Part shown: positions 1 to 53,540 of the stretch, piece after piece
Layout: each line of letters starts with the position of its first letter
How positions within the stretch are numbered: position 1 is the stretch's first letter
Assembly: GCA_020722885.1 (NCBI GenBank)
Contig: DYJZ01000003.1
Span: forward strand, 1-53,540
Direction: 5' to 3'
DNA length: 53,540 nucleotides
Origin: Thermoanaerobaculum aquaticum
GTDB lineage: Bacteria > Acidobacteriota > UBA4820
Position numbers and translations under genes: made by a program
The notes under the pieces: generated by a model
Told to the model about the DNA's origin: nothing
The model's database searches: none
Seen by the model: only the letters and a program-made list of their open reading frames with translations

Positions 1-261
1 TCGATGGGTCCACAAACGAAGTGATCTTCCTTTGTGAAAAGAGGAGGATTGCTTCACGGGAAAATGCCTCGAAGTAGAATTCGCAATGACTGCGTTGCTT
101 ATTAAAAAGAGGAAGATTGCTTCGGCGGACTTTCCCACGAAGGAGCGCTCGCAATGACACGGTTAGTGAGCACTCGCAACGGAATATTTCTAAATAATCC
201 TGACATTTTTCCTCTTGTCTTCTTAGATGGTTCTGTCAAAATTTATTTTTGGACAGATGTG
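1..261 (-). mobile_element. Partial copy of the nested MITE/REP composite (outer end at 261, inner TGTCA end at about 205, REP units 1-180)
   Basis: Ends in TTTTGGACAGATGTG, the reverse complement of the CACATCTGTCC end at 5380 and 31418. 150-261 aligns with 31418-31530, and 1-90 aligns with 39640-39730. Confidence 0.8.
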
Positions 262-726
262 ATTGTTCAATGGTTCTAAAATATCAAAACCCTGCTCCAA
301 TCCATCTTCGTTATTTACATACCACTCTATGATTTTACCTTTGTATATCTGAACCTTGTTTTCTCTGGTTGTAATTGATCATTCCCCACTTTTACCTGCC
401 ATTAGTTCAAAACCAAGCTTCCACTCTTCCTCTTCCTGTAAAGAATAAACTTCAATACCCTTTTCTGCAAAAATTACTTTGAAAGAATTTGCCCTGTTTA
501 GTGCTTCAAAATTTTTCCCGTCTTCAGAAGAATAAATCATATATTCTTCCTTTGATATATTTTTCTTCACTGTATCAAACCAGATAGATGAAACTCCTTC
601 AAGCAATTCACGCTTTGGGGCGGGTAGAACTACCTTATTGTTTCCATTTACCTGTCCAACATAAGAAACAACATAAAGGGAAAAGATTAAACCAAAAATA
701 ATAACTTTTATCTTTTTCATTATCAT
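262..726 (-). pseudogene. Truncated secreted protein, N-terminus resembling FG-GAP/integrin-like surface proteins
   Basis: Signal peptide and GGAGA RBS. After the TGA at 379-381 the same frame continues SITTRENKVQIYKGKIIEWYVNNEDGLEQGFDILEPLNN up to the element end at 261. I recall the EWYVN..GLEQGF motif from such proteins. Confidence 0.65.
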
Positions 727-861
727 CTCCTGAAATAAAATAGTAAAAATAAAATAAAAAGTCTAGTATATTGAATCTATTGGAAACAAAATCATTTAAT
801 CCCCCATTTGCAGAATTTGAAAACATTTTAGCTTGTGTTAAATTATTCTTTTGGAGGCTTA

Positions 862-1581
862 ATGACTCATAAAAGAAGATTTTACATCCCCCTTTCTTTT
901 GTAAAGGATAGCATTGTAACTATTAAGGGTGAAGAGGCTCACCATGCTGTAAAAGTTTTAAGGGTTAAAGAAAATGAATTTGTTACTTTGATAAATGGGA
1001 GGGGAGAAAGTGTTTTAGGAACAATTGTTAAAATTACAAAAGATGAATTGGATATTTATATTTCTGGAACTCTTGTTGTTTTTGAAGAGCCACGATTAAA
1101 GGTTTCTCTACTTATAGGAATGGCAGAAATCGCAGTTCTTGAAGAGTCGCTTCTTCACTCAACAGAGCTCGGATTGTGGAGATTCTGCCCTGTCCAGACA
1201 AAATTTTCAGTAACAAACTGGAAAACGATTGAAAATAAACTTGAAAGGTTTCAGAGAATTGCCATTTCAGCAATAAAACAATCAGGCTTCCCCTTCCTCC
1301 CGCAAATAACCATTTTTAAGGACTTAAAATATGCACTTTCAAACCTCTCTTCAAAAGGATTTTTGTTATCTCAGGAAGGAGACACCCACCTTTCAGATTT
1401 TGCTGACCTTAAAGGAGAAATTACGCTTGCCGTAGGTCCTGAAGGCGACTTTTCGGACGAAGAAAAACTTCTTTTTTCACAATTTGGATACAGGAAAACG
1501 AAACTCTCAATGAACACACTCAGAGTTGAGACAGCAGCCTTAACAGCAATGGCTCAAATACAAAACCATTTTGAATTTTGA
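862..1581 (+). CDS. rsmE: 16S rRNA m3U1498 methyltransferase
   Basis: HHAVKVLR, GPEGDFS and LRVETAA motifs. GGAGG RBS before ATG 862. Confidence 0.92.
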   Translation: MTHKRRFYIPLSFVKDSIVTIKGEEAHHAVKVLRVKENEFVTLINGRGESVLGTIVKITKDELDIYISGTLVVFEEPRLKVSLLIGMAEIAVLEESLLHSTELGLWRFCPVQTKFSVTNWKTIENKLERFQRIAISAIKQSGFPFLPQITIFKDLKYALSNLSSKGFLLSQEGDTHLSDFADLKGEITLAVGPEGDFSDEEKLLFSQFGYRKTKLSMNTLRVETAALTAMAQIQNHFEF

Positions 1582-1606
1582 CTTATAACTTCTTTTGCTT
1601 TACCAT
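1578..1606 (+). promoter_or_regulatory. Putative sigma70 promoter for accB-accC-thiE
   Basis: TTGACT-17 nt-TACCAT, overlapping the rsmE stop codon. Confidence 0.5.
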
Positions 1607-1627
1607 AGAATAGGAAAGGAATGTGGT

Positions 1628-2155
1628 ATGGTTCAGGAGAAAAAACAAAAATCGGGCGTTCTTGACTTTAATAAAATTAAGAAATTAATTGAAATACTTG
1701 AAAAAAGCTCTCTCGAGGAAATTGAAGTTGATTGTAAGGATGTTCATTTGAAGTTAAAGAAACCTTCCTCAGCAGGAAGCACTGTCTCTCAACCTGCTCC
1801 GGCAATTTCTGTTCCTGCGCTTCCAATTGTTCAATCGCTCCCTTCGAATGTTGCACTTGAACCATCTCTCGAAAAAAAGGTAACAGAAAGTAAAAATACA
1901 GAAATTGAAGCAAACCGTTTTGAAGTTAAATCCCCTATGGTTGGCACCTTTTATAGAGCTCCAGCTCCTAATGCAAACCCATTTGTAAAACTTGGTGACT
2001 TTGTAAAAAAAGGACAGACACTATGCATTATTGAAGCAATGAAGATTATGAACGAAATTGAATCTGAAGTAGACGGAAAAGTGGTTGAAATAAGGATTGA
2101 AAATGCAAATCCTGTTGAATATGGTGAAGTAATTATGGTAATTGAAACAGCATAG
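1628..2155 (+). CDS. accB: Biotin carboxyl carrier protein
   Basis: [17 protein letters not shown] biotinylation motif and a Pro/Ala linker. Confidence 0.95.
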
Positions 2156-2159
2156 TGAA

Positions 2160-3500
2160 ATGTTCAGAAAAATTTTAATTGCAAATAGAGGCGAAATAGC
2201 GTTAAGGGTTATCTGGGCTTGTAAAGAATTAGGCATTAAAACTGTGGCAGTTCACAGCGAGGCGGATTCTGATTCTCTCCATGTAAGGTTTGCAGACGAA
2301 AGTGTTTGTATTGGACCTTCACCAAGCCATCAGTCTTATCTGAAGATTCCGTCAATAATAGCAGCAGCAGAAATCTCAAACGCAGACGCAATACATCCTG
2401 GATACGGTTTTTTATCTGAAAACCCTGAATTCGCTGAAGTTTGTCGTGTATGCAATATAACATTTATAGGTCCTCCTCCAGAAATTATTTCTCTTATGGG
2501 AAACAAATCTAAGGCAAAAAATGTTATGAAGGAGGCAGGTGTTCCAGTTTTACCTGGCTCTTCTGACCCTGTAAATGATTATGAGGAAGCATTGTCTTTA
2601 GCAAAAGAAATTGGTTTCCCTGTAATTTTGAAAGCGGCTGCTGGGGGTGGCGGAAAAGGAATGAGAGTAGTTTACTCTGAAAAGGAGATGGAACAAGCTT
2701 TCAAAATGGCAAAGAGCGAAGCCGGGGCATCATTTTCTGATGACTCCATTTACATAGAGAAATATCTTGAGAATCCACGCCACATTGAAGTTCAAATACT
2801 TGGAGATAAATTTGGCAACATAATCCATTTAAATGAAAGGGAATGTTCAATTCAGCGCAGGCATCAGAAACTTTTAGAGGAAGCGCCTTCATCTGCCCTG
2901 ACTCCCCTTTTGAGAAAAGAAATTTGTGAAACAGCAGTAAAAGGGGCAAAATATGTTGGCTATCAGAATGCAGGAACTATGGAATTTCTTTATGAAAAAA
3001 ATAAATTCTATTTTATGGAGATGAACACAAGAATTCAGGTCGAGCACCCCGTTACTGAAAATATAACAGGTATTGACCTTATTAAAGCACAGATTCTTTC
3101 TGCCGCAAATGAAAAAATGATTTACAATCAGGACGATATAAAGATTATTGGACATTCCATTGAATGCCGGATAAATGCAGAAGACCCTTATAGATTTATT
3201 CCCTGCCCAGGAAAAATATCCACATTTCACATTGCTGGAGGTCCTGGTGTCAGAGTGGATACCGCTGCATATTCTGGTTATGTGGTTTCACCTTACTACG
3301 ATTCCCTGATTGCAAAATTAATAGTAAGAGCACATACTAGACAGGATTGTATTTCCCGGATGAAAAGGGCACTGGAATCTTTTATAATAGAAGGAGTTAA
3401 AACAAACATTCCCCTTCACCTGAAGATTCTTGAAACAAAGAACTTTAAAGAGGGAAAATTAACTACAAAATTCCTTGAAGAGATTCTTCCCCAAAAATGA
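2160..3500 (+). CDS. accC: Biotin carboxylase
   Basis: [28 protein letters not shown] and [14 protein letters not shown] motifs. Confidence 0.97.
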
Positions 3501-4141
3501 TAACCATCGACCCTGTTTATCCTATTTCTCCATCAGGATTTGACCAAAAAAAACTATTTAAGTGGTTTAAATCGCTGCTCGATGAGGGAGCCACTTTTCT
3601 GCAATATAGAGACAAAAATAGAAGCGAAACAGAACTTTTTCGAAATGCAGAAAAACTCCTTAAACTCTTTGAAAACTATAATGCAACTCTTGTAATTAAT
3701 GATCGTGTTGATATTGCACACATTCTTGAAGCAAAAGCAGTTCATCTTGGCTGGGATGACCTTCCACCAAAAGAAGTCAGAAAACTTTCAGGAAATAAAA
3801 TCATAATTGGAATTTCCACTCATAATTTAAGACAATTAAAAACGGCATTAAATTATGAAATAGATTATATAGCACTTGGTCCTGTTTTCGAAACTTTAAC
3901 AAAAGAAAATCCCCATCCAGTTGTGTCTGATAGAGTTCAAAAAAAAGCCATTAAATTAACAACGCTTCCTCTTGTTGCAATTGGCGGAATTACTACAAGA
4001 AATTCAGCACAACTTTATAAAAAAGGTTTTACTTCACTTTCTGCCATATCTGCTTTTAAAGAAAATCCTGCAAAAGCTTACAGGGAGTTTAAAAAAGTTT
4101 ACAGGGAATTCAAAATAAACTTAAAAACAACAAATAAATAA
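3497..4141 (+). CDS. thiE: Thiamine-phosphate synthase
   Basis: [29 protein letters not shown] and VAIGGI motifs. Confidence 0.9.
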
Positions 4142-5343
4142 CATATAGAAATTAGGGAACTTATAAATGTTATAATAAGACCAGACCTTAAATATTCTCT
4201 AAATCCCACAATTCTTGTTCCCTTAGCCATTTCCACCACTATCAAATTAGCCATCGAACCAAGTAAGGTTAGATTTCCTGCAAGGGTTGAAATTGCAGCG
4301 AGAATATAATAGAAATATTCAGAAGAGGCGGTCTTTGACGCCCATTTCATTGCAACCATAACAAAAGGAACATTTGAAAAGAAATTACTGAAAATGACTG
4401 TTATAAAGGAAAAAATCACGCTTCCTTCAAAAGTGAGTTCTTCAGGAATGTAGGGGGTAAGGTATTCAAAAAACCCTGTTTCTTCCATTGCTCCGATTAC
4501 GACAAAAAGTCCGGCAAAAAAAAGAAGTATAGAAAGGTCAATCTTCGAAAAAATTCTTTGAGGAGAAATTCTTACCATAAGAATCAAAAAAGCTGCACCG
4601 CAGAGGGCGGTAAAAGAAAGGTGAAACCCCAAAAACCAAAAAATAATAACTGCAAAAAGGACGAGACCAGATTTGATCATCAGGTTTCTTTTTATTCTAA
4701 ATTCAGGGATTCTTGGGTCTCTTTCTTTGTCCGAAATGAGTACTTTGTTAAAAATTTTTAATAAAAGAATGTTGTTAACATAAAGTAAAAAAAGAGCAAG
4801 AGGAAAAACAATTACAAAGTATCTTGAATAGCTTTAATTTCCATAAGAACCAATAAGCATATTTTGAGGATTTCCTGTCAATGTTCCCATTGAGCCAATA
4901 TTTGAAGAAGTTGCAAGTGCAATAAGAAAAGGAAGTGCGTCAACTTCAGAAGAAATGGTAAATGCAAGAATAATAGGAGTCATCATTATACAAACGGTAT
5001 CATTCACAAGAAAAGCAGAACCAAGTCCAGATATCCAGACAACTGCTGTGAGAAACTTTTTAGGAGAAGAGATATTTTTTATGAAAATGGAAGCAATCCC
5101 TCTGAAAAAGCCTGCAAGCCTGAGATATTCTGAAATCACCATCATCCCAAAAAGAAGAACGATTGTGTTTAAATCAATAATTCTGTAAGCCCCATCAACT
5201 GTTAAAACTCCAAAAAAAACCATCATGGCTGCACCGAGCATTGCCCCTGCAGGCCTTCCGATGTGAAGAACTCTAAACCTCCTTGCTGCAATAAGAATAT
5301 AAGTAAAAACAAAAATAAGAAGTGCTATAACATTCTTTTCCAT
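4099..5343 (-). pseudogene. ArsB/NhaD/SLC13 ion-transporter superfamily permease interrupted by one in-frame TAA (4834-4836)
   Basis: The two ORFs share a frame and are joined by 51 stop-free codons. Motifs: SAFLVNDT, SNIGSMGTLTGNPQN, SNVP, LAGNLTLLGSMANLIV. Confidence 0.85.
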
Positions 5344-5379
5344 AGTGATAAATAATAGCACAGATTTTTAGGCAAAGTT

Positions 5380-5875
5380 CACATCTGTCCGAAATAAATT
5401 TTGACAGAAGCATCTAAGAAGTCAAGAAGAAGAATGTCAAGACTATTTAGCAATACTCCGTTGTGAGTGCTCACTAACTGTGTCATCGCGAGCATTCCTT
5501 CGAAGGAAAGCCACCGAAGCAATCTTCCTCTTGCTCATAAAGCTGAAACGGAAAGCCTTAGAGAGGTGTTCAATAGGGGTTTGCAAAAATATTTTAATCT
5601 TTTTACGGTTTTTCCACTGCCATTTTAGAGAACATTTTCAATTAGTTTAAGAGAGGAAATTATCATATAGCTTTGACAGGGAACTTATGAACCATCAAAC
5701 CTGAAACCTTTAAGCCCGGCCTTTTTGAGAACCAATTGGAAGCATAATGACATATACAGGCATAAAAACAGTGAGCCTCATTTTCAAGCCTTCCTAAAAC
5801 CCGTCCAAAACCCCCGTTTTTACAGGATCACTTTTCCGATTCTAAATTATCTTGGACAGCAGTGGGACAGCAGTG
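5380..5875 (+). mobile_element. Non-autonomous composite element (MITE) with IS4-like outer inverted repeats
   Basis: Left end CACATCTGTCCGAAATAAATT. Right end AATTATCTTGGACAGCAGTG, with the last 11 nt tandemly duplicated. Colinear with 31418-32034. Confidence 0.8.
5435..5678 (+). mobile_element. Inner element with TGTCAA...TTGACA imperfect inverted repeats, carrying REP units
   Basis: Left TGTCAAGACTATTTAGCAAT versus reverse-complemented right TGTCAAAGCTATATGATAAT. Confidence 0.7.
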
Positions 5876-5882
5876 AATTTAA

Positions 5883-6620
5883 TTATTTTCTTTTAATGAT
5901 TTTTATAGGGGAAAAAGGAACTTCTTGAAATAGCATTATCACCCTTTTTCTTGCTAGTTCAAGGATAGCAAGAAAAGTAACCACAATCTCGCCTCTGGTT
6001 AACTCTTTCAAAAGCTCTTCAAACATAGCTGAAGGTTTTTCTTTCAGAATTTCTATTATTTCCTCAATTTTTTCACTTAAATTTTTTCCATCAAGAAGAA
6101 TGATCTTCTTTCCTCTATCCTCAGCTCTTTGTATTACATCTTTAAGCGCCGTAACAAGATCCCACACCTGAACATCACAGACAGCAAGAGAGCCCTCTTC
6201 CACAGGCAATTCAGTTCTGTAATAATGGTTACACATAAGGTTTTCCTTCTCTCCAAGCATCTGCCCAAGGTCAAGAAATTTTCTGTGTTCAACAAGTTGC
6301 CTTACAAGAACCTCCCGTGGGTCTTCCTCCTCTCCCTCTCTAACCATTTCGCTTTTAGGAAGAAGCATATAACTTTTTATATAAATCAGCGCGGCAGCCA
6401 TACTTATAAAGTCAGCCGCTATGTAGAGATTAAGTTCTTTCATCCTTGAAAGATATTGATTGTACTGCCTGGTAATAAAAGCAATCGGTATATCGTAAAT
6501 GTCAATTTCGTTTCTATCTATAAGATATAAAAGAAGATCAAGGGGACCCTCAAAGACAGGCAGGGAGTATCTCGGTCCTTTATTCTCAAACAAATTTATT
6601 TCTTCAACTATATCTGCCAT
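5883..6620 (-). CDS. scpA: Segregation and condensation protein A
   Basis: FEGPLDLLLYLI, IDIYDIPI, DPR..LV and IVVTFLAILELA motifs. Confidence 0.95.
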   Translation of the reverse strand: MADIVEEINLFENKGPRYSLPVFEGPLDLLLYLIDRNEIDIYDIPIAFITRQYNQYLSRMKELNLYIAADFISMAAALIYIKSYMLLPKSEMVREGEEEDPREVLVRQLVEHRKFLDLGQMLGEKENLMCNHYYRTELPVEEGSLAVCDVQVWDLVTALKDVIQRAEDRGKKIILLDGKNLSEKIEEIIEILKEKPSAMFEELLKELTRGEIVVTFLAILELARKRVIMLFQEVPFSPIKIIKRK

Positions 6621-6686
6621 ATAAAAAATTCCAGAATGTGTATTATAATATTAAAACTTGATTTATGAAAGATTGGAGGATACTTT

Positions 6687-8330
6687 ATGAATAAAGAAAA
6701 GATAATGACTTTTAGAGAAAAGCACAAAGAAAAGGTACAGAAAACACTTAAAGATAAGACTTTTTTATCTTCAACATCGGGATACGAATTTGAACCAATT
6801 TACACCCCTCTCGATATTCCTGAAGATAGCTATATGGAGGATCTTGGGTTCCCCGGAGAATTCCCCTTTACAAGAGGTGTACAGCCGACTATGTACCGGG
6901 GAAAATATTGGACTATGCGGCAGTATGCTGGATTTGGAACTGCGAAAGAATCAAACCAGAGGTACAGGTATCTTATCGAAAAAGGTCAAACGGGGTTATC
7001 TGTTGCCTTTGACCTTCCTACTCAAATGGGGCTTGATTCAGACGACCCATTGTCGCATGGCGAGGTTGGAAAGGTTGGCGTTGCAATAGACACTCTTGAT
7101 GATATGGAGATACTTTTTAAAGATATTCCCCTTGATAGAGTATCAACTTCAATGACCATAAATTCTACAGCCTTTGTTCTTCTTGCGCTTTACATCGCTG
7201 TGGCAGAAAAGAAGGGAGTCGCCTCAGAACTTCTATCGGGAACAATTCAGAACGACATCCTGAAGGAATATATTGCAAGAGGAACTTATGTTTTTCCACC
7301 AACTTCTTCTTTACGTCTGATAACGGATATATTCGAATTTGCCGGTAAGAAAACCCCAAAATTCAATACAATCTCAATATCAGGATACCATATAAGAGAA
7401 GCGGGCTCTTCTGCCGTTCAGGAAATTGCGTTCACATTTCTCAACGGAATAACCTATGTCAAAGCAGCAATTGACAAAGGGCTTGATGTTAACTCCTTCG
7501 GAGAGAGACTTTCCTTCTTTTTCAATGCTCACAATAATTTTATTGAAGAGATTGCAAAATTCAGGGCTGCAAGAAGGCTATGGGCAAAAATTATGAAAAA
7601 TAAATTCAATGCTGAAAATCCTAAAGCTCAGATGCTGCGCTTTCACACACAAACCGCAGGATGCACTCTTCTTGCACAACAGCCAGATGTCAATATAATC
7701 AGGGTAACTCTTCAGGCACTTGCTGCAGTTCTTGGAGGAACACAGTCTCTTCATACAAATTCAAGAGATGAAGCACTTGGGCTTCCTACAACAGAAAGCG
7801 CAACCCTTGCTTTAAGAACCCAGCAGGTTATAGCGTATGAAAGTGGTGTTACAGATATTATTGACCCACTTGGTGGTTCTTACGCTATTGAAGCGCTAAC
7901 AAACAAAATTGAATCAGAAGCAGAAAAACTCATTGAAGAAGTTGAAAAAATGGGAGGAATGGTCACTGCAATTGAAAAAGGATGGGTTCAAAGACAGATA
8001 GAAGACTCTTCTTACAGGTACCAGAAGGAATTAGAACAGAAAAAAAGAATAGTAGTCGGTTTGAATTCATTTACAGAAGAAAAGGAAACCCCGATACCAA
8101 TTTTGAAAATAGACCCAGCACTTGAAGAAGATCAGATAAAAAGGCTTCAGAAAGTTCGAGCGGAAAGAGATAATACAATCGTCGTAAAATGCCTGAAAAA
8201 CCTTAAAGACACCGCAATGTCAAAAGATAATATAATGCCCCCTACACTGGAGGCGGTAAAAAATTACGCAACAATAGGAGAAATCGTCAAAATTTTGAAG
8301 GAGGTTTTCGGGGTCTATAGGGCAACTTGA
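6687..8330 (+). CDS. Methylmalonyl-CoA mutase, N-terminal (substrate-binding) subunit
   Basis: [44 protein letters not shown] and TQSLHTN motifs. No B12-binding domain. Confidence 0.95.
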
Positions 8331-8331
8331 T

Positions 8332-9501
8332 GTGAAAGAAAATTTTACCCCAATCCTGAAAAAAACATTATTCTTTCATACCCTTGCCCTATTTTTCGAA
8401 GGAATACTTAACGGAGTATGGCTTTTAAACGATGTTGTTGCAAGGAAGCATTTTCTTTCAAGTCCCTTTTTAATAACTCTTCTCGTAATGGCTCCTTCAG
8501 CCTCATTAATTCTCTCTCTTCCTCTGGGGCATTTTATTGCAAAATGGAATAAGAAGCCATTTTTTCTTATAGCAGGAATTTTACGACTTTCGCTTCTCTT
8601 TGTTCCTTTATGTGACCAGGCTTTTTGTTTTGTTGTTCTTGCAACAATTACATCAGCATCCTGGCCTATATTTTACACTTCTCAAAATGCAATACTTAAA
8701 GAGAATTATCCCGAAACAAAAAGGGGAAAATACTTCAGTTTGATATACTCCCTTTCAGGTTTTATTGCTATTTTAACCTCCCTTTCCCTGGGCAATTTTT
8801 ATGACTTTCTGACAGATTACATAGTTTATGTTTATCCTTTTGCAGCACTATGCGGTTTTTTTTTCATGTTTTTTGATGTCCAGAATATCTGAGAAAAAGA
8901 GAAATAATGACGAAAATATTGTAACAAATCCTTTTGAAATAATTATGAAAGAAAAAAATTCAGGCAGTTCGAAATTTCATTCTTTTCATACGGCTGCGGT
9001 TATATGATGATGCTTCCCCTTCTTCCTCTTTTTCTTGTTGACCATCTTAAAGTGAACTACACTCAGGCATCATTTCTTAATGGATTTTTTTATCAGGGAA
9101 TGATAGTTCTTTTTTCCTGGGCTGTTGGAAGGCTTTCCGATTCCATAAATCCATTAAAACTTGCAAAAATTGGTTTCCTTTTTCTTTTTTTCTATCCCCT
9201 TTTACTTTCTTTTACAAATTCTATAAGTTACACCTGCTTTGTTTATGCCTTTTATGGTCTCAGTATGGCAATCGTTAATGTAACCTGGTATCTTGCACCA
9301 CTTACATTTTGCAGAAAACCGGAAGAAGCCTCGTCTTTTATGGCGGTCCATGTGGCACTTGCTGGAGTAAGGGCATTTATTGCATTCCCCCTCGGTACCA
9401 TTCTCTATTCTCTTTCAGAAAGTTTTTCTCTTCCCTTTTTTGTATCCTCCTGTCTTTTCTTTATAGGATTTCTAATAATGCCCTTGAAAAAACAACCTTG
9501 A
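8332..9501 (+). pseudogene. MFS transporter split by two compensating homopolymer indels
   Basis: Two hydrophobic halves. Removing one T from T9 (8856-8864) and adding one base at A7 (8952-8958) restores a single ORF of about 390 aa. Confidence 0.75.
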
Positions 9502-9524
9502 CATTCCTTTTCTTCTCATTTTTC

Positions 9525-9698
9525 TGTCAAGACTATTTAGAAATACTCCGTTGCGAGAGCTCACTAACCGTGTCATTGCGAGTGCTCCTTCGGGGCAATC
9601 ACCCCCGAAGCAATCTTCAACTTTTCAACAAAGGAAGATCACTTCGTTTGCAAATACTTCGAAGTGAACCTCATTAGACATTATCAATAATTATGAGA
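9525..9698 (+). mobile_element. Stand-alone inner element with REP units (+ orientation)
   Basis: Starts TGTCAAGACTATTTAGAAATACTCCG, contains GTCATTGCGAGTGCTCCTTCG..CGAAGCAATCTT and ends GACATTATCAATAATTATGAGA. Confidence 0.7.
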
Positions 9699-9875
9699 AA
9701 TTTTTTCGTTATCCTTAACTTTTTATTATTTTTATCTAAAATGACAGGTGGAGGAGAAATGAAAAGAGGACATTTAAGATATAGCCTTTTTTTTAAACTT
9801 CAACAACGAGCAAAAAAAAGCAGATTGACAAAGCACAATGAGAAATATTGTCTATCCTGATATAAAGGAGGTCAA

Positions 9876-11033
9876 ATGAAAAAACTCTTTGTAACTATTT
9901 TTCTTCTTTCCTTTACTCTTTTTGTCTTTGCTAGCAATTGGAACGATAAGCTTTTTGAGGCAGTAAAAAATGGCGATTTAAAAACCGTTGAAAAAGCGAT
10001 AAAGAAAGGCACTGATGTTAATGCAAAGGACAAAGACGGCTTCACGGTGCTGATGAAGGCTGCTGCAAATGGTTACAAAGACATCTGCGAACTTCTTATT
10101 TCAAAAGGTGCCGATGTGAATGCAAAAAACAAAGATGGCAGGACAGCGCTGGACCTGGCAAAAGAAAAAAACAACAAGGCTATAGCAGAACTTTTGATTT
10201 CAAAAGGCGCAGCTGACCCAATGGCAAAGCCAACTGAGAAGCCGCCCATGGAACTGGCTAAATTAAATAAAAACAAGAAAGAAGAGCCCAAGGCAGAAAC
10301 TAAGGAACCGATACAGGTTGCCCAGAACGTTCCAAAAGATAGCAAGAAGCTGAGCCAGGACCAGGGGGCTGGAGAAGTAAAAAAGGAATTGACATTAACT
10401 TTGAAAGAATATGATGAGGTCGGTCAAGTAATGCAGAAACTCATCGAAAAGAAAGAGGTTCGGGAAGTTCATTTAAACGTTGAGCCTAAAGCCGGGAATT
10501 ATGTAACTCAAGCCGAAGAGTGGACAATCTCTTACGAGCAGGGGGGTCCTGGCAATATGTTTACTAAAGGTGTAATTACCAATAAGTATGGCATAGAAAC
10601 TTCTGCCGAGTTCTTTATTTCGATGGCAGTTACAAATTTGGCTATGGAAACTGATCAGGTAGACTGTACTTTCCTTAAAATTTTTACTGTCATAAGACCT
10701 GATGATAGAAGCCAAACTGCATTGATTATTTCAGATAAAGTTGGTGCTGTGTTTTTCACCCTTAATGGGAATAAGAGAATTGTGCGCACTGGGTTCAGTG
10801 CAGGTGACGCTAAAATCGATAAAACACCAAGAATCGATCTTGACGTTGGTTTTGACGAGTATGGCGGCTATATAGACGTGAATGTATCAGATGAAAATGC
10901 AAGACAGAAACTGGCTGATGGCAAGGAAGCTCGTTTGGTGTATAGTGCCGTTTACCCCACGAACGAAGATAATCCGATAGCTCGCCCCCGCATCAGGTTA
11001 CCAACCGTGTTTGTAATCGTGAATGGCGAATAG
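9876..11033 (+). CDS. Secreted ankyrin-repeat protein fused to an unrelated C-terminal region
   Basis: AAGGAGG RBS, signal peptide and about 3 ankyrin repeats (GADVNAKNKDGRTAL) up to residue ~112. The rest is unrecognised. Confidence 0.85.
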   Translation: MKKLFVTIFLLSFTLFVFASNWNDKLFEAVKNGDLKTVEKAIKKGTDVNAKDKDGFTVLMKAAANGYKDICELLISKGADVNAKNKDGRTALDLAKEKNNKAIAELLISKGAADPMAKPTEKPPMELAKLNKNKKEEPKAETKEPIQVAQNVPKDSKKLSQDQGAGEVKKELTLTLKEYDEVGQVMQKLIEKKEVREVHLNVEPKAGNYVTQAEEWTISYEQGGPGNMFTKGVITNKYGIETSAEFFISMAVTNLAMETDQVDCTFLKIFTVIRPDDRSQTALIISDKVGAVFFTLNGNKRIVRTGFSAGDAKIDKTPRIDLDVGFDEYGGYIDVNVSDENARQKLADGKEARLVYSAVYPTNEDNPIARPRIRLPTVFVIVNGE

Positions 11034-11874
11034 AATGGCGGGATCTTGGCAGAAAACTAGCCGTGAGGTTTCGGGAGCACCTTTAGATTCGGGAACATCT
11101 TTAGATTCTATTTTTGTGGTTTTACAGGCTACAGGTATGGACCGATCTTTATTTACCACTAATGGCACTATCGATAAAGCTAAACTAGTTGTTCTACTGG
11201 AAAAAGAATATGGTAAATATGGTCCCAAAAATGGTGGTTGGAGCGCCTTCGTTGATAGTTTAATAGAACTGAGTCAAAATCAAGCAAACGTTTCATTAGA
11301 CTACCAAAAAGCCCAAAAAGCCGCAGGTTTAACAGCTACGTTGGAAGAATCAATAGCAGCAAAGCTCGATGACGAGGCTGCAAAATCTACATCTCGAAAA
11401 GAGAAAATCCGTTTAGAAAATGAAGCTGCAAAACATGAAGGTTCAGCTACCTTTAATCGCACGAAAGAGAAAGCTACATGTCCTGAAGAAATAGCCAGAA
11501 TTGATAAGGACGAAAAACACTTTCTTTTCTTAATCGAAACGAATCAACTTAAAACTGCAGAAGACATTAGGAATTACATGCTCTCTACTTCTTACGCGTC
11601 GGAATTCAAAACTGTTGTTTCTGAGGTCAACCAAATAATATCTCAACTTACTGCCGAAGTGGGGCATAGTGCGGCAAGCCGACAGGAAAACTTAGGCATC
11701 CAATCGACAGAGGAAGGCATAAAGAGTGGCACAGAAAAAAGCACTGAAAAGGAAACCGCAATTGGTCCACTTCTAGATACTGGTGAAGCTGAGACCGAAA
11801 AAGGAAAAAAGAGCGACAAGAAGCCTCTGTGGGCCGAGTATATTCCAAAGAAGAACCACACGGAAGCTTCTTAG
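11023..11874 (+). CDS. Hypothetical helical protein
   Basis: 283-codon ORF overlapping the upstream stop, with no recognisable motif. Confidence 0.7.
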   Translation: MANRMAGSWQKTSREVSGAPLDSGTSLDSIFVVLQATGMDRSLFTTNGTIDKAKLVVLLEKEYGKYGPKNGGWSAFVDSLIELSQNQANVSLDYQKAQKAAGLTATLEESIAAKLDDEAAKSTSRKEKIRLENEAAKHEGSATFNRTKEKATCPEEIARIDKDEKHFLFLIETNQLKTAEDIRNYMLSTSYASEFKTVVSEVNQIISQLTAEVGHSAASRQENLGIQSTEEGIKSGTEKSTEKETAIGPLLDTGEAETEKGKKSDKKPLWAEYIPKKNHTEAS

Positions 11875-11904
11875 TTTCTATTAAGCTTGGAAAGGTGTTT
11901 TCAA

Positions 11905-12549
11905 ATGAAATTCTTCCTGGATTCAGCGAATGTGGAAAAAATCAAGAATGCAGTAGGATTAGGGCTGTGCGACGGCGTTACTACTAATCCAACGATAATA
12001 ATGAAGGAGGGAAAGGAGCAGAAATCCGTAATTTTGGAAATAGCAAAAATAATGAAGGGCCCGCTCAGCGTGGAAGGGATAGGGGAAACCGCTGAGCAGA
12101 TGGTAAAGGACGGGGAGGAATTCGCGAAATGGGCTCCTAATGCGGTTGTGAAGATTCCGATGACCGCGGAAGGGCTGAAGGCGGTAAGGATTCTGGAGAA
12201 AAAAGGGATAAAGACAAACGTTACTTTGGTATTTTCCGCTTCACAGGCGCTTCTTGCAGCAAAGGCAGGCGCATCTTTTGTCTCTCCTTTTGTCGGAAGA
12301 TTGGACGATATTGGGCAGGATGGGATGAAAGTAGTTGAGGATATCGCCCAGATTTACAGGAATTACGGATTCAAGACCGAAATAATAGTGGCTTCGGTAA
12401 GAAGCACAGCCCATGTGGAACGGGCTGCGAAATGCGGCGCACATATAGCTACAATTCCCCCTAAAGTGTTCGAGGAGATGTTTAGGCACCAGCTTACTGA
12501 CAGGGGAATAGCCAGGTTTTTGGAAGATTACAAAAAAGCCAAAAAATAG
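11905..12549 (+). CDS. tal: Transaldolase (short TalC/FSA-type family)
   Basis: FFLDSAN, DGVTTNPT, VVKIP (Schiff-base Lys) and TNVTL motifs. SVE and SPFVGR (Glu/Phe) indicate transaldolase rather than FSA. Confidence 0.93.
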   Translation: MKFFLDSANVEKIKNAVGLGLCDGVTTNPTIIMKEGKEQKSVILEIAKIMKGPLSVEGIGETAEQMVKDGEEFAKWAPNAVVKIPMTAEGLKAVRILEKKGIKTNVTLVFSASQALLAAKAGASFVSPFVGRLDDIGQDGMKVVEDIAQIYRNYGFKTEIIVASVRSTAHVERAAKCGAHIATIPPKVFEEMFRHQLTDRGIARFLEDYKKAKK

Positions 12550-12569
12550 CCTCCTTTTAAGCTCAATCC

Positions 12570-12624
12570 AAACCTTTTTATACATCTTTGCCTAAATTAG
12601 TTATTAGTTGATAACTAAAGGTGA
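12570..12624 (+). promoter_or_regulatory. Archaeal-type BRE/TATA box, operator palindrome and GGTGA RBS
   Basis: AAACC-TTTTTATA (12570-12582), perfect inverted repeat TTAGTTAT-6-ATAACTAA (12597-12618) and AGGTGA (12619-12624). Confidence 0.55.
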
Positions 12625-12629
12625 TTAAT

Positions 12630-12905
12630 ATGACTAAAGGAGTGCAGATAACAATCCAGCATTCGCCCACTCTCAATACAGTGCTCATGGTTGAAAATGC
12701 CATAAGGAACGCAAAGTACAGCGTGGTTACGGTCGCGCAGATAAAGAGGATGCTTCCGAAGCAGGTCAACCACAATACGCTCATGACGGTGCTTGCATAC
12801 CTCGAGGAGAGCAACAAGATAGCTGTAACCCTTAAAGGGATAACCTGGATTCACAATCCGAACCCGAACCTGAGAAAAGCGATTGCAAAGGGAATGGAAA
12901 TATGA
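12630..12905 (+). CDS. Small winged-helix-like protein, putative antitoxin of a DPANN-archaeal gene pair
   Basis: HSPTLNTVLMVE...LPKQV...LAYLEESNKI...GITWI resembles small proteins I recall from Woesearchaeota/Micrarchaeota. ATGA overlap with the next ORF. Confidence 0.65.
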   Translation: MTKGVQITIQHSPTLNTVLMVENAIRNAKYSVVTVAQIKRMLPKQVNHNTLMTVLAYLEESNKIAVTLKGITWIHNPNPNLRKAIAKGMEI

Positions 12906-13036
12906 AAACAGTAAGGTTGTGTTCCCCTGAAGCCGAGGAGGTTTACAAATATTTGAATGAGCATGCTGCGCACTCCAAGAGCGAGCGAACATTCCTCAAC
13001 GCAGTAAACAAGAAAATCGAATTAATGAAACAATGA
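12902..13036 (+). pseudogene. Truncated partner gene (putative RelE-like toxin N-terminus, 44 aa)
   Basis: MKTVRLCSPEAEEVYKYLNEHAAHSKSERTFLNAVNKKIELMKQ*. Translationally coupled to the upstream gene and stops exactly where repeat DNA begins. Confidence 0.55.
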
Positions 13037-13145
13037 GAGTCAGGACTTTAGTCTTGAATTGTCAAGTCTGAAACTGTAGTATCTATCTATAAAATAAAGC
13101 TATTCCTGGATTGCTAGGAAGCCTGAAACCTGTCATTCCGACTAC
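13037..13145. repeat. Degenerate second hairpin family (GTAG-REP/IS200-end-like)
   Basis: TCAGGACT-TT-AGTCTTGA hairpin at 13040-13057, and TTCCTGG..CTAGGAA. Confidence 0.4.
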
Positions 13146-13189
13146 ATCTTAGAAGCATTGACAAAGAAAGGAATCTTCCTCACTTCCAA

Positions 13190-13270
13190 AATAAGGAAGA
13201 TTGCTTCGAAAGACAAGGCTACGAAGGAGCACTCTCAATGACAGGTTACCTCTGCTCGCAATGACTGCTA
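13190..13270 (-). repeat. REP-like cluster (- orientation)
   Basis: GGAAGATTGCTTCG..CGAAGGAGCACTCTCAATGAC..CTCGCAATGAC. Confidence 0.8.
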
Positions 13271-13325
13271 AAAACTTAAAAATGAATTTGTATTGCTGCC
13301 TTTGCTCCTCAAAAGTTTCAAATGT

Positions 13326-13373
13326 TGTGGACTTCCACATTTTCTTGACTTTTTTGGGTTTTGCCTGTAATAT
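13326..13373 (+). promoter_or_regulatory. ackA-pta promoter with upstream palindrome
   Basis: TGTGGA-CT-TCCACA (13326-13339), then TTGACT-17-TAATAT (13345-13373). Confidence 0.5.
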
Positions 13374-13465
13374 AGGAACTCTTCCTGATGAGAAGTTTTT
13401 AAACTCAGAAGGAAACTTTTTATGGCTTTAAATCGCAATAAATTATTTTTTGAGGGGGAAGGAAT

Positions 13466-14713
13466 ATGAATGTTTTTGTTTTAAACACAGGAAGTTCTTC
13501 AGTTAAATTTCAGATTATCACAACCGATCTTGACCTTTTTGAGAATGACGCAGATGAAATGGTAGCAAAAGGTCTAATTGAAAGAATTGGAAAGGAAGAT
13601 GCAATTTTCACTTTAGAGGCAATTGGAAGTGAGCCCGTAAGAGGAACAGAATCAATACACGACCACAGAGAGGCAATTCTTAAAATCAAAAATTGGGTAG
13701 AATCAAAAGAGACAAAAATTAAAGGTGTTAATGGATGGAAAGACATTAACGCAGTAGGGCACAGACTTGTTCACGGTGGTGAAAAGTTTACAAGGTCTGT
13801 TCTCATTACTCCTGAAGTTATTGAGAAGATGGAGGAATGCTCAGACCTTGCTCCTTTGCATAACCCTGCAAATCTGAAGGGTGTTGCAGCCTGTTCTGAA
13901 ATTTTTCCTTCAACCATTCCTCAGGTTGGAGTTTTTGATACAGCCTTCCATTCCACTATGCCTGAAGAGTCCTACCTTTATTCAATCCCTTACGAATTTT
14001 ATGAAAAATACAGAATCAGAAGATACGGCTTCCATGGTACATCGCACAGGTATGTGGCATACAGATACAGAAAATTAACTCAAACCCCACGAGAAAAAAC
14101 AAACATAATTACAATTCATCTCGGTAATGGTTCTTCAATGACTGCAATAAAAAATGGATATTCAATCTTCAACAGTATGGGAATGACCCCTGTGGAAGGT
14201 CTGATTATGGGGACAAGAAGTGGAGATATTGATGCAGGAATTATTGAATATCTCTACAGAAAGGGAATGGGAGAGCTTCCCGATATAATGAATATCCTTC
14301 AGAAGAAGAGTGGAATGCTTGGTATTTCAGGAATTAGCAATGATATGAGAGATATAGAAAAAGCGGCTGCAGATGGGAACAAAAGGGCTCAACTTGCCCT
14401 TAAAATGTTCGCTTTCAGAGTAAAGAAATACATAGGTGCCTGTTTTGCCCAGATGGGTGGCACTGACGCTATTATTTTTACCGGTGGCATAGGTGAAAAC
14501 GATGTTCTTTCGAGGGAAATGATATGTGAAGGGCTGGAATGCCTCGGAATAATACTCGACAAAAACCTTAATAATCAGGCACAGAAGGGCAAATGTATGA
14601 GAATTTCAAAAGAGGAGAGTTCCTGTCATATTTGGGTAATTCCAACAAATGAAGAACTTGTAATTGCAAGAGACACTGTGAGAGTTGTAAAAGATGCTCC
14701 GAGAGAATGGTAG
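13466..14713 (+). CDS. ackA: Acetate kinase
   Basis: VLNTGSSSVKF, GHRLVHGG, LAPLHN, VFDTAFH, RYGFHGTSH, HLGNGSS and PTNEE motifs. Confidence 0.97.
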   Translation: MNVFVLNTGSSSVKFQIITTDLDLFENDADEMVAKGLIERIGKEDAIFTLEAIGSEPVRGTESIHDHREAILKIKNWVESKETKIKGVNGWKDINAVGHRLVHGGEKFTRSVLITPEVIEKMEECSDLAPLHNPANLKGVAACSEIFPSTIPQVGVFDTAFHSTMPEESYLYSIPYEFYEKYRIRRYGFHGTSHRYVAYRYRKLTQTPREKTNIITIHLGNGSSMTAIKNGYSIFNSMGMTPVEGLIMGTRSGDIDAGIIEYLYRKGMGELPDIMNILQKKSGMLGISGISNDMRDIEKAAADGNKRAQLALKMFAFRVKKYIGACFAQMGGTDAIIFTGGIGENDVLSREMICEGLECLGIILDKNLNNQAQKGKCMRISKEESSCHIWVIPTNEELVIARDTVRVVKDAPREW

Positions 14714-14722
14714 GAAGAAGAA

Positions 14723-15703
14723 ATGGCTGAAAATAATTTTGTAAAATCAATAAGAGAAAAGGCTTCAAAAAGATTCCTTAAGGTGGCTTTTCCAGATGCT
14801 GAAGACCTGAGAACTTTGGTTTGTGCAAGAACATTAATTGAAGAAAAAATAGGTGTTCCTGTTTTAGTAGGAAGTAGCGAAACAATTTTTAAAGTTGCAA
14901 ATGAAAACAGTGTGGATATTAAAGAAATTGAAATCATCGACCCCTTAAAGTCAGATTTAAGGAAGCAATTTTCAACTCTTCTTTTTGAAAAAAGAAAGTC
15001 AAAAGAAATGACTTACAATCAGGCAGAAGAAGCCACAAAAAATCCTCTCTACTTCAGCGGTTTGTTGCTTGCGACAAACAGAGTGGATGAAGTAGTGGGT
15101 GGAAATGTCTCCTCTACAGGAGATATATTAAGAGCCGCAATCCATACAGTAGGTTTTGCAGAGGGGATTAAGACCGTATCAAGTTATTTTATTATGGTTT
15201 TAAAAGAGAGAATGCTATGCTTTGCCGACTGTGCCGTAATTCCTGACCCAACAAATGAACAACTTGCCGACATTGCAATAACTTCTGCAAAAAGTTTTGC
15301 GGCAGTAACAGGTCTTGAGCCAAAAATTGCAATGCTCTCTTTCTCAACAAAAGGGTCTGCAAAACATCCGAGTGTTGATAAAGTTTTAAGCGCTGTTGAT
15401 ATTGTCAAAAAGAGGGCTCCTGAGCTTCTTGTTGATGGAGAAATGCAGGCAGATGCCGCATTGATTCCTTCCATCGGAGAAAGGAAATGCAAGGGAAGTC
15501 CTGTGGCAGGACAGGCAAATGTTCTTATTTTTCCAGACCTCGATGCAGGTAACATTTCATATAAACTTGTTGAAAGACTTGCTGGCGCCCTTGCTGTTGG
15601 ACCAATTATTCAGGGATTGGCTAAACCCTATTGCGACCTATCGAGAGGGTGTTCTTCTGATGATATGGTAAATGTCGCCGCCTTATGCTCATTGATGGTA
15701 TAA
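14723..15703 (+). CDS. pta: Phosphate acetyltransferase (short form)
   Basis: [34 protein letters not shown] and DLSRG motifs. Confidence 0.96.
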
Positions 15704-15713
15704 AGGAGATGAA

Positions 15714-16502
15714 ATGAATAGAACTATTTTAACGATAGGCCCCTTTGATTCCAGCGGAGCAACCGGGATTATAGCAGACATCAAGACTTTTCAAACATTC
15801 AGAGTTTACGGTGCTCCTGTTGCCACAAGCGTAATTGCTCAGAATACTCAGGGAATTCAGGCGGTTTTTCCAGTACCTATGGAATTTGTGGGACAGCAAA
15901 TAGAGGCGATTGTTTCTGATATGCCTCTTCATGGGGTAAAGTTAGGTTTTTTGTCTTCTTCATCAAATATCGAAATTATTGCCTCTCTATTAAATGCCTT
16001 GAAGATAAAAGCCCCCATTATGCTTGACCCTGTTATTTATAATCACGAGGGGCAACGACTTCTGCAGCCTGATGGAGTGGAGGCACTTAAAGGGAAACTT
16101 ATTCCTCTTTGCTTTGCTATTACCCCAAACACTGCTGAAGCCAAAGAGCTAAGCGGAGTGGAAATTACTGATATAAACAGCGCAAAAGAGGCAGCAAAAG
16201 TAATTTATCAGCTCGGAGCAAAGAATGTTGTGATAACTGGAGGAGACCTGAAGGAAGTAAGGGCTCTTGATTTGTGGTATGACGGTTCCCACTTTCATAT
16301 TTTTGAAGCGCCGAGAATCTCTTCAAAAAACACCTTAGGCCTTGGGGCTACTTTTTCGTCAATCATCATAGCCCTGATTGCAAGAGGGCTATCAATGGGT
16401 GAAAGCATAGAAAAAGCAAAACAGTATATTGCAAAGGCGATGCAGCATCCTTTCCAGATTGGAAAAGGGCTTGGACCTCTCAACCACACAATTCCGATGT
16501 GA
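15714..16502 (+). CDS. thiD: Hydroxymethylpyrimidine/phosphomethylpyrimidine kinase (divergent)
   Basis: DSSGATGIIADIKT, AQNT, LDPV, ITPN and GKGLGPLNH motifs. Confidence 0.85.
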   Translation: MNRTILTIGPFDSSGATGIIADIKTFQTFRVYGAPVATSVIAQNTQGIQAVFPVPMEFVGQQIEAIVSDMPLHGVKLGFLSSSSNIEIIASLLNALKIKAPIMLDPVIYNHEGQRLLQPDGVEALKGKLIPLCFAITPNTAEAKELSGVEITDINSAKEAAKVIYQLGAKNVVITGGDLKEVRALDLWYDGSHFHIFEAPRISSKNTLGLGATFSSIIIALIARGLSMGESIEKAKQYIAKAMQHPFQIGKGLGPLNHTIPM

Positions 16503-17409
16503 CCCTCTTTTGCAGGAATAAAAGATAATCTTTCAAATTTTCACTTTTTACAACTTTCTCTCCAAGAAGTTCATTGAGATAAGAAACGGTTCTTTTAACG
16601 GAAGTGACATATCTAACTTTTTTTCGATAGACAATTTGAAAACCGAATGTTCCAAGTGCTTTGAGGGCTCTTTGTAAAGCAGTTTTTAAAAATTCTCCTT
16701 CTGTCGCATTAAAAATTTTGAGAGCCCTATTTTTAACGGATTGCCTTGCACTTTCCGGGAAATCAAAGTAACCATCCACATACAGGGAAGCATAATCATA
16801 AGTTCTTGGAGCCATCAAGGCGTCCTGATAATCCAGAATAAAAACATTTTCCCCATCAGATACTATATTTTCACTGTGGTAGTCTCTGTGACAGAATGAT
16901 TTTGGAAATGAATCTATCTCTTCAGCAAACAGATGGATTTCTCTTCTAATTTCCTCTCCAACATTTTGATTTGCAAAAACTTCGCAAAAGTGTAAAATAA
17001 AAAAATCTAATTCATATATAATCCTTTTCAGACCAAGAGTTAAAATATTTAAGTTTTTAAGAGAGTCTTCTTTTATTAAAGAAAATTTTTCTGCCTGAGA
17101 GAGAATCAGTTCAAAAACTTTTTCGCGGCAGCCTGATTTTGAAATCAGATTTCCATTTGCAAACTCGGTTACCAAGAAGGAATAATCTCCTTGCGGTAAA
17201 TAAATTATTTGAGGGACAGATATTTCGTTTTTCAAAAGAATTTGGGTAAGTCTATAGAAAGAGTCTCTTTCATCTTTTCCTCCTTCAAAATCTATAAGAA
17301 GAGACTTTTTTCCCTCCCATTTTCCAACATAAAATTTTTTTGTCGAGGCATGCGCCTTCAAAGGCACAAATTCCCCTTTTAAAATAATTTCAGAGAGGGA
17401 TTGTGTCAT
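16480..17409 (-). CDS. Aminoglycoside-phosphotransferase family kinase (AmgK-like)
   Basis: HRDYHSENI, LDYQDA and QRALKALGTFG motifs. Confidence 0.8.
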   Translation of the reverse strand: MTQSLSEIILKGEFVPLKAHASTKKFYVGKWEGKKSLLIDFEGGKDERDSFYRLTQILLKNEISVPQIIYLPQGDYSFLVTEFANGNLISKSGCREKVFELILSQAEKFSLIKEDSLKNLNILTLGLKRIIYELDFFILHFCEVFANQNVGEEIRREIHLFAEEIDSFPKSFCHRDYHSENIVSDGENVFILDYQDALMAPRTYDYASLYVDGYFDFPESARQSVKNRALKIFNATEGEFLKTALQRALKALGTFGFQIVYRKKVRYVTSVKRTVSYLNELLGEKVVKSENLKDYLLFLQKRVTSELCG

Positions 17410-18050
17410 CAGTTATTTATTGTTTCTATCTCTTTCAAAAGTTTTTCAGCTTTTTCGGCGGCATCAGAGAAGGGGTAATTCTCCTTAACTTCCTTTAAAA
17501 TTTCAACTCTTTTTTTATTATCGCCAAGTTGTCCGGCACAAAGTGCTGTTTTGTACATAGCATCAGGCACCTTGTTCCCGAAAGGAAAATGCTCTACCAC
17601 GCCTTCAAATGTCTCTTTTGCCTCTTTATATTTTTTTTCACTGTAAAGGCATTCTCCAAGCCAATATTGTGCATTGTCGGCAAGATCACTTTGTGGAAAA
17701 TCTCTTACAAATTGCGCAAAAGAGGTTTCTGCCTCTTCAAGCTTGCCTTCCTTCATAAGTTGCAACCCTTTTTCATATAACGTTGCCGGATCCGATGACA
17801 GGTTTCCAGAATCTTCAATAGCAATCTTTTCTAAATCAACATTTTTTTCAATTTCATTTGACCTTGAAATCTCACTTTTGGTTAATGCATCAATTTTTCT
17901 GGCAAGTTCCTCCTGTTGCCTGGTTAGCTGTTGAACATCCTGGCTCAAACGGTCAACAGACCTTTGAATTTCAGAAGGAGGTTCAAGCATAGAAGCACAT
18001 CCCGCAAAAAAAATCAAAGTGGCTATCAATAATGTCAAACGAATTACCAT
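17409..18050 (-). CDS. cpoB: Tol-Pal TPR lipoprotein CpoB/YbgF
   Basis: Lipobox FAGC, coiled coil, LADNAQYWLGE and KVPDAMYK. Confidence 0.88.
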   Translation of the reverse strand: MVIRLTLLIATLIFFAGCASMLEPPSEIQRSVDRLSQDVQQLTRQQEELARKIDALTKSEISRSNEIEKNVDLEKIAIEDSGNLSSDPATLYEKGLQLMKEGKLEEAETSFAQFVRDFPQSDLADNAQYWLGECLYSEKKYKEAKETFEGVVEHFPFGNKVPDAMYKTALCAGQLGDNKKRVEILKEVKENYPFSDAAEKAEKLLKEIETINN

Positions 18051-18053
18051 TTT

Positions 18054-19151
18054 TTATTCTCCCTTGAATATCCTTTTAAAAAAAGATTCCTTTTTTTCAG
18101 ACTTTTTCATCTCAAGTTCATAAAGTTTTTGCCATAGTTCTTTTTCTTCTTTTGAAATTTTGTGAGGAGTTAGCAGGTTCACTTCAACAAAAAGGTCTCC
18201 ATTTCTTCTTCCGTTTATAGATGGAAGACCCATTCCTTCAATTCTAAAAATTTTTCCATTTTGTGTATTTTCTGGTATTTTCACTTTTTTCTTTTTGCCT
18301 TCAAGTGTTGTTATCTCATATTCAGTACCCAAAACCGCTTCCGGAAGGGATATGTTTATTTTGCAAAGCAAATCGGACCCTTTTCTTTTAAAAATAGGAT
18401 GCTCTTTTACGAAAACTGCTATATACAAATCACCCCTTCTTCCGCCTCTCAGGCCCATCTCTCCCTGGCCGGAAACCTTAAGCATTGTTCCATTTTCAAC
18501 TCCTAAAGGTATTTTCACCTTGATTGTTTTTGTCCTGTGAATTTTCCCCGTTCCTTTACAGGAAGAACATTTTTCTTTTGCTATATATCCTTCACCAGCA
18601 CACTGAGGACAGGTTCTGGAAACCGAGAAAAAGCCCTGCTGGTAAAAAATGTTTCCTCTCCCTTCACAGGCAGGACACCTTATCTTTTTTCCCTCCCTGG
18701 CACCGCTTCCGGAACAATCCTCACATATTTCTTCTAAAGGTATCTCTATCTCTTTTTCTAATCCCTTATAAACATCTTCAAGTGTAATTTCAATATCATA
18801 CCTTAAATCCGATCCTTTTTGCGGACCTCTTCTTCTTGAACCCCCAAAAATGTCTCCGAAACCGAAGAAGCTTCCAAAAAGGTCAGAAAAATCGTCAAAA
18901 ATGTCTGAATCCCAATTGATTCCTCCATAATTTCCTACTTTACCGTAAGCATCATATTGTGCCTTTTTCTGGGGGTCCCCGAGCACAGAATATGCCTCTG
19001 ATGCCTTTTTGAACATTTCTTCAGCCTCTTTGTTTCCTGGATTTCTATCAGGATGATATTTTAAAGCCGCTTTTCTATAGGCGGCTTTTATCTCTTCCTG
19101 AGTTGCATCTCTTGAGACGCCAAGAATTTCGTAATAATTTTCTGTGCTCAT
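18054..19151 (-). CDS. dnaJ: Chaperone DnaJ
   Basis: J-domain HPD, G/F region and four CxxCxGxG repeats. Confidence 0.97.
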   Translation of the reverse strand: MSTENYYEILGVSRDATQEEIKAAYRKAALKYHPDRNPGNKEAEEMFKKASEAYSVLGDPQKKAQYDAYGKVGNYGGINWDSDIFDDFSDLFGSFFGFGDIFGGSRRRGPQKGSDLRYDIEITLEDVYKGLEKEIEIPLEEICEDCSGSGAREGKKIRCPACEGRGNIFYQQGFFSVSRTCPQCAGEGYIAKEKCSSCKGTGKIHRTKTIKVKIPLGVENGTMLKVSGQGEMGLRGGRRGDLYIAVFVKEHPIFKRKGSDLLCKINISLPEAVLGTEYEITTLEGKKKKVKIPENTQNGKIFRIEGMGLPSINGRRNGDLFVEVNLLTPHKISKEEKELWQKLYELEMKKSEKKESFFKRIFKGE

Positions 19152-21025
19152 TATTTTTTCTTTTCTTCAGAAGGCTTTTGCTGGCTTTCTCCCGATCCAG
19201 ATTTTATTCCCATCTGAGCAAGAGGATCGTTCATTATGGTCTCGGTTATGACGTGTGAAATATCGCTTAATTCGTAAAATATTTCATTAAGGGTAGATCC
19301 GGAATCACTCAAAATTTCTCTACGAGCTTTTTTGATAGCCTCTTCTGCCTTTTTCTTGGTCTCTGCGTCAAGGATTGTTCCGAATTCAAAAAATGATTTT
19401 TCAATGCTTTCGACAAGTTTTTCAAGTTTCAACTTGAGTTTTTGGATCTCGACTATTCTTCTATCTTCGTCCTCTTTTGATTTTGCGTCTTCAATTATTC
19501 TTTGAATTTCGCTTTCACTGAGCCCTGATGAAGGATTGACAACTATTTTTTGCTCATTTCCTGTCATTAAGTCTTTTGCGTAAACAGAGACTATTCCGTT
19601 TGCATTTATATCAAATGTTACTTCTATCTGGGGAAGACCTTTTGGCGCAGGTGGTATGCCAACAAGCTCAAATTTTCCGAGAGAAATGTTTTCTGATGAG
19701 ATCTCTCTTTCACCTTGAAGAACATGAACTTCAACACTATCCTGGTTATCTGTAACGGTCGTAAATATTCTGCTCTTTTTTGTGGGAATTGCAGAACCCC
19801 TTTCAATGAGTTTGACAAATAGATTTCCTTTTGCCGCTACCCCGAGGCTAAGCGGGATTGAATCTAAAAGAACTATTTCTTTCACATCCCCCTTCAAAAT
19901 TCCTGCCTGAAGAGCAGCACCAAGTGCCACAACTTCATCCGGGTTTTTGTCTCTTCTTGGTTCTTTCTTAAAAATTTCTCTTACTGTCTCAATTACAAGC
20001 GGAGTTCTCGTTTGTCCTCCAACAAGAAGAACTTCGTCTATGTCCGAAACGCTTAATCCAGCAATTTTGAGGGCTTCAAAACAGGGTTCTTTCGTCCTTT
20101 CGACGGTTTCTCTTATTATATTTTCAAATTCAGCTCTCGTTAAAGTTGTCTGAAGGTGTTTTGGACCTGTCTGGTCTGCAGCAATGAAGGGAAGATTTAT
20201 TTCTACACTTTCTCTCACAGAGAGGTCACATTTTGCTCTCTCTGCTGCTTCTTTAAGTCTTTGCAAAGCCATCCTATCACCTGCCAGATTTATATTCGTA
20301 CTTTTCTCAAACCTTTGCATGAGTTCGCGCATAAGAGCCTGATCCATATCCTCGCCACCAAGATAGGTGTCTCCTGAAGTGGCTATAACTTCAAAAAGCC
20401 CTTCGCCGAGACGCATTATTGAAATATCAAATGTTCCTCCCCCCAGATCATAAACTGCAACTGTTTTTGTGTGAGTTTCATCAAGATTAAAAGCAAGACA
20501 GGCTGCCGTCGGCTCATTCAAAATCCTTAACACTTCAAGCCCTGCTATCCTTCCAGCATCTTTTGTTGCCTGCCTTTGTGGGTCTGAAAAGTAAGCAGGT
20601 ACGGTTATAACCGCCTCAGTAACTTCCTCTCCAAAAAACTCTTCAGCGCTTTTTTTAAGCTCAGAAAGGATAAAGGCAGATATTTCCTGAGAACTGAATT
20701 CGGCAGCTGAAGTCCTTATTCTTATATCTCCGTTAGGGGCTTCAACAAGAGTATAAGGAAGAACCTCTCTTGCTTTCTCCATTGTGGGATCTTTATACTT
20801 TTTTCCGATAAGTCTCTTTACAGCATAAATAGTGTTGGTGGGGTTCGTTACCGTCTGCCTTTTTGCAAGGTTTCCAACAAGCCTCTCCCCACTTTCCGTA
20901 AAAGCAACAATTGAAGGAAGAGTCCTTCCGCCCTCCCTCGTTGGAATTATTACAGGTTCGCCACCTTCAGTAAAACCCATACAACTGTTTGTCGTTCCGA
21001 GGTCAATTCCAATGACCCTTCCCAT
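19151..21025 (-). CDS. dnaK: Chaperone DnaK
   Basis: GIDLGTTNS, TVPAYF, DLGGGTFD, NPDEVVA and PQIEVTFD motifs. Confidence 0.97.
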   Translation of the reverse strand: MGRVIGIDLGTTNSCMGFTEGGEPVIIPTREGGRTLPSIVAFTESGERLVGNLAKRQTVTNPTNTIYAVKRLIGKKYKDPTMEKAREVLPYTLVEAPNGDIRIRTSAAEFSSQEISAFILSELKKSAEEFFGEEVTEAVITVPAYFSDPQRQATKDAGRIAGLEVLRILNEPTAACLAFNLDETHTKTVAVYDLGGGTFDISIMRLGEGLFEVIATSGDTYLGGEDMDQALMRELMQRFEKSTNINLAGDRMALQRLKEAAERAKCDLSVRESVEINLPFIAADQTGPKHLQTTLTRAEFENIIRETVERTKEPCFEALKIAGLSVSDIDEVLLVGGQTRTPLVIETVREIFKKEPRRDKNPDEVVALGAALQAGILKGDVKEIVLLDSIPLSLGVAAKGNLFVKLIERGSAIPTKKSRIFTTVTDNQDSVEVHVLQGEREISSENISLGKFELVGIPPAPKGLPQIEVTFDINANGIVSVYAKDLMTGNEQKIVVNPSSGLSESEIQRIIEDAKSKEDEDRRIVEIQKLKLKLEKLVESIEKSFFEFGTILDAETKKKAEEAIKKARREILSDSGSTLNEIFYELSDISHVITETIMNDPLAQMGIKSGSGESQQKPSEEKKK

Positions 21026-21048
21026 TTTTTATCTCTCCTGTTCTCCTC

Positions 21049-21648
21049 CTAAAGCTCTTTCTTGTTAATAAAAACCTTTGCAGGCCTTAAAAGACCATCT
21101 TTAAAAAGATACCCCTTTTGAACAATTTTTGCAACTGTTCCGTCCTCATATCCATCAACGTAATCAAAACCTATCGATTCATGAAAATTGGGATCAAACA
21201 AAATTCCGCACTCATTTATTTCTTTCAGCCCCAGTTGCTCAAGGGCAGACTTAAAATCTTTGAGAGAGAGTTGAATCCCTTCAAGCCAATTTGGATCAAC
21301 ATTCCCTGAAACCGTTGCAAAAGCTCTCTCAATGTTGTCAAGAAAAGGAAGAATCTGCCGTAAAATCTCCATCTGAGACCGCTTCTCTTTTTCATTCCAT
21401 TCTTTTAAAATCCGCTTCCTGTAATTTTCAAAGTCTGCCCTTAACCTAAGCATCCTTTCTTCCGTATTTTTAAGTTTTTCATCTATTTCAAGGCAGGGAT
21501 TGTCCTCTTTTTGAGATTTTTCTTCAATAATCTTTTCAGGAACTTCATTAACATTGTGAACTTCATCGTGTTCAACAAACTCTATGGTAATATCGTCTGT
21601 AGGGGTAAATTCTTTGTTCCTGGTGTCTTTGTCGTTTCCTTCGCCCAA
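21049..21648 (-). CDS. grpE: Nucleotide exchange factor GrpE
   Basis: ADFENYRKR, FDPNFHE and KGY..LLRPAKV motifs. Confidence 0.95.
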   Translation of the reverse strand: MGEGNDKDTRNKEFTPTDDITIEFVEHDEVHNVNEVPEKIIEEKSQKEDNPCLEIDEKLKNTEERMLRLRADFENYRKRILKEWNEKEKRSQMEILRQILPFLDNIERAFATVSGNVDPNWLEGIQLSLKDFKSALEQLGLKEINECGILFDPNFHESIGFDYVDGYEDGTVAKIVQKGYLFKDGLLRPAKVFINKKEL

Positions 21649-21650
21649 GT

Positions 21651-22727
21651 TTACTCTCCTTTGACCAGGGTGGAGTTAATTGACGCTTTTCCGAGGAAAA
21701 AAGCTGACATTGAAAGATTTTTTAAAGCCTCATCATACTTTATTGCCTTCCCTCCTATCATACCAATGACTCCCTTTCCTGAGACAGGATCACCGTATAA
21801 GACCGAAACAATAGCTAAAGGAAGATAGTTGATAAAATGATTAAGTTCAGAGCCAAAAACTATTACACTCTCCCTTCCTTTCCCCATAATCTCATCAATT
21901 AGCCCAAGAAGTTTCTCTTTTTTTTCAATTGTTTCAAGAAAGACTTTTAAAGAATATGAATCCCTCACTATTTCCGGTATTTCCGTGATCCATTCAATTC
22001 CACTTATAAAAATATCAATTTCCATAGGAATTTCAAGAAGGGCTGGTGAAACTAAAGTCATAGCATCAGCCACCAATTCGGTAACTTTTCTTCTCGCATT
22101 TACAATCTGGTTATGGAGATGAACTTTAATCTCCCTGAATGTCCATCCTCTATAATTTTGCGTAAGGTTGTCACCAAAATATCTCAATTTTTCATAACTG
22201 TAATTCTGTTTTGCATTTATTACTTTTTCGTAAAGGCGCCCACTTGTGGAAAGACAGAGAACTACAACCCTGCCGCCTGAAAGAGGATGAAGTTCAATAG
22301 ATTCAAGCCTTGCGTCAAGCATTGAAGGTGCTGTTGCAAAAGCCACAAGTCTGTGTTTTTTAGAAATGTCTTCAGCAAAAGTCCTTGCAAGTTCTTTTAT
22401 GTCAGTATTATCTTTTACATTTTTGCCTATGCTATTTTTTATTTCAATTACAGACAACTCATTTACAGCCGTTTCAGCAAAATATTTGTAAGAAAGGTCG
22501 GTAGGAACTCTTCCCGAAGATATATGTTCCTTTTTCAAATACCCTTTTTTCTCAAGTTTAAACAAAATTGACCTTATTGTTGAAGAAGAAAGTTTTTCAT
22601 TGTAAACATTATCGAAATATGATGAAGGCACAGGCTTTTTAGTATCAATATACCTTCTTACCAGCAAAATCAGAATGTTACTTTCTCTTTTTGTAAGGCT
22701 AATTCCTTCTAACTCTTTTGCTTCCAT
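21651..22727 (-). CDS. hrcA: Heat-inducible repressor HrcA (divergent)
   Basis: SSSTIRS..LEKKGYL..HISSGRVPTD, and position upstream of grpE. Confidence 0.88.
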   Translation of the reverse strand: MEAKELEGISLTKRESNILILLVRRYIDTKKPVPSSYFDNVYNEKLSSSTIRSILFKLEKKGYLKKEHISSGRVPTDLSYKYFAETAVNELSVIEIKNSIGKNVKDNTDIKELARTFAEDISKKHRLVAFATAPSMLDARLESIELHPLSGGRVVVLCLSTSGRLYEKVINAKQNYSYEKLRYFGDNLTQNYRGWTFREIKVHLHNQIVNARRKVTELVADAMTLVSPALLEIPMEIDIFISGIEWITEIPEIVRDSYSLKVFLETIEKKEKLLGLIDEIMGKGRESVIVFGSELNHFINYLPLAIVSVLYGDPVSGKGVIGMIGGKAIKYDEALKNLSMSAFFLGKASINSTLVKGE

Positions 22728-22733
22728 TTAATT

Positions 22734-22762
22734 AGACTACCATTTTTTTATAAAGTCGTCAA
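22734..22762 (-). promoter_or_regulatory. sigma70 promoter of the hrcA operon, probably leaderless
   Basis: TTGACG-17-(TGg)TAGTCT, with only 6 nt to the ATG and no SD sequence. Confidence 0.6.
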
Positions 22763-22849
22763 TACCGGTTTCCATCCAATTCTTGCTTTTTTATTATTTA
22801 ACTTATTACCTGATGTATTACGCAGACTTGCCTTAAAAAATTGTACATT

Positions 22850-23359
22850 TTACACTCTCTTCATCCTGTAAATTTCCTCTTTCCTGTTCCCATTTTCAGA
22901 ATGAACCACTGTTATTTCAAGAAGATCTTTTGTTAGAAGTTTATAAGTGATTGTTTCATTTTGTTTATCTTCTTTACCAGCAAAAAGCGCACTCTTTTTG
23001 TCATATTCCTTGAGTATATAAATAGCAGTTTTATCTTTTTCTTCTAAAGCAAGTTTAATTCCATTGGTGAAATGACGTGTCCTCATTACCGTTTCTTCAC
23101 CTTCTTGTCCTATTAGCCTGACTTCGATCAGGGAACCAGAATTGGAAATTTCCCGACACATAGCCATCATTTCTCCACCGAGAAAACTAAAGTGCTCCTC
23201 TCGCAATTTATCTCCATAAGCCTTTACCCACTTGCCTTCAAGCCAGGATATTTTCTGGATAGGTTTTTCCTCGATAACTTTCTGTTCCATAGCGCTAATA
23301 ACAAAAAAGAAAACAAAAATCAGCAAAAAACAAAGTGTAGAAATTGAAATTCTTTTCAT
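22850..23359 (-). CDS. Secreted protein, DUF6265-like
   Basis: Signal peptide, ISWLEGKW..EE and final YRMKR pattern. Confidence 0.65.
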   Translation of the reverse strand: MKRISISTLCFLLIFVFFFVISAMEQKVIEEKPIQKISWLEGKWVKAYGDKLREEHFSFLGGEMMAMCREISNSGSLIEVRLIGQEGEETVMRTRHFTNGIKLALEEKDKTAIYILKEYDKKSALFAGKEDKQNETITYKLLTKDLLEITVVHSENGNRKEEIYRMKRV

Positions 23360-23372
23360 ATCCCCTCCATTT

Positions 23373-24404
23373 TTAATTTAAAATTAAAACTTTTGCACCT
23401 CTAATTTTTTTCTCTTTTATTTCTAAAAGCGCCTTCTTTGCATTTTCAAAAGAATAAATCTCTACTTCAGGTCTGATACCGTGTTTAAAAGCAAGCGAGA
23501 GAAATTCTTCAACATCCTTTCTTGTAACATTTGCAACGGTCTTTATCTCTTTTTCAAGCCAGAGATGGGAAGCATAATCAAGATTTAAAAGTTCTTCCTT
23601 GTCAATTTCCTCTTTTCTGATTGCATTTATAACCACTCTTCCACCACTTTCCAGATTTAATAAAGAAGAAATTATTGGTTTAAAGACGGGGGTAGTATCA
23701 ATTATTGCCTTCAGTTTTTGAGGGGATTCATCTCCTCCTATATCCCCTGCCCAGTTTGCTCCAAGTTCTAAGGCAAAGTTTCTCTCTGCCTTGCTTCTTG
23801 CAAAGACAAAAATAGGTGTATCGGGAAAAAGAATTTTTGTGATTTTTAAAACAATATGTGCTGAAGCACCAAAACCTGCAAAACCGAGCGGCTCCCCATT
23901 TTTTATTTTCGTTAGAATGAGAGAGCGATATCCTACAGCTCCCGCACAAAGCAATGGGGCAACATACTCGTCTTCAAACCCATCATTTATATTGTATGCA
24001 AAATCTGCTTTCGCCACAGTGTATTGGGCATAGCCGCCATTTATATCTCTCCCTGTTGCTTGAAAATCATTACAGAGATTTTCAAATCCGCTTTTGCAAT
24101 AACGACATTTCTGGCAGGCTGAACCTATCCAGGCAACCGCTGCTCTGTCTCCTATTTTGAATTTCGACACTTCTTTCCCGACATCTTCCACAACTCCCAC
24201 AATCTGATGGCCAGGTATAACAGGAAATGTGGCAGGAGGAGTTCTTCCTTCTATTTCGTCCAATTCAGTGTGACAGATGCCCGAAGCCTTTATTTTTATC
24301 AGAATTTCGTCCTCTTTTATTTTTGGGATATCAACCGTGCCCAATTCAAGAATTTCGTCATTTTCAACAATATTTCCACATCTTTTTAACAACCACGCCT
24401 GCAT
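23373..24404 (-). CDS. Zinc-dependent alcohol dehydrogenase family protein
   Basis: GICHTEL, PGHQIVG, structural Zn motif C..C..C...C, APLLCAG and GFGASA. Confidence 0.93.
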   Translation of the reverse strand: MQAWLLKRCGNIVENDEILELGTVDIPKIKEDEILIKIKASGICHTELDEIEGRTPPATFPVIPGHQIVGVVEDVGKEVSKFKIGDRAAVAWIGSACQKCRYCKSGFENLCNDFQATGRDINGGYAQYTVAKADFAYNINDGFEDEYVAPLLCAGAVGYRSLILTKIKNGEPLGFAGFGASAHIVLKITKILFPDTPIFVFARSKAERNFALELGANWAGDIGGDESPQKLKAIIDTTPVFKPIISSLLNLESGGRVVINAIRKEEIDKEELLNLDYASHLWLEKEIKTVANVTRKDVEEFLSLAFKHGIRPEVEIYSFENAKKALLEIKEKKIRGAKVLILN

Positions 24405-24454
24405 TTTTCTTACCCTGTAACATTTAAAAAAATCGAATTAATAAAAATTCCATA

Positions 24455-24907
24455 TTATTTTTTTGTTTCTTTTAGAATTTCAATTGAATGAGGAGTACCC
24501 CTTCTATCTTTTACTTTCGGGAATTCTATTCTTAGAACTCCTTTGGCAAAAGTGGCACTCCCCTTGTGAGTATTTATGGCTGCATCGATTTCAATCGTTC
24601 TTTTAAATTTTCCCCTCGATCTTTCAAGAAGGTGATAGCGAGAAGATTTCCTTTTTTTACTGTTTCTTAGCCCCTCAACAAGAATATGGGAACCAGAAGC
24701 GATGAGTCTAAGACTGTCAGGCTCACAACCAGGCAGATCAATTTCAATAATGACAGATTCGGGTGTTTCAAAAGCATCGTACAGTGGGGCGTATTCAATT
24801 TCAAAAGTGGAATCTTCAGATTGAAGACCCTCAAGCATCTCAAAAATTCTGTTCATTTCCGATTGGAGTCTCATAAGTTCAAGAACAGAAGTGAATGCTT
24901 TTCTCAT
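24455..24907 (-). CDS. Small heat-shock protein (Hsp20/alpha-crystallin)
   Basis: EIDLPG, LERSRGKFKR and ATFAKGVLRIEFPK motifs. Confidence 0.9.
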   Translation of the reverse strand: MRKAFTSVLELMRLQSEMNRIFEMLEGLQSEDSTFEIEYAPLYDAFETPESVIIEIDLPGCEPDSLRLIASGSHILVEGLRNSKKRKSSRYHLLERSRGKFKRTIEIDAAINTHKGSATFAKGVLRIEFPKVKDRRGTPHSIEILKETKK

Positions 24908-25380
24908 ACGGAATCAGCGCCCTTCTTTTCTTTTGAGGTCAGTTTTTTAACTTCCTCAATAAATTCGCTAATGTCGCCAAATCTTCTATAAACGCTTGCA
25001 AAACGAACATAGGCAACCTGATCCATTTCCTTCAATCTGTCCATTATTACATTTCCTATTTCACTTGTTGGTATCTCCCTGTCCGGGGAATTTTGAATTA
25101 ATCCTTCTATCTCATCGGCAATTTCTTCAAGTTTTATTGCAGATACAGGCCTTTTCTGGCATGCCTTGTAAAGCCCCTCAAGAAGTTTCTCTCTGGCAAA
25201 CTTTTCTCTCCTGCCATCTCTTTTAATTACCTGAAAAGGAATGGTGTCAATCCTTTCATAAGTTGTGAACCTTCGGTGACACTTCAGACATTCTCTTCTT
25301 CTTCTTACAACATTTCCCTGAATTGATTCTCTTGAATCAACAACTTTGTCTTCAAGATTTCCACAAAATGGACAGAGCAA
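24904..25380 (-). CDS. nrdR: Ribonucleotide reductase repressor
   Basis: CPFC..VVDSR..RRRREC..C..RFTTYE, ATP-cone and AYVRFASVY. TTG start with GGAGGTG RBS. Confidence 0.97.
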   Translation of the reverse strand: MLCPFCGNLEDKVVDSRESIQGNVVRRRRECLKCHRRFTTYERIDTIPFQVIKRDGRREKFAREKLLEGLYKACQKRPVSAIKLEEIADEIEGLIQNSPDREIPTSEIGNVIMDRLKEMDQVAYVRFASVYRRFGDISEFIEEVKKLTSKEKKGADSV

Positions 25381-25513
25381 GTTTCACCTCCCAGACTAAA
25401 GTTTACAACAAGAGAGAAAAAATAACAATTGCCTGTAAAGTCCCCTAACATACTGGACTTTAAGGGGTGAAACCATGAGGAGCTACAATGCCACTGCGAT
25501 CCCTTTTTTAACC

Positions 25514-25602
25514 TGTCATTGCATGTGCTCCACCTCCTGCGTCATTGCGAGCAGACGTAACCAGTCATTGCGAGCCTTCTCTAAAATTGTCTTTGCGAGC
25601 CC
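25514..25602 (+). repeat. Four tandem REP half-motifs (GTCATTGCGAG-like)
   Basis: GTCATTGCATG, GTCATTGCGAG twice and GTCTTTGCGAG, with short variable spacers. Confidence 0.75.
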
Positions 25603-25691
25603 TTCTTCTTTTTTATATTTCTTTAAGGAATAAAAATTATTATTGCTTTTGAAAAATTTTTATTAGATAATAGTTTTTGAGGTTTATGATT

Positions 25692-26339
25692 ATGTCTGTG
25701 AATGATCTTAAATTCAAGCATATTGCAGTTGAGGGGCCTGTTGGCGTTGGTAAAACAACTCTTGCAAGGCTTATTGCCAGAAAGACTGACTCCAGTCTTC
25801 TTGAAGAGGAGTCCATAAACCCATTTTTAAAAGATTTTTATCAGGGAAAAAGGGGAGCAGCATTTCAGTGTCAACTTTATTTTCTTTTGATGCGTCATCA
25901 GCAGATGTCTTCAATAATTCAGCCGTCACTTTTTGAAAAAGCCATAATTTCAGATTACATTGCCGAAAAAGAGATTATTTTTGCCCAACTTACCCTTGAT
26001 GAAAAAGAACTTTTCATTCACAGAAAACTTTACAATCTCTTGCTTGCTCCTTTACCTCGTCCACAGGCTGTGATTTATCTTCAGGCGACTACAGATGCCC
26101 TGAAAAAAAGAATTAAAAAGAGAAACAGGGAAACTGAAAGGAATATCTCGGATGACTACATTGAAAAACTCAATGAGGCTTACAACTACTTTTTCTTCCA
26201 CTACAAACAGACTCCTTTGCTCATAGTCAATGTCAATGATGTTGATTTTGAGAAAAAGCCTGACGAGTTAAATAGACTTATATCAATGATAAATTCTCTT
26301 GAGTATGGTGTTATGCTTTATAATCCTCTTGCATCCTGA
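25692..26339 (+). CDS. Deoxynucleoside kinase
   Basis: IAVEGPVGVGKTTLA, NPFLKDFY, AFQCQLYFL and IYLQA..RIKKRNR motifs. Confidence 0.92.
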   Translation: MSVNDLKFKHIAVEGPVGVGKTTLARLIARKTDSSLLEEESINPFLKDFYQGKRGAAFQCQLYFLLMRHQQMSSIIQPSLFEKAIISDYIAEKEIIFAQLTLDEKELFIHRKLYNLLLAPLPRPQAVIYLQATTDALKKRIKKRNRETERNISDDYIEKLNEAYNYFFFHYKQTPLLIVNVNDVDFEKKPDELNRLISMINSLEYGVMLYNPLAS

Positions 26340-26414
26340 AGGGAGCGGGAAGGAATGAAAGATTTTTTTAATTATTCTTCCCTCGACTTGAAATAGAGCG
26401 GGGAGAAGGGGGAA

Positions 26415-27275
26415 ATGATGTCCAAAGTAGTTCCCAATCAGTTAAAGAGTCTGAGCGTTCCTCTAATCAAAGAGAAAAAAAACAAAAATGAAAAGATTGT
26501 TATGGTAACGGCTTACGATTACCCTTCTGCAAATATAGGTGACGAATCAGGAGTCGACATAATTCTTGTTGGAGATTCACTGGGAATGGTTATCCAGGGA
26601 AATGAAGACACTCTTTCTGTTACACTCTCTGAGATAATTTACCATACTAAAATGGTTTCAAAAGCGGTGAGAAGAGCCCTTGTTGTGGCAGATATGCCTT
26701 TTTTAAGCTATCATACAGGAGTAAAGGAAGCTATAAAAAACTGCGGGATGTGTATCAAAGAAGGAAGAGCACAGGCTGTGAAGCTTGAAGGTGGCAGGAA
26801 GCGTGCTGATTTGATAAAAAGGATTGTTGACAGTGAGATTCCTGTAATGGGACATATAGGACTTACACCTCAGTCTATTCATAAACTTGGTGGTTTTAAG
26901 GTGCAGGGGAAAGATAAATCTTCCGCTGACAGACTGATTGAAGATGCAGTTGCTCTTGAAAAGGCGGATGTCTTTTCAATTGTTCTGGAGTGTATCCCTG
27001 CTGAAGTTTCAGAAATCATAACTAAAGAGGTTAAGGTTCCAACGATTGGAATTGGTTCTGGTCCTTACTGTGACGGACAGGTTCTTGTTTTTCATGATCT
27101 TCTGGGGATCAGCGACGATCCCCTCCCCCGCTTTGTAAAAAAATACAAAAACTTAAGAAAAGAAATTACTGAAGGAATTTCTTCCTTTGCTAACGAAGTA
27201 AAAAAGGGTACTTTCCCTAAAGATGAAAATTGTTATCACATAGTTGATACTTTGAATAAAGAAAGTGCAAAATGA
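26415..27275 (+). CDS. panB: Ketopantoate hydroxymethyltransferase
   Basis: TAYD, LVGDSLG, VKLEGG, GHIGLTPQ and DGQVLV motifs. Confidence 0.97.
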   Translation: MMSKVVPNQLKSLSVPLIKEKKNKNEKIVMVTAYDYPSANIGDESGVDIILVGDSLGMVIQGNEDTLSVTLSEIIYHTKMVSKAVRRALVVADMPFLSYHTGVKEAIKNCGMCIKEGRAQAVKLEGGRKRADLIKRIVDSEIPVMGHIGLTPQSIHKLGGFKVQGKDKSSADRLIEDAVALEKADVFSIVLECIPAEVSEIITKEVKVPTIGIGSGPYCDGQVLVFHDLLGISDDPLPRFVKKYKNLRKEITEGISSFANEVKKGTFPKDENCYHIVDTLNKESAK

Positions 27276-28120
27276 TAGTAGTTGAAACAGTAAAAGAAGT
27301 AAGAGAAATAATAAGAGAAAAAAAGAAAAGTGGCTTGAAGATAGGGTTTGTTCCTACAATGGGATGTCTCCATAGAGGACACGTATCTTTGCTTGATGTG
27401 GCTTCAAAGTTGTCGGATTATGTTGTTGTCTCAATTTTTGTGAACCCTATACAGTTCGGTCCAAATGAAGATTATGAAAAATATCCAAGAACATTTGAGC
27501 AGGACAAAATTATGTGTGAAAAACATAATGTTCATATGGTTTTTCATCCTTCTGTAAAGGAAATATATCCTGAAGGTTTTTCAACCTTTGTGGAAGTCGA
27601 GGGACAGATTGGAAAAGTTCTTTGTGGGGCAAAGAGAAAGGGGCACTTTCGCGGGGTTGCGACAATTGTGACAAAACTTTTTAATATTGTAGAACCAGAC
27701 ATTGCCATTTTCGGGCAAAAAGACGCCCAGCAGGCATTCATAATCAAGAAAATGGTCAAAGATATGAACATACCGATAGAAATAGTTGTTTCTGAAACGA
27801 TAAGAGAGAAAGACGGGCTTGCAATGTCAAGCCGTAACAACTATCTTTCGAAGGAGGAGAGGGCTGTAGCCCCCATCATCAAACAGGCTCTCGATGAGGC
27901 GTATTCAGCTTTTCTTAACAATGAAATAAAAGCCTCAAGTCTGAAAAAAATAGTTGAAAAAAAGATAAGTTCCTGCCCCCTTTTCAAAATAGATTATGTA
28001 GAAATTGTTGATACAGTAACATTCTTTCCAGTTGAAGAGGTAGTAAAACCTTCTTTACTTGCCGTTGCTGCTTATCTGGGAAAGACAAGATTGATTGACA
28101 ATGTTTTCTTAACAAAGTAA
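27272..28120 (+). CDS. panC: Pantoate-beta-alanine ligase
   Basis: VPTMG.LH.GH, FVNPIQF, FGQKD, GLAMSSRN and RLIDN motifs. Confidence 0.97.
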   Translation: MIVVETVKEVREIIREKKKSGLKIGFVPTMGCLHRGHVSLLDVASKLSDYVVVSIFVNPIQFGPNEDYEKYPRTFEQDKIMCEKHNVHMVFHPSVKEIYPEGFSTFVEVEGQIGKVLCGAKRKGHFRGVATIVTKLFNIVEPDIAIFGQKDAQQAFIIKKMVKDMNIPIEIVVSETIREKDGLAMSSRNNYLSKEERAVAPIIKQALDEAYSAFLNNEIKASSLKKIVEKKISSCPLFKIDYVEIVDTVTFFPVEEVVKPSLLAVAAYLGKTRLIDNVFLTK

Positions 28121-28141
28121 ATTACATTATGGAGTAAAACA

Positions 28142-28495
28142 ATGTTTATTGAAGTTTTAAAATCAAAGATTCACAGAGCCAAAGTTACCGATGCAAATCT
28201 TGAATATGAAGGTTCTTTTTCTATTGACAGAGAGGTTATGAGAAGTGCAAAAATTGCCCCCTTTGAGGCTGTTGAGATTTACAATGTGACAAACGGGTCA
28301 AGACTCAAAACCTATGCAATAGAAGGGAAAAAGGGGGAATTTTGTGCAAACGGAGCCGCCGCCCATTTAATAAAAAAGGGTGATATTGTTATTGTCTGTT
28401 CTTACGCCTTAATTGATAAGAAAAAAGCAAAAAAGCACAAGCCAGTCATTGTAAAAATGGATAAAAACAAAAATTCTCAAAAGAAAGGTCGCTGA
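28142..28495 (+). CDS. panD: Aspartate 1-decarboxylase
   Basis: KSKIHRA, YEGS self-cleavage site and NGAAAH. Confidence 0.96.
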   Translation: MFIEVLKSKIHRAKVTDANLEYEGSFSIDREVMRSAKIAPFEAVEIYNVTNGSRLKTYAIEGKKGEFCANGAAAHLIKKGDIVIVCSYALIDKKKAKKHKPVIVKMDKNKNSQKKGR

Positions 28496-28497
28496 AA

Positions 28498-30249
28498 ATG
28501 AAAAAAGTTTTAATTTGTTTGGTTGTATTTTTGTTAACTTTTTCCTTTTATGCAGATGTTAAAGACATTTCTGACATTGACAGAGCAATTGAAAATCTTC
28601 GAAATTTCAAGAAGCTGGAGGCACAAAGGAAAGCGCTTATGGTTAATGAGATGAGAACAATTGAAAAAGCAGGTTATCAACCAAAGCAAGATATTGATAT
28701 GCTTCATTATGATTTTGATTTAAAAATAGACCCATACCAGAAATTTGTTGGAGGCGTCGTAACTCTGACATTTTCACCTACAGCTTCCATAACTTCTCTA
28801 AACTTCAGACTTCATAAAAAACTAAATCTGTTTTCAGTGCTTCTTGATGGACAAAATGTTTCCTATTCAAGAAATAAAGATGATTTAAAGGTTTCGTTTC
28901 CTGCTGCTCTTAGCGAGGGTTTAACTTACAAAATTGCTATTGAATATGGTGGAACGCCTGAGGTGACGGGCTCTCTCGGTGGAGGGATGCTTCTATCCTC
29001 TCACGAAAATGTTCCTTCTGCGACAACTCTTTCGGAGCCCTTTGAAGCTTACGCATGGATCCCCATTATTGATGAGGTTTCTGACAAATTTACAGCAAAT
29101 ATTAACCTGACCGTTCCTTCTGATATGGTTGGTGCAACAAACGGCGTTCTTGTTGAAACATTGACCAACACTGACGGAACAAAAACTTACAAATGGGTGG
29201 AAAATTGCCCAATATCTGCATATCTTATTAGTGCAAATGTAACAAACTACGCATACTTTGAAGATAGCTACACTTCAATTGATGGAACAAAGACAATGCC
29301 TCTTTCATATTATGTATATCCCGAACATCTTTCGGATGCTCAGGTTTTCTTTAGTGATGTTCCTCAAATGATAGCCCTTTATGCAAATTATGTTGGAGAA
29401 TATCCCTTTATAAATGAAAAATACGGAATGGTAGAATTTCCCTGGGGCGGCGGTATGGAACACCAGACCCTTACGAGCATTGGAGAATACTTTGTAGGCT
29501 ACGATTATTACTACAACAATTTGATTTATGCCCATGAATTATCACACCAGTGGTTTGGAGATGAAGTGACCTTGGGCACATGGCATGACATATGGCTGAA
29601 CGAGGGCTTTGCAACATATTTTGAAATTTTGTGGATGGTTTATGAATACAGCAATTATGGACTTACAGTTAGCAATGTTTTAAACAATTACTACGATGAC
29701 CACAATGTGAACGGCTATATGAAGGGTTCTGTTTATGTTTATAATGAAGATAAACCCTTTAATGATACTGGAGCAGTTTACGATAAGGGAGCATGGGTTT
29801 TGCATATGCTTTCACATGTTATGGGAGAGGATAAATTCTGGAACGCCATAAAAACATACAGGCAGAGGTACTCCTTTTCAAATGCAGTAACTGCAGATTT
29901 TCAGAAAGTCTGTGAAGAGTCTTATGGTTCTTCACTGCAATGGTTTTTTGATGAGTGGGTATACACAAAGAAAAGACCTGTTTACTCCTATTCCTATTCG
30001 CAGGATGGAAACACTCTTAATTTGAGAATAACTCAAAAACAAAAACACAAAATTAAAGGAAGAACAGAAAAAAGGGATGTCTATATTATGCCTGTAGACA
30101 TTACGCTTTATTACGAAGACGGTACCTCTGAAACAGTAGTTGTAGAAAACGATGAGAGAGATCAGCAGTTTTCTATAACCGTTCCAAAGACTGTAACAAA
30201 TCTCGAATTTGACAAAGAAGGTTATATTTTGAAAGTCATTAAAAATTAA
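28498..30249 (+). CDS. Secreted M1-family zinc aminopeptidase
   Basis: Signal peptide, GGMEH, HELSHQWFG...WLNEG and YDKGA. Confidence 0.93.
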   Translation: MKKVLICLVVFLLTFSFYADVKDISDIDRAIENLRNFKKLEAQRKALMVNEMRTIEKAGYQPKQDIDMLHYDFDLKIDPYQKFVGGVVTLTFSPTASITSLNFRLHKKLNLFSVLLDGQNVSYSRNKDDLKVSFPAALSEGLTYKIAIEYGGTPEVTGSLGGGMLLSSHENVPSATTLSEPFEAYAWIPIIDEVSDKFTANINLTVPSDMVGATNGVLVETLTNTDGTKTYKWVENCPISAYLISANVTNYAYFEDSYTSIDGTKTMPLSYYVYPEHLSDAQVFFSDVPQMIALYANYVGEYPFINEKYGMVEFPWGGGMEHQTLTSIGEYFVGYDYYYNNLIYAHELSHQWFGDEVTLGTWHDIWLNEGFATYFEILWMVYEYSNYGLTVSNVLNNYYDDHNVNGYMKGSVYVYNEDKPFNDTGAVYDKGAWVLHMLSHVMGEDKFWNAIKTYRQRYSFSNAVTADFQKVCEESYGSSLQWFFDEWVYTKKRPVYSYSYSQDGNTLNLRITQKQKHKIKGRTEKRDVYIMPVDITLYYEDGTSETVVVENDERDQQFSITVPKTVTNLEFDKEGYILKVIKN

Positions 30250-30301
30250 CACTTGATTTTTTTGTTAGAATTGTTGTAGCCTTTATATGAGGAGAAAAAC
30301 T

Positions 30302-31399
30302 ATGAGTGATGAGAGAGAGGGGAAAAAAGAGGAACTTCCAAGTTTTGAATCGCTCTATGTTGGGCGGTTTAAAATAGATAAAAACTTGAGGGTTGTTGAC
30401 ATTTCAGATGAGTCTGCCAGAATTCTCAACTGCACTGCAGCAGACTTAATTTCAAAAGAATTTACTGCTGATTTTGGACCAGGCAAAAATCTTTTTGAAG
30501 ATTTTTTAGAAGGAAAAGTCCAGATTTGCGAATGTAAAATGGTAGACGGAACTTCCTGCAATATGTGTTTTAGAATTAAAGAGAGTTCTAATGGAAAAGG
30601 ATTTGATGTTGTCTTTGCAAAGGAGTGCCCTCCTTTTGAATGCCACGATGGAGAAAGTCTTCATTACAGGGAACTTCTTGTAAAATCCAGAGACCTTGAA
30701 AATCACGCCCTTTTTTTGGAAAATCTCTTTGCTAATATTGGTTACGATTTAAAAACTCCTCTCGGAATCATTTTAGGCTACTGTGAATTGCTTATTAAAT
30801 CAAAAGCATCCGCATCGGGTTCCGTTGATACTGAAAGGGCTTTGAGAACGATATACAGGAATTGCGCATGGATTGCTGATATAGTTGAAAAACTTGAATT
30901 GCTTGTCTCTCTTGTAAAAAGAGGCAAAGGCGAAAATAAGATTTGGTTGGATATTAAGATGTATCTTCAGGAAACTATCTCAAGGCATACAAGAACCTCT
31001 TTTGCGAAGATGACAAGAATTGAAACAGATAAAATAGATGATATAAAGATACTTGCCTCGCCGACGCTTATTTCTCTTCTTTTTGACGAAATCATAAAGA
31101 ATGCCGTTCAATTCTCGAGGAAGGGAAAAGAAATTGTAATCAACCTTATAAGAACTGATGAAAAAGTTAAACTCACCGTTGAAATTGCGTCCCTTGAAGA
31201 AGAAATACCTCCTTTGAATCATTTTATTGAAAGACTATTTCCATACACTTATGACCCCAAAAAAGATGATTATTCAACCAAGGTTGAATGTCTTGGGCTT
31301 GGTGCTGTCAAATATCTCGCCCACTTAAACGATTTTTCTTTTGAAGTCAAAAGAAAAGCCACGGGAAGTGAGGTAATGATTCTTGAAAGGAAGGTTTGA
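30302..31399 (+). CDS. Degenerate sensor histidine kinase (PAS-like, HisKA and HATPase-like domains)
   Basis: H-box GYDLKTPL, N-box IKNAVQFS and a G2 remnant CLGLG. Confidence 0.75.
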   Translation: MSDEREGKKEELPSFESLYVGRFKIDKNLRVVDISDESARILNCTAADLISKEFTADFGPGKNLFEDFLEGKVQICECKMVDGTSCNMCFRIKESSNGKGFDVVFAKECPPFECHDGESLHYRELLVKSRDLENHALFLENLFANIGYDLKTPLGIILGYCELLIKSKASASGSVDTERALRTIYRNCAWIADIVEKLELLVSLVKRGKGENKIWLDIKMYLQETISRHTRTSFAKMTRIETDKIDDIKILASPTLISLLFDEIIKNAVQFSRKGKEIVINLIRTDEKVKLTVEIASLEEEIPPLNHFIERLFPYTYDPKKDDYSTKVECLGLGAVKYLAHLNDFSFEVKRKATGSEVMILERKV

Positions 31400-31417
31400 C
31401 CTTTTTTACCTGTAAAG

Positions 31418-32034
31418 CACATCTGTCCAAAATAAATTTTGACAGAACCATATAAGAAGTCAAGAAAAAAAATGTCAAGACTATTTAGAAATACTCCGTT
31501 GTGAGTGCTCACTAACCGTGTCATTGCGAGCCCTCTCTAAAATTGTCATGCGAGTGCTCCTTCGTAGCTTCCTTCCGCGAGGCAATCTTCCTCTTCCCAA
31601 ACAAAGGAAGATCACTTCGTTTGTAAAAGCCTCGAAACATCCCTCGTGATGACAGTTAATTGTTATTAACGCAGTCATTGCGAGTGCTCCTTCGAAGGAA
31701 AGCCCCCCGAAGCAATCTTCCTCTTGCTCACAAAGCTGAAACGGAAAGCCTTAGAGGAGTGGTTCAATAGAGGTTTGCAAAAATATTTTAATCTTTTTGC
31801 GGTTTTTCCACTGCCATTTTAGAGAACATTATCATATAGCTTTGACAGGGAACTTATGAACCATCAAACCCGAAACCTATCACTCGAGCCTTTTAGAGAA
31901 CTAATTGGACAGCATAATGACATATACAGGCATAAAAACAGTGAGCCTCATTTTCAAGCCTTCCTAAAAGCCGCCCAGAATCCTCAATTTCTCAGGATTC
32001 CGTTTCCGCTTTCAAATTATCCTCGATAGCAGTG
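31418..32034 (+). mobile_element. Complete nested composite MITE (inner element 31473-31847) with possible 8-bp target duplication
   Basis: CACATCTGTCCAAAATAAATT...AATTATCCTCGATAGCAGTG. Flanks CTGTAAAG and CTGTAACA. Colinear with 5380-5864. Confidence 0.82.
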
Positions 32035-32045
32035 CTGTAACAAGT

Positions 32046-32384
32046 TTATTCAAACTTTCCGAAAAAATTAGAGATGTCAAAATAGACTTTTAATTCCCTG
32101 CCATCTTCAGTTTTTATGGTAATTATGTCGTATGGCTTATTACCCTCAAATACTAAACTTTGTCCCAGCTTTTGGCAACCAGGGTATTTCTTTTCAAGAT
32201 AAGCATACTCCCAATCAATCCCTTTAAATTCAGTTGTTTCTGGAACCACCACTGCATTTTCAAAGGAACTTCCTTCTTCACTAACACTTGCATCACCTGT
32301 AATTGAAGGGATTTTTCTTGTTGCGCAGGAAAAAATAGAAAGTAAAAGCAAAAAGAGCACTGACAATAAAAAAGATTTTTTCAT
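32046..32384 (-). CDS. Small lipoprotein of unknown function
   Basis: Lipobox IFSC, GGAGA RBS and GSSFENAVV..YD...YFDIS.FFGK pattern. Confidence 0.8.
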   Translation of the reverse strand: MKKSFLLSVLFLLLLSIFSCATRKIPSITGDASVSEEGSSFENAVVVPETTEFKGIDWEYAYLEKKYPGCQKLGQSLVFEGNKPYDIITIKTEDGRELKVYFDISNFFGKFE

Positions 32385-32395
32385 CGTTATTCTCC

Positions 32396-33817
32396 TTAGT
32401 TTATTTCACTTTTCTGTTTAGCCCACATCGTATTTTCTATTGTAATAAAAGAGTAACCTTTTTCCCGCAATTTTTCTATAAGATCTTTTAAAATTGTATC
32501 TGCCCTCAACTCCCCTTCCCTTTCAGAACCGAGATGCATAAGGATAATACCACCATCAAGAGACTTTTCCCCTTTTTCAGCCTCTTTCAGAACTCTCATT
32601 AGTATTTCTCTCGGCTCCCTAAAAAGAGGATCTGATTTATCAGCCACCCAGTCAAGGGTGTCAAGTTTTGGTGTCCAGTGAACATGTCTGAACCCTGCCT
32701 CGTAAGCCCATTTTAAGATCTCGGAATTTTTTTCTCCAAAAGGAGCCCTCCAGTAGGGAGACATCTTTTTTCCTGTTACCGATTCGTAAAGGGCTTCTGC
32801 TTTTTTAAGTTGTTCAATTACCGTCTCTTTTTTAACTCCAGGAAGAGTCGCCTGCTTTTGGTTAAAACTGTATGTTGTAAGATGGGGATGGCTATATGTG
32901 TGGTTTCCTATAACATTTCCTGCCGATGCAAGTTTTCGTACTTTTTCAGGGTATCTTCTAATGTATTCCCCCGTCAAAAAAATTGTTGCTTTTACATTTG
33001 ATTCTTCAAGCGTTTGGATTATACTGTCTGTGGCATTGTCGTTGCTCCCACCATCAAAAGTTAAAAGGATTGTCTTTTTTCCTTCTTTTGCCTGTTTAAT
33101 ATCGAGGAATGAAGAAAGAACGGGACTGAAGAAAGGCTCTTCCCTTTCAGGAATTCCAAAAATTGATGGATTTGCGATTAGCTGGACTGTTACTGCTTTT
33201 GAATATGCGTTGTTGCCATAATTATCAAAATATCTTACCTGTAAAATACTCTTTTTTTCTTTAAGTGGAACTTTTTCAAAAACGAATTTTCCATCGTGGC
33301 TAAAGACAGCATCAACCCTCTCTGAATTAACATATAAACCAACCATAGATTCTTTTGGGGCAATTCCTGAAACCATAATTTCGCTTTCATTTACTGAGCT
33401 GTTTTCGGAGGGATATTCAATCTCAATTGACGATGGAGAGGACCAGTCAGGTGTAGCATTTTTATTACCCTTTTTGATTTCTGGCGCTAAGGATTTTATT
33501 TCTTTTTCATCAATTGATTCAATCCATTGTCTGTAAAGGAAAAAGGAAAGCAAAATAAAAAAGATAAGAACTGGATAAAAGACCATTCTAAAGGCATAAA
33601 ACTTACCTTTTTTCTTTATAAAATCACTAACTTTTTCCTGCATATCCTTTTTCTTAAAATCATTGAAGCATTTCTGAGAACAAAAAATGTGACCTTCTAA
33701 CCTTATCTGGCACTTTGGACAAATGTATTTTTTGCAGTTGAAACACCTTCTCTTTGCCTCAGAAAGTGGATGTTTATAGCAGGTGTGTATTTGCCTGATT
33801 TTTTCTTTTGAAGACAC
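32396..33817 (-). CDS. Membrane-anchored polysaccharide deacetylase (NodB) with N-terminal Zn-finger
   Basis: CYKH/CFNC/CPKC/CSQKC, a TM helix, Ig-like region, LTFDGG, GNHTYSH, RAPFG and ILMH. Confidence 0.88.
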   Translation of the reverse strand: MSSKEKIRQIHTCYKHPLSEAKRRCFNCKKYICPKCQIRLEGHIFCSQKCFNDFKKKDMQEKVSDFIKKKGKFYAFRMVFYPVLIFFILLSFFLYRQWIESIDEKEIKSLAPEIKKGNKNATPDWSSPSSIEIEYPSENSSVNESEIMVSGIAPKESMVGLYVNSERVDAVFSHDGKFVFEKVPLKEKKSILQVRYFDNYGNNAYSKAVTVQLIANPSIFGIPEREEPFFSPVLSSFLDIKQAKEGKKTILLTFDGGSNDNATDSIIQTLEESNVKATIFLTGEYIRRYPEKVRKLASAGNVIGNHTYSHPHLTTYSFNQKQATLPGVKKETVIEQLKKAEALYESVTGKKMSPYWRAPFGEKNSEILKWAYEAGFRHVHWTPKLDTLDWVADKSDPLFREPREILMRVLKEAEKGEKSLDGGIILMHLGSEREGELRADTILKDLIEKLREKGYSFITIENTMWAKQKSEIN

Positions 33818-34791
33818 TATTTAAGTTCCTCTTTTTTCAGGTCTATTGACCATTTTCTACCAAAAATATTCCAGAAGACTTTTTTTAATCTGGCTAAAAA
33901 TATCTTTTTTCGTATTTCAGAAATTTTTTCTCCTGCAACAGAAAATCCTTTTTCAAAAAAAACATCAATTTTGTCAAATTCTGTCCAGTGTAGTTCCTCA
34001 AGTTGCGGTTTGACTATAACATCTGCAAACCTCAACTGATACATTTTAGCCGTCTCAGCAAGAATCATTGTGGCTCTTATCTGGCTTTTGCTTCCAGAAA
34101 CTTTTTCATCCTCCTTTAGAGGAGGAACTATTGAAGAGACATCAACAGCGATAACCACATCAGCACCTAATTTAAAAGCATCTTCAACGGGAATCTGATT
34201 GACATAACCACCGTCAATCAATATTTTGCCCTCTATTTTTACTGACGGGAAAATTCCTGCTATCGCTATACTTGCTTTTACCGCGTCAGAAATTTTTCCA
34301 TCTGTAATTATGACCTTTTTTGCATTGTTAAGATCTGAAGCAATAATTGCAAGCTTTACTGGCAGTTCTTCTAAACATTTGTCTCCAAAAAGAGATTCTA
34401 TGCTTTTTTCAACTTTCTCTCTCGGAATGTAACTCTCCGTTGTTGCTGTTTTAATCGCAAAACTTCCAAGAAGAAAAATCCTTTTTATTTTTTTAAGAAA
34501 TCCAGGTTTAGTTTCGGTTGAAACCATCATATTCCTTACTTTTTCAAAATATTTATGGTCAAACCCCTCTGAAGAAAAAAAATTGGAAAGTGTTGAGTAG
34601 GTCAAAAGAGCACTTTTATTCATACAATAAACTGCTCCAACAAGCGCTCCTATTGATGTTCCTACAATCATATCAATTTTGATGCCCTCTTTTTCAAGAA
34701 ATGCAAGAACTCCAAGATGGGCAAGCCCTCTTGCTCCTCCTCCTCCAAGAGCAAGGGCGACATTTGGCCTAAAAAATTTTCTATTAGCCAT
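33817..34791 (-). CDS. Patatin-like phospholipase
   Basis: GGGGARG, GTSIG and DGG motifs. Confidence 0.93.
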   Translation of the reverse strand: MANRKFFRPNVALALGGGGARGLAHLGVLAFLEKEGIKIDMIVGTSIGALVGAVYCMNKSALLTYSTLSNFFSSEGFDHKYFEKVRNMMVSTETKPGFLKKIKRIFLLGSFAIKTATTESYIPREKVEKSIESLFGDKCLEELPVKLAIIASDLNNAKKVIITDGKISDAVKASIAIAGIFPSVKIEGKILIDGGYVNQIPVEDAFKLGADVVIAVDVSSIVPPLKEDEKVSGSKSQIRATMILAETAKMYQLRFADVIVKPQLEELHWTEFDKIDVFFEKGFSVAGEKISEIRKKIFLARLKKVFWNIFGRKWSIDLKKEELK

Positions 34792-35524
34792 TTTCGCTCT
34801 CTTCTGTGAGTTTTAAAAACACAGTTTCAAGGTCTTTATCTGTCGTTTTTGATTTTTCAATCAGTTCTTCCATTGTTCCTTCAGCAACAAGTTTTCCTTT
34901 ATTTATTATTCCAATTTTGTTGGAAAGTTCCTCAGCAACACCGAGAGAATGAGTGGATAATATTAGAGCAGTTCCTTGCGAAGAAATTTTTTTGAAAAGT
35001 TCCCTCACTTTTCTTGACGATTTTGGATCGAGCCCAACCATCGGTTCATCAATAAGAAGAAGTTTAGGGCTATGAAGAATAGATGAAACTATAACAAGTT
35101 TTTGTTTCATTCCGTGAGAATACCCCTCAATCAGACGGTTAATGCTATCACGAAGTTCAAAAAAATCTAAATAGTAATCTGCCTTTCCCTCCCAGTTTAT
35201 GATACCCCTTATTTCCGATATTAAATTTAGATATTCCCACCCTGTCAGCTTTTCATAAAGATAGGGTCTATCAGGAATATAAGCCATTGATTTTCTAAAT
35301 TCAACTTTATCGAGTCCTACCTCTTTACCGTCAATTTCCACATAACCTTGATCAGGCTTAAGAATTCCTGAGCATATCCTGAGGGTTGTTGTCTTTCCAG
35401 CACCGTTGGGACCCAAAAAACCATATATCTCCCCTTCTTTGACATTTATATTGAGACAACTTACAGCATTTACATTTCCAAAACTCTTTGAGATATTGAC
35501 TATTTTTAAAATATCTTCAGCCAT
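34784..35524 (-). CDS. ABC transporter ATP-binding protein (ABC-2 type)
   Basis: GPNGAGKTT, YSHGMKQ, IDEP and STH motifs. Confidence 0.95.
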   Translation of the reverse strand: MAEDILKIVNISKSFGNVNAVSCLNINVKEGEIYGFLGPNGAGKTTTLRICSGILKPDQGYVEIDGKEVGLDKVEFRKSMAYIPDRPYLYEKLTGWEYLNLISEIRGIINWEGKADYYLDFFELRDSINRLIEGYSHGMKQKLVIVSSILHSPKLLLIDEPMVGLDPKSSRKVRELFKKISSQGTALILSTHSLGVAEELSNKIGIINKGKLVAEGTMEELIEKSKTTDKDLETVFLKLTEESENG

Positions 35525-35587
35525 TTACGCTCCGAAATGAAAAGTATAAATTATTTTTATTAAAAAATGTAATTGTTTAATTTCTTG

Positions 35588-36000
35588 TGTCATAACAATA
35601 TGATAATGTCCTCTTCTAAACTAATTAGAAATGTCCTCGAAAATGGCAGTTTAGGAACTCCAACGGGAAAAGATACTGGGGCTGTCTTCCTAAAAAAGCG
35701 GTCATTACAAGCAGCCGTTAACCTGTCATTGCGAGCACTCCTTCGAAGCCTTCGCTTGCGAAGCAATCTTCCTTATGAAAAAAAGCAGTCACTGTGAGAG
35801 AGCCTTCATGGACTTGCCAAACGAAACAATCTTCCCTATTTTTTAAGTAAGGACGATTCCTTTCTTTGTAAGCGTTTCGAAGCTTGAATCGGAATGATAT
35901 GTTTCACCAAGTTAGCCTTCGTAGGTTCAGCAAGCGAAGCAGTCTTCCTCATCCCATCGCAAAGAAATTCCCCTCTTCAGGGATGGCTTGCACCGCAAGA
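35588..36000 (+). repeat. IS-like TGT end followed by a degenerate REP cluster (+ orientation)
   Basis: TGTCATAACAATATGATAATGTCC..TAATTAGAAATGTCCTCGAAAATGGCAGT matches the reverse complement of 5612-5678. GTCATTGCGAGCACTCCTTCG..CGAAGCAATCTTCC at about 35724-35772. Confidence 0.72.
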
Positions 36001-36138
36001 CAGGACTATCCCCTTTTGTTTAAACCATCTTTCGTAACTGTGATTCACAAATCACCCTTGCACAAGATTATCCGGTTGCAAGGTGAAGGCGTTTACTCAA
36101 AAACACAGGTCTTATAAATGCTTGAAGGCTCGGAGCTT

Positions 36139-37591
36139 TTACTCATATTTTGCTCCCTTGAGGTAAACGGAAACAACAGTTCCTTTGTCGATTTGGCTTT
36201 TGATTTCTATCCTGCCTCCGTGCTGTCTTATGATCTCCCTGCTGATGCTCAGCCCCAAACCGATGCCGCCGCTTGCTCTGGAACGTGATTTGTCGACCCG
36301 GTAAAAACGATCGAAAACCTTCTCCAATTCTCCTTCCTGGATGCCGATCCCCGTGTCCGCTATTTCCGCAATGATGAACTCGCCCTCCTTTCTGATGCTG
36401 ATGTCGATTCTTCCGTCAGGGACATTATATTTTATGGCGTTATCCACAATATTGACGAAGGCCTCAGGAAGTGCCTCTGAATCACCATACACCGAATATT
36501 TGCTACCGTCTGCAGGCATGGTGATGAGGATCCTTTTTTCATCAGCAAGGGGAGAAAGTAGTTTGAGCGTTTTATCGATTATCCCGTTCAGGGAGATTTC
36601 CTCCATCTGCAAGATCAGCCGATCGGAGCTAAAACGCGCCAGCGTCATCAGTTTCTCAATGAGCAGGGACATCATCCCTGCAGTGTTGAGAATAGCCGTC
36701 AGGGCTGCCCTGTATTCTCCTGGTTCCCGCTCCTTTCTGAGACTCACCTCTGTTTGACTGATGATGACCGAAAGAGGCGTTTTCAGTTCGTGGGACGCAT
36801 CCGATACAAACTGTCTCTGACGGTTGAAAGCCATCTCCAGGCTACTGAAAACTCTGTTGAAGGAATCGGCAATCCTTTTTAACTCATCAGCAATTTTTTT
36901 ATCCGCGATCCTTTCCGAAAGGTTTGTTTCTGAAACCCTGTCTATCGCATCCGAGATGTTCCTGATTGGTTCAAGCGCCTTTTTGGCAATAAAGAATCCT
37001 CCTGCAGCGGAAAAGATCACGACAAAAAAAACAGTTACTGCCAGAACCATTCGGAATCTACTTAAAATGGATGTTTTTTCCTCTATCGCCTCAGCGCACT
37101 GGATGACAATGTCATATCGTGGTGTTTTTATCTCATTTACTCCTTCTTTTGGCATAGGAAAATTGACCAGTCGAACTTTTCTGCCCTTAAGAAAAGTCGT
37201 CTGGAAATCTGCCGAATGGACAACAGGATAAAAAGGAAGCTCTGAATCTCCGAGTGATGCCGATTTTTCAATCGTGGTTCCATCAACTCTCCTGATTTGA
37301 AAGTAGTTTGTTGAAGTTGGGGAACTGTATTCCCACATGATTTCATCAGAAAAGTTAAATTCGGTTTCCAATTCATCTTCACGAATGAATGTGGCATCAT
37401 CGGAAACATCCTCAATATCTTCACTAATTAATGTTGCAAGAGCCTTTGCCCTGGAAAGGAGAGACGAATCAATAAAGGCATAGACGATCCGGTGCAGGCT
37501 AAAATAGAGGATGTTCCCCATAACTGAGAGGGTGACAAGCAAAATTGCAAGATAGAACAGAACAATTCTAACTTTGATGGAAGAAACCATC
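36139..37591 (-). CDS. Membrane sensor histidine kinase (HAMP-HisKA-HATPase, CusS-like)
   Basis: Two TM helices, DASHELKTPL, NIVDNAIKYN, DTGIGI, FDRFYR and GIGLGLS. Confidence 0.95.
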
Positions 37592-38260
37592 TTACTCCTT
37601 AAGCATATATCCAGCGCCACGCAGGGTGTGGATCAGTTTTTTTCTAAACCCCCTGTCCACCTTCTTGCGGATGCGGTTGATAAAGACATCTATGACATTG
37701 CTGTCGAGGTCAAAGTCGTGGTCGTAGAGATGCTCTGAGATGTTCGTTCGGCTGAGCACCCTGTTTTTGTTGAGCGCCATATACTCAATGAGGGCATATT
37801 CCTTTGCAGAAAGCAAGATGGTTTTCCCTTCTCTTTTTACTTCATGAGTAGCCATGTCAATAAGAAGGTCTCCTATCTCTATGGCTGAGCTTTTAACTCC
37901 TGAATCCCTTCTTAATAATGCCCTTATTCGTGCCAGGAGCTCTTCAAAAGAGAAGGGTTTTGTCAGATAGTCGTCAGCGCCGCTGTCCAGTCCTGATACC
38001 TTGTCCATAACTGTACCCTTAGCAGTGAGCATAAGAACAGGAGTCTTAATCCCTGCTTTACGGATTCTTTTAAGGATGGTTATTCCATCGATAACCGGCA
38101 GCATGATATCCAGGATTATGAGGTCCGAGGGCTCATTTTCAGCCATGAAAAAGCCATCCTCGCCATTGTATGCGATATCCACAGCATACCCCTCCTCCTC
38201 AAGTCCTTTCTTCACGATATCAGCAAGTGGCTTCTCGTCTTCCACAATCAATATACGCAT
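37592..38260 (-). CDS. OmpR-family response regulator (CusR-like)
   Basis: VEDE, LDIMLP, GADDYLTKPF, SNVIDVFI and TLRGAGY motifs. Confidence 0.96.
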   Translation of the reverse strand: MRILIVEDEKPLADIVKKGLEEEGYAVDIAYNGEDGFFMAENEPSDLIILDIMLPVIDGITILKRIRKAGIKTPVLMLTAKGTVMDKVSGLDSGADDYLTKPFSFEELLARIRALLRRDSGVKSSAIEIGDLLIDMATHEVKREGKTILLSAKEYALIEYMALNKNRVLSRTNISEHLYDHDFDLDSNVIDVFINRIRKKVDRGFRKKLIHTLRGAGYMLKE

Positions 38261-38263
38261 AAT

Positions 38264-38631
38264 TTATTTTACTCCTTTCTTCCTCCTGAATGCTACAAGT
38301 GTAAAGACGAATCCGATAAGGATGAGCTCGCCAATAGTGCTTGAAGCACATTATTCGGGTTAAGCCTGACTATCCTTTTTATCTCAAAATGTGACATTGT
38401 GCTACTTATGGGGATATTGTAGTTTTTGTCTTCAGCCTTTATATAAGCCACATAACTTCCATAGTCAATCAGGCACATCTGCCATTTACCCTCGTCTGTC
38501 TCGTGCGTTTGTAAGGAACAGGTAACTAATCACACTCAATATGTCCGATGTGAGGGATATACCATAAAAAAACCCTTCGGGGTTAAAATGCTCTCCCTTA
38601 TCTCCTTTTGCATTATATATGCTGTCTTCAT
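38264..38631 (-). pseudogene. Patchwork of gene remnants (membrane-protein start and membrane-protein tail)
   Basis: Strong RBS and MKTAYIMQKEIRESILTPKG (ABC permease-like start), then frameshifts. A separate tail IGELILIGFVFTLVAFRRKKGVK* lies just before the regulator. Confidence 0.45.
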
Positions 38632-38726
38632 AGCGTCCCCTCCTTTGTGGATTTAGAAGATATCTTCTATAATTCCTTTTTTAACTTTGCCGCTTATGAT
38701 CATCTGTTGCCTCTTTATTTAAATGG

Positions 38727-38750
38727 AGGGGCGGAAAAAATTCCGCCCCT
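38727..38750 (-). terminator. Hairpin after the PepSY gene
   Basis: Perfect 10-bp stem AGGGGCGGAA-AAAA-TTCCGCCCCT with a weak U tail. Confidence 0.65.
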
Positions 38751-38758
38751 TGATGTCA

Positions 38759-39382
38759 TTACCTTTCACCTCCTTCTTCATCTTCGTTTTCTGAATTTTC
38801 CTCATCGTCGTCGTCATCATTGTCATCGTTGTTCTGTTTCAAAAGCTTGCCGGTTTCAGCATCGATCTCCACATCCGCAATCTGTTTGTCAGTCTTGACG
38901 ATCTTCACACCATAAACGAGATGACCATCTTCGTTTTCCAGTTCAACCTCCAGGACCTTTCCCGGCACCACCTGAAGAGCCGCCTTGACCGCATCATCGA
39001 GGGATACTTTCGCCTTTGCCGCGTATTTAGCCTCATTTTCGCCGTCATTGCGTTCATTGTCCAGTTTCAAAAACTTGCCGGTTCCAGCATCGATCTTCAC
39101 ATCCACAATCTGCCTGTCAGCCTTGAGGATCTCCACATCATAAACGAGATAACCATCCTCGTTTTCCAGTTCAACCTCCAGGACCTTTCCCGGCACCACC
39201 TGAAGAGCCGCCTTGACCGCATCATCGAGGGACTCTTTCGCCATCCTTGCATATTCGGCCTCATCGTTTCCTTTCAGTGCGATACTGCCGGTCAATTTGG
39301 GCTGCTGGGAACTGACTGTAAGTCCGCCAATCGCCATAACTGTCACAACTACAACACCGATGAGCATTACTGTTTTTCTCAT
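38759..39382 (-). CDS. Exported protein with two PepSY domains and an acidic tail
   Basis: AAGGAGGTGA RBS, signal peptide and duplicated SLDDAVKAALQVVPGKVLEVELENEDG.LVY.V.I...V.IDA.TGK. Confidence 0.9.
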   Translation of the reverse strand: MRKTVMLIGVVVVTVMAIGGLTVSSQQPKLTGSIALKGNDEAEYARMAKESLDDAVKAALQVVPGKVLEVELENEDGYLVYDVEILKADRQIVDVKIDAGTGKFLKLDNERNDGENEAKYAAKAKVSLDDAVKAALQVVPGKVLEVELENEDGHLVYGVKIVKTDKQIADVEIDAETGKLLKQNNDDNDDDDDEENSENEDEEGGER

Positions 39383-39436
39383 TTTTATCACCTCCTTTCC
39401 GTATAAAATCACAGACTTTTTTCAGCCTGCAATGTT

Positions 39437-39469
39437 ATTATAGCAATGCAAAGATTACAGGAACATGAA
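39437..39469 (-). promoter_or_regulatory. PepSY promoter with putative OmpR-family box
   Basis: TTCAT-6-GTAAT (11-bp period), 11 nt upstream of an extended -10 TGcTATAAT. Confidence 0.5.
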
Positions 39470-39524
39470 CGAAACAAAAAATATTTTCCCCGTCATAAAT
39501 ATACAATGACTGATTAGGATTGAA

Positions 39525-39805
39525 AAGAAGAAGATTGCTTCGCAGGCAAATGCTCCGAAGGAGCACTCGCAATGACAGATTACGCTTGCTCGCAATGACT
39601 GCGCTATTAACAATTGACTGTCATCACGAGTGTGGCTTCGAGGCACGGACAAACGAAGTGATCTTCCTTTGTTTGGGAAGAGGAAGATTGCTTCACGGGA
39701 GAATGCCTCGAAGTGAAATTCGTAATGACAGGGTTAAATTGTAAAGTGGAAGATTGCTTCGAGAGACTTTCCCACGAAGGAGCACTCGCAATGACAGATT
39801 ACGTC
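39525..39805 (-). repeat. REP-like cluster (- orientation, three or more units)
   Basis: Repeated GAAGATTGCTTC...GAAGGAGCACTCGCAATGAC. Aligns with 1-160 and the reverse complement of 31540-31725. Confidence 0.85.
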
Positions 39806-40058
39806 TTTTTACTTTTTCTCGCAACCACCGCTAATTATTTTTCATTTATAAAGTTTGCACAATAGGTTTAAAGATAGTGATATAAACAACTTTACTAATT
39901 ACTACCTCATAAAGTAAAAGATTTTCCATTTTTTTCGTTCTCTTATAGGTCTCATAGTTTCCTGAATATTAACAGGTTATTTTTTTGAATTCTGTCTATT
40001 TCATAAATGTTTAGAAAATTTCTTCTCTTGTGGTATTCTATTTAGGAGGAGCGTTTTT

Positions 40059-40415
40059 ATGTACGAACTTATGGTAAAACTCCATTTTTCTTCGGCGCAC
40101 AGAGTCGAGGATTATCCAGGAAATTGTGAGAGACTTCACGGACACAACTGGACAGTCAAAGTTTATGTTGAGAGCGACAAACTCGACGGTCTTGGAATGG
40201 TTGTTGATTTCAGAACATTAAAAGAAAAAGCAAAGAATGTCATTTCTATTATAGACCATCAATACCTTAATGATATAGAACCATTCAAAAAAATCAATCC
40301 TACTGCAGAAAATATTGCAAAATGGATTTATGACCAACTTAAAAAAGAGCTAAGTGTATCAAAAGTTACAGTTTTTGAGAGCGAAGATTCTTCTGCTTCC
40401 TATTCAGAGAAATGA
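40059..40415 (+). CDS. queD: 6-carboxytetrahydropterin synthase
   Basis: FSSAH, CERLHGHN, MVVDF, DH.YLND and PTAEN motifs. Confidence 0.95.
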   Translation: MYELMVKLHFSSAHRVEDYPGNCERLHGHNWTVKVYVESDKLDGLGMVVDFRTLKEKAKNVISIIDHQYLNDIEPFKKINPTAENIAKWIYDQLKKELSVSKVTVFESEDSSASYSEK

Positions 40416-40416
40416 A

Positions 40417-41103
40417 ATGAAAAAAAAATTTAAAGGAGTTGACAGGTACCCTCTAATAGTTTCAAAACAAAGCTTTCTTATTGTAAATGAAATTTACAAA
40501 TCAATAAATGGTGAAGGACCTCTACAGGGCTTTCCAACTGTAATTTTAAGACTTACAGGTTGCAACTTAAGATGTGGATACTGTGATACAAAATATTCTT
40601 ATTACAAAGGAGAAAGGATCTCATTCAAAAACGCTCTGAAGAAAATCACCTCCTTAAAAAGCAAAAGTGTTCTTATTACGGGGGGCGAGCCACTCTGCCA
40701 GAACTCAATTTTTGAATTTATGAAAATATTGATAGAAAAAAATTATTTGGTTTCATTAGAAACCAATGGAAGTTATCCTCTTGACGAAGTCCCGGCAAAG
40801 GTTCTGAAAATAGTTGATGTAAAAACTCCGGACAGTGGCAGTTTCGGCTCCTTTCTTGAAAAAAATATTAAATATCTTGACAAAAAAGATTGCCTGAAGT
40901 TTGTCCTTTTATCAGAAAAGGATTACAAATGGGCAAAGAATTTCATTAAAAAAAATCAAATAAAATGTCAGATTTTCTTTTCACCTGTTCACAAAAAACT
41001 TCCACTAAAGAAACTGGCTGAATGGGTAGTCAAAGACAACCTTAATGTAAAAATTTCTTTTCAACTTCACAAATATATATGGGGTAAAAGAAGAGGTGTA
41101 TGA
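40417..41103 (+). CDS. queE: 7-carboxy-7-deazaguanine synthase (radical SAM)
   Basis: SINGEG, GCNLRCGYCDT, ITGGEP, LETNG and QLHKYIW motifs. Confidence 0.94.
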   Translation: MKKKFKGVDRYPLIVSKQSFLIVNEIYKSINGEGPLQGFPTVILRLTGCNLRCGYCDTKYSYYKGERISFKNALKKITSLKSKSVLITGGEPLCQNSIFEFMKILIEKNYLVSLETNGSYPLDEVPAKVLKIVDVKTPDSGSFGSFLEKNIKYLDKKDCLKFVLLSEKDYKWAKNFIKKNQIKCQIFFSPVHKKLPLKKLAEWVVKDNLNVKISFQLHKYIWGKRRGV

Positions 41104-41864
41104 TGGAAGAGAAGCAAAAATGTGTAGTTTTATTAAGCGGTGGTATGGATTCTCTTACCACACTTGCAGTTGCCTTAGAACAGAATTTCGATCCCTATTT
41201 AATCCATCTAAACTATGGTCAGAAAACTGAGGAAGCTGAATTAAGGGCTTTCAATAAAATAGCAACTTTTTACGGAATTAAAGAAGATAAAAGGATAGTC
41301 TGTCATACAAATTTTTTCGCGCTATTAAAGGGCTCTTCGCTTATTGACAGGGAAATGGAAATTCCAAAGGGAAATCTCGATAGTGGTGTAATTCCATCCA
41401 CTTATGTTCCTTTCAGAAATGGCCTTTTGCTTTCTCTTGCAGTTTCCTATGCTGAAAAAATAATGTGCAAAACCATCTTTTTTGGTGCGGTTTCTGCCGA
41501 TTTTTCAGGATATCCCGACTGCCGGCAAGAATTTATAGACAAATTTGCCGAGTGTGCAAAAGCAGGGACAACAATAACGGATATAAGGATAATAGCACCA
41601 CTTGTTAGCTTAAAAAAATCTCAGATCCTTACCCTTGCAACCCGCCTTGGTGCTCCTCTTCATTATACCTGGTCCTGTTATAAGAGAAACGATCTTGCAT
41701 GTGGGGAATGCGACTCCTGCCTTCTGAGATTAAGGGCTTTTGAGGAGATTGGAAGTTCTGACCCCATCCAGTACGCCAAATTTTCAAAAGACAGAGAACC
41801 TTCAAAGATTGACAAACTTGTTCGCCTGAAAAGACTTCTGAGTGCTTTAACTGCAAAAACATAG
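41100..41864 (+). CDS. queC: 7-cyano-7-deazaguanine synthase
   Basis: SGGMDS, YGQK, TYVPFRN, GYPDCR and TWSCY..CGECDSC motifs. Confidence 0.96.
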   Translation: MMEEKQKCVVLLSGGMDSLTTLAVALEQNFDPYLIHLNYGQKTEEAELRAFNKIATFYGIKEDKRIVCHTNFFALLKGSSLIDREMEIPKGNLDSGVIPSTYVPFRNGLLLSLAVSYAEKIMCKTIFFGAVSADFSGYPDCRQEFIDKFAECAKAGTTITDIRIIAPLVSLKKSQILTLATRLGAPLHYTWSCYKRNDLACGECDSCLLRLRAFEEIGSSDPIQYAKFSKDREPSKIDKLVRLKRLLSALTAKT

Positions 41865-41927
41865 AAATTGTCTTATTAAAGTTGTAAAATAAACACTTGG
41901 TTTACTTATGTTCACGGGAGAAAATTT

Positions 41928-42857
41928 ATGCACAGAAGAAAGGTTTCTGTCATAGGGGCTGGAAATGTAGGAGCGACCACCGCTTTAAGAATAATTGAAG
42001 GTAAGCTCGCAGATGTGGTGCTGGTAGATATAGCAGAAAGACTGGCAAAAGGTAAAGCGCTCGATATTTTACAATCCTGTCCAATACTCGGTAGTGACTG
42101 TTCCATTAAAGGAACAAGCGACTACTCTGAAACAGAAGGGAGTGAAATAGTTGTTATGACCGCAGGCATTGCAATAAGGCCTGAAATGAAGGCGGAAGAC
42201 CTTTTGCAAACCAATTTTCAGGTTGTCAAAAACTGCCTCGAATCGTGGAATAAGTACTGTCCTGAAGCAATAATTATAATGGTTACAGATCCTCTTGATT
42301 TAATGTCTTATGCAGCATACAGGTTTTCCGGGCAGGACAAAAGAAAAATTCTCGGAATGTCGGGTGTTGTTGAGACAGCAAGAATAAAAACTTTGATAGC
42401 AGAAAAAATAAAAGTTTCTTCTGGAGATATAAAGGCTCTTGTCATTGGAGGAAGGGGAGAATATATGATTCCTCTTTTAAGACTTGCAACTGTCAATGGT
42501 GTCCCTCTTGAAAAGCTTTTGAATCAAAAAGAGATTCAAGAAATTGTCTCTTTAGCAAAAAGAAGTGAAACAGAGATCATTCAGCTTCTTCAGGCAGGAA
42601 GCGCATTTTACGCTCCTGCAGCAGCCATTTTTGAAATTGTTGAATCAATACTTCTCGATAAAAAAAAGATACTCCCCTGTTCTGTTTATTTAGATGGAGA
42701 ATACAATCAGAAAAATGTTTTTTTATGTGCTCCGGCAAAGCTTGGTAGTTCGGGTGTTGAAGAGATAATAAATATTCCGCTTACAAGAGAAGAGCAAGTT
42801 GCTTTTGATAAAGCGGCATCCTATTTTAATCAATTGAAAAGCATTGTAAATCTTTAA
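41928..42857 (+). CDS. mdh: Malate dehydrogenase homologue (LDH-like fold) with substituted catalytic residues
   Basis: GAGNVG, GKALD and GSAFYAPA are present, but VIGGRG replaces GGHG. Confidence 0.8.
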   Translation: MHRRKVSVIGAGNVGATTALRIIEGKLADVVLVDIAERLAKGKALDILQSCPILGSDCSIKGTSDYSETEGSEIVVMTAGIAIRPEMKAEDLLQTNFQVVKNCLESWNKYCPEAIIIMVTDPLDLMSYAAYRFSGQDKRKILGMSGVVETARIKTLIAEKIKVSSGDIKALVIGGRGEYMIPLLRLATVNGVPLEKLLNQKEIQEIVSLAKRSETEIIQLLQAGSAFYAPAAAIFEIVESILLDKKKILPCSVYLDGEYNQKNVFLCAPAKLGSSGVEEIINIPLTREEQVAFDKAASYFNQLKSIVNL

Positions 42858-42881
42858 AACATTAAATTAAAGGAGGTGGAA

Positions 42882-43721
42882 ATGAGAACAATTAACAGCA
42901 AGGAGATAACAGAAGCAGTTATTAGGTTAGCCATTCAAAAGGCTTATGAGATAGGAGATGATATTTTAAAAGGTTTTGATTGGGCTCTTACAAATGAAAA
43001 ATCTGAAACAGGAAGAGAGATCCTTCAGCAGTTGAAAGAAAACGCCAAAATTGCTGCAGAAGGGGTGGTTCCATACTGTCAGGATACCGGAATGGCGGTT
43101 CTTTTCGTCGAAGTGGGACAGGATTTAAGAATCGAGGGAGACCTTGAAGAAGCACTTAATGAAGGAATAAGAAGAGCTTATGTAGATGGTTTTTTAAGAA
43201 AATCGGTTTATAAAGACCCAATTAGAAGAGTAAATACAGGTGATAATACTCCCGCTATAATACATTATTCGATAGTAAAAGGTGACCAATTAAAAATCAC
43301 CTTCGGGGCAAAAGGCGGAGGCAGTGAGAATATGTCTCGTCTTAGTATGCTCAAGCCAAGTGATGGAATAGAGGGAGTAAAAAATTTTGTCATTGAAACA
43401 GTTTCTATTGGTGGAGCAAACGCCTGTCCGCCGCTTGTTGTTGGCGTTGGGATTGGAGGAAATTTTGAGAAATGTGCCATCCTGGCAAAGAAGGCTGCCC
43501 TGAGGTCTTTTCAAGTAAGAAATCAAGACCCTTTCTATGCGGAAATAGAAGAAGAGTTGAAAGAAAAGTGCAACGCTCTTGGAGTAGGGCCTATGGGACT
43601 TGGTGGAACTGTTACTGTTCTGGGAGTAAACATTGAGGTTTTCCCGTGCCATCTTGTTGCTCTTCCTGTTGCTGTAAATATTAACTGTCATGCCGCAAGA
43701 CACGGCGAAATAATTCTTTAG
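42882..43721 (+). CDS. Fe-S fumarate hydratase (class I), alpha subunit
   Basis: CQDTG, NTGDNTPA, KGGGSEN, NACPP and NCHAARH motifs. Confidence 0.93.
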   Translation: MRTINSKEITEAVIRLAIQKAYEIGDDILKGFDWALTNEKSETGREILQQLKENAKIAAEGVVPYCQDTGMAVLFVEVGQDLRIEGDLEEALNEGIRRAYVDGFLRKSVYKDPIRRVNTGDNTPAIIHYSIVKGDQLKITFGAKGGGSENMSRLSMLKPSDGIEGVKNFVIETVSIGGANACPPLVVGVGIGGNFEKCAILAKKAALRSFQVRNQDPFYAEIEEELKEKCNALGVGPMGLGGTVTVLGVNIEVFPCHLVALPVAVNINCHAARHGEIIL

Positions 43722-43730
43722 GAGGAAAAA

Positions 43731-44288
43731 ATGGCAGAATACAGATTGATAGCACCACTTAAAGACGATGATGTAGTTAAACTCAAAATAGGAGATAAAG
43801 TATTGCTCAGTGGAATTGTATATACTGCAAGAGATGCTGCCCACAAAAGACTTATTGAACTTTTAGACAAAAACGAAAATCCCCCATTTGAAATAAAGGG
43901 CTCTGTTATTTACTATGTTGGACCAACACCACCCCGTCCCGGAAAGGTAATTGGCGCAGCGGGGCCTACAACAGCAGTCAGGATGGATGCTTATGCTCCC
44001 CGCCTTATGAAAGAGGGAATGAAGGGAATGATAGCAAAGGGAAAGAGGAACGATTCTGTTAAAAAAGCAATGATGGAATACAGGGTTGTCTATTTTGGCG
44101 CAACAGGAGGAGCTGGGGCGCTAATAAACAGGTGCATTAAAAAAGCAGAGGTTGTCGCTTTTGAAGATCTTGGACCTGAAGCGATCAGGAAACTCGAAAT
44201 TGAAGACTTTCCTTTAATTGTTGTAGGTGACTCTTTTGGAGGAGACCTCTACATTGGAGGAAGAATGAAATGGGAGAAAAAGGAATAG
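43731..44288 (+). CDS. Fe-S fumarate hydratase, beta subunit
   Basis: TARDAAHKR, AGPTT.RMD and DLGPEA motifs. Confidence 0.93.
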   Translation: MAEYRLIAPLKDDDVVKLKIGDKVLLSGIVYTARDAAHKRLIELLDKNENPPFEIKGSVIYYVGPTPPRPGKVIGAAGPTTAVRMDAYAPRLMKEGMKGMIAKGKRNDSVKKAMMEYRVVYFGATGGAGALINRCIKKAEVVAFEDLGPEAIRKLEIEDFPLIVVGDSFGGDLYIGGRMKWEKKE

Positions 44289-45847
44289 AAAAAATTCCAT
44301 TCCCTCCAACAAAAGACGACCTGAGAGAAATTTCAAAATTAAAAGAGGGAAGCCTTGACTCAATCCCCTTCCCATTTATTCTTTTCTCTCATTTTATCGA
44401 AGAGAGAACTTTAACGCTCGAAGTAACCAAAGGACGAATACTGAAGAAAGTTTTGATAGAATTTGGGACTCCGGTTGATTGTCAGTCAAATCTTGCCCAC
44501 GAAACCTTTGGAAGGTTCCTTTCTCAATTAGGAAAGTTTTCTGACGAAGAGGCAAACCTTTATTTTTCAGAATCAATTTCTAAAGGCATTCCTTTTGGAG
44601 AACATCTGGTTTCTAAGGGAATACTCAACCACTCTGAACTCTACAGATATCTTCAACAAAACCTTGCAAAAAAACTTCTTGATCTATTTCTTATAAAAGG
44701 TGGACAATTTAAACTCTCCTTCAACAATTTTGAAAACAGATCATCTCTCAAAGTTAATGTCCCCCAACTCATTTTCACTGGAATTACCAAATTCGCATTA
44801 ATCAATGAGGTTAACAAATTTCTTGCCCCCTTAATAGGAAAAGTTCTTGCGCTTTCTGTTGAAAGCCACTTTGACACCAATGAAATCAAATTAACAAAAA
44901 GTGCACAGGCTGTGGTAAAATCGCTTGAAAAACCAAAAAGGCTTGACGAAATTGTTTCTGAACTTTCGATTCCTTATGAAGATTTCTCGAGAATTCTGTA
45001 TGCGCTATGCCTGATTGGAATGATAGTTCCAGAGGAAAGAAACAAGGGAAAATCCGTAAAGAAAACAGAGCAAAAGATAGAAGACAACAAAAAAGAAGTT
45101 ATTTGTAATTCATCATTGACTGATGAACAGGTTCGAAAAATTAAAGAAAACCTTCACAAAGAGTATCTATCTTTCAGAGGAAAGGATGCTTTTGACCTTC
45201 TTTCTCTTCCAGAAACTGCAACGATATTACAAATAAAGGAAGCCTATCTTAATTTTGCTTCCAGATTCAATCCTGACAATTTCAAAGCAAATGAAATTTC
45301 TGATCTTAAGGAAAAGGCTATTGAACTTTTTCTTGCAGGGGCAAAGGCGTACGCCATTCTTTCTGATGGGGAATTAAAAGAAAAACTGAAAAAAGAGAGA
45401 ATTCTTAAAAGACAGAAAGCCTTTAGTGCTTCAACTCCTGAGCAAAAAGACCCCTATAAAGAACTTCTTGATGCAAAAACGCAGTTCAAAACTGCAAAGG
45501 CTCTTCGTCATCAAGGAAAACATAAAGAAGCACTGAATTATTTTGAATATGCTCTTGAACTTGACCCTCAAAACTCTGAATATGGGGCTGAATTAGCCCT
45601 TCAAAGGTTTCTTCATAGTGAACTATTTGCTGACAGATCTTTAAAAGAACTTGCCGGGATTTTAAAAAGAGAGCAGAACTGTTTCGTCGCCTATATAAAC
45701 ACCGCCTTTATCCTTGCAAAAAGAAACAATCTCGAATCTGCAAAGGCGAACCTTGCAAAGGCAGAAAAACTTATACCTAATGATCCCAGAATTGTAGAAG
45801 TTAAAGAGATTATTTCAGCCATGCAAAAATCCTTCCTGAAAAGATAG
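44270..45847 (+). CDS. DUF4388-like, J-like and TPR domain protein
   Basis: ETFGRFL...FGEHLV.KG.L region, FDLLSL..IKEAY..RFNPD..KAYAILSD and a C-terminal TPR (ALELDPQN). Confidence 0.75.
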   Translation: MGEKGIEKIPFPPTKDDLREISKLKEGSLDSIPFPFILFSHFIEERTLTLEVTKGRILKKVLIEFGTPVDCQSNLAHETFGRFLSQLGKFSDEEANLYFSESISKGIPFGEHLVSKGILNHSELYRYLQQNLAKKLLDLFLIKGGQFKLSFNNFENRSSLKVNVPQLIFTGITKFALINEVNKFLAPLIGKVLALSVESHFDTNEIKLTKSAQAVVKSLEKPKRLDEIVSELSIPYEDFSRILYALCLIGMIVPEERNKGKSVKKTEQKIEDNKKEVICNSSLTDEQVRKIKENLHKEYLSFRGKDAFDLLSLPETATILQIKEAYLNFASRFNPDNFKANEISDLKEKAIELFLAGAKAYAILSDGELKEKLKKERILKRQKAFSASTPEQKDPYKELLDAKTQFKTAKALRHQGKHKEALNYFEYALELDPQNSEYGAELALQRFLHSELFADRSLKELAGILKREQNCFVAYINTAFILAKRNNLESAKANLAKAEKLIPNDPRIVEVKEIISAMQKSFLKR

Positions 45848-45878
45848 TTATCTGATAAAATAGCTCTGGAGGTTATTT

Positions 45879-46538
45879 TTGAAACTATTTGCAGTAGTAA
45901 GCGAGCAAGAAAAAAATAATTGGTGCAAACCAGGACATCCATTTAATAGGTCTGACATTAAGATAGTCTATTTTTTGGGAGGATACGATCTTAAAGAACG
46001 ACTTTTGAAATCTGGACTCCCTGACATTCTCATTGTAGAAGATTCCCTTCTTTTTCAAAAGCCGGAGGAATTTTTGTGGGATTTGAGAGAAATTAAATCG
46101 TGGGAAAAAGTTCAAACCGTTTTAATATATGCAAAATCAGAAACTTACTCAGGAGCAAAACAGCCCAATACCCATTACTTTACAATGCCAGTAAGCCCGG
46201 CACAGTATGAAGAAGTTATCAAGTCAATCGGTAAGGTCGTTTCAAGAAGATATCCTCGAAAGGAAATAAACGCACCATGTAAATTAGTTTATTTTGCAAA
46301 ATCAATTGATTGCACAATCAGGGATCTGTCCTTAAGCGGATGCAGAATAGATTACGATGGAGAACTAAAAACTGGAACTGTTGTCCAACTTGCATTTGGA
46401 ATAAATTTGGGAACAAAAAGATTTGTTATAAAAACCACAGCGAAAATAGTAAGGTCTGTCAAAAATGAATATGGGTTAAACTTTTTGTCAATGGAAAGTA
46501 ATGATAGAAACCTTTTAAGCTCTTTTATAAGAGGTTAA
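45879..46538 (+). CDS. Receiver-like plus PilZ-domain (c-di-GMP receptor) protein
   Basis: RRYPR and DLSLSG PilZ motifs. The N-terminus is REC-like and degenerate. Confidence 0.8.
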   Translation: MKLFAVVSEQEKNNWCKPGHPFNRSDIKIVYFLGGYDLKERLLKSGLPDILIVEDSLLFQKPEEFLWDLREIKSWEKVQTVLIYAKSETYSGAKQPNTHYFTMPVSPAQYEEVIKSIGKVVSRRYPRKEINAPCKLVYFAKSIDCTIRDLSLSGCRIDYDGELKTGTVVQLAFGINLGTKRFVIKTTAKIVRSVKNEYGLNFLSMESNDRNLLSSFIRG

Positions 46539-46541
46539 ACT

Positions 46542-47552
46542 TTGCCTAAAGACGATATCAAGTTTTGCCACGACTTCCTTCCCAAAGTTTCAAGGACATT
46601 TGCTCTTTCAATTTCTCAACTCAAAGAACCATTGAGAAGTGAAATCTGCGTAACATACCTTATTTGCAGAATCCTCGATACCATTGAGGACTCCCCTTCC
46701 CTTCCGTTTAAAAGAAAAGAAAACTCAATAAACTTTTTTCTTGATTGTTTGGTAAATCAAAAAATAAACACCAATGCTTTTGAAGAAATTTACAGTGAAC
46801 TAAAGGAACAATCTTCGCCTTATGACGCTGAACTTGTGAAAAATGGAGATAAAATTAGGCGCTCTTTTCTCTCTTCAAGGAAAGAGTCCCAGGAAGCGAT
46901 ACACCCCTGGGTGGTTGAAATGGGAAAGGGTATGCTCCTTTACAACAAAAAGATGGAAGAGAAAAATGGGCTCAAAGAGATAAAGACTTTAGAAGATCTT
47001 GATAATTACTGCTACTACATAGCAGGAACAGTTGGTTATATGCTGACAAACCTTTTTTCTCTTAATTGCCCTGAAATTGATAAAAATAAATACAATTATC
47101 TTAAAGAAAGGGCTAACGATTTTGGCCTTGCACTTCAGAAAGTAAATATTTTAAAAGATATTAGGGAAGATTATATAAGAGGGTGGGTTTTTATTCCGCA
47201 GAAAATTCTTATTCAAGCAAAGATGGAGCCTTCTAACCTTCTTGATGAAAACTACAGCATCATTTTGTACAATTCCCTCTTTCCTCTTTTTGAAACATTA
47301 AAGAAAAATCTACAAAGTGCATTTGAATATTTAATAGCAATTCCTGAAAATGAAAAAGAGGTTCGTCTCTTTCTATCAACAAGTCTTTTTTTTGCTCGAG
47401 AGACGGTAAATCTCATCCAGAAAAAGAAAAAAAATTTTCTTTCTCAAGAAAAACTTAAAATATCCCGTCTTCAAGTTTCAAAAATCCTTGCAGCTCTTCA
47501 AAGCAAATGCAACTCAAACTTAAAACTCGAAAAGATGTGGAAAAGAAATTGA
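46542..47552 (+). CDS. Squalene/phytoene synthase family protein
   Basis: VSRTFALSI, RILDTIED, YCYYIAGTVG and GLALQKVNILKD motifs. Confidence 0.9.
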   Translation: MPKDDIKFCHDFLPKVSRTFALSISQLKEPLRSEICVTYLICRILDTIEDSPSLPFKRKENSINFFLDCLVNQKINTNAFEEIYSELKEQSSPYDAELVKNGDKIRRSFLSSRKESQEAIHPWVVEMGKGMLLYNKKMEEKNGLKEIKTLEDLDNYCYYIAGTVGYMLTNLFSLNCPEIDKNKYNYLKERANDFGLALQKVNILKDIREDYIRGWVFIPQKILIQAKMEPSNLLDENYSIILYNSLFPLFETLKKNLQSAFEYLIAIPENEKEVRLFLSTSLFFARETVNLIQKKKKNFLSQEKLKISRLQVSKILAALQSKCNSNLKLEKMWKRN

Positions 47553-47754
47553 GAAAATTCTGTACCCTTCGATTATGTGAATAATGTTAATTTTTACACT
47601 TCTAAAATGAAAATTTATCCCCTGACTTCCCATTTATTAAGTAATAGAGTTTTATAATGTTCTTTTTTAAATTGGGAAAGAGGTGAGAAAATAAATAAGG
47701 AATTCTGGTAAAGTCTTCATTAGTACGCTATTTCCATTAAATTTTCTAAAACAG

Positions 47755-47828
47755 GCAGTACCTGAACTTCCATTTTTGAGGACATTTCTAATCAGTCAAA
47801 GTGAGGGAATCATCATAATTTATTGTCT
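47755..47828 (-). repeat. Isolated degenerate IS-like end
   Basis: Reverse complement TATGATGATTCCCTC..GATTAGAAATGTCCTCAAAAATGGAAGT resembles 35598-35655. Confidence 0.55.
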
Positions 47829-48135
47829 CTTAATAGAAAAAGAACTATTGCGTAAATAAGTGTTTCAGATGTGCTTTTATTTCCAGTGCCTTAATTTAAA
47901 AATACCCAAACAAACAGAGGAATTGATAGAAATCTCTTTTACATATTACTTAACTTTTAGGAAGTTACGGATTAAGACGACTTCTCTTCTTTGTCTCATA
48001 ATTGCCTGAATTGTTTACTCTTCAAGAGAAGATGGGGAAAAGCTCTCTCAATTTGAAAATGATGAGCAAAATACTCTTTTACATAAAAAGTAAAAAAATA
48101 TTTTCTCTTTTAGTCAACAACCCTTTGAAAATAAA

Positions 48136-48609
48136 TCAAATCCTGGTTATAAGGACAACGGAAAAGGATTCTATAGCTTCCCCTTTCCCCGTTTCTCCTA
48201 TTCCCTCTTTCGTTTTTGCTTTGAAGGAAACCTGCTCCATATCTATATTGAGGAGGTCTGAAATTCGTTTCCTGATTTTTTCTTTATAAGGATAAAGTTT
48301 GGGTTTCTCCAAAATCACCGTTATATCAACATTCGAAAGGGAAAAACCTTTCTCTTTCAAAAGGCGAAGAGCTTCTTTGACAAAGATAGAGCTTTCTGCA
48401 TCCTTCCATTTTAAATCTGTGTCTTTAAAATGATCCCCTATATCACCGAGTGAAAGACTTCCTAAAATAGCATCTACAAGAGAGTGCAGAACAACATCCC
48501 CATCCGAATGCCCAAGTGCACCTTTTTCTGAATCAATTTCAACTCCTCCTAAGAGAAGTTTCCTTCCTTTTACAAGTCTATGGATATCCCAGCCGAATCC
48601 TACGCGCAC
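48136..48609 (-). CDS. ispF: MECDP synthase
   Basis: GFGWDIH, GHSDGDV, GDIGDHF and KAKTKE motifs. Confidence 0.96.
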   Translation of the reverse strand: MRVGFGWDIHRLVKGRKLLLGGVEIDSEKGALGHSDGDVVLHSLVDAILGSLSLGDIGDHFKDTDLKWKDAESSIFVKEALRLLKEKGFSLSNVDITVILEKPKLYPYKEKIRKRISDLLNIDMEQVSFKAKTKEGIGETGKGEAIESFSVVLITRI

Positions 48610-49304
48610 GGCATCCCCGAAAGTATTGCTTCCGCAGTTTCTATATCTTTTGGATAGGTGACTTTTATGTTTGAGTTTGAAGAAAAGACACAGACAACCT
48701 TTCCCCCGTTTTTAACAACATAAGAGGCGTCGTCAGTTCCTTCAAAACCTTCTTCAATTCCTTTCTTTAATGAATCATAAATTATAGGGAAATGGAACGC
48801 CTGCGGGGTAAATGCTCTTACAAGATTTTCCCTTTTGATAGTTTCTTTTACAGAGTCATTTCCCATCTTCCATATTGTGTCGGTCAGTTCAATTCCAAGA
48901 AACGCTCCGTCAGCGCTTGTTAGAGAATTTATTAGTGAAGAAACCTCCTCAGAGCTTATACAGGGGCGAACAGCATCGTGAATAATTGCTATTTCTGGAT
49001 TAGATTTTTTTAATGTTTCAAGCGCATTCATAGAAGACATTGCCCTGGTTTTTCCTCCTGGCACAATCTTTCTTCTGACATCTTCTCCATAAGGCTGCAG
49101 CGCTTTTTCAAGTAGTGGAATTTGTTCTTCTGGAAAAGTAATAACTATTGAAGAAACAATATTAAAAGACGAAAAAAGTTTTAAACTGTAATAAATCAGT
49201 GGGTGGCCCAGAACATGCACGAGAGGTTTTGGAGTAATTCCTCCAAATCTTACTCCCTTACCTCCCCCAAGAATCGCAACACCGATTCTGGGTTCAAAAG
49301 CCAC
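48600..49304 (-). CDS. ispD: MEP cytidylyltransferase
   Basis: GGKGVRF..PK, IHDAVRP, TPQAF, TDD and NIKVTYPKD motifs. Confidence 0.93.
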   Translation of the reverse strand: MAFEPRIGVAILGGGKGVRFGGITPKPLVHVLGHPLIYYSLKLFSSFNIVSSIVITFPEEQIPLLEKALQPYGEDVRRKIVPGGKTRAMSSMNALETLKKSNPEIAIIHDAVRPCISSEEVSSLINSLTSADGAFLGIELTDTIWKMGNDSVKETIKRENLVRAFTPQAFHFPIIYDSLKKGIEEGFEGTDDASYVVKNGGKVVCVFSSNSNIKVTYPKDIETAEAILSGMPCA

Positions 49305-49307
49305 TTC

Positions 49308-49862
49308 TCATCCCTCCATTATGTCTTTTTCTTTATTTGCAACCGAATGTTGAATTTCTTCTATAGCCTTATCGTGAAGTTTTTGAATTTTCTCAAAGCC
49401 CTCCTTTTTGTCGTCTTCTGAAATCTCTTTGCTCTTTTCTTTTTTCTCAAGTTCCTCTCTTGCTTCGTGTCTGATATGTCTTATGGCAATTTTTCCTTTT
49501 TCCCCGATTTCTCTCGCTTTTTTGCAAAGTTCTTTTCTTCTCTCTTCAGTAAGAGGAGGAACGGGAACCCTGACAACCCGTCCATCATTTGCAGGATTGA
49601 AACCGAGGTTTGCCTCTCTTATTGCTTTTTCTATAGCTGCTATCTGCTTCGGGTCCCATGGAGCTATTAAAATCATCCTTGCATCTGGAACGGAAAGATT
49701 TGCAATCTGTTGTAGCTGGACTTTTGATCCGTAATAATCCACTTTCACAGGATCAAGAAAAGATATTGTTGCCTTTCCCGTTCTTAATGTCATCAATTCG
49801 TGCCTTGTCGCTTCAATGGCATGCTTCATTTTTTCGTCGCATTGTTTGACAACATTGTTCAT
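49308..49862 (-). CDS. frr: Ribosome recycling factor
   Basis: LRTGKA, VDYYG and PPLTEERR motifs. Confidence 0.97.
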   Translation of the reverse strand: MNNVVKQCDEKMKHAIEATRHELMTLRTGKATISFLDPVKVDYYGSKVQLQQIANLSVPDARMILIAPWDPKQIAAIEKAIREANLGFNPANDGRVVRVPVPPLTEERRKELCKKAREIGEKGKIAIRHIRHEAREELEKKEKSKEISEDDKKEGFEKIQKLHDKAIEEIQHSVANKEKDIMEG

Positions 49863-50593
49863 TTTAATCCTCCCCTGACAATTGAACCAGTCCTGTATCC
49901 CTTAAGTTCTTGAGCAAGGTTTCCTTTTTTGAAAAAATTAAAAATGTGAAGAGTGAGATTTGCATCTTTTGCAAGCGCAATTGCCGTCTGATCCATAATG
50001 TTTAGATTTTTAGAAATTGCCTCGTCATATGTTAGAACCTCATACTTTTTTGCGCTTCTGTCCTTCATTGGATCCTTTGTGTAAACCCCATCAACTTTTG
50101 TTGCCTTGAAAAAGGCGTCTGCCTGAATTTCAATTGCCCTCAAAACGCCGGTCGTGTCCGTTGTAAAAAACGGATGCCCTGTTCCTCCTGTGAAAATAAC
50201 AACCCTTTTTTCTTTCAACATCCCCTCTGCTTTTTGATGAGTATATCCTTCAGCAAAGGGAGTTATATCAAAAGAGTTTAGAACATCAGCTTCAATTCCC
50301 CTTCTTATCAAGCCATCTTTTAACGCAAGCCCGTTAATAACGGTAGCCAACATTCCCATATTGTCGCCGGTTTTTTTCTCAATTGAAAATTCCTTGCTAC
50401 TTATTCCGCGGAAAATGTTTCCGCCCCCTATCACAACCGCCAGTTCAGGAACAACTTCTTTTGCTAAAATAAGTTCATCAACCACATATTTTAGGAAAGT
50501 AGTCGTAATTCCGTATCCTGCCTCTCCCGATAAAGATTCCCCAGAAAGTTTAACCAGAACACGTCTGAATTTTCCAGACCTATTGGTTTTCAT
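49859..50593 (-). CDS. pyrH: UMP kinase
   Basis: KLSGE, GGGNIFRG, GMLATVIN, PFFTTD and TKVDGVY motifs. Confidence 0.97.
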   Translation of the reverse strand: MKTNRSGKFRRVLVKLSGESLSGEAGYGITTTFLKYVVDELILAKEVVPELAVVIGGGNIFRGISSKEFSIEKKTGDNMGMLATVINGLALKDGLIRRGIEADVLNSFDITPFAEGYTHQKAEGMLKEKRVVIFTGGTGHPFFTTDTTGVLRAIEIQADAFFKATKVDGVYTKDPMKDRSAKKYEVLTYDEAISKNLNIMDQTAIALAKDANLTLHIFNFFKKGNLAQELKGYRTGSIVRGGLK

Positions 50594-51465
50594 CAGCCGC
50601 CTTGTGGGGAAGAACTTTCACCCACCTGAAATCTCTTGAATGAAATAACTTCAAATGACTCTGAAACAATTGAAGATATGTACTTTGAAACTTTGATTGC
50701 AGGGTCTTTAATGAATGGCTGTTCTAAAAAACAAACTTCTTCATAGAACTTTCCCATTTTGCCTTCCACTATTTTGTCAACAATGTTAGCTGGTTTACCC
50801 TGAGCAAGAATCTGCTCTCTATAAATTTCTTTTTCTGATTCAATCACATCACTGCTGACATCTTTTGGAGTGATAAATCTGGGAGATGAAGCAACAACCT
50901 GCATGCATAAATCTTTGCAAAGTTCTTTTACCTTGTCCTGTACTGACGAAACTTTTACGGAAAGAATAACACCAACTTTTCCACCAGCGTGAATATAACT
51001 TGAAACATAGTCTCCTTCAATTCTTTCAAACCTTTTCAGCTGTATATTTTCGCCTATCTTTCCGATCACACCAAGAATTCTGTCCTTTACTTTCAAAGAA
51101 GGATCAACAGAAGATTTTTCCTCAAGTAATTCGGCAACACTCTTTGCTGGCGATGAGAGAAGTTTTATTCCAATTTCATTAAGAAGATTTTTGAAATCGT
51201 CTGTCTTTGCAACAAAATCGGTTTCACAATTAAGTTCAACTATGACACCTTTCTTGAAATCGGGAGATATGAAAGAGGCAATCTGACCTTCATTGGCACT
51301 TTTTTCAGCTCTCTTCTCTGCAGTCGCCATTCCCTTTTTTCTTAAAAGTTTTATGGCTTCTTCCATATCGCCTTTAGCTTCTTCTAATGCTCTTTTGCAA
51401 TCCATCATTCCTACGCCAGTTTTTTCCCTCAGTTCCTGAACCAATTTAGATGTAATCTGCGCCAT
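50593..51465 (-). CDS. tsf: Elongation factor Ts
   Basis: LREKTGVGMMDCK and ELNCETDFVAK motifs. Confidence 0.97.
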   Translation of the reverse strand: MAQITSKLVQELREKTGVGMMDCKRALEEAKGDMEEAIKLLRKKGMATAEKRAEKSANEGQIASFISPDFKKGVIVELNCETDFVAKTDDFKNLLNEIGIKLLSSPAKSVAELLEEKSSVDPSLKVKDRILGVIGKIGENIQLKRFERIEGDYVSSYIHAGGKVGVILSVKVSSVQDKVKELCKDLCMQVVASSPRFITPKDVSSDVIESEKEIYREQILAQGKPANIVDKIVEGKMGKFYEEVCFLEQPFIKDPAIKVSKYISSIVSESFEVISFKRFQVGESSSPQGG

Positions 51466-51474
51466 TTTTAACTC

Positions 51475-52290
51475 CTATTCAGAAACGGTGTTCTCTTTCT
51501 CACCTTTGTTTGTTTTTTCCCCGAAACTTTCTCTGTATTTCTGTTCTTCGGACTCAATTCTCTCAGCCAGAGCGTCCTTTTCTGTCTCTTCAATCTTTCT
51601 CGATTCTCTCATATCAAGCCCTTCCTGAACCGCTTCGGCAATTTTTGAGGTGAAAAGCTGAATTGATCTTACTGCATCGTCGTTCCCGGGTATCGGGAAA
51701 TCAACGGCATCAGGGTCGCAGTTTGTATCAACCATTGCAACAACCGGAATGGAAAGTTTTCTCGCTTCTGCTATGCAGTTTTTCTCCTCTTTTATATCAA
51801 CAACAAAAAGGGCAGATGGGATTTCCGTCATCTCTCTTATGCCGCCAAACATCGTTTGAAGCTTCTCTCGCTCTTTTACCAGAAGTTGTTTTTCTTTTTT
51901 TGTCAAATTCTGGAATTTTGGGTCTGTGTCAAGCCTGTCAAGATCTTTCAGTCTTTCAATTCTGCTTCTTATCGTCCCAAAATTTGTAAGCATTCCTCCA
52001 ACCCATCTTTCAAGGACATAGGGCATATTGACTTTTTCTGCTGCTGCCTGAATTACGGGTTGCGCCTGTCTTTTTGTACCAACAAAAAGAACAGTTCCTC
52101 CTGCCATAACGGTGTCGGAGATAAACTGATCCGCTTTCTTGTACTCTCTCAATGTGTGCTGAAGGTCAACAATGTGGATCCCATTTCTTACTCCAAAAAT
52201 GTACTTTTTCATTTTTGGGTTCCACTTCCTTGTTACATGACCGAAGTGGACTCCCGCTTCCAGAAGTTCTTTCATACTGATTGTGGCCAA
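51475..52290 (-). CDS. rpsB: 30S ribosomal protein S2
   Basis: LLEAGVHFGH, WNPKM and IPGNDDA motifs. TTG start. Confidence 0.97.
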   Translation of the reverse strand: MATISMKELLEAGVHFGHVTRKWNPKMKKYIFGVRNGIHIVDLQHTLREYKKADQFISDTVMAGGTVLFVGTKRQAQPVIQAAAEKVNMPYVLERWVGGMLTNFGTIRSRIERLKDLDRLDTDPKFQNLTKKEKQLLVKEREKLQTMFGGIREMTEIPSALFVVDIKEEKNCIAEARKLSIPVVAMVDTNCDPDAVDFPIPGNDDAVRSIQLFTSKIAEAVQEGLDMRESRKIEETEKDALAERIESEEQKYRESFGEKTNKGEKENTVSE

Positions 52291-52400
52291 TTAATCCTCC
52301 TTTTACTCAGCCGCCGTAAAGCGGTCAGCGCAACGCCGAGAAAGCCATTCCGGCTTCCTTACCCGATTTTCTAACACGGCGGGAAAATAGTCATATCTCT
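52291..52400 (-). promoter_or_regulatory. Structured rpsB leader (candidate S2 autoregulatory RNA)
   Basis: GC-rich hairpins GAAGCC/GGCTTT and CCGC/GCGG directly before the AGGAGG RBS. Confidence 0.45.
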
Positions 52401-52427
52401 TCTTTAGAACGCTCTCAGGCTTGAAGA

Positions 52428-52823
52428 TTAACGCTTGCTGAACTGGAAGCGTTTTCTTGCCTTTGGGCGTCCGGGCTTCTTTCTCTCAACTTCTCTGGCG
52501 TCTCTGGTTAAGAGACCGTGAGCACGAAGTTTGCTTTTTAGTTCCGGATCGCAAGAAAGCAGTGCTCTTGCAATTCCGTGCCTGACTGCTCCTGCCTGAC
52601 CTGACAAACCTCCACCTTTAACATTGACTTTTATGTCAAATTTATCTTTTGTCTGTGTAACATTAAGAGGAATTTCAATAATCATTCTGTGGACAGGATT
52701 TGGAAAATATTCCTCAAATTTCCTTTTGTTGATTGTTATCGTTCCGCTTCCACTTTTTAATATTACCCTTGCAACCGCGGTTTTTCTTTTTCCTGTTCCC
52801 TGATTTACAACATTTTGCTCCAT
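52428..52823 (-). CDS. rpsI: 30S ribosomal protein S9
   Basis: [17 protein letters not shown] and QFSKR motifs. Confidence 0.97.
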
Positions 52824-53278
52824 TACTTAACTCCTCTCTTTGTCTCATGAATCGGAAAAGGCGCGGGCTGTTGAGCCTCGTGAGGATGTTTCGGTCCCGA
52901 ATAAACTTTTAGTTTAGTTATCAGTCTATCGCCAATTTTTGTCTTTGGAAGCATTCCCCTTACCGCTACTTCAATTAGAGATGTGGGGCTTTTCTTAAGA
53001 AGGTCTTTTGCAGCCATCTCCCTCAAGCCTCCCGGATACATTGTATGATGTCTGTAAATTTTATCATCCCATTTCTTGCCAGTAAGAGAAACTTTTTCGG
53101 CATTTACGACAATGACAAAATCACCGCATTCGGTGTGAGGTGTAAAAATAGGTTTGTGCTTTCCCATCAAAACTTTTGCTATCTGCGTTGCTAGCCTTCC
53201 GAGCGTTTGCCCTTCTGCATCCACCAGATACCATTTTCTAACCACTTCGCCTTTTTTGGCAAAACAAGTCTCAGACAT
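52823..53278 (-). CDS. rplM: 50S ribosomal protein L13
   Basis: [22 protein letters not shown] and HPHEAQQP motifs. Confidence 0.97.
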
Positions 53279-53372
53279 TATGAACTCCTTAAAAAAGCAT
53301 TACACCTTTGAAAAGGTGAATGGGTATTTTAATATATTAACTCATTATTGTCAATAGGTTTTGCCCCTTTTG

Positions 53373-53540
53373 TGTCAAGACTATTTAGAAATGTCCCCTA
53401 AATTAACTAACTAAAAATGTCCTGTTACAAGTTTAATTAGTAGAGGCTGTGGAAATTGTGGACAATTCGTCAATTTCCTCAGCCATTGCGTTTTTTCCTG
53501 AAAGGGGGAATTTTCGTTGAAAGGAAGAATAGGAACGAGC
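53373..53540 (+). mobile_element. End of an IS481/IS1202(ISNCY)-like element or MITE running out of the window
   Basis: TGTCAAGACTATTTAGAAATGTCC with a second AAAATGTCC about 25 nt further on. Hairpin GGCTGTGGAAATTG/CAATTTCCTCAGCC at 53445-53484. Confidence 0.6.

Follow-up and report, generated by a model that had tools for sequence, protein, structure and literature searches.

REP sequences have a conserved GTAG head, and enterobacterial BIMEs combine Y- and Z-type REPs into mosaics whose orientation alternates. REPINs and REP sequences have been described together with RAYT transposases (PMC3116915, Bertels & Rainey 2011; PMC3337134), and these sources portray REPINs as short palindromic units, present between genes in hundreds of copies, typically as two inverted units folding as one long hairpin and expanded in a lineage-specific manner. 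Gene-moving composites bounded by miniature transposons (MITEs) are a further point of comparison: known cases are TIME-COMPs (PMC13367494) and blaPER-1, which lies between two 439-bp MITEs (PMC3934969).

The repeats described here, from a 53,540-nt stretch of Thermoanaerobaculum aquaticum DNA (the window), share all of these REPIN traits. On the other hand, they differ from REPINs in having no RAYT (Y1) gene in this genome or in the repeat-sharing congener (G001), and in that many units lie inside IS-type MITEs with terminal inverted repeats; moreover, the GTAG head of REPs is absent from the units. As in BIMEs, the clusters combine at least two unit subtypes (A, B, C, D) in alternating orientation with conserved linker modules, but sequence and phylum are different, and nothing here points to binding by gyrase, IHF or Pol I.

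The unit is a 48-nt hairpin composed of the head GTCATTGCGAG, 24 nt and GAAGCAATCTTCC, with a conserved outer stem. Across 206 distinct near-full-length units, 96-99% of cells in the stem comparison were paired, and the subtypes were set apart by compensatory changes: pair 6:41 was T:A in 148 units and C:G in 45, while pair 7:40 was G:C in 146, A:T in 47 and C:G in five. An iterated profile search found ~278 units in 136 clusters genome-wide, the commonest multi-unit arrangement being a tail-to-tail inverted doublet (folding z-scores of -3.4 to -5.6), and the clusters were overrepresented in divergent and convergent gaps (51/85 gaps vs 167/549). The GTCATTGCGAG-type motif was counted 169 times here, 36 times in G001, not at all in a second congener (G002) and 0-19 times in 38 other relatives, which indicates a recent lineage-specific burst. 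Within the window the head (at most one mismatch) matched 15 times against 0.41 expected, on the plus strand at 5482, 9572, 25541/25564/25589, 31520/31674 and 35725, and on the minus strand at 80/148, 13232/13255 and 39566/39589/39785. Thus the repeat heads are where a preliminary description of this DNA had placed them, but its assertion that each cluster holds a single orientation fails: diverged opposite-strand units occur at 1-33(+), 9631-9672(-), 13130-13181(+), 31603-31655(-) and 39618-39670(+), and genome-wide 63 of the 82 multi-unit clusters contain both orientations.

Many units sit within a gene-free MITE with TGT...ACA ends, whose arms adjoin 63 of the 136 clusters, and this inner MITE is often nested in a second, outer MITE with CAC...GTG ends and 9-bp target duplications. 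Among 30 complete outer MITEs, the duplication was perfect in 17 and matched at no fewer than eight of nine positions in 21; one 123-bp copy carries an internal deletion. The TGT ends of the inner MITE are conserved among copies; the free copies inspected by eye show no consistent target duplication. These elements resemble IS-derived MITEs in being non-coding, 120-670 bp long and nested, with terminal inverted repeats, 9-bp target duplications (outer element) and internal-deletion variants; they differ in that autonomous partners are not in the assembly, that hairpin units form an expandable array within the inner element, and that one arm type adjoins sigma-70-like promoters at a constant distance of 5 nt.

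Two complete nested MITEs in the window are associated with no island: one at 5380-5864(+), running from CACATCTGTCC to GACAGCAGTG with a TGT-ended inner element at 5435-5678 and one unit at 5481-5531, and one at 31418-32034(+), with its inner element at 31473-31847 and units at 31545-31594(+), 31603-31655(-) and 31672-31724(+). A truncated one occupies the contig start (1-261, minus strand; units 1-33(+), 40-92(-) and 108-159(-), inner left arm with its terminus at 186-205, outer left end reaching 261), and a further inner left terminus lies at 53373-53392(+), 150 nt from the contig end. Head-only fragments (GTCATTGCGAG plus ~12 nt, repeated), with no full unit, are present at 25500-25610(+), between nrdR and a deoxynucleoside kinase gene. 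MITE termini here include TGTCAAG and TGTAGAAG; the inner left terminus TGTCAAGACTATTTAGAAAT occurs five times in the window, once at 9525, and 35588 is an inverted copy of the other inner terminus, ATTATCATAT..TGACA. The IS-like TGT ends with which both islands were said to open are therefore real repeated termini, but they are opposite termini of one element family (left end at 9525, inverted right end at 35588) and no common opening signal.

Island 1 encodes, all on the plus strand, an ankyrin-repeat protein (9876-11033), a 283-aa protein of no assigned function (11023-11874) and a fructose-6-phosphate aldolase/transaldolase (11887-12549; TIGR00875, 292 bits vs a cut-off of 246) whose gene is nearest to Micrarchaeota archaea at 63-70% identity; small ORFs of no assigned function follow to ~13040. 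Its interior (9672-13130) has a G+C content of 0.415, and that of island 2 (35950-39528) 0.443, vs 0.377 for the genome, so that in the window the +/- cluster pairs do enclose compositionally atypical DNA, as proposed. The proposal that the islands are foreign or strain-specific also held: G001 offers an empty site for island 1, in which the MFS gene and ack lie ~130 nt apart with no repeat. Window positions ~9490-13338 are missing there, both flanking MITEs included, and the island borders fall within tens of bases of the breakpoints.

The flanks of island 1 had been interpreted as inverted halves of one doublet, with captured DNA as the spacer. We read each instead as a small element that is complete in itself and has two ends of its own, the inner ends being diverged and read by eye. 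The left one (9525-9697, plus strand) is a short inner-type MITE comprising a left arm (9525-9572), a type A unit (9571-9618, +), an inverted type B unit (9631-9672, -) and, last, 23 nt that by eye agree with the inner right terminus at ~20 positions; across 137 nt this flank shares 81% identity with a complete short copy from contig C70. The right one (minus strand, from 13060 or 13074 to 13339) is a MITE whose left arm is of an alternative type, LA2 (13266-13339, with the minus-strand terminus TGTGGAAGTCC), followed by a head fragment (13255-13265, -), a type A unit (13193-13244, -) and a type C unit (13130-13181, +). On C70 both element types stand side by side ~500 bp apart without cargo. 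Also on C70, 650 nt of repeat elements with no additional gene correspond to just 51 nt in G001, as expected if repeats insert independently of islands. Likewise the repeat cover at all four island borders (9525-9700, 13046-13356, 35588-35953 and 39500-39805) consists of blocks that each recur contiguously elsewhere without cargo.

Island 1, and perhaps others, could instead have travelled as passenger in a composite with a MITE at each end: two TGT-ended elements would have inserted close together or come to lie on either side of foreign DNA, and a transposase acting in trans would have used the outermost termini (9525 and 13339) to carry the 3.8-kb block to its present place, 5 nt ahead of the ack promoter-like TTGACT-N17-TAATAT that begins at 13345. 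The outer ends of the block are indeed two intact, inward-facing TGT termini, and the block as a whole is absent from G001. TTTTC stands just outside both ends (9520-9524 and 13340-13344) with a single TTTCC in G001, as a single insertion would look, and no clean target duplication was found around either flank element alone, which counts against their being separate insertions; five matching nucleotides in T-rich DNA, however, carry little weight. With the known MITE-bounded composites the block shares genes between two small non-autonomous elements, outer ends that face inward and absence from a relative, while the bounding elements here are unlike, carrying different arms, the sole flanking direct repeat is 5 nt, and there is neither a second copy nor a sign of movement, each island being single-copy in the genome. 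Moreover, LA2/LA pairs that face inward within 12 kb number five, and all but the 1226-bp pair were looked at: the shortest two, at 499 and 511 bp, leave no room for genes, another surrounds DNA that G001 conserves, and the window's pair alone holds an island. The lack of a consistent target duplication in free inner copies and of a matching transposase in the assembly also speaks against the composite, which we consider rather unlikely.

Island 2 fits such a composite less readily: on its left the terminus is of the opposite kind, and on its right there is no terminal arm past 39805. The left flank (35588-35953, plus strand) contains an inverted inner right-arm end (35588-35660) and three units, all (+), at 35723-35774, 35786-35835 and 35910-35950; its first ~190 nt recur as a contiguous block on contigs C15, C102 and C22. 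The right flank (39520-39805, minus strand) carries units at 39528-39578(-), 39618-39670(+), 39679-39731(-) and 39745-39797(-), of which a B+/A- pair folds into one long hairpin. Between them, on the minus strand, are genes for a heavy-metal-type sensor kinase (36139-37620) and an OmpR-type response regulator (37592-38260), both just below the TIGR01386/TIGR01387 cut-offs, and for a protein with two PepSY domains (38759-39412). The interior gave just two short weak DNA matches among 12 relatives and none in two congeners, for which divergence or incomplete assemblies could also account. Neither island contains a recombinase gene.

All four island borders in the window carry repeat blocks, against only seven interior cluster sites by our own count, which looks non-random. 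Genome-wide, however, cluster orientation was random: consecutive pairs were ++ in 21 cases, -+ in 15, -- in 15 and +- in 11 (n = 62). Orientation relative to the GC-rich side outside the window (43 vs 30, Wilcoxon p 0.27) and the GC atypicality of genes beside cluster-bearing gaps (no greater than elsewhere, p 0.19 and 0.25) gave null results whose power is limited, since G+C content indicates foreign origin only weakly. In four cases out of five (C76, C74, C70, C15), an independent +/- pair encloses DNA 74-76% identical in G001, although only part of the genome is comparable because the relatives are fragmented assemblies. Clusters bracket three of 30 GC-rich segments on both sides, all + then - and all with type A units pointing inward, as the composite and the doublet readings would have it; two of the three are the cases that prompted the idea, and the third is C1:26820-30444.

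These results bear directly on the mechanism first put forward, in which a REPIN-like doublet is processed by a RAYT (HUH Y1) enzyme and its spacer has grown by 3.5-4 kb of captured DNA. Inverted doublets do exist among the units, and their stem is conserved and covaries, but each flank already has a doublet of its own, orientation is random, an outcome that the description itself had named as refuting its idea, and most +/- pairs elsewhere hold native DNA. Furthermore, Y1_Tnp matches were found in 34 of 41 genomes searched, most of them without the repeat, and in neither this genome nor G001, the two richest in repeats. This reading is largely refuted and highly improbable, and cargo capture by the repeats is not supported; a weaker version, that they mark variable or integration-prone spots, is compatible with the data.

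We therefore favor, as the probable explanation, that the repeats amount to ordinary selfish DNA located in variable spots, that the islands were acquired horizontally and not as repeat cargo, and that the +/- layout of separate small elements around them is coincidental. The 48-nt hairpin, in ~278 copies and mostly in tail-to-tail doublets like REPINs or BIMEs, is the basic unit, about half of its clusters lying within, or adjoining arms of, the often nested TGT...ACA MITE; these elements probably spread recently in the lineage. Insertions may have persisted in the few tolerant spacers that so compact a genome offers, for instance between operons or at the edges of recently gained DNA, the islands probably having arrived first and the MITEs later.

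Recombination between dispersed repeats, which would then mark synteny breakpoints with no dedicated capture system, might also have produced islands or rearrangements. At C1:26820-30444, G001 joins both flanking genes to sequences that lie on C22 here, one of them 80 nt from a nested MITE, and the G001 contigs with the flanks of island 2 end in or near repeat-like sequence, as contigs of any short-read assembly do. Repeat copies are 70-90% identical across 150-280 nt, a poor substrate for RecA-type recombination; inverted repeats would yield inversion, not insertion; and the repeat-free empty site in G001 shows no resident copy at the target. This seems improbable to about the same degree as the composite. 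Less probable still is an assembly artefact in which islands from another part of this genome, or from a co-abundant one, were joined across high-copy units. Independent contigs of the probable source run stop at both clusters of island 1 (8000-9554, 9624-12378, 12395-13197 and 13274-15000), none bridges the ~70-nt unit cores, and many contigs of the assembly end in these repeats; yet the depth of the island (23.3-26.5) comes close to that of its flanks (27.3), there is a contig across each of the flank-to-arm and island-to-unit junctions, and the assembler broke at other repeats instead of joining them. Moreover, with differences of 10-30% between units, reads are able to span them.

Searches of the assembly, which is 91% complete, for other candidate enzymes returned a single GIY-YIG match within a 591-aa frame, no ISNCY model above cut-off and no transposase matching the MITE termini. 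A separate multi-copy IS has a C-terminal transposase remnant 68% identical to an NCBI 'IS630 family transposase' protein, and TA adjoins its end in all nine copies compared. This IS630-like element is unrelated to the window repeats and is inserted into two outer-MITE left arms.

The heads of the repeat (GTCATTGCGAG) matched the window 15 times against 0.41 expected, at the positions and on the strands reported in the preliminary description. Each head opens a 48-nt hairpin unit (GTCATTGCGAG, 24 nt, then GAAGCAATCTTCC), and an iterated profile search of the whole genome of Thermoanaerobaculum aquaticum (1.90 Mb in 107 contigs, 37.7% GC, 91% complete; the window is one entire contig, C80) recovered 278 units, grouped in 136 clusters; 11 clusters lay in called ORFs, the units being otherwise intergenic. 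The best matches of the EF-Ts of this genome were Acidobacteriota-labelled records (52-65% identity, the next being 45%), and housekeeping genes were spread throughout the window contig. The outer stem of the unit changed in pairs, giving four subtypes: ATTGC/GCAAT (A), ATCAC/GTGAT (B), ATTCC/GGAAT (C) and ACTGC/GCAGT (D). In a set of 206 distinct units of near-full length, stem pair 6:41 was T:A in 148 and C:G in 45, stem pair 7:40 was G:C in 146, A:T in 47 and C:G in 5, and pairing at these two positions was 96-99%. The clusters had been described as holding units of a single orientation; inverted type B and C units were found beside type A in those very clusters, and genome-wide 63 of the 82 multi-unit clusters were of both orientations. 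The commonest multi-unit architecture was the tail-to-tail A+B- pair (18 times as a pure doublet, otherwise within larger mixes), and doublets formed long hairpins with folding z-scores of -3.4 to -5.6.

Both the units and their carriers belong to known kinds: the units are REPIN/BIME-like, and the carriers are IS-type miniature transposons (MITEs). Like REPINs and BIMEs, the units are abundant, short, intergenic and palindromic, and their inverted pairs fold as one hairpin. Conserved arms surround many of the clusters. The outer MITE, with terminal inverted repeats CACATCTGTCC.. versus ..GACAGCAGTG, was found in 30 complete copies of 123-670 bp (by module, 42 full left and 31 full right), with a 9-bp target duplication that was perfect in 17 and agreed at 8 or more of 9 positions in 21 of the complete copies; the two copies in the window scored only 3/9 each. 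The inner, TGT-ended MITE (TGTCAAGACT.. versus ..CTTTGACA) sits within the outer one and contains the units; by eye, its free copies had no consistent target duplication. Inner arms adjoined 63 of the 136 clusters (both sides in 28, left only in 25, right only in 10), and an alternative left arm, LA2 (TGTAGAAGTCC..), was present in 47 copies. Neither of the complete nested MITEs at 5380-5864 and 31418-32034 contained an ORF of 90 aa or more.

On the other hand, two features set these repeats apart from REPIN-RAYT systems. A GTAG-type head beside the palindrome is a feature of such systems, whereas the unit consensus here starts ..CTGTCATTGCGAG and lacks GTAG. Moreover, the RAYT-type enzyme that had been proposed to act on the repeats was not borne out, since RAYT/Y1_Tnp (PF01797) had no match in this genome (a 91%-complete assembly) or in its congener G001, and across 41 genomes searched a match occurred in 34 whether or not the repeat was present. 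As for parent elements, no autonomous IS with the MITE ends (CACATCTGTCC; TGTCAAG/TGTAGAAG) was found in the assembly, such ends were not found on the contig of the sole DDE_Tnp_1 ORF (C105), ISNCY models gave nothing over cut-off, and the single GIY-YIG match lay inside a 591-aa frame. Multi-copy IS elements are typically left unassembled in genomes of such kind. An IS630 parent for the outer MITE was considered and rejected: the 38 nt in common are IS630 copies inserted into MITE arms, and other IS630 copies have unrelated flanks. This separate IS630-family element has TA next to its end in 9 of 9 copies listed, two copies inside outer-MITE left arms, and nine contig ends (C58, C15, C67, C34, C31, C7, C35, C5 and C55) breaking in its unassembled interior, and accounts for many of the contig ends.

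The hairpin motif (GTCATTGCGAG-N24-GAAGCAATCT) recurred in public genomes, with at least 116 stretches (loci L035-L150) whose records bear the labels of ten or more phyla or candidate phyla, among them Omnitrophota, Chloroflexota, Planctomycetota, Patescibacteria, Desulfobacterota, Nitrospirota and Acidobacteriota. In ten examples (including L113) the arms were conserved and the core was a locally complementary hairpin varying from copy to copy; in several (such as L080, L078 and L045) a tail-to-tail inverted partner then followed. Of these 116 loci, 64, from other phyla, were scanned for neighbouring genes; a small GIY-YIG gene adjoined one (L059) and an IS481-type integrase another (L055), the remainder being next to ordinary genes. 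Within the genus, the G001 unit was mainly of the D stem variant ACTGC/GCAGT (36 matches at up to 2 mismatches) and the congener G002 had none, so that these repeat families turn over fast. In the window and eight other loci no Rfam family except tRNAs reached its gathering score, other matches being at chance level (E up to 5); in the literature, supplementary files being outside the scope of the search, the head string and its reverse complement matched only unrelated papers among the matches listed. This cross-phylum 48-nt hairpin, like the spacing between LA2 and promoters and the archaeal-type aldolase in a bacterial island described below, may deserve follow-up.

A cargo-capture system, in which + and - clusters would be the halves of an inverted doublet closing around foreign DNA, was not supported. 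Only 11 of the 62 consecutive cluster pairs genome-wide were +- (++ 21, -+ 15, -- 15), which argues against a tie between this pairing and islands. Nor did +/- pairs enclose atypical DNA as a rule: of the five independent pairs with a spacing of 1.5-8 kb, four contained DNA conserved in G001. The fifth, on contig C1, enclosed strain-specific GC-rich DNA; in G001 the flanks of this locus were joined to sequences that lie on another contig here (C22), and a nested MITE is 80 nt away from one of these sequences. The locus is a synteny breakpoint at repeats. Of 73 cases outside the window, type A units faced the side of higher GC in 43 (p 0.27), genes adjoining cluster-bearing gaps were no more atypical in GC than other genes, and clusters lay preferentially in divergent and convergent gaps. 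On C44 a left and a right module are separated by 4.2 kb; a possible further cargo between them was discarded, as the element ending at 18184 is complete (497 bp) and has its own duplication, and the genes in the interval are of housekeeping type. Large surface-type genes (RHS/teneurin-like, Big-domain and PKD-domain; C33:1-5393, C103:320-2956 and C41:376-3891), at 47-52% GC in this 37.7% GC genome, were each bordered by a repeat cluster on one side and by the contig end on the other.

At the two islands of the window, the flanks were likewise not halves of one doublet. The left flank of island 1, the ankyrin-repeat/aldolase genes, is at 9525-9697 and consists of a left arm, an A unit followed by a B unit in inverted orientation, and an end that resembles the right terminus, matching a complete short copy on C70. 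The right flank of island 1, from 13060 or 13074 to 13339, is an element of the LA2 type and contains a C+/A- doublet of its own. Each flank of island 2 (35588-39805; sensor kinase, response regulator and PepSY genes) recurred on other contigs as a contiguous block. The TGT ends said to open both pairs are MITE termini, though not one shared end: 9525 is an inner left terminus and 35588 an inverted inner right terminus. On C70 the two flank element types of island 1 stand side by side, ~500 bp apart and gene-free, and at this locus G001 has 51 nt where the present genome has 650 nt of repeat elements, so that these elements insert on their own.

The DNA between the pairs was indeed compositionally atypical, as the preliminary description had it (GC 0.415 in island 1 and 0.443 in island 2 versus 0.377 for the genome), and both islands differed from the relatives. 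In G001 (contig C294) the MFS gene leads to ack across a repeat-free ~130 nt, so that window ~9490-13338 is absent there. Against 12 relatives, the interior of island 2 gave just two DNA matches, both short and weak, and other genes stood beside its flanking genes in G001 and G002. The 'archaeal DNA' remarked on in island 1 holds for the fructose-6-phosphate aldolase gene (11887-12549): Micrarchaeota and other DPANN archaea made up the top 9 of the 80 matches listed, at 63-70% identity, and the gene was absent from 3 of 3 same-family relatives and 52-57% identical in same-order relatives. This gene is a candidate for transfer from archaea to bacteria; at L163, one of the Micrarchaeota loci, the aldolase gene has an ankyrin-repeat gene as its neighbour. 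The closest record to the island 2 kinase was Desulfobacteraceae-labelled (50-53% over the full length), with an unclassified record reaching 59% in its best segment. None of the donor-like loci scanned (80 aldolase and 80 kinase) carried these repeats.

The LA2 arm stood at a regular distance from promoter-like sequence. A -35-like hexamer lay 4-6 nt off the arm end in 28 of 47 copies (at 5 nt in 23 of them), followed by a -10-like hexamer at 17-19 nt in 24 of 47, versus rates of 5.8% and 0.3% at random positions. These sigma-70-like promoters read outward, for example at 13329-13380 towards ack; this promoter is also in the empty site of G001 and is thus native there. The spacing could reflect target choice, selection or a part of the terminus itself.

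It is improbable, if not negligibly so, that island 1 was carried in as a composite bounded by MITEs. Several observations keep this reading alive: i) repeats occur at all four island borders in the window; ii) the doubly bracketed GC-rich segments are + then - in 3 of 3 cases; iii) G001 lacks the entire 9525-13339 block; and iv) TTTTC stands just outside both outer termini (9520-9524 and 13340-13344) versus a single TTTCC in G001, a match of 5 nt in T-rich DNA. On the other hand, the island interiors had no DNA-level match at another site, either in this genome or among 12-40 relatives. An intact terminus was found at both extremes of the island 1 block (9525 and 13339); for island 2 there was one at 35588 and none beyond 39805. 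We likewise doubt that pairs of TGT-ended MITEs would form a vehicle, promoter-targeting, gene-carrying and non-autonomous, whose inward-facing arms bracket foreign DNA (with the Micrarchaeota-like aldolase gene) and drop the block 5 nt upstream of a sigma-70-type -35 box. Were the composite reading true, MITE pairs would be shown to mobilise genes of metabolism in an uncultured lineage. Recombination at the repeats is about as improbable as the composite. On the most probable reading, the islands offer a warning case: the selfish repeats of a compact genome gather in few permissive spacers, including the borders of newly acquired DNA, and such build-up can mimic capture.

It is very unlikely that misassembly joined the islands here: independent contigs of the probable source run do end at both unit cores, but island depth in that run (23-26.5) matched flank depth (27.3). 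Run X1, whose contigs were compared with the window, had no contig linking ~9500 to ~13340; run X2 left 10340-12913 without cover, and two further runs (X3 and X4) were almost empty for the window. Odd joints in X1 and X2 ('opposite strands' at 9559/13244 and 9626/13188; skips from 10126 to 13254 in X1 and from 9674 to 13039 in X2) were rejected as evidence, since their sides of 24-35 letters fit other repeat copies.

Within island 2, the PepSY gene has an internal tandem duplication of 228 bp at 38829-39242 (1.8 copies at 91% identity) that corresponds to its two PepSY domains. The CitMHS transporter gene (4099-5361) and the MFS gene adjoining island 1 (8332-9501) are each split into two ORFs and are thus probably pseudogenes. 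In run X2, the contigs from a close relative showed 1-nt indels at positions 8856 and 8951, and the MFS gene may be intact there.

What the first reader, a model, noticed from the sequence alone, without database searches (positions are those of the whole stretch)
10212..13036. Apparent DPANN-archaeal DNA segment inside a bacterial chromosome
Seen: a roughly 2.8-kb stretch with codon usage unlike its neighbours (more GC, many GCG/AAG/ATA codons in 11905-13036). It has AGGTG(A)-type RBSs instead of the host GGAGG and a BRE/TATA-like AAACCTTTTTATA. Both ends look broken: in-frame fusion on the left, a truncated gene on the right. Recalled, not searched: the 12630/12902 gene pair resembles small TA-like pairs of Woesearchaeota/Micrarchaeota, and short transaldolases are common there. 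Inference: a recent archaea-to-bacterium transfer of a random chromosomal fragment that kept an intact transaldolase.
Basis: partly seen in the sequence, partly recalled or inferred. Interest (0 to 1): 0.85.

Follow-up and report, generated by a model that had tools for sequence, protein, structure and literature searches.

The report
Archaeal DNA fragment inside bacterial chromosome
A hot-spring/biofilm bacterium of the Acidobacteriota carries a roughly 2.7-kb piece of foreign DNA whose identifiable genes come from tiny DPANN archaea (Micrarchaeota), a rarely seen fresh transfer from archaea to bacteria that gave the bacterium a sugar-metabolism enzyme its close relatives lack.

Summary
Window 10328-13033 differs in composition from the host. 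It lies inside a 3.8-kb stretch (9502-13331) that a congeneric genome lacks at the same MFS-ackA site.

- **Transaldolase (11905-12549):** it is nested in a Micrarchaeota clade (support 99/96). An AU test rejects grouping it with the host order's transaldolases (p 1.5e-5). No transaldolase was found in the three nearest genomes.
- **Next two genes:** they form a wHTH/ParE-like pair found in 89 of 201 Micrarchaeota genomes and in 0 of 200 other genomes of the host phylum. Their archaeal BRE/TATA-operator-GGTGAT leader is conserved. The toxin is cut after 43 of about 117 residues.
- **Left end:** host signal peptide and ankyrin repeats are fused in frame to a rare domain. That domain was found in 1-2 of 201 Micrarchaeota genomes and 0 of 200 host-phylum genomes.
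- **Orf283:** it is an orphan, so the left half may have a separate origin.
- **Assembly chimera is unlikely:** an independent contig bridges the left junction at matching depth. A second, 112.7-kb assembly holds the same proteins.
- **Caveats:** the right junction runs through a high-copy host repeat, and the closest donor relatives are only 73-86% identical.

This is a new instance of interdomain transfer, not a new kind of system.

The parts
9502..13331 (.). Stretch present in G000 but missing at the same site (MFS stop to ackA promoter) in congeneric genome G001
   Evidence: G001 contig C294 (L014) aligns to window 8226-9490 and then directly to 13338-13776, with a spacer of about 65 nt
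9525..9672 (.). Left copy of a high-copy host interspersed repeat (inverted-repeat arm 9571-9618)
   Evidence: Inverted repeat I1, 48 nt, 79% complementary to 13196-13243. 56-108 blastn hits per position; the hits of both flanking repeat queries together fall on 77 G000 contigs, and several of the listed hits lie within about 300 nt of a contig start. Logan depth about 1490-2740 against about 27 in the flanks
9876..10327 (+). Host-type 5' part of the ankyrin gene: signal peptide, three ANK repeats and a linker, with a GGAGG RBS
   Evidence: Pfam Ank_2/Ank at residues 21-137. Paralogues with the same N-terminus in G000, G001 and G003. Host-like composition. Run X2 holds 9729-10327 at about 91-98% identity, and its 1020-nt contig diverges after 10327
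10328..11033 (+). Foreign 3' part fused in frame: a rare C-terminal domain of about 210 aa and unknown function
   Evidence: Only 4 distant relatives among 1.84 billion representatives. The profile finds it in 1 (E 3.2e-25, beside a gene I read by eye as a proteasome alpha subunit; not run through any family search) plus 1 marginal of 201 Micrarchaeota genomes, and in 0 of 200 other host-phylum genomes
11023..11874 (+). Orf283, an orphan ORF that overlaps the ank stop by 11 nt
   Evidence: Self-hit only in the 5.8-billion protein set. 0 of 201 Micrarchaeota genomes. One marginal hit (8.1e-4) among 200 other host-phylum genomes. No Pfam family
11905..12549 (+). Intact short transaldolase (TalC/subfamily-5 type), Micrarchaeota-like
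   Evidence: PF00923 205 bits. TIGR00875 292.5 bits against a cut-off of 245.95. Full-length match to solved transaldolases 1vpx, 3r8r and 3s0c (227-247 bits), against 112 bits for FSA 1l6w. Phylogeny
12571..12629 (+). Archaeal-type leader: BRE/TATA-like box, palindromic operator TTAGTTAT..ATAACTAA and a GGTGAT Shine-Dalgarno
   Evidence: By my reading of the alignment, the same three elements stand in the same order upstream of 13 of 14 Micrarchaeota homologues inspected (L120 lacks them). DNA similarity to L106 starts at about 12576
12630..12905 (+). Orf94: small winged-helix-like protein, the putative antitoxin/autorepressor of the pair
   Evidence: 89 of 201 Micrarchaeota genomes, best 76% identity. 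2512 relatives at E<=1e-10, best 84%. AF2 model with pLDDT 76.5 and an H-H-H-E-E-H order. Foldseek top hits are wHTH regulators, none at E<=0.001
12902..13036 (+). Remnant (43 of about 117 codons) of a ParE/RelE-like toxin gene. The foreign DNA ends at about 13031-13038
   Evidence: Alignment A1. The homologue follows the orf94 homologue, with a 4-nt ATGA overlap in the loci checked, in 14 of 15 loci L106-L120. PF05016 is hit by 4 of 9 alignment members, best E 7.5e-5
13190..13349 (.). Right copy, inverted, of the host repeat. The ackA promoter follows
   Evidence: The alignment to G001 resumes at 13332

Best explanation
Window 10328-13033 is foreign DNA integrated in the chromosome of an Acidobacteriota (Thermoanaerobaculaceae-like) bacterium. 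Its right half at least (tal plus a toxin-antitoxin-like cassette, about 11889-13033) came from a Micrarchaeota-like DPANN archaeon.

The fragment looks like a random piece of donor DNA, because both ends cut through genes:
- The left end joined in frame to the 5' part of a host gene for a secreted ankyrin protein. Host promoter, RBS, signal peptide and ANK repeats now precede a foreign C-terminal domain.
- The right end truncates a ParE-like toxin after 43 codons.

Inferred, not shown:
- The DNA was taken up as free DNA in a biofilm and inserted by illegitimate recombination, in a rearrangement-prone spot bracketed by high-copy host repeats.
- Ank-fusion, orf283 and tal sit tightly on one strand, so they are probably transcribed from the host ank promoter.
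- AGGTG-type Shine-Dalgarno sites also pair with the bacterial 16S 3' end (established knowledge).
- The intact transaldolase adds the enzyme not found in the host family's otherwise present non-oxidative pentose phosphate pathway, which would favour retention.
- Losing the toxin made the cassette harmless and left an orphan wHTH protein.
For: **Insertion.** G001, of the same genus, goes from the MFS gene to ackA with a spacer of about 65 nt.

**Host is bacterial.** The contig carries hrcA, dnaK, dnaJ, tsf and accC and ackA-pta. Members of the 90% AckA cluster are labelled Thermoanaerobaculaceae or Acidobacteriota.

**Transaldolase.**
- In the genome-contig scan, eight of the nine best hits are labelled Micrarchaeota or Micrarchaeia and one 'uncultured archaeon', at 63-70% identity. 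The best bacterial hit is 61%.
- In the careful tree of 46 rows, the window is nested in a 99/96 clade of 10 archaeal-labelled and 6 metagenome rows. The host-order transaldolases form a separate 100/99 clade.
- The AU test rejects window plus host order as one clade (lnL difference 98.2, p 1.54e-5).
- Clade contigs are archaeal: Orc1/Cdc6 on L027 and archaeal PEP carboxylase on L023, both above cut-off.
- PF00923 is found in 1 of 4 genomes (G000 only). G001, G002 and G003 are 88, 97 and 95% complete.
- Transketolase_N and Rpe are found in 4 of 4.

**TA pair.**
- Found in 89 of 201 Micrarchaeota-phylum genomes; this count includes unpublished G230, so 88 of 200 without it.
- Found in 0 of 200 other host-phylum genomes.
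- Of the 120 listed hits, 15 carry an organism name and all 15 are Archaea.
- The pair is conserved in 14 of 15 loci.
- The archaeal promoter-operator-SD leader is conserved.

**Ank C-terminal domain.** 1 strong and 1 marginal hit in 201 Micrarchaeota genomes, against 0 of 200 host-phylum genomes.

**Composition and codons.**

**Not a chimera.**
- Logan contig rec4 of run X1 spans 9624-12378 with 0 mismatches at depth 23.3. Rec5 spans 12395-13197 at depth 26.5. The flanks are at 27.3.
- Exact orf283, orf94, orf44, AckA and MCM proteins are each on 2 contigs, the longest 112,732 nt. An ank variant with 1 changed residue lies on a contig of that length.

**Strain-level evidence.**
- One X2 contig matches 10084-10327 and then runs on unlike for 776 nt.
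- One X2 contig joins 9674 to 13039, but with only 24 letters on the shorter side, below the tool's 30-letter guide.
Against: - The closest relatives are distant: TAL 73%, orf94 84%, orf44 86% over 43 aa, DNA 75%. The donor lineage is therefore unsampled.
- Orf283 has no relative anywhere.
- AnkC and orf283 use codons unlike tal and the TA pair.
- In 13 of 13 clade loci with enough upstream sequence, tal follows a transketolase C-half gene. The window has orf283 there instead, and no tal locus has the TA pair beside it. The island may be a mosaic, or the donor may have another gene order.
- Both outer junctions to MFS and ackA run through a repeat with tens of copies in the host, where assemblers can misjoin. 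The position between MFS and ackA is thus less certain than the presence in the host genome.
- X1 is probably the source sample, so its contigs are not independent data.
- DPANN transaldolases are themselves reported as bacteria-derived (PMC8407392, passages read). Tal alone could not name an archaeal donor.
- Expression and enzyme activity are untested.
Confidence: 0.8

Rival explanations
1. The immediate donor was not an archaeon. It was a bacterium, plasmid or virus that already carried Micrarchaeota-type genes, or the island was built in two or more separate events from different donors.
For: - Orf283 and ankC have no or almost no archaeal relatives.
- The left and right halves use codons differently.
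- The tktC-tal synteny seen in 13 of 13 relatives is missing.
- The literature reports DPANN transaldolase as bacteria-derived.
Against: - All 10 organism-labelled rows in the window's TAL clade are archaeal; the 6 metagenome rows in that clade, including the window's sister L128_mg, carry no organism label.
- The TA family was not found in 200 host-phylum genomes, and all 15 organism-named hits are archaeal.
- The archaeal BRE/TATA-operator leader is retained intact.
- The island holds no integrase, transposase or phage gene.
Confidence: 0.12
2. Assembly or binning chimera: reads of a co-occurring Micrarchaeota genome were joined into a bacterial contig at shared repeats.
For: - Both outer junctions lie in a repeat with depth about 1500-2700.
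- Several of the listed repeat hits lie within about 300 nt of a G000 contig start.
- The genome is a metagenome bin of 107 contigs.
Against: - The inner junction at about 10328 is unique sequence, and a Logan contig (9624-12378) bridges it. That contig also carries host-type ank 5' sequence and part of the host-specific repeat.
- Island depth is 23.3-26.5 against 27.3 for the flanks.
- A second assembly places the island proteins and the flank proteins on contigs up to 112.7 kb.
- A middle-of-contig insert would need two misjoins.
Confidence: 0.05
3. The genes are ancestral to the host lineage and were lost in its relatives.
For: Same-order genomes do have short transaldolases (17 of 25 genomes of family f2).
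Against: - Those are only 52-57% identical and form a separate 100/99 clade, and the AU test rejects the union.
- The composition is foreign.
- A congener has an empty site.
- The TA family was not found in the host phylum sample.
Confidence: 0.02

Closest known systems
Interdomain (archaea-to-bacteria) horizontal gene transfer, as described for thermophilic bacteria such as Thermotoga and Aquifex (recalled, not searched)
   Same: Archaeal-type genes sit in a bacterial chromosome with atypical composition and archaeal phylogenetic placement. The habitat is thermal or a biofilm.
   Different: - This is a strain- or species-level event with an empty site in a congener.
- The donor is of DPANN type.
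- The raw fragment is still visible: both ends are truncated, there is an in-frame fusion, and the archaeal promoter and operator are still intact.
Short transaldolases of subfamily 5 (T. maritima 1vpx, B. subtilis 3r8r, T. acidophilum 3s0c)
   Same: The alignment is full length at 227-247 bits, with the VKIP lysine motif and SPFVGR conserved. The assignment of these motifs to catalysis, and of Phe rather than Tyr to transaldolase rather than FSA, is recalled.
   Different: It belongs to a Micrarchaeota-dominated clade. It stands without the rpe-tkt genes that precede it in all 13 relatives examined.
ParDE/RelBE-type type II toxin-antitoxin modules
   Same: Two small genes with a 4-nt overlap. 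The upstream gene is a DNA-binding-like protein with a palindromic operator in its promoter. The downstream gene weakly matches ParE_toxin.
   Different: - The antitoxin is winged-helix-like, not RHH or Phd.
- No Pfam or NCBIfam model reaches its cut-off.
- All 15 organism-named hits are archaeal, 11 of them labelled DPANN (Micrarchaeota, Iainarchaeum, Woesearchaeota) and 4 Thermoplasmatota or Euryarchaeota.
- The window's toxin is truncated.
LGT surveys of DPANN genomes (PMC8407392, passages read; PMC12892359, abstract and one passage read)
   Same: They document heavy gene exchange involving DPANN. They mention genes in DPANN hosts putatively received from DPANN donors, and the non-oxidative PPP in Micrarchaeota.
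   Different: In the passages seen, those surveys stress bacteria-to-DPANN flow and archaeal hosts. The supplementary table of DPANN-to-host transfers could not be opened.

Membership tests
Transaldolase/FSA family (PF00923), transaldolase subfamily 5 | Full-length match above curated cut-offs | tested here: met
   PF00923 205.1 bits against 27. TIGR00875 292.5 bits against 245.95. Residues 1-211 align to 1vpx.
Transaldolase/FSA family (PF00923), transaldolase subfamily 5 | Schiff-base lysine motif, and Phe rather than Tyr in the SPxVGR motif, which separates transaldolase from FSA (roles recalled) | tested here: met
   VVKIPMT and SPFVGR align with the same motifs of 1vpx, 3r8r and 3s0c. Scores to transaldolases are 227-247 bits against 112 bits for FSA 1l6w.
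Transaldolase/FSA family (PF00923), transaldolase subfamily 5 | Enzymatic activity | not testable with these tools
   Needs expression and an assay.
Type II toxin-antitoxin module, ParE/RelE superfamily | Toxin matches a ParE/RelE model | tested here: inconclusive
   PF05016 is hit by 4 of 9 alignment members, best E 7.5e-5. For L106 the score is 16.3 bits, below the cut-off of 23. The PDB profile search found nothing relevant.
Type II toxin-antitoxin module, ParE/RelE superfamily | Conserved two-gene operon with an overlapping stop/start and an operator palindrome | tested here: met
   14 of 15 loci hold the pair. The ATGA overlap was seen in the window, L106 and L108. A conserved palindrome is seen.
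Type II toxin-antitoxin module, ParE/RelE superfamily | Intact toxin in the window | tested here: not met
   Only 43 of 114-117 residues remain.
Horizontally acquired genomic island | Absent at the orthologous site in a close relative | tested here: met
   G001. G002 and G003 have other genes after the MFS gene.
Horizontally acquired genomic island | Atypical composition | tested here: met
Horizontally acquired genomic island | Phylogeny of the cargo conflicts with the host phylogeny | tested here: met
Horizontally acquired genomic island | Mobility genes (integrase, transposase) or a tRNA target | tested here: not met
   None among the island ORFs. There are only flanking host repeats. No tRNA scan was run.
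Archaeal promoter | BRE/TATA box conserved at a fixed distance upstream of orthologues in archaea | tested here: met
   Alignment of 14 upstream regions. By my reading, 13 of the 14 carry the box, operator and SD; L120 does not.
Archaeal promoter | Transcription start mapped | not testable with these tools
   No RNA run was found (one search lists only runs marked 'DNA?').

The most novel reading that the evidence does not exclude
The fragment is a footprint of physical contact. On this reading a Micrarchaeota-like DPANN archaeon lives attached to, or in very close consortium with, this Thermoanaerobaculaceae-like bacterium. The bacterium would then be a host or partner of a DPANN archaeon, and symbiont DNA would leak into it as it does in known DPANN-archaeon pairs.
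Probability: 0.08. Interest if true: 0.85.

Novelty: new member of a known kind. Interest (0 to 1): 0.55.

Why it matters
Transfers from archaea to bacteria are thought to be rarer than the reverse (recalled), and DPANN archaea are mostly discussed as recipients. Here the raw product of such a transfer can still be read:
- a random fragment with both ends cut inside genes;
- an in-frame fusion that captures a host promoter and signal peptide;
- an archaeal promoter-operator left intact;
- a disarmed toxin;
- one gene with clear use, a transaldolase not found in the three nearest genomes.

This gives a concrete case for studying how archaeal genes become expressed in bacteria. It also shows which organisms share a biofilm closely enough to exchange DNA.

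Tried and rejected
**Runs.**
- Run X2 shows no cover over 10440-12960, and runs X3 and X4 show almost none. This is contig data and is recorded here only. It is not evidence of absence.

**Family and profile searches that gave nothing usable.**
- Pfam and NCBIfam gave nothing above cut-off for orf94, orf44, orf283 or ankC. The LIC11177_fam hit for orf283 (E 0.014, 16 bits against 190) was rejected as noise.
- The ESM Atlas gave no usable lead for ankC (recognition below the bar) or for orf283 (TM at most 0.36).
- Foldseek of the orf94 model gave no hit at E<=0.001, only a general winged-helix likeness.
- The PDB profile search with the toxin alignment returned only designed repeat proteins at E about 0.4.
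- Rfam found nothing in 9300-13500 apart from one chance hit at E 0.78.
- Sigma-70-like promoters (8 found, 7.2 expected) and terminators (4 found, 4.2 expected) are not above chance.

**Searches for the donor.**
- No island ORF other than tal was found in the flanks of 80 genome loci or 80 metagenome loci. The one exception is an ankyrin ORF beside tal in L027, judged a coincidence of ANK repeats.
- No transaldolase closer than 73% was found in metagenome contigs.
- Viral contigs was not scanned.

**Other checks.**
- The other most 'Micrarchaeota-like' windows of the genome (C33, C103, C9, C41) were examined. They are giant RHS, PKD and Big-domain surface proteins with no rRNA, so they are not further archaeal islands.
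- The careful tree with all 100 rows did not finish in two runs. A subset of 46 of those 100 rows was used instead. It kept every row of the window's clade that I had, 6 of 9 host-relative rows and 21 other rows spread over the tree.
- Earlier scan notes held nothing for this place, the repeat or the topic.


Full report
**What is in the sequence**

The window is contig C80 of a 1.9-Mb, 107-contig genome bin, 91% complete. The contig is bacterial. It carries hrcA, dnaK, dnaJ, tsf and accC, and methylmalonyl-CoA mutase, ackA and pta. Proteins at least 90% identical to its AckA are labelled Thermoanaerobaculaceae or Acidobacteriota bacterium by NCBI. This agrees with an earlier scan note on the same genome.

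Five ORFs lie on the + strand between a split MFS gene (8332-8892 and 9004-9501) and ackA (13466-14713):
- ank (9876-11033);
- orf283 (11023-11874);
- a transaldolase (ATG at 11905, ending 12549);
- orf94 (ATG at 12630, ending 12905);
- orf44 (12902-13036).

GC rises to 0.43-0.46 across 10-13 kb. The flanks are at 0.35-0.37 and the genome at 0.377.

A third-order Markov likelihood ratio flips from host-like to Micrarchaeota-like between about 10200 and about 13000. The island's 1-kb windows lie at or above the 99th percentile of 3642 genome windows.

The codon claims are right for 11905-13036. GCG, AAG and ATA are all about doubled, and GC3 is 0.51-0.58 against 0.31.

**It is an insertion relative to a congener**

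In G001, of the same genus (AckA 87-94% identical over its two contig fragments), one contig aligns to window 8226-9490 and then directly to 13338-13776. The two parts are separated by about 65 nt. So 9502-13331 is extra in G000.

G002 and G003 have other genes after the MFS gene. The site is therefore rearrangement-prone.

The extra stretch is bracketed by inverted copies (9571-9618 and 13196-13243, 79% complementary) of a repeat. That repeat gives 56-108 blastn hits per position in G000, and the hits of the two flanking repeat queries together fall on 77 contigs. Several of the listed hits lie within about 300 nt of a contig start.

**Where the genes come from: the transaldolase**

- It is a full-length short transaldolase.
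- No transaldolase was found in G001, G002 or G003, by protein search or by PF00923. Transketolase_N and Rpe are present in all four genomes.
- Among one genome per species of GTDB, eight of the nine best hits are labelled Micrarchaeota or Micrarchaeia and one 'uncultured archaeon', at 63-70% identity. Bacteria start at 61%.
- A quick tree of 90 rows places the window in an SH-aLRT 97 clade of 11 rows, namely the window plus 10 archaeal rows. A careful tree of 46 rows places it in a 99/96 clade of 17 rows, namely the window, the same 10 archaeal-labelled rows and 6 metagenome rows. There it is nested as sister to a metagenome contig.
- The host order's own transaldolases form a separate 100/99 clade. 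Forcing the window to join them costs 98 lnL units (AU p 1.5e-5).
- Contigs in the archaeal clade carry Orc1/Cdc6 and archaeal PEP carboxylase above cut-off.

**Where the genes come from: orf94 and orf44**

- Orf94 has relatives in 89 of 201 sampled genomes of the Micrarchaeota phylum, the best at 76% identity. One of the 89 is the unpublished G230.
- It has none in 200 other genomes of the host phylum.
- In the 5.8-billion protein set it has 2512 relatives at E<=1e-10, the best at 84%. All 15 organism-named entries among the 120 listed are archaeal: 8 Micrarchaeota, 2 Iainarchaeum, 1 Woesearchaeota, 2 Thermoplasmatota and 2 'Euryarchaeota'.
- In 14 of 15 loci the orf94 homologue is followed by a homologue of orf44, with a 4-nt ATGA overlap in the loci checked (L106, L108). 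That protein is 114-117 aa long in 11 of them. The window keeps only residues 1-43.
- Four of nine alignment members hit ParE_toxin, best E 7.5e-5.
- The orf94 model is winged-helix-like, with pLDDT 76.5.
- By my reading, 13 of the 14 homologues inspected carry a conserved xTTTATATA box upstream, then a palindrome and GGTGAT (L120 does not). The window has the same three elements at 12571-12629. This is an archaeal promoter with an autoregulation operator, carried over intact.

**The left half is less clear**

- The ank protein's first 137 residues are a signal peptide and ANK repeats, with paralogues in G000 and its relatives.
- Its last 250 residues have only four distant relatives among 1.84 billion representatives.
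- A profile of these finds one clear copy in a Micrarchaeota genome (E 3.2e-25, beside a gene I read by eye as a proteasome alpha subunit; it was not run through any family search) and one marginal hit, among 201 genomes. It finds none in 200 host-phylum genomes.
- Orf283 matches nothing.
- Both use codons unlike tal and the TA pair.
- In 13 of 13 relatives with enough upstream sequence, tal follows a transketolase C-half gene, which the window lacks.

The 2.7 kb may therefore be one fragment of an unsampled donor with another gene order, or a mosaic. I cannot tell which.

**Is it an assembly artefact?**

Two runs hold the stretch: X1, which is probably the source, and X2, a hot-spring metagenome from another study. 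Only Logan contigs could be laid.

In X1 the contigs break at the two repeats. However, one contig covers 9624-12378 without a mismatch, so it bridges host-type ank 5' sequence and the foreign core. A second contig covers 12395-13197. Their depths are 23.3 and 26.5, against 27.3 for both flanks.

Exact copies of orf283, orf94, orf44, AckA and the mutase are each on record on two contigs, the longest 112.7 kb. A one-residue variant of the ank protein is on a contig of that length. A chimera would need two misjoins and matching abundance, so I rate it at about 5%.

What stays open is the exact chromosomal position, because both outer joins pass through the repeat.

**Boundaries and age**

- In X2 the flanks are 98.5-99.2% identical to the window.
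- One X2 contig follows the ank gene to 10327 and then continues with 776 nt unlike the window.
- Another X2 contig joins 9674 to 13039, but with only 24 letters on one side.
- Homology to Micrarchaeota toxin genes ends at about 13030.

The unameliorated composition, the intact archaeal leader and the empty site in a congener all fit a recent event, and the weak X2 contig evidence would put it at strain level. The 73-86% identities to known archaea reflect an unsampled donor, not age.

**Mechanism**

Shown:
- the fragment is foreign;
- both its ends are truncated;
- the left junction is in frame;
- the transaldolase is intact and fills a gap in the family's gene set.

Inferred:
- free-DNA uptake and illegitimate recombination, since the island has no mobility genes;
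- transcription of ank-fusion, orf283 and tal from the host ank promoter;
- selection for the transaldolase;
- harmlessness of the cassette after the toxin was lost.

**Literature**

Two searches found no report of a Micrarchaeota-to-bacterium transfer of this kind. The terms were 'Micrarchaeota', 'horizontal gene transfer' and 'transaldolase', and 'interdomain', 'DPANN', 'horizontal gene transfer' and 'from archaea to bacteria'. A third search on DPANN and gene transfer listed general surveys.

PMC8407392 (passages read) states that DPANN transaldolase and transketolase were acquired from Bacteria. It also states that some genes in DPANN hosts seem to come from DPANN donors, but its supplementary table was not available.

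So the transaldolase may have travelled from bacteria to DPANN long ago and back to a bacterium recently. The archaeal TA cassette beside it is what identifies the last donor.

**Verdict**

This is a real and well-supported archaea-to-bacterium transfer of a small random fragment. It is a new instance of a known process, with an unusually legible structure. Interest is moderate.

Noticed in passing
window 8332-9501: The MFS transporter gene is split into two same-frame ORFs (186 and 165 aa) by a stop at 8890-8892. G001 and G002 have intact frames of 389-406 aa. The X2 strain differs by a 1-nt deletion at 8856 and a 1-nt insertion at 8951, so the gene is probably a recent pseudogene next to the island.
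   Followed up: partly
window 9525-9672, 13190-13349, also 112-205, 5435-5492, 31473-31720, 39520-39796: A modular interspersed repeat with units of about 58 nt, of the TGTCATTGCGAG...GAAGCAATC type. It gives 56-108 blastn hits per position in G000, several of the listed ones within about 300 nt of a contig start. Its metagenome depth is 50-100 times that of the genome. It brackets the island in inverted orientation.
   Followed up: partly
L106-L120 (Micrarchaeota genomes) and window 12571-13036: A large two-gene family whose 15 organism-named hits are all archaeal (11 labelled DPANN) and which no Pfam or NCBIfam model covers. It pairs a 90-95-aa winged-helix protein with a 114-117-aa ParE-like protein, with a conserved TATA box, palindromic operator and GGTGAT. 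The first gene has 2512 relatives, and some genomes hold up to 6 copies.
   Followed up: partly
window 10344-11033; P0003-P0006; L212 1345-2205: A very rare C-terminal domain of about 210 aa. It has 5 members among 1.84 billion representatives plus one in a Micrarchaeota genome. It is attached to different N-terminal modules: ANK repeats, a beta-propeller, or low-complexity linkers after a signal or TM segment.
   Followed up: partly
L027 5667-6833 (-): In one Micrarchaeota genome a 389-aa ankyrin-repeat protein lies directly downstream of the transaldolase, convergent to it, on a contig that also carries Orc1/Cdc6. This is probably unrelated to the window's ank gene.
   Followed up: no
L023, L025-L031, L042, L128-L130, L132: The Micrarchaeota-type transaldolase follows a transketolase C-half gene on the same strand in all 13 loci with enough upstream sequence. 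In the four loci whose ORFs were scanned (L023, L027, L028, L128) the order is rpe, transketolase N-half, transketolase C-half, tal.
   Followed up: partly
G000 contigs C33:1-5417, C9:2-4342, C103:323-2968, C41:1000-5555: Giant GC-rich genes for surface proteins (RHS/teneurin-like, 1805 aa; PKD; Big; trypsin-like) are the most compositionally deviant parts of the genome. They are bacterial in type.
   Followed up: partly
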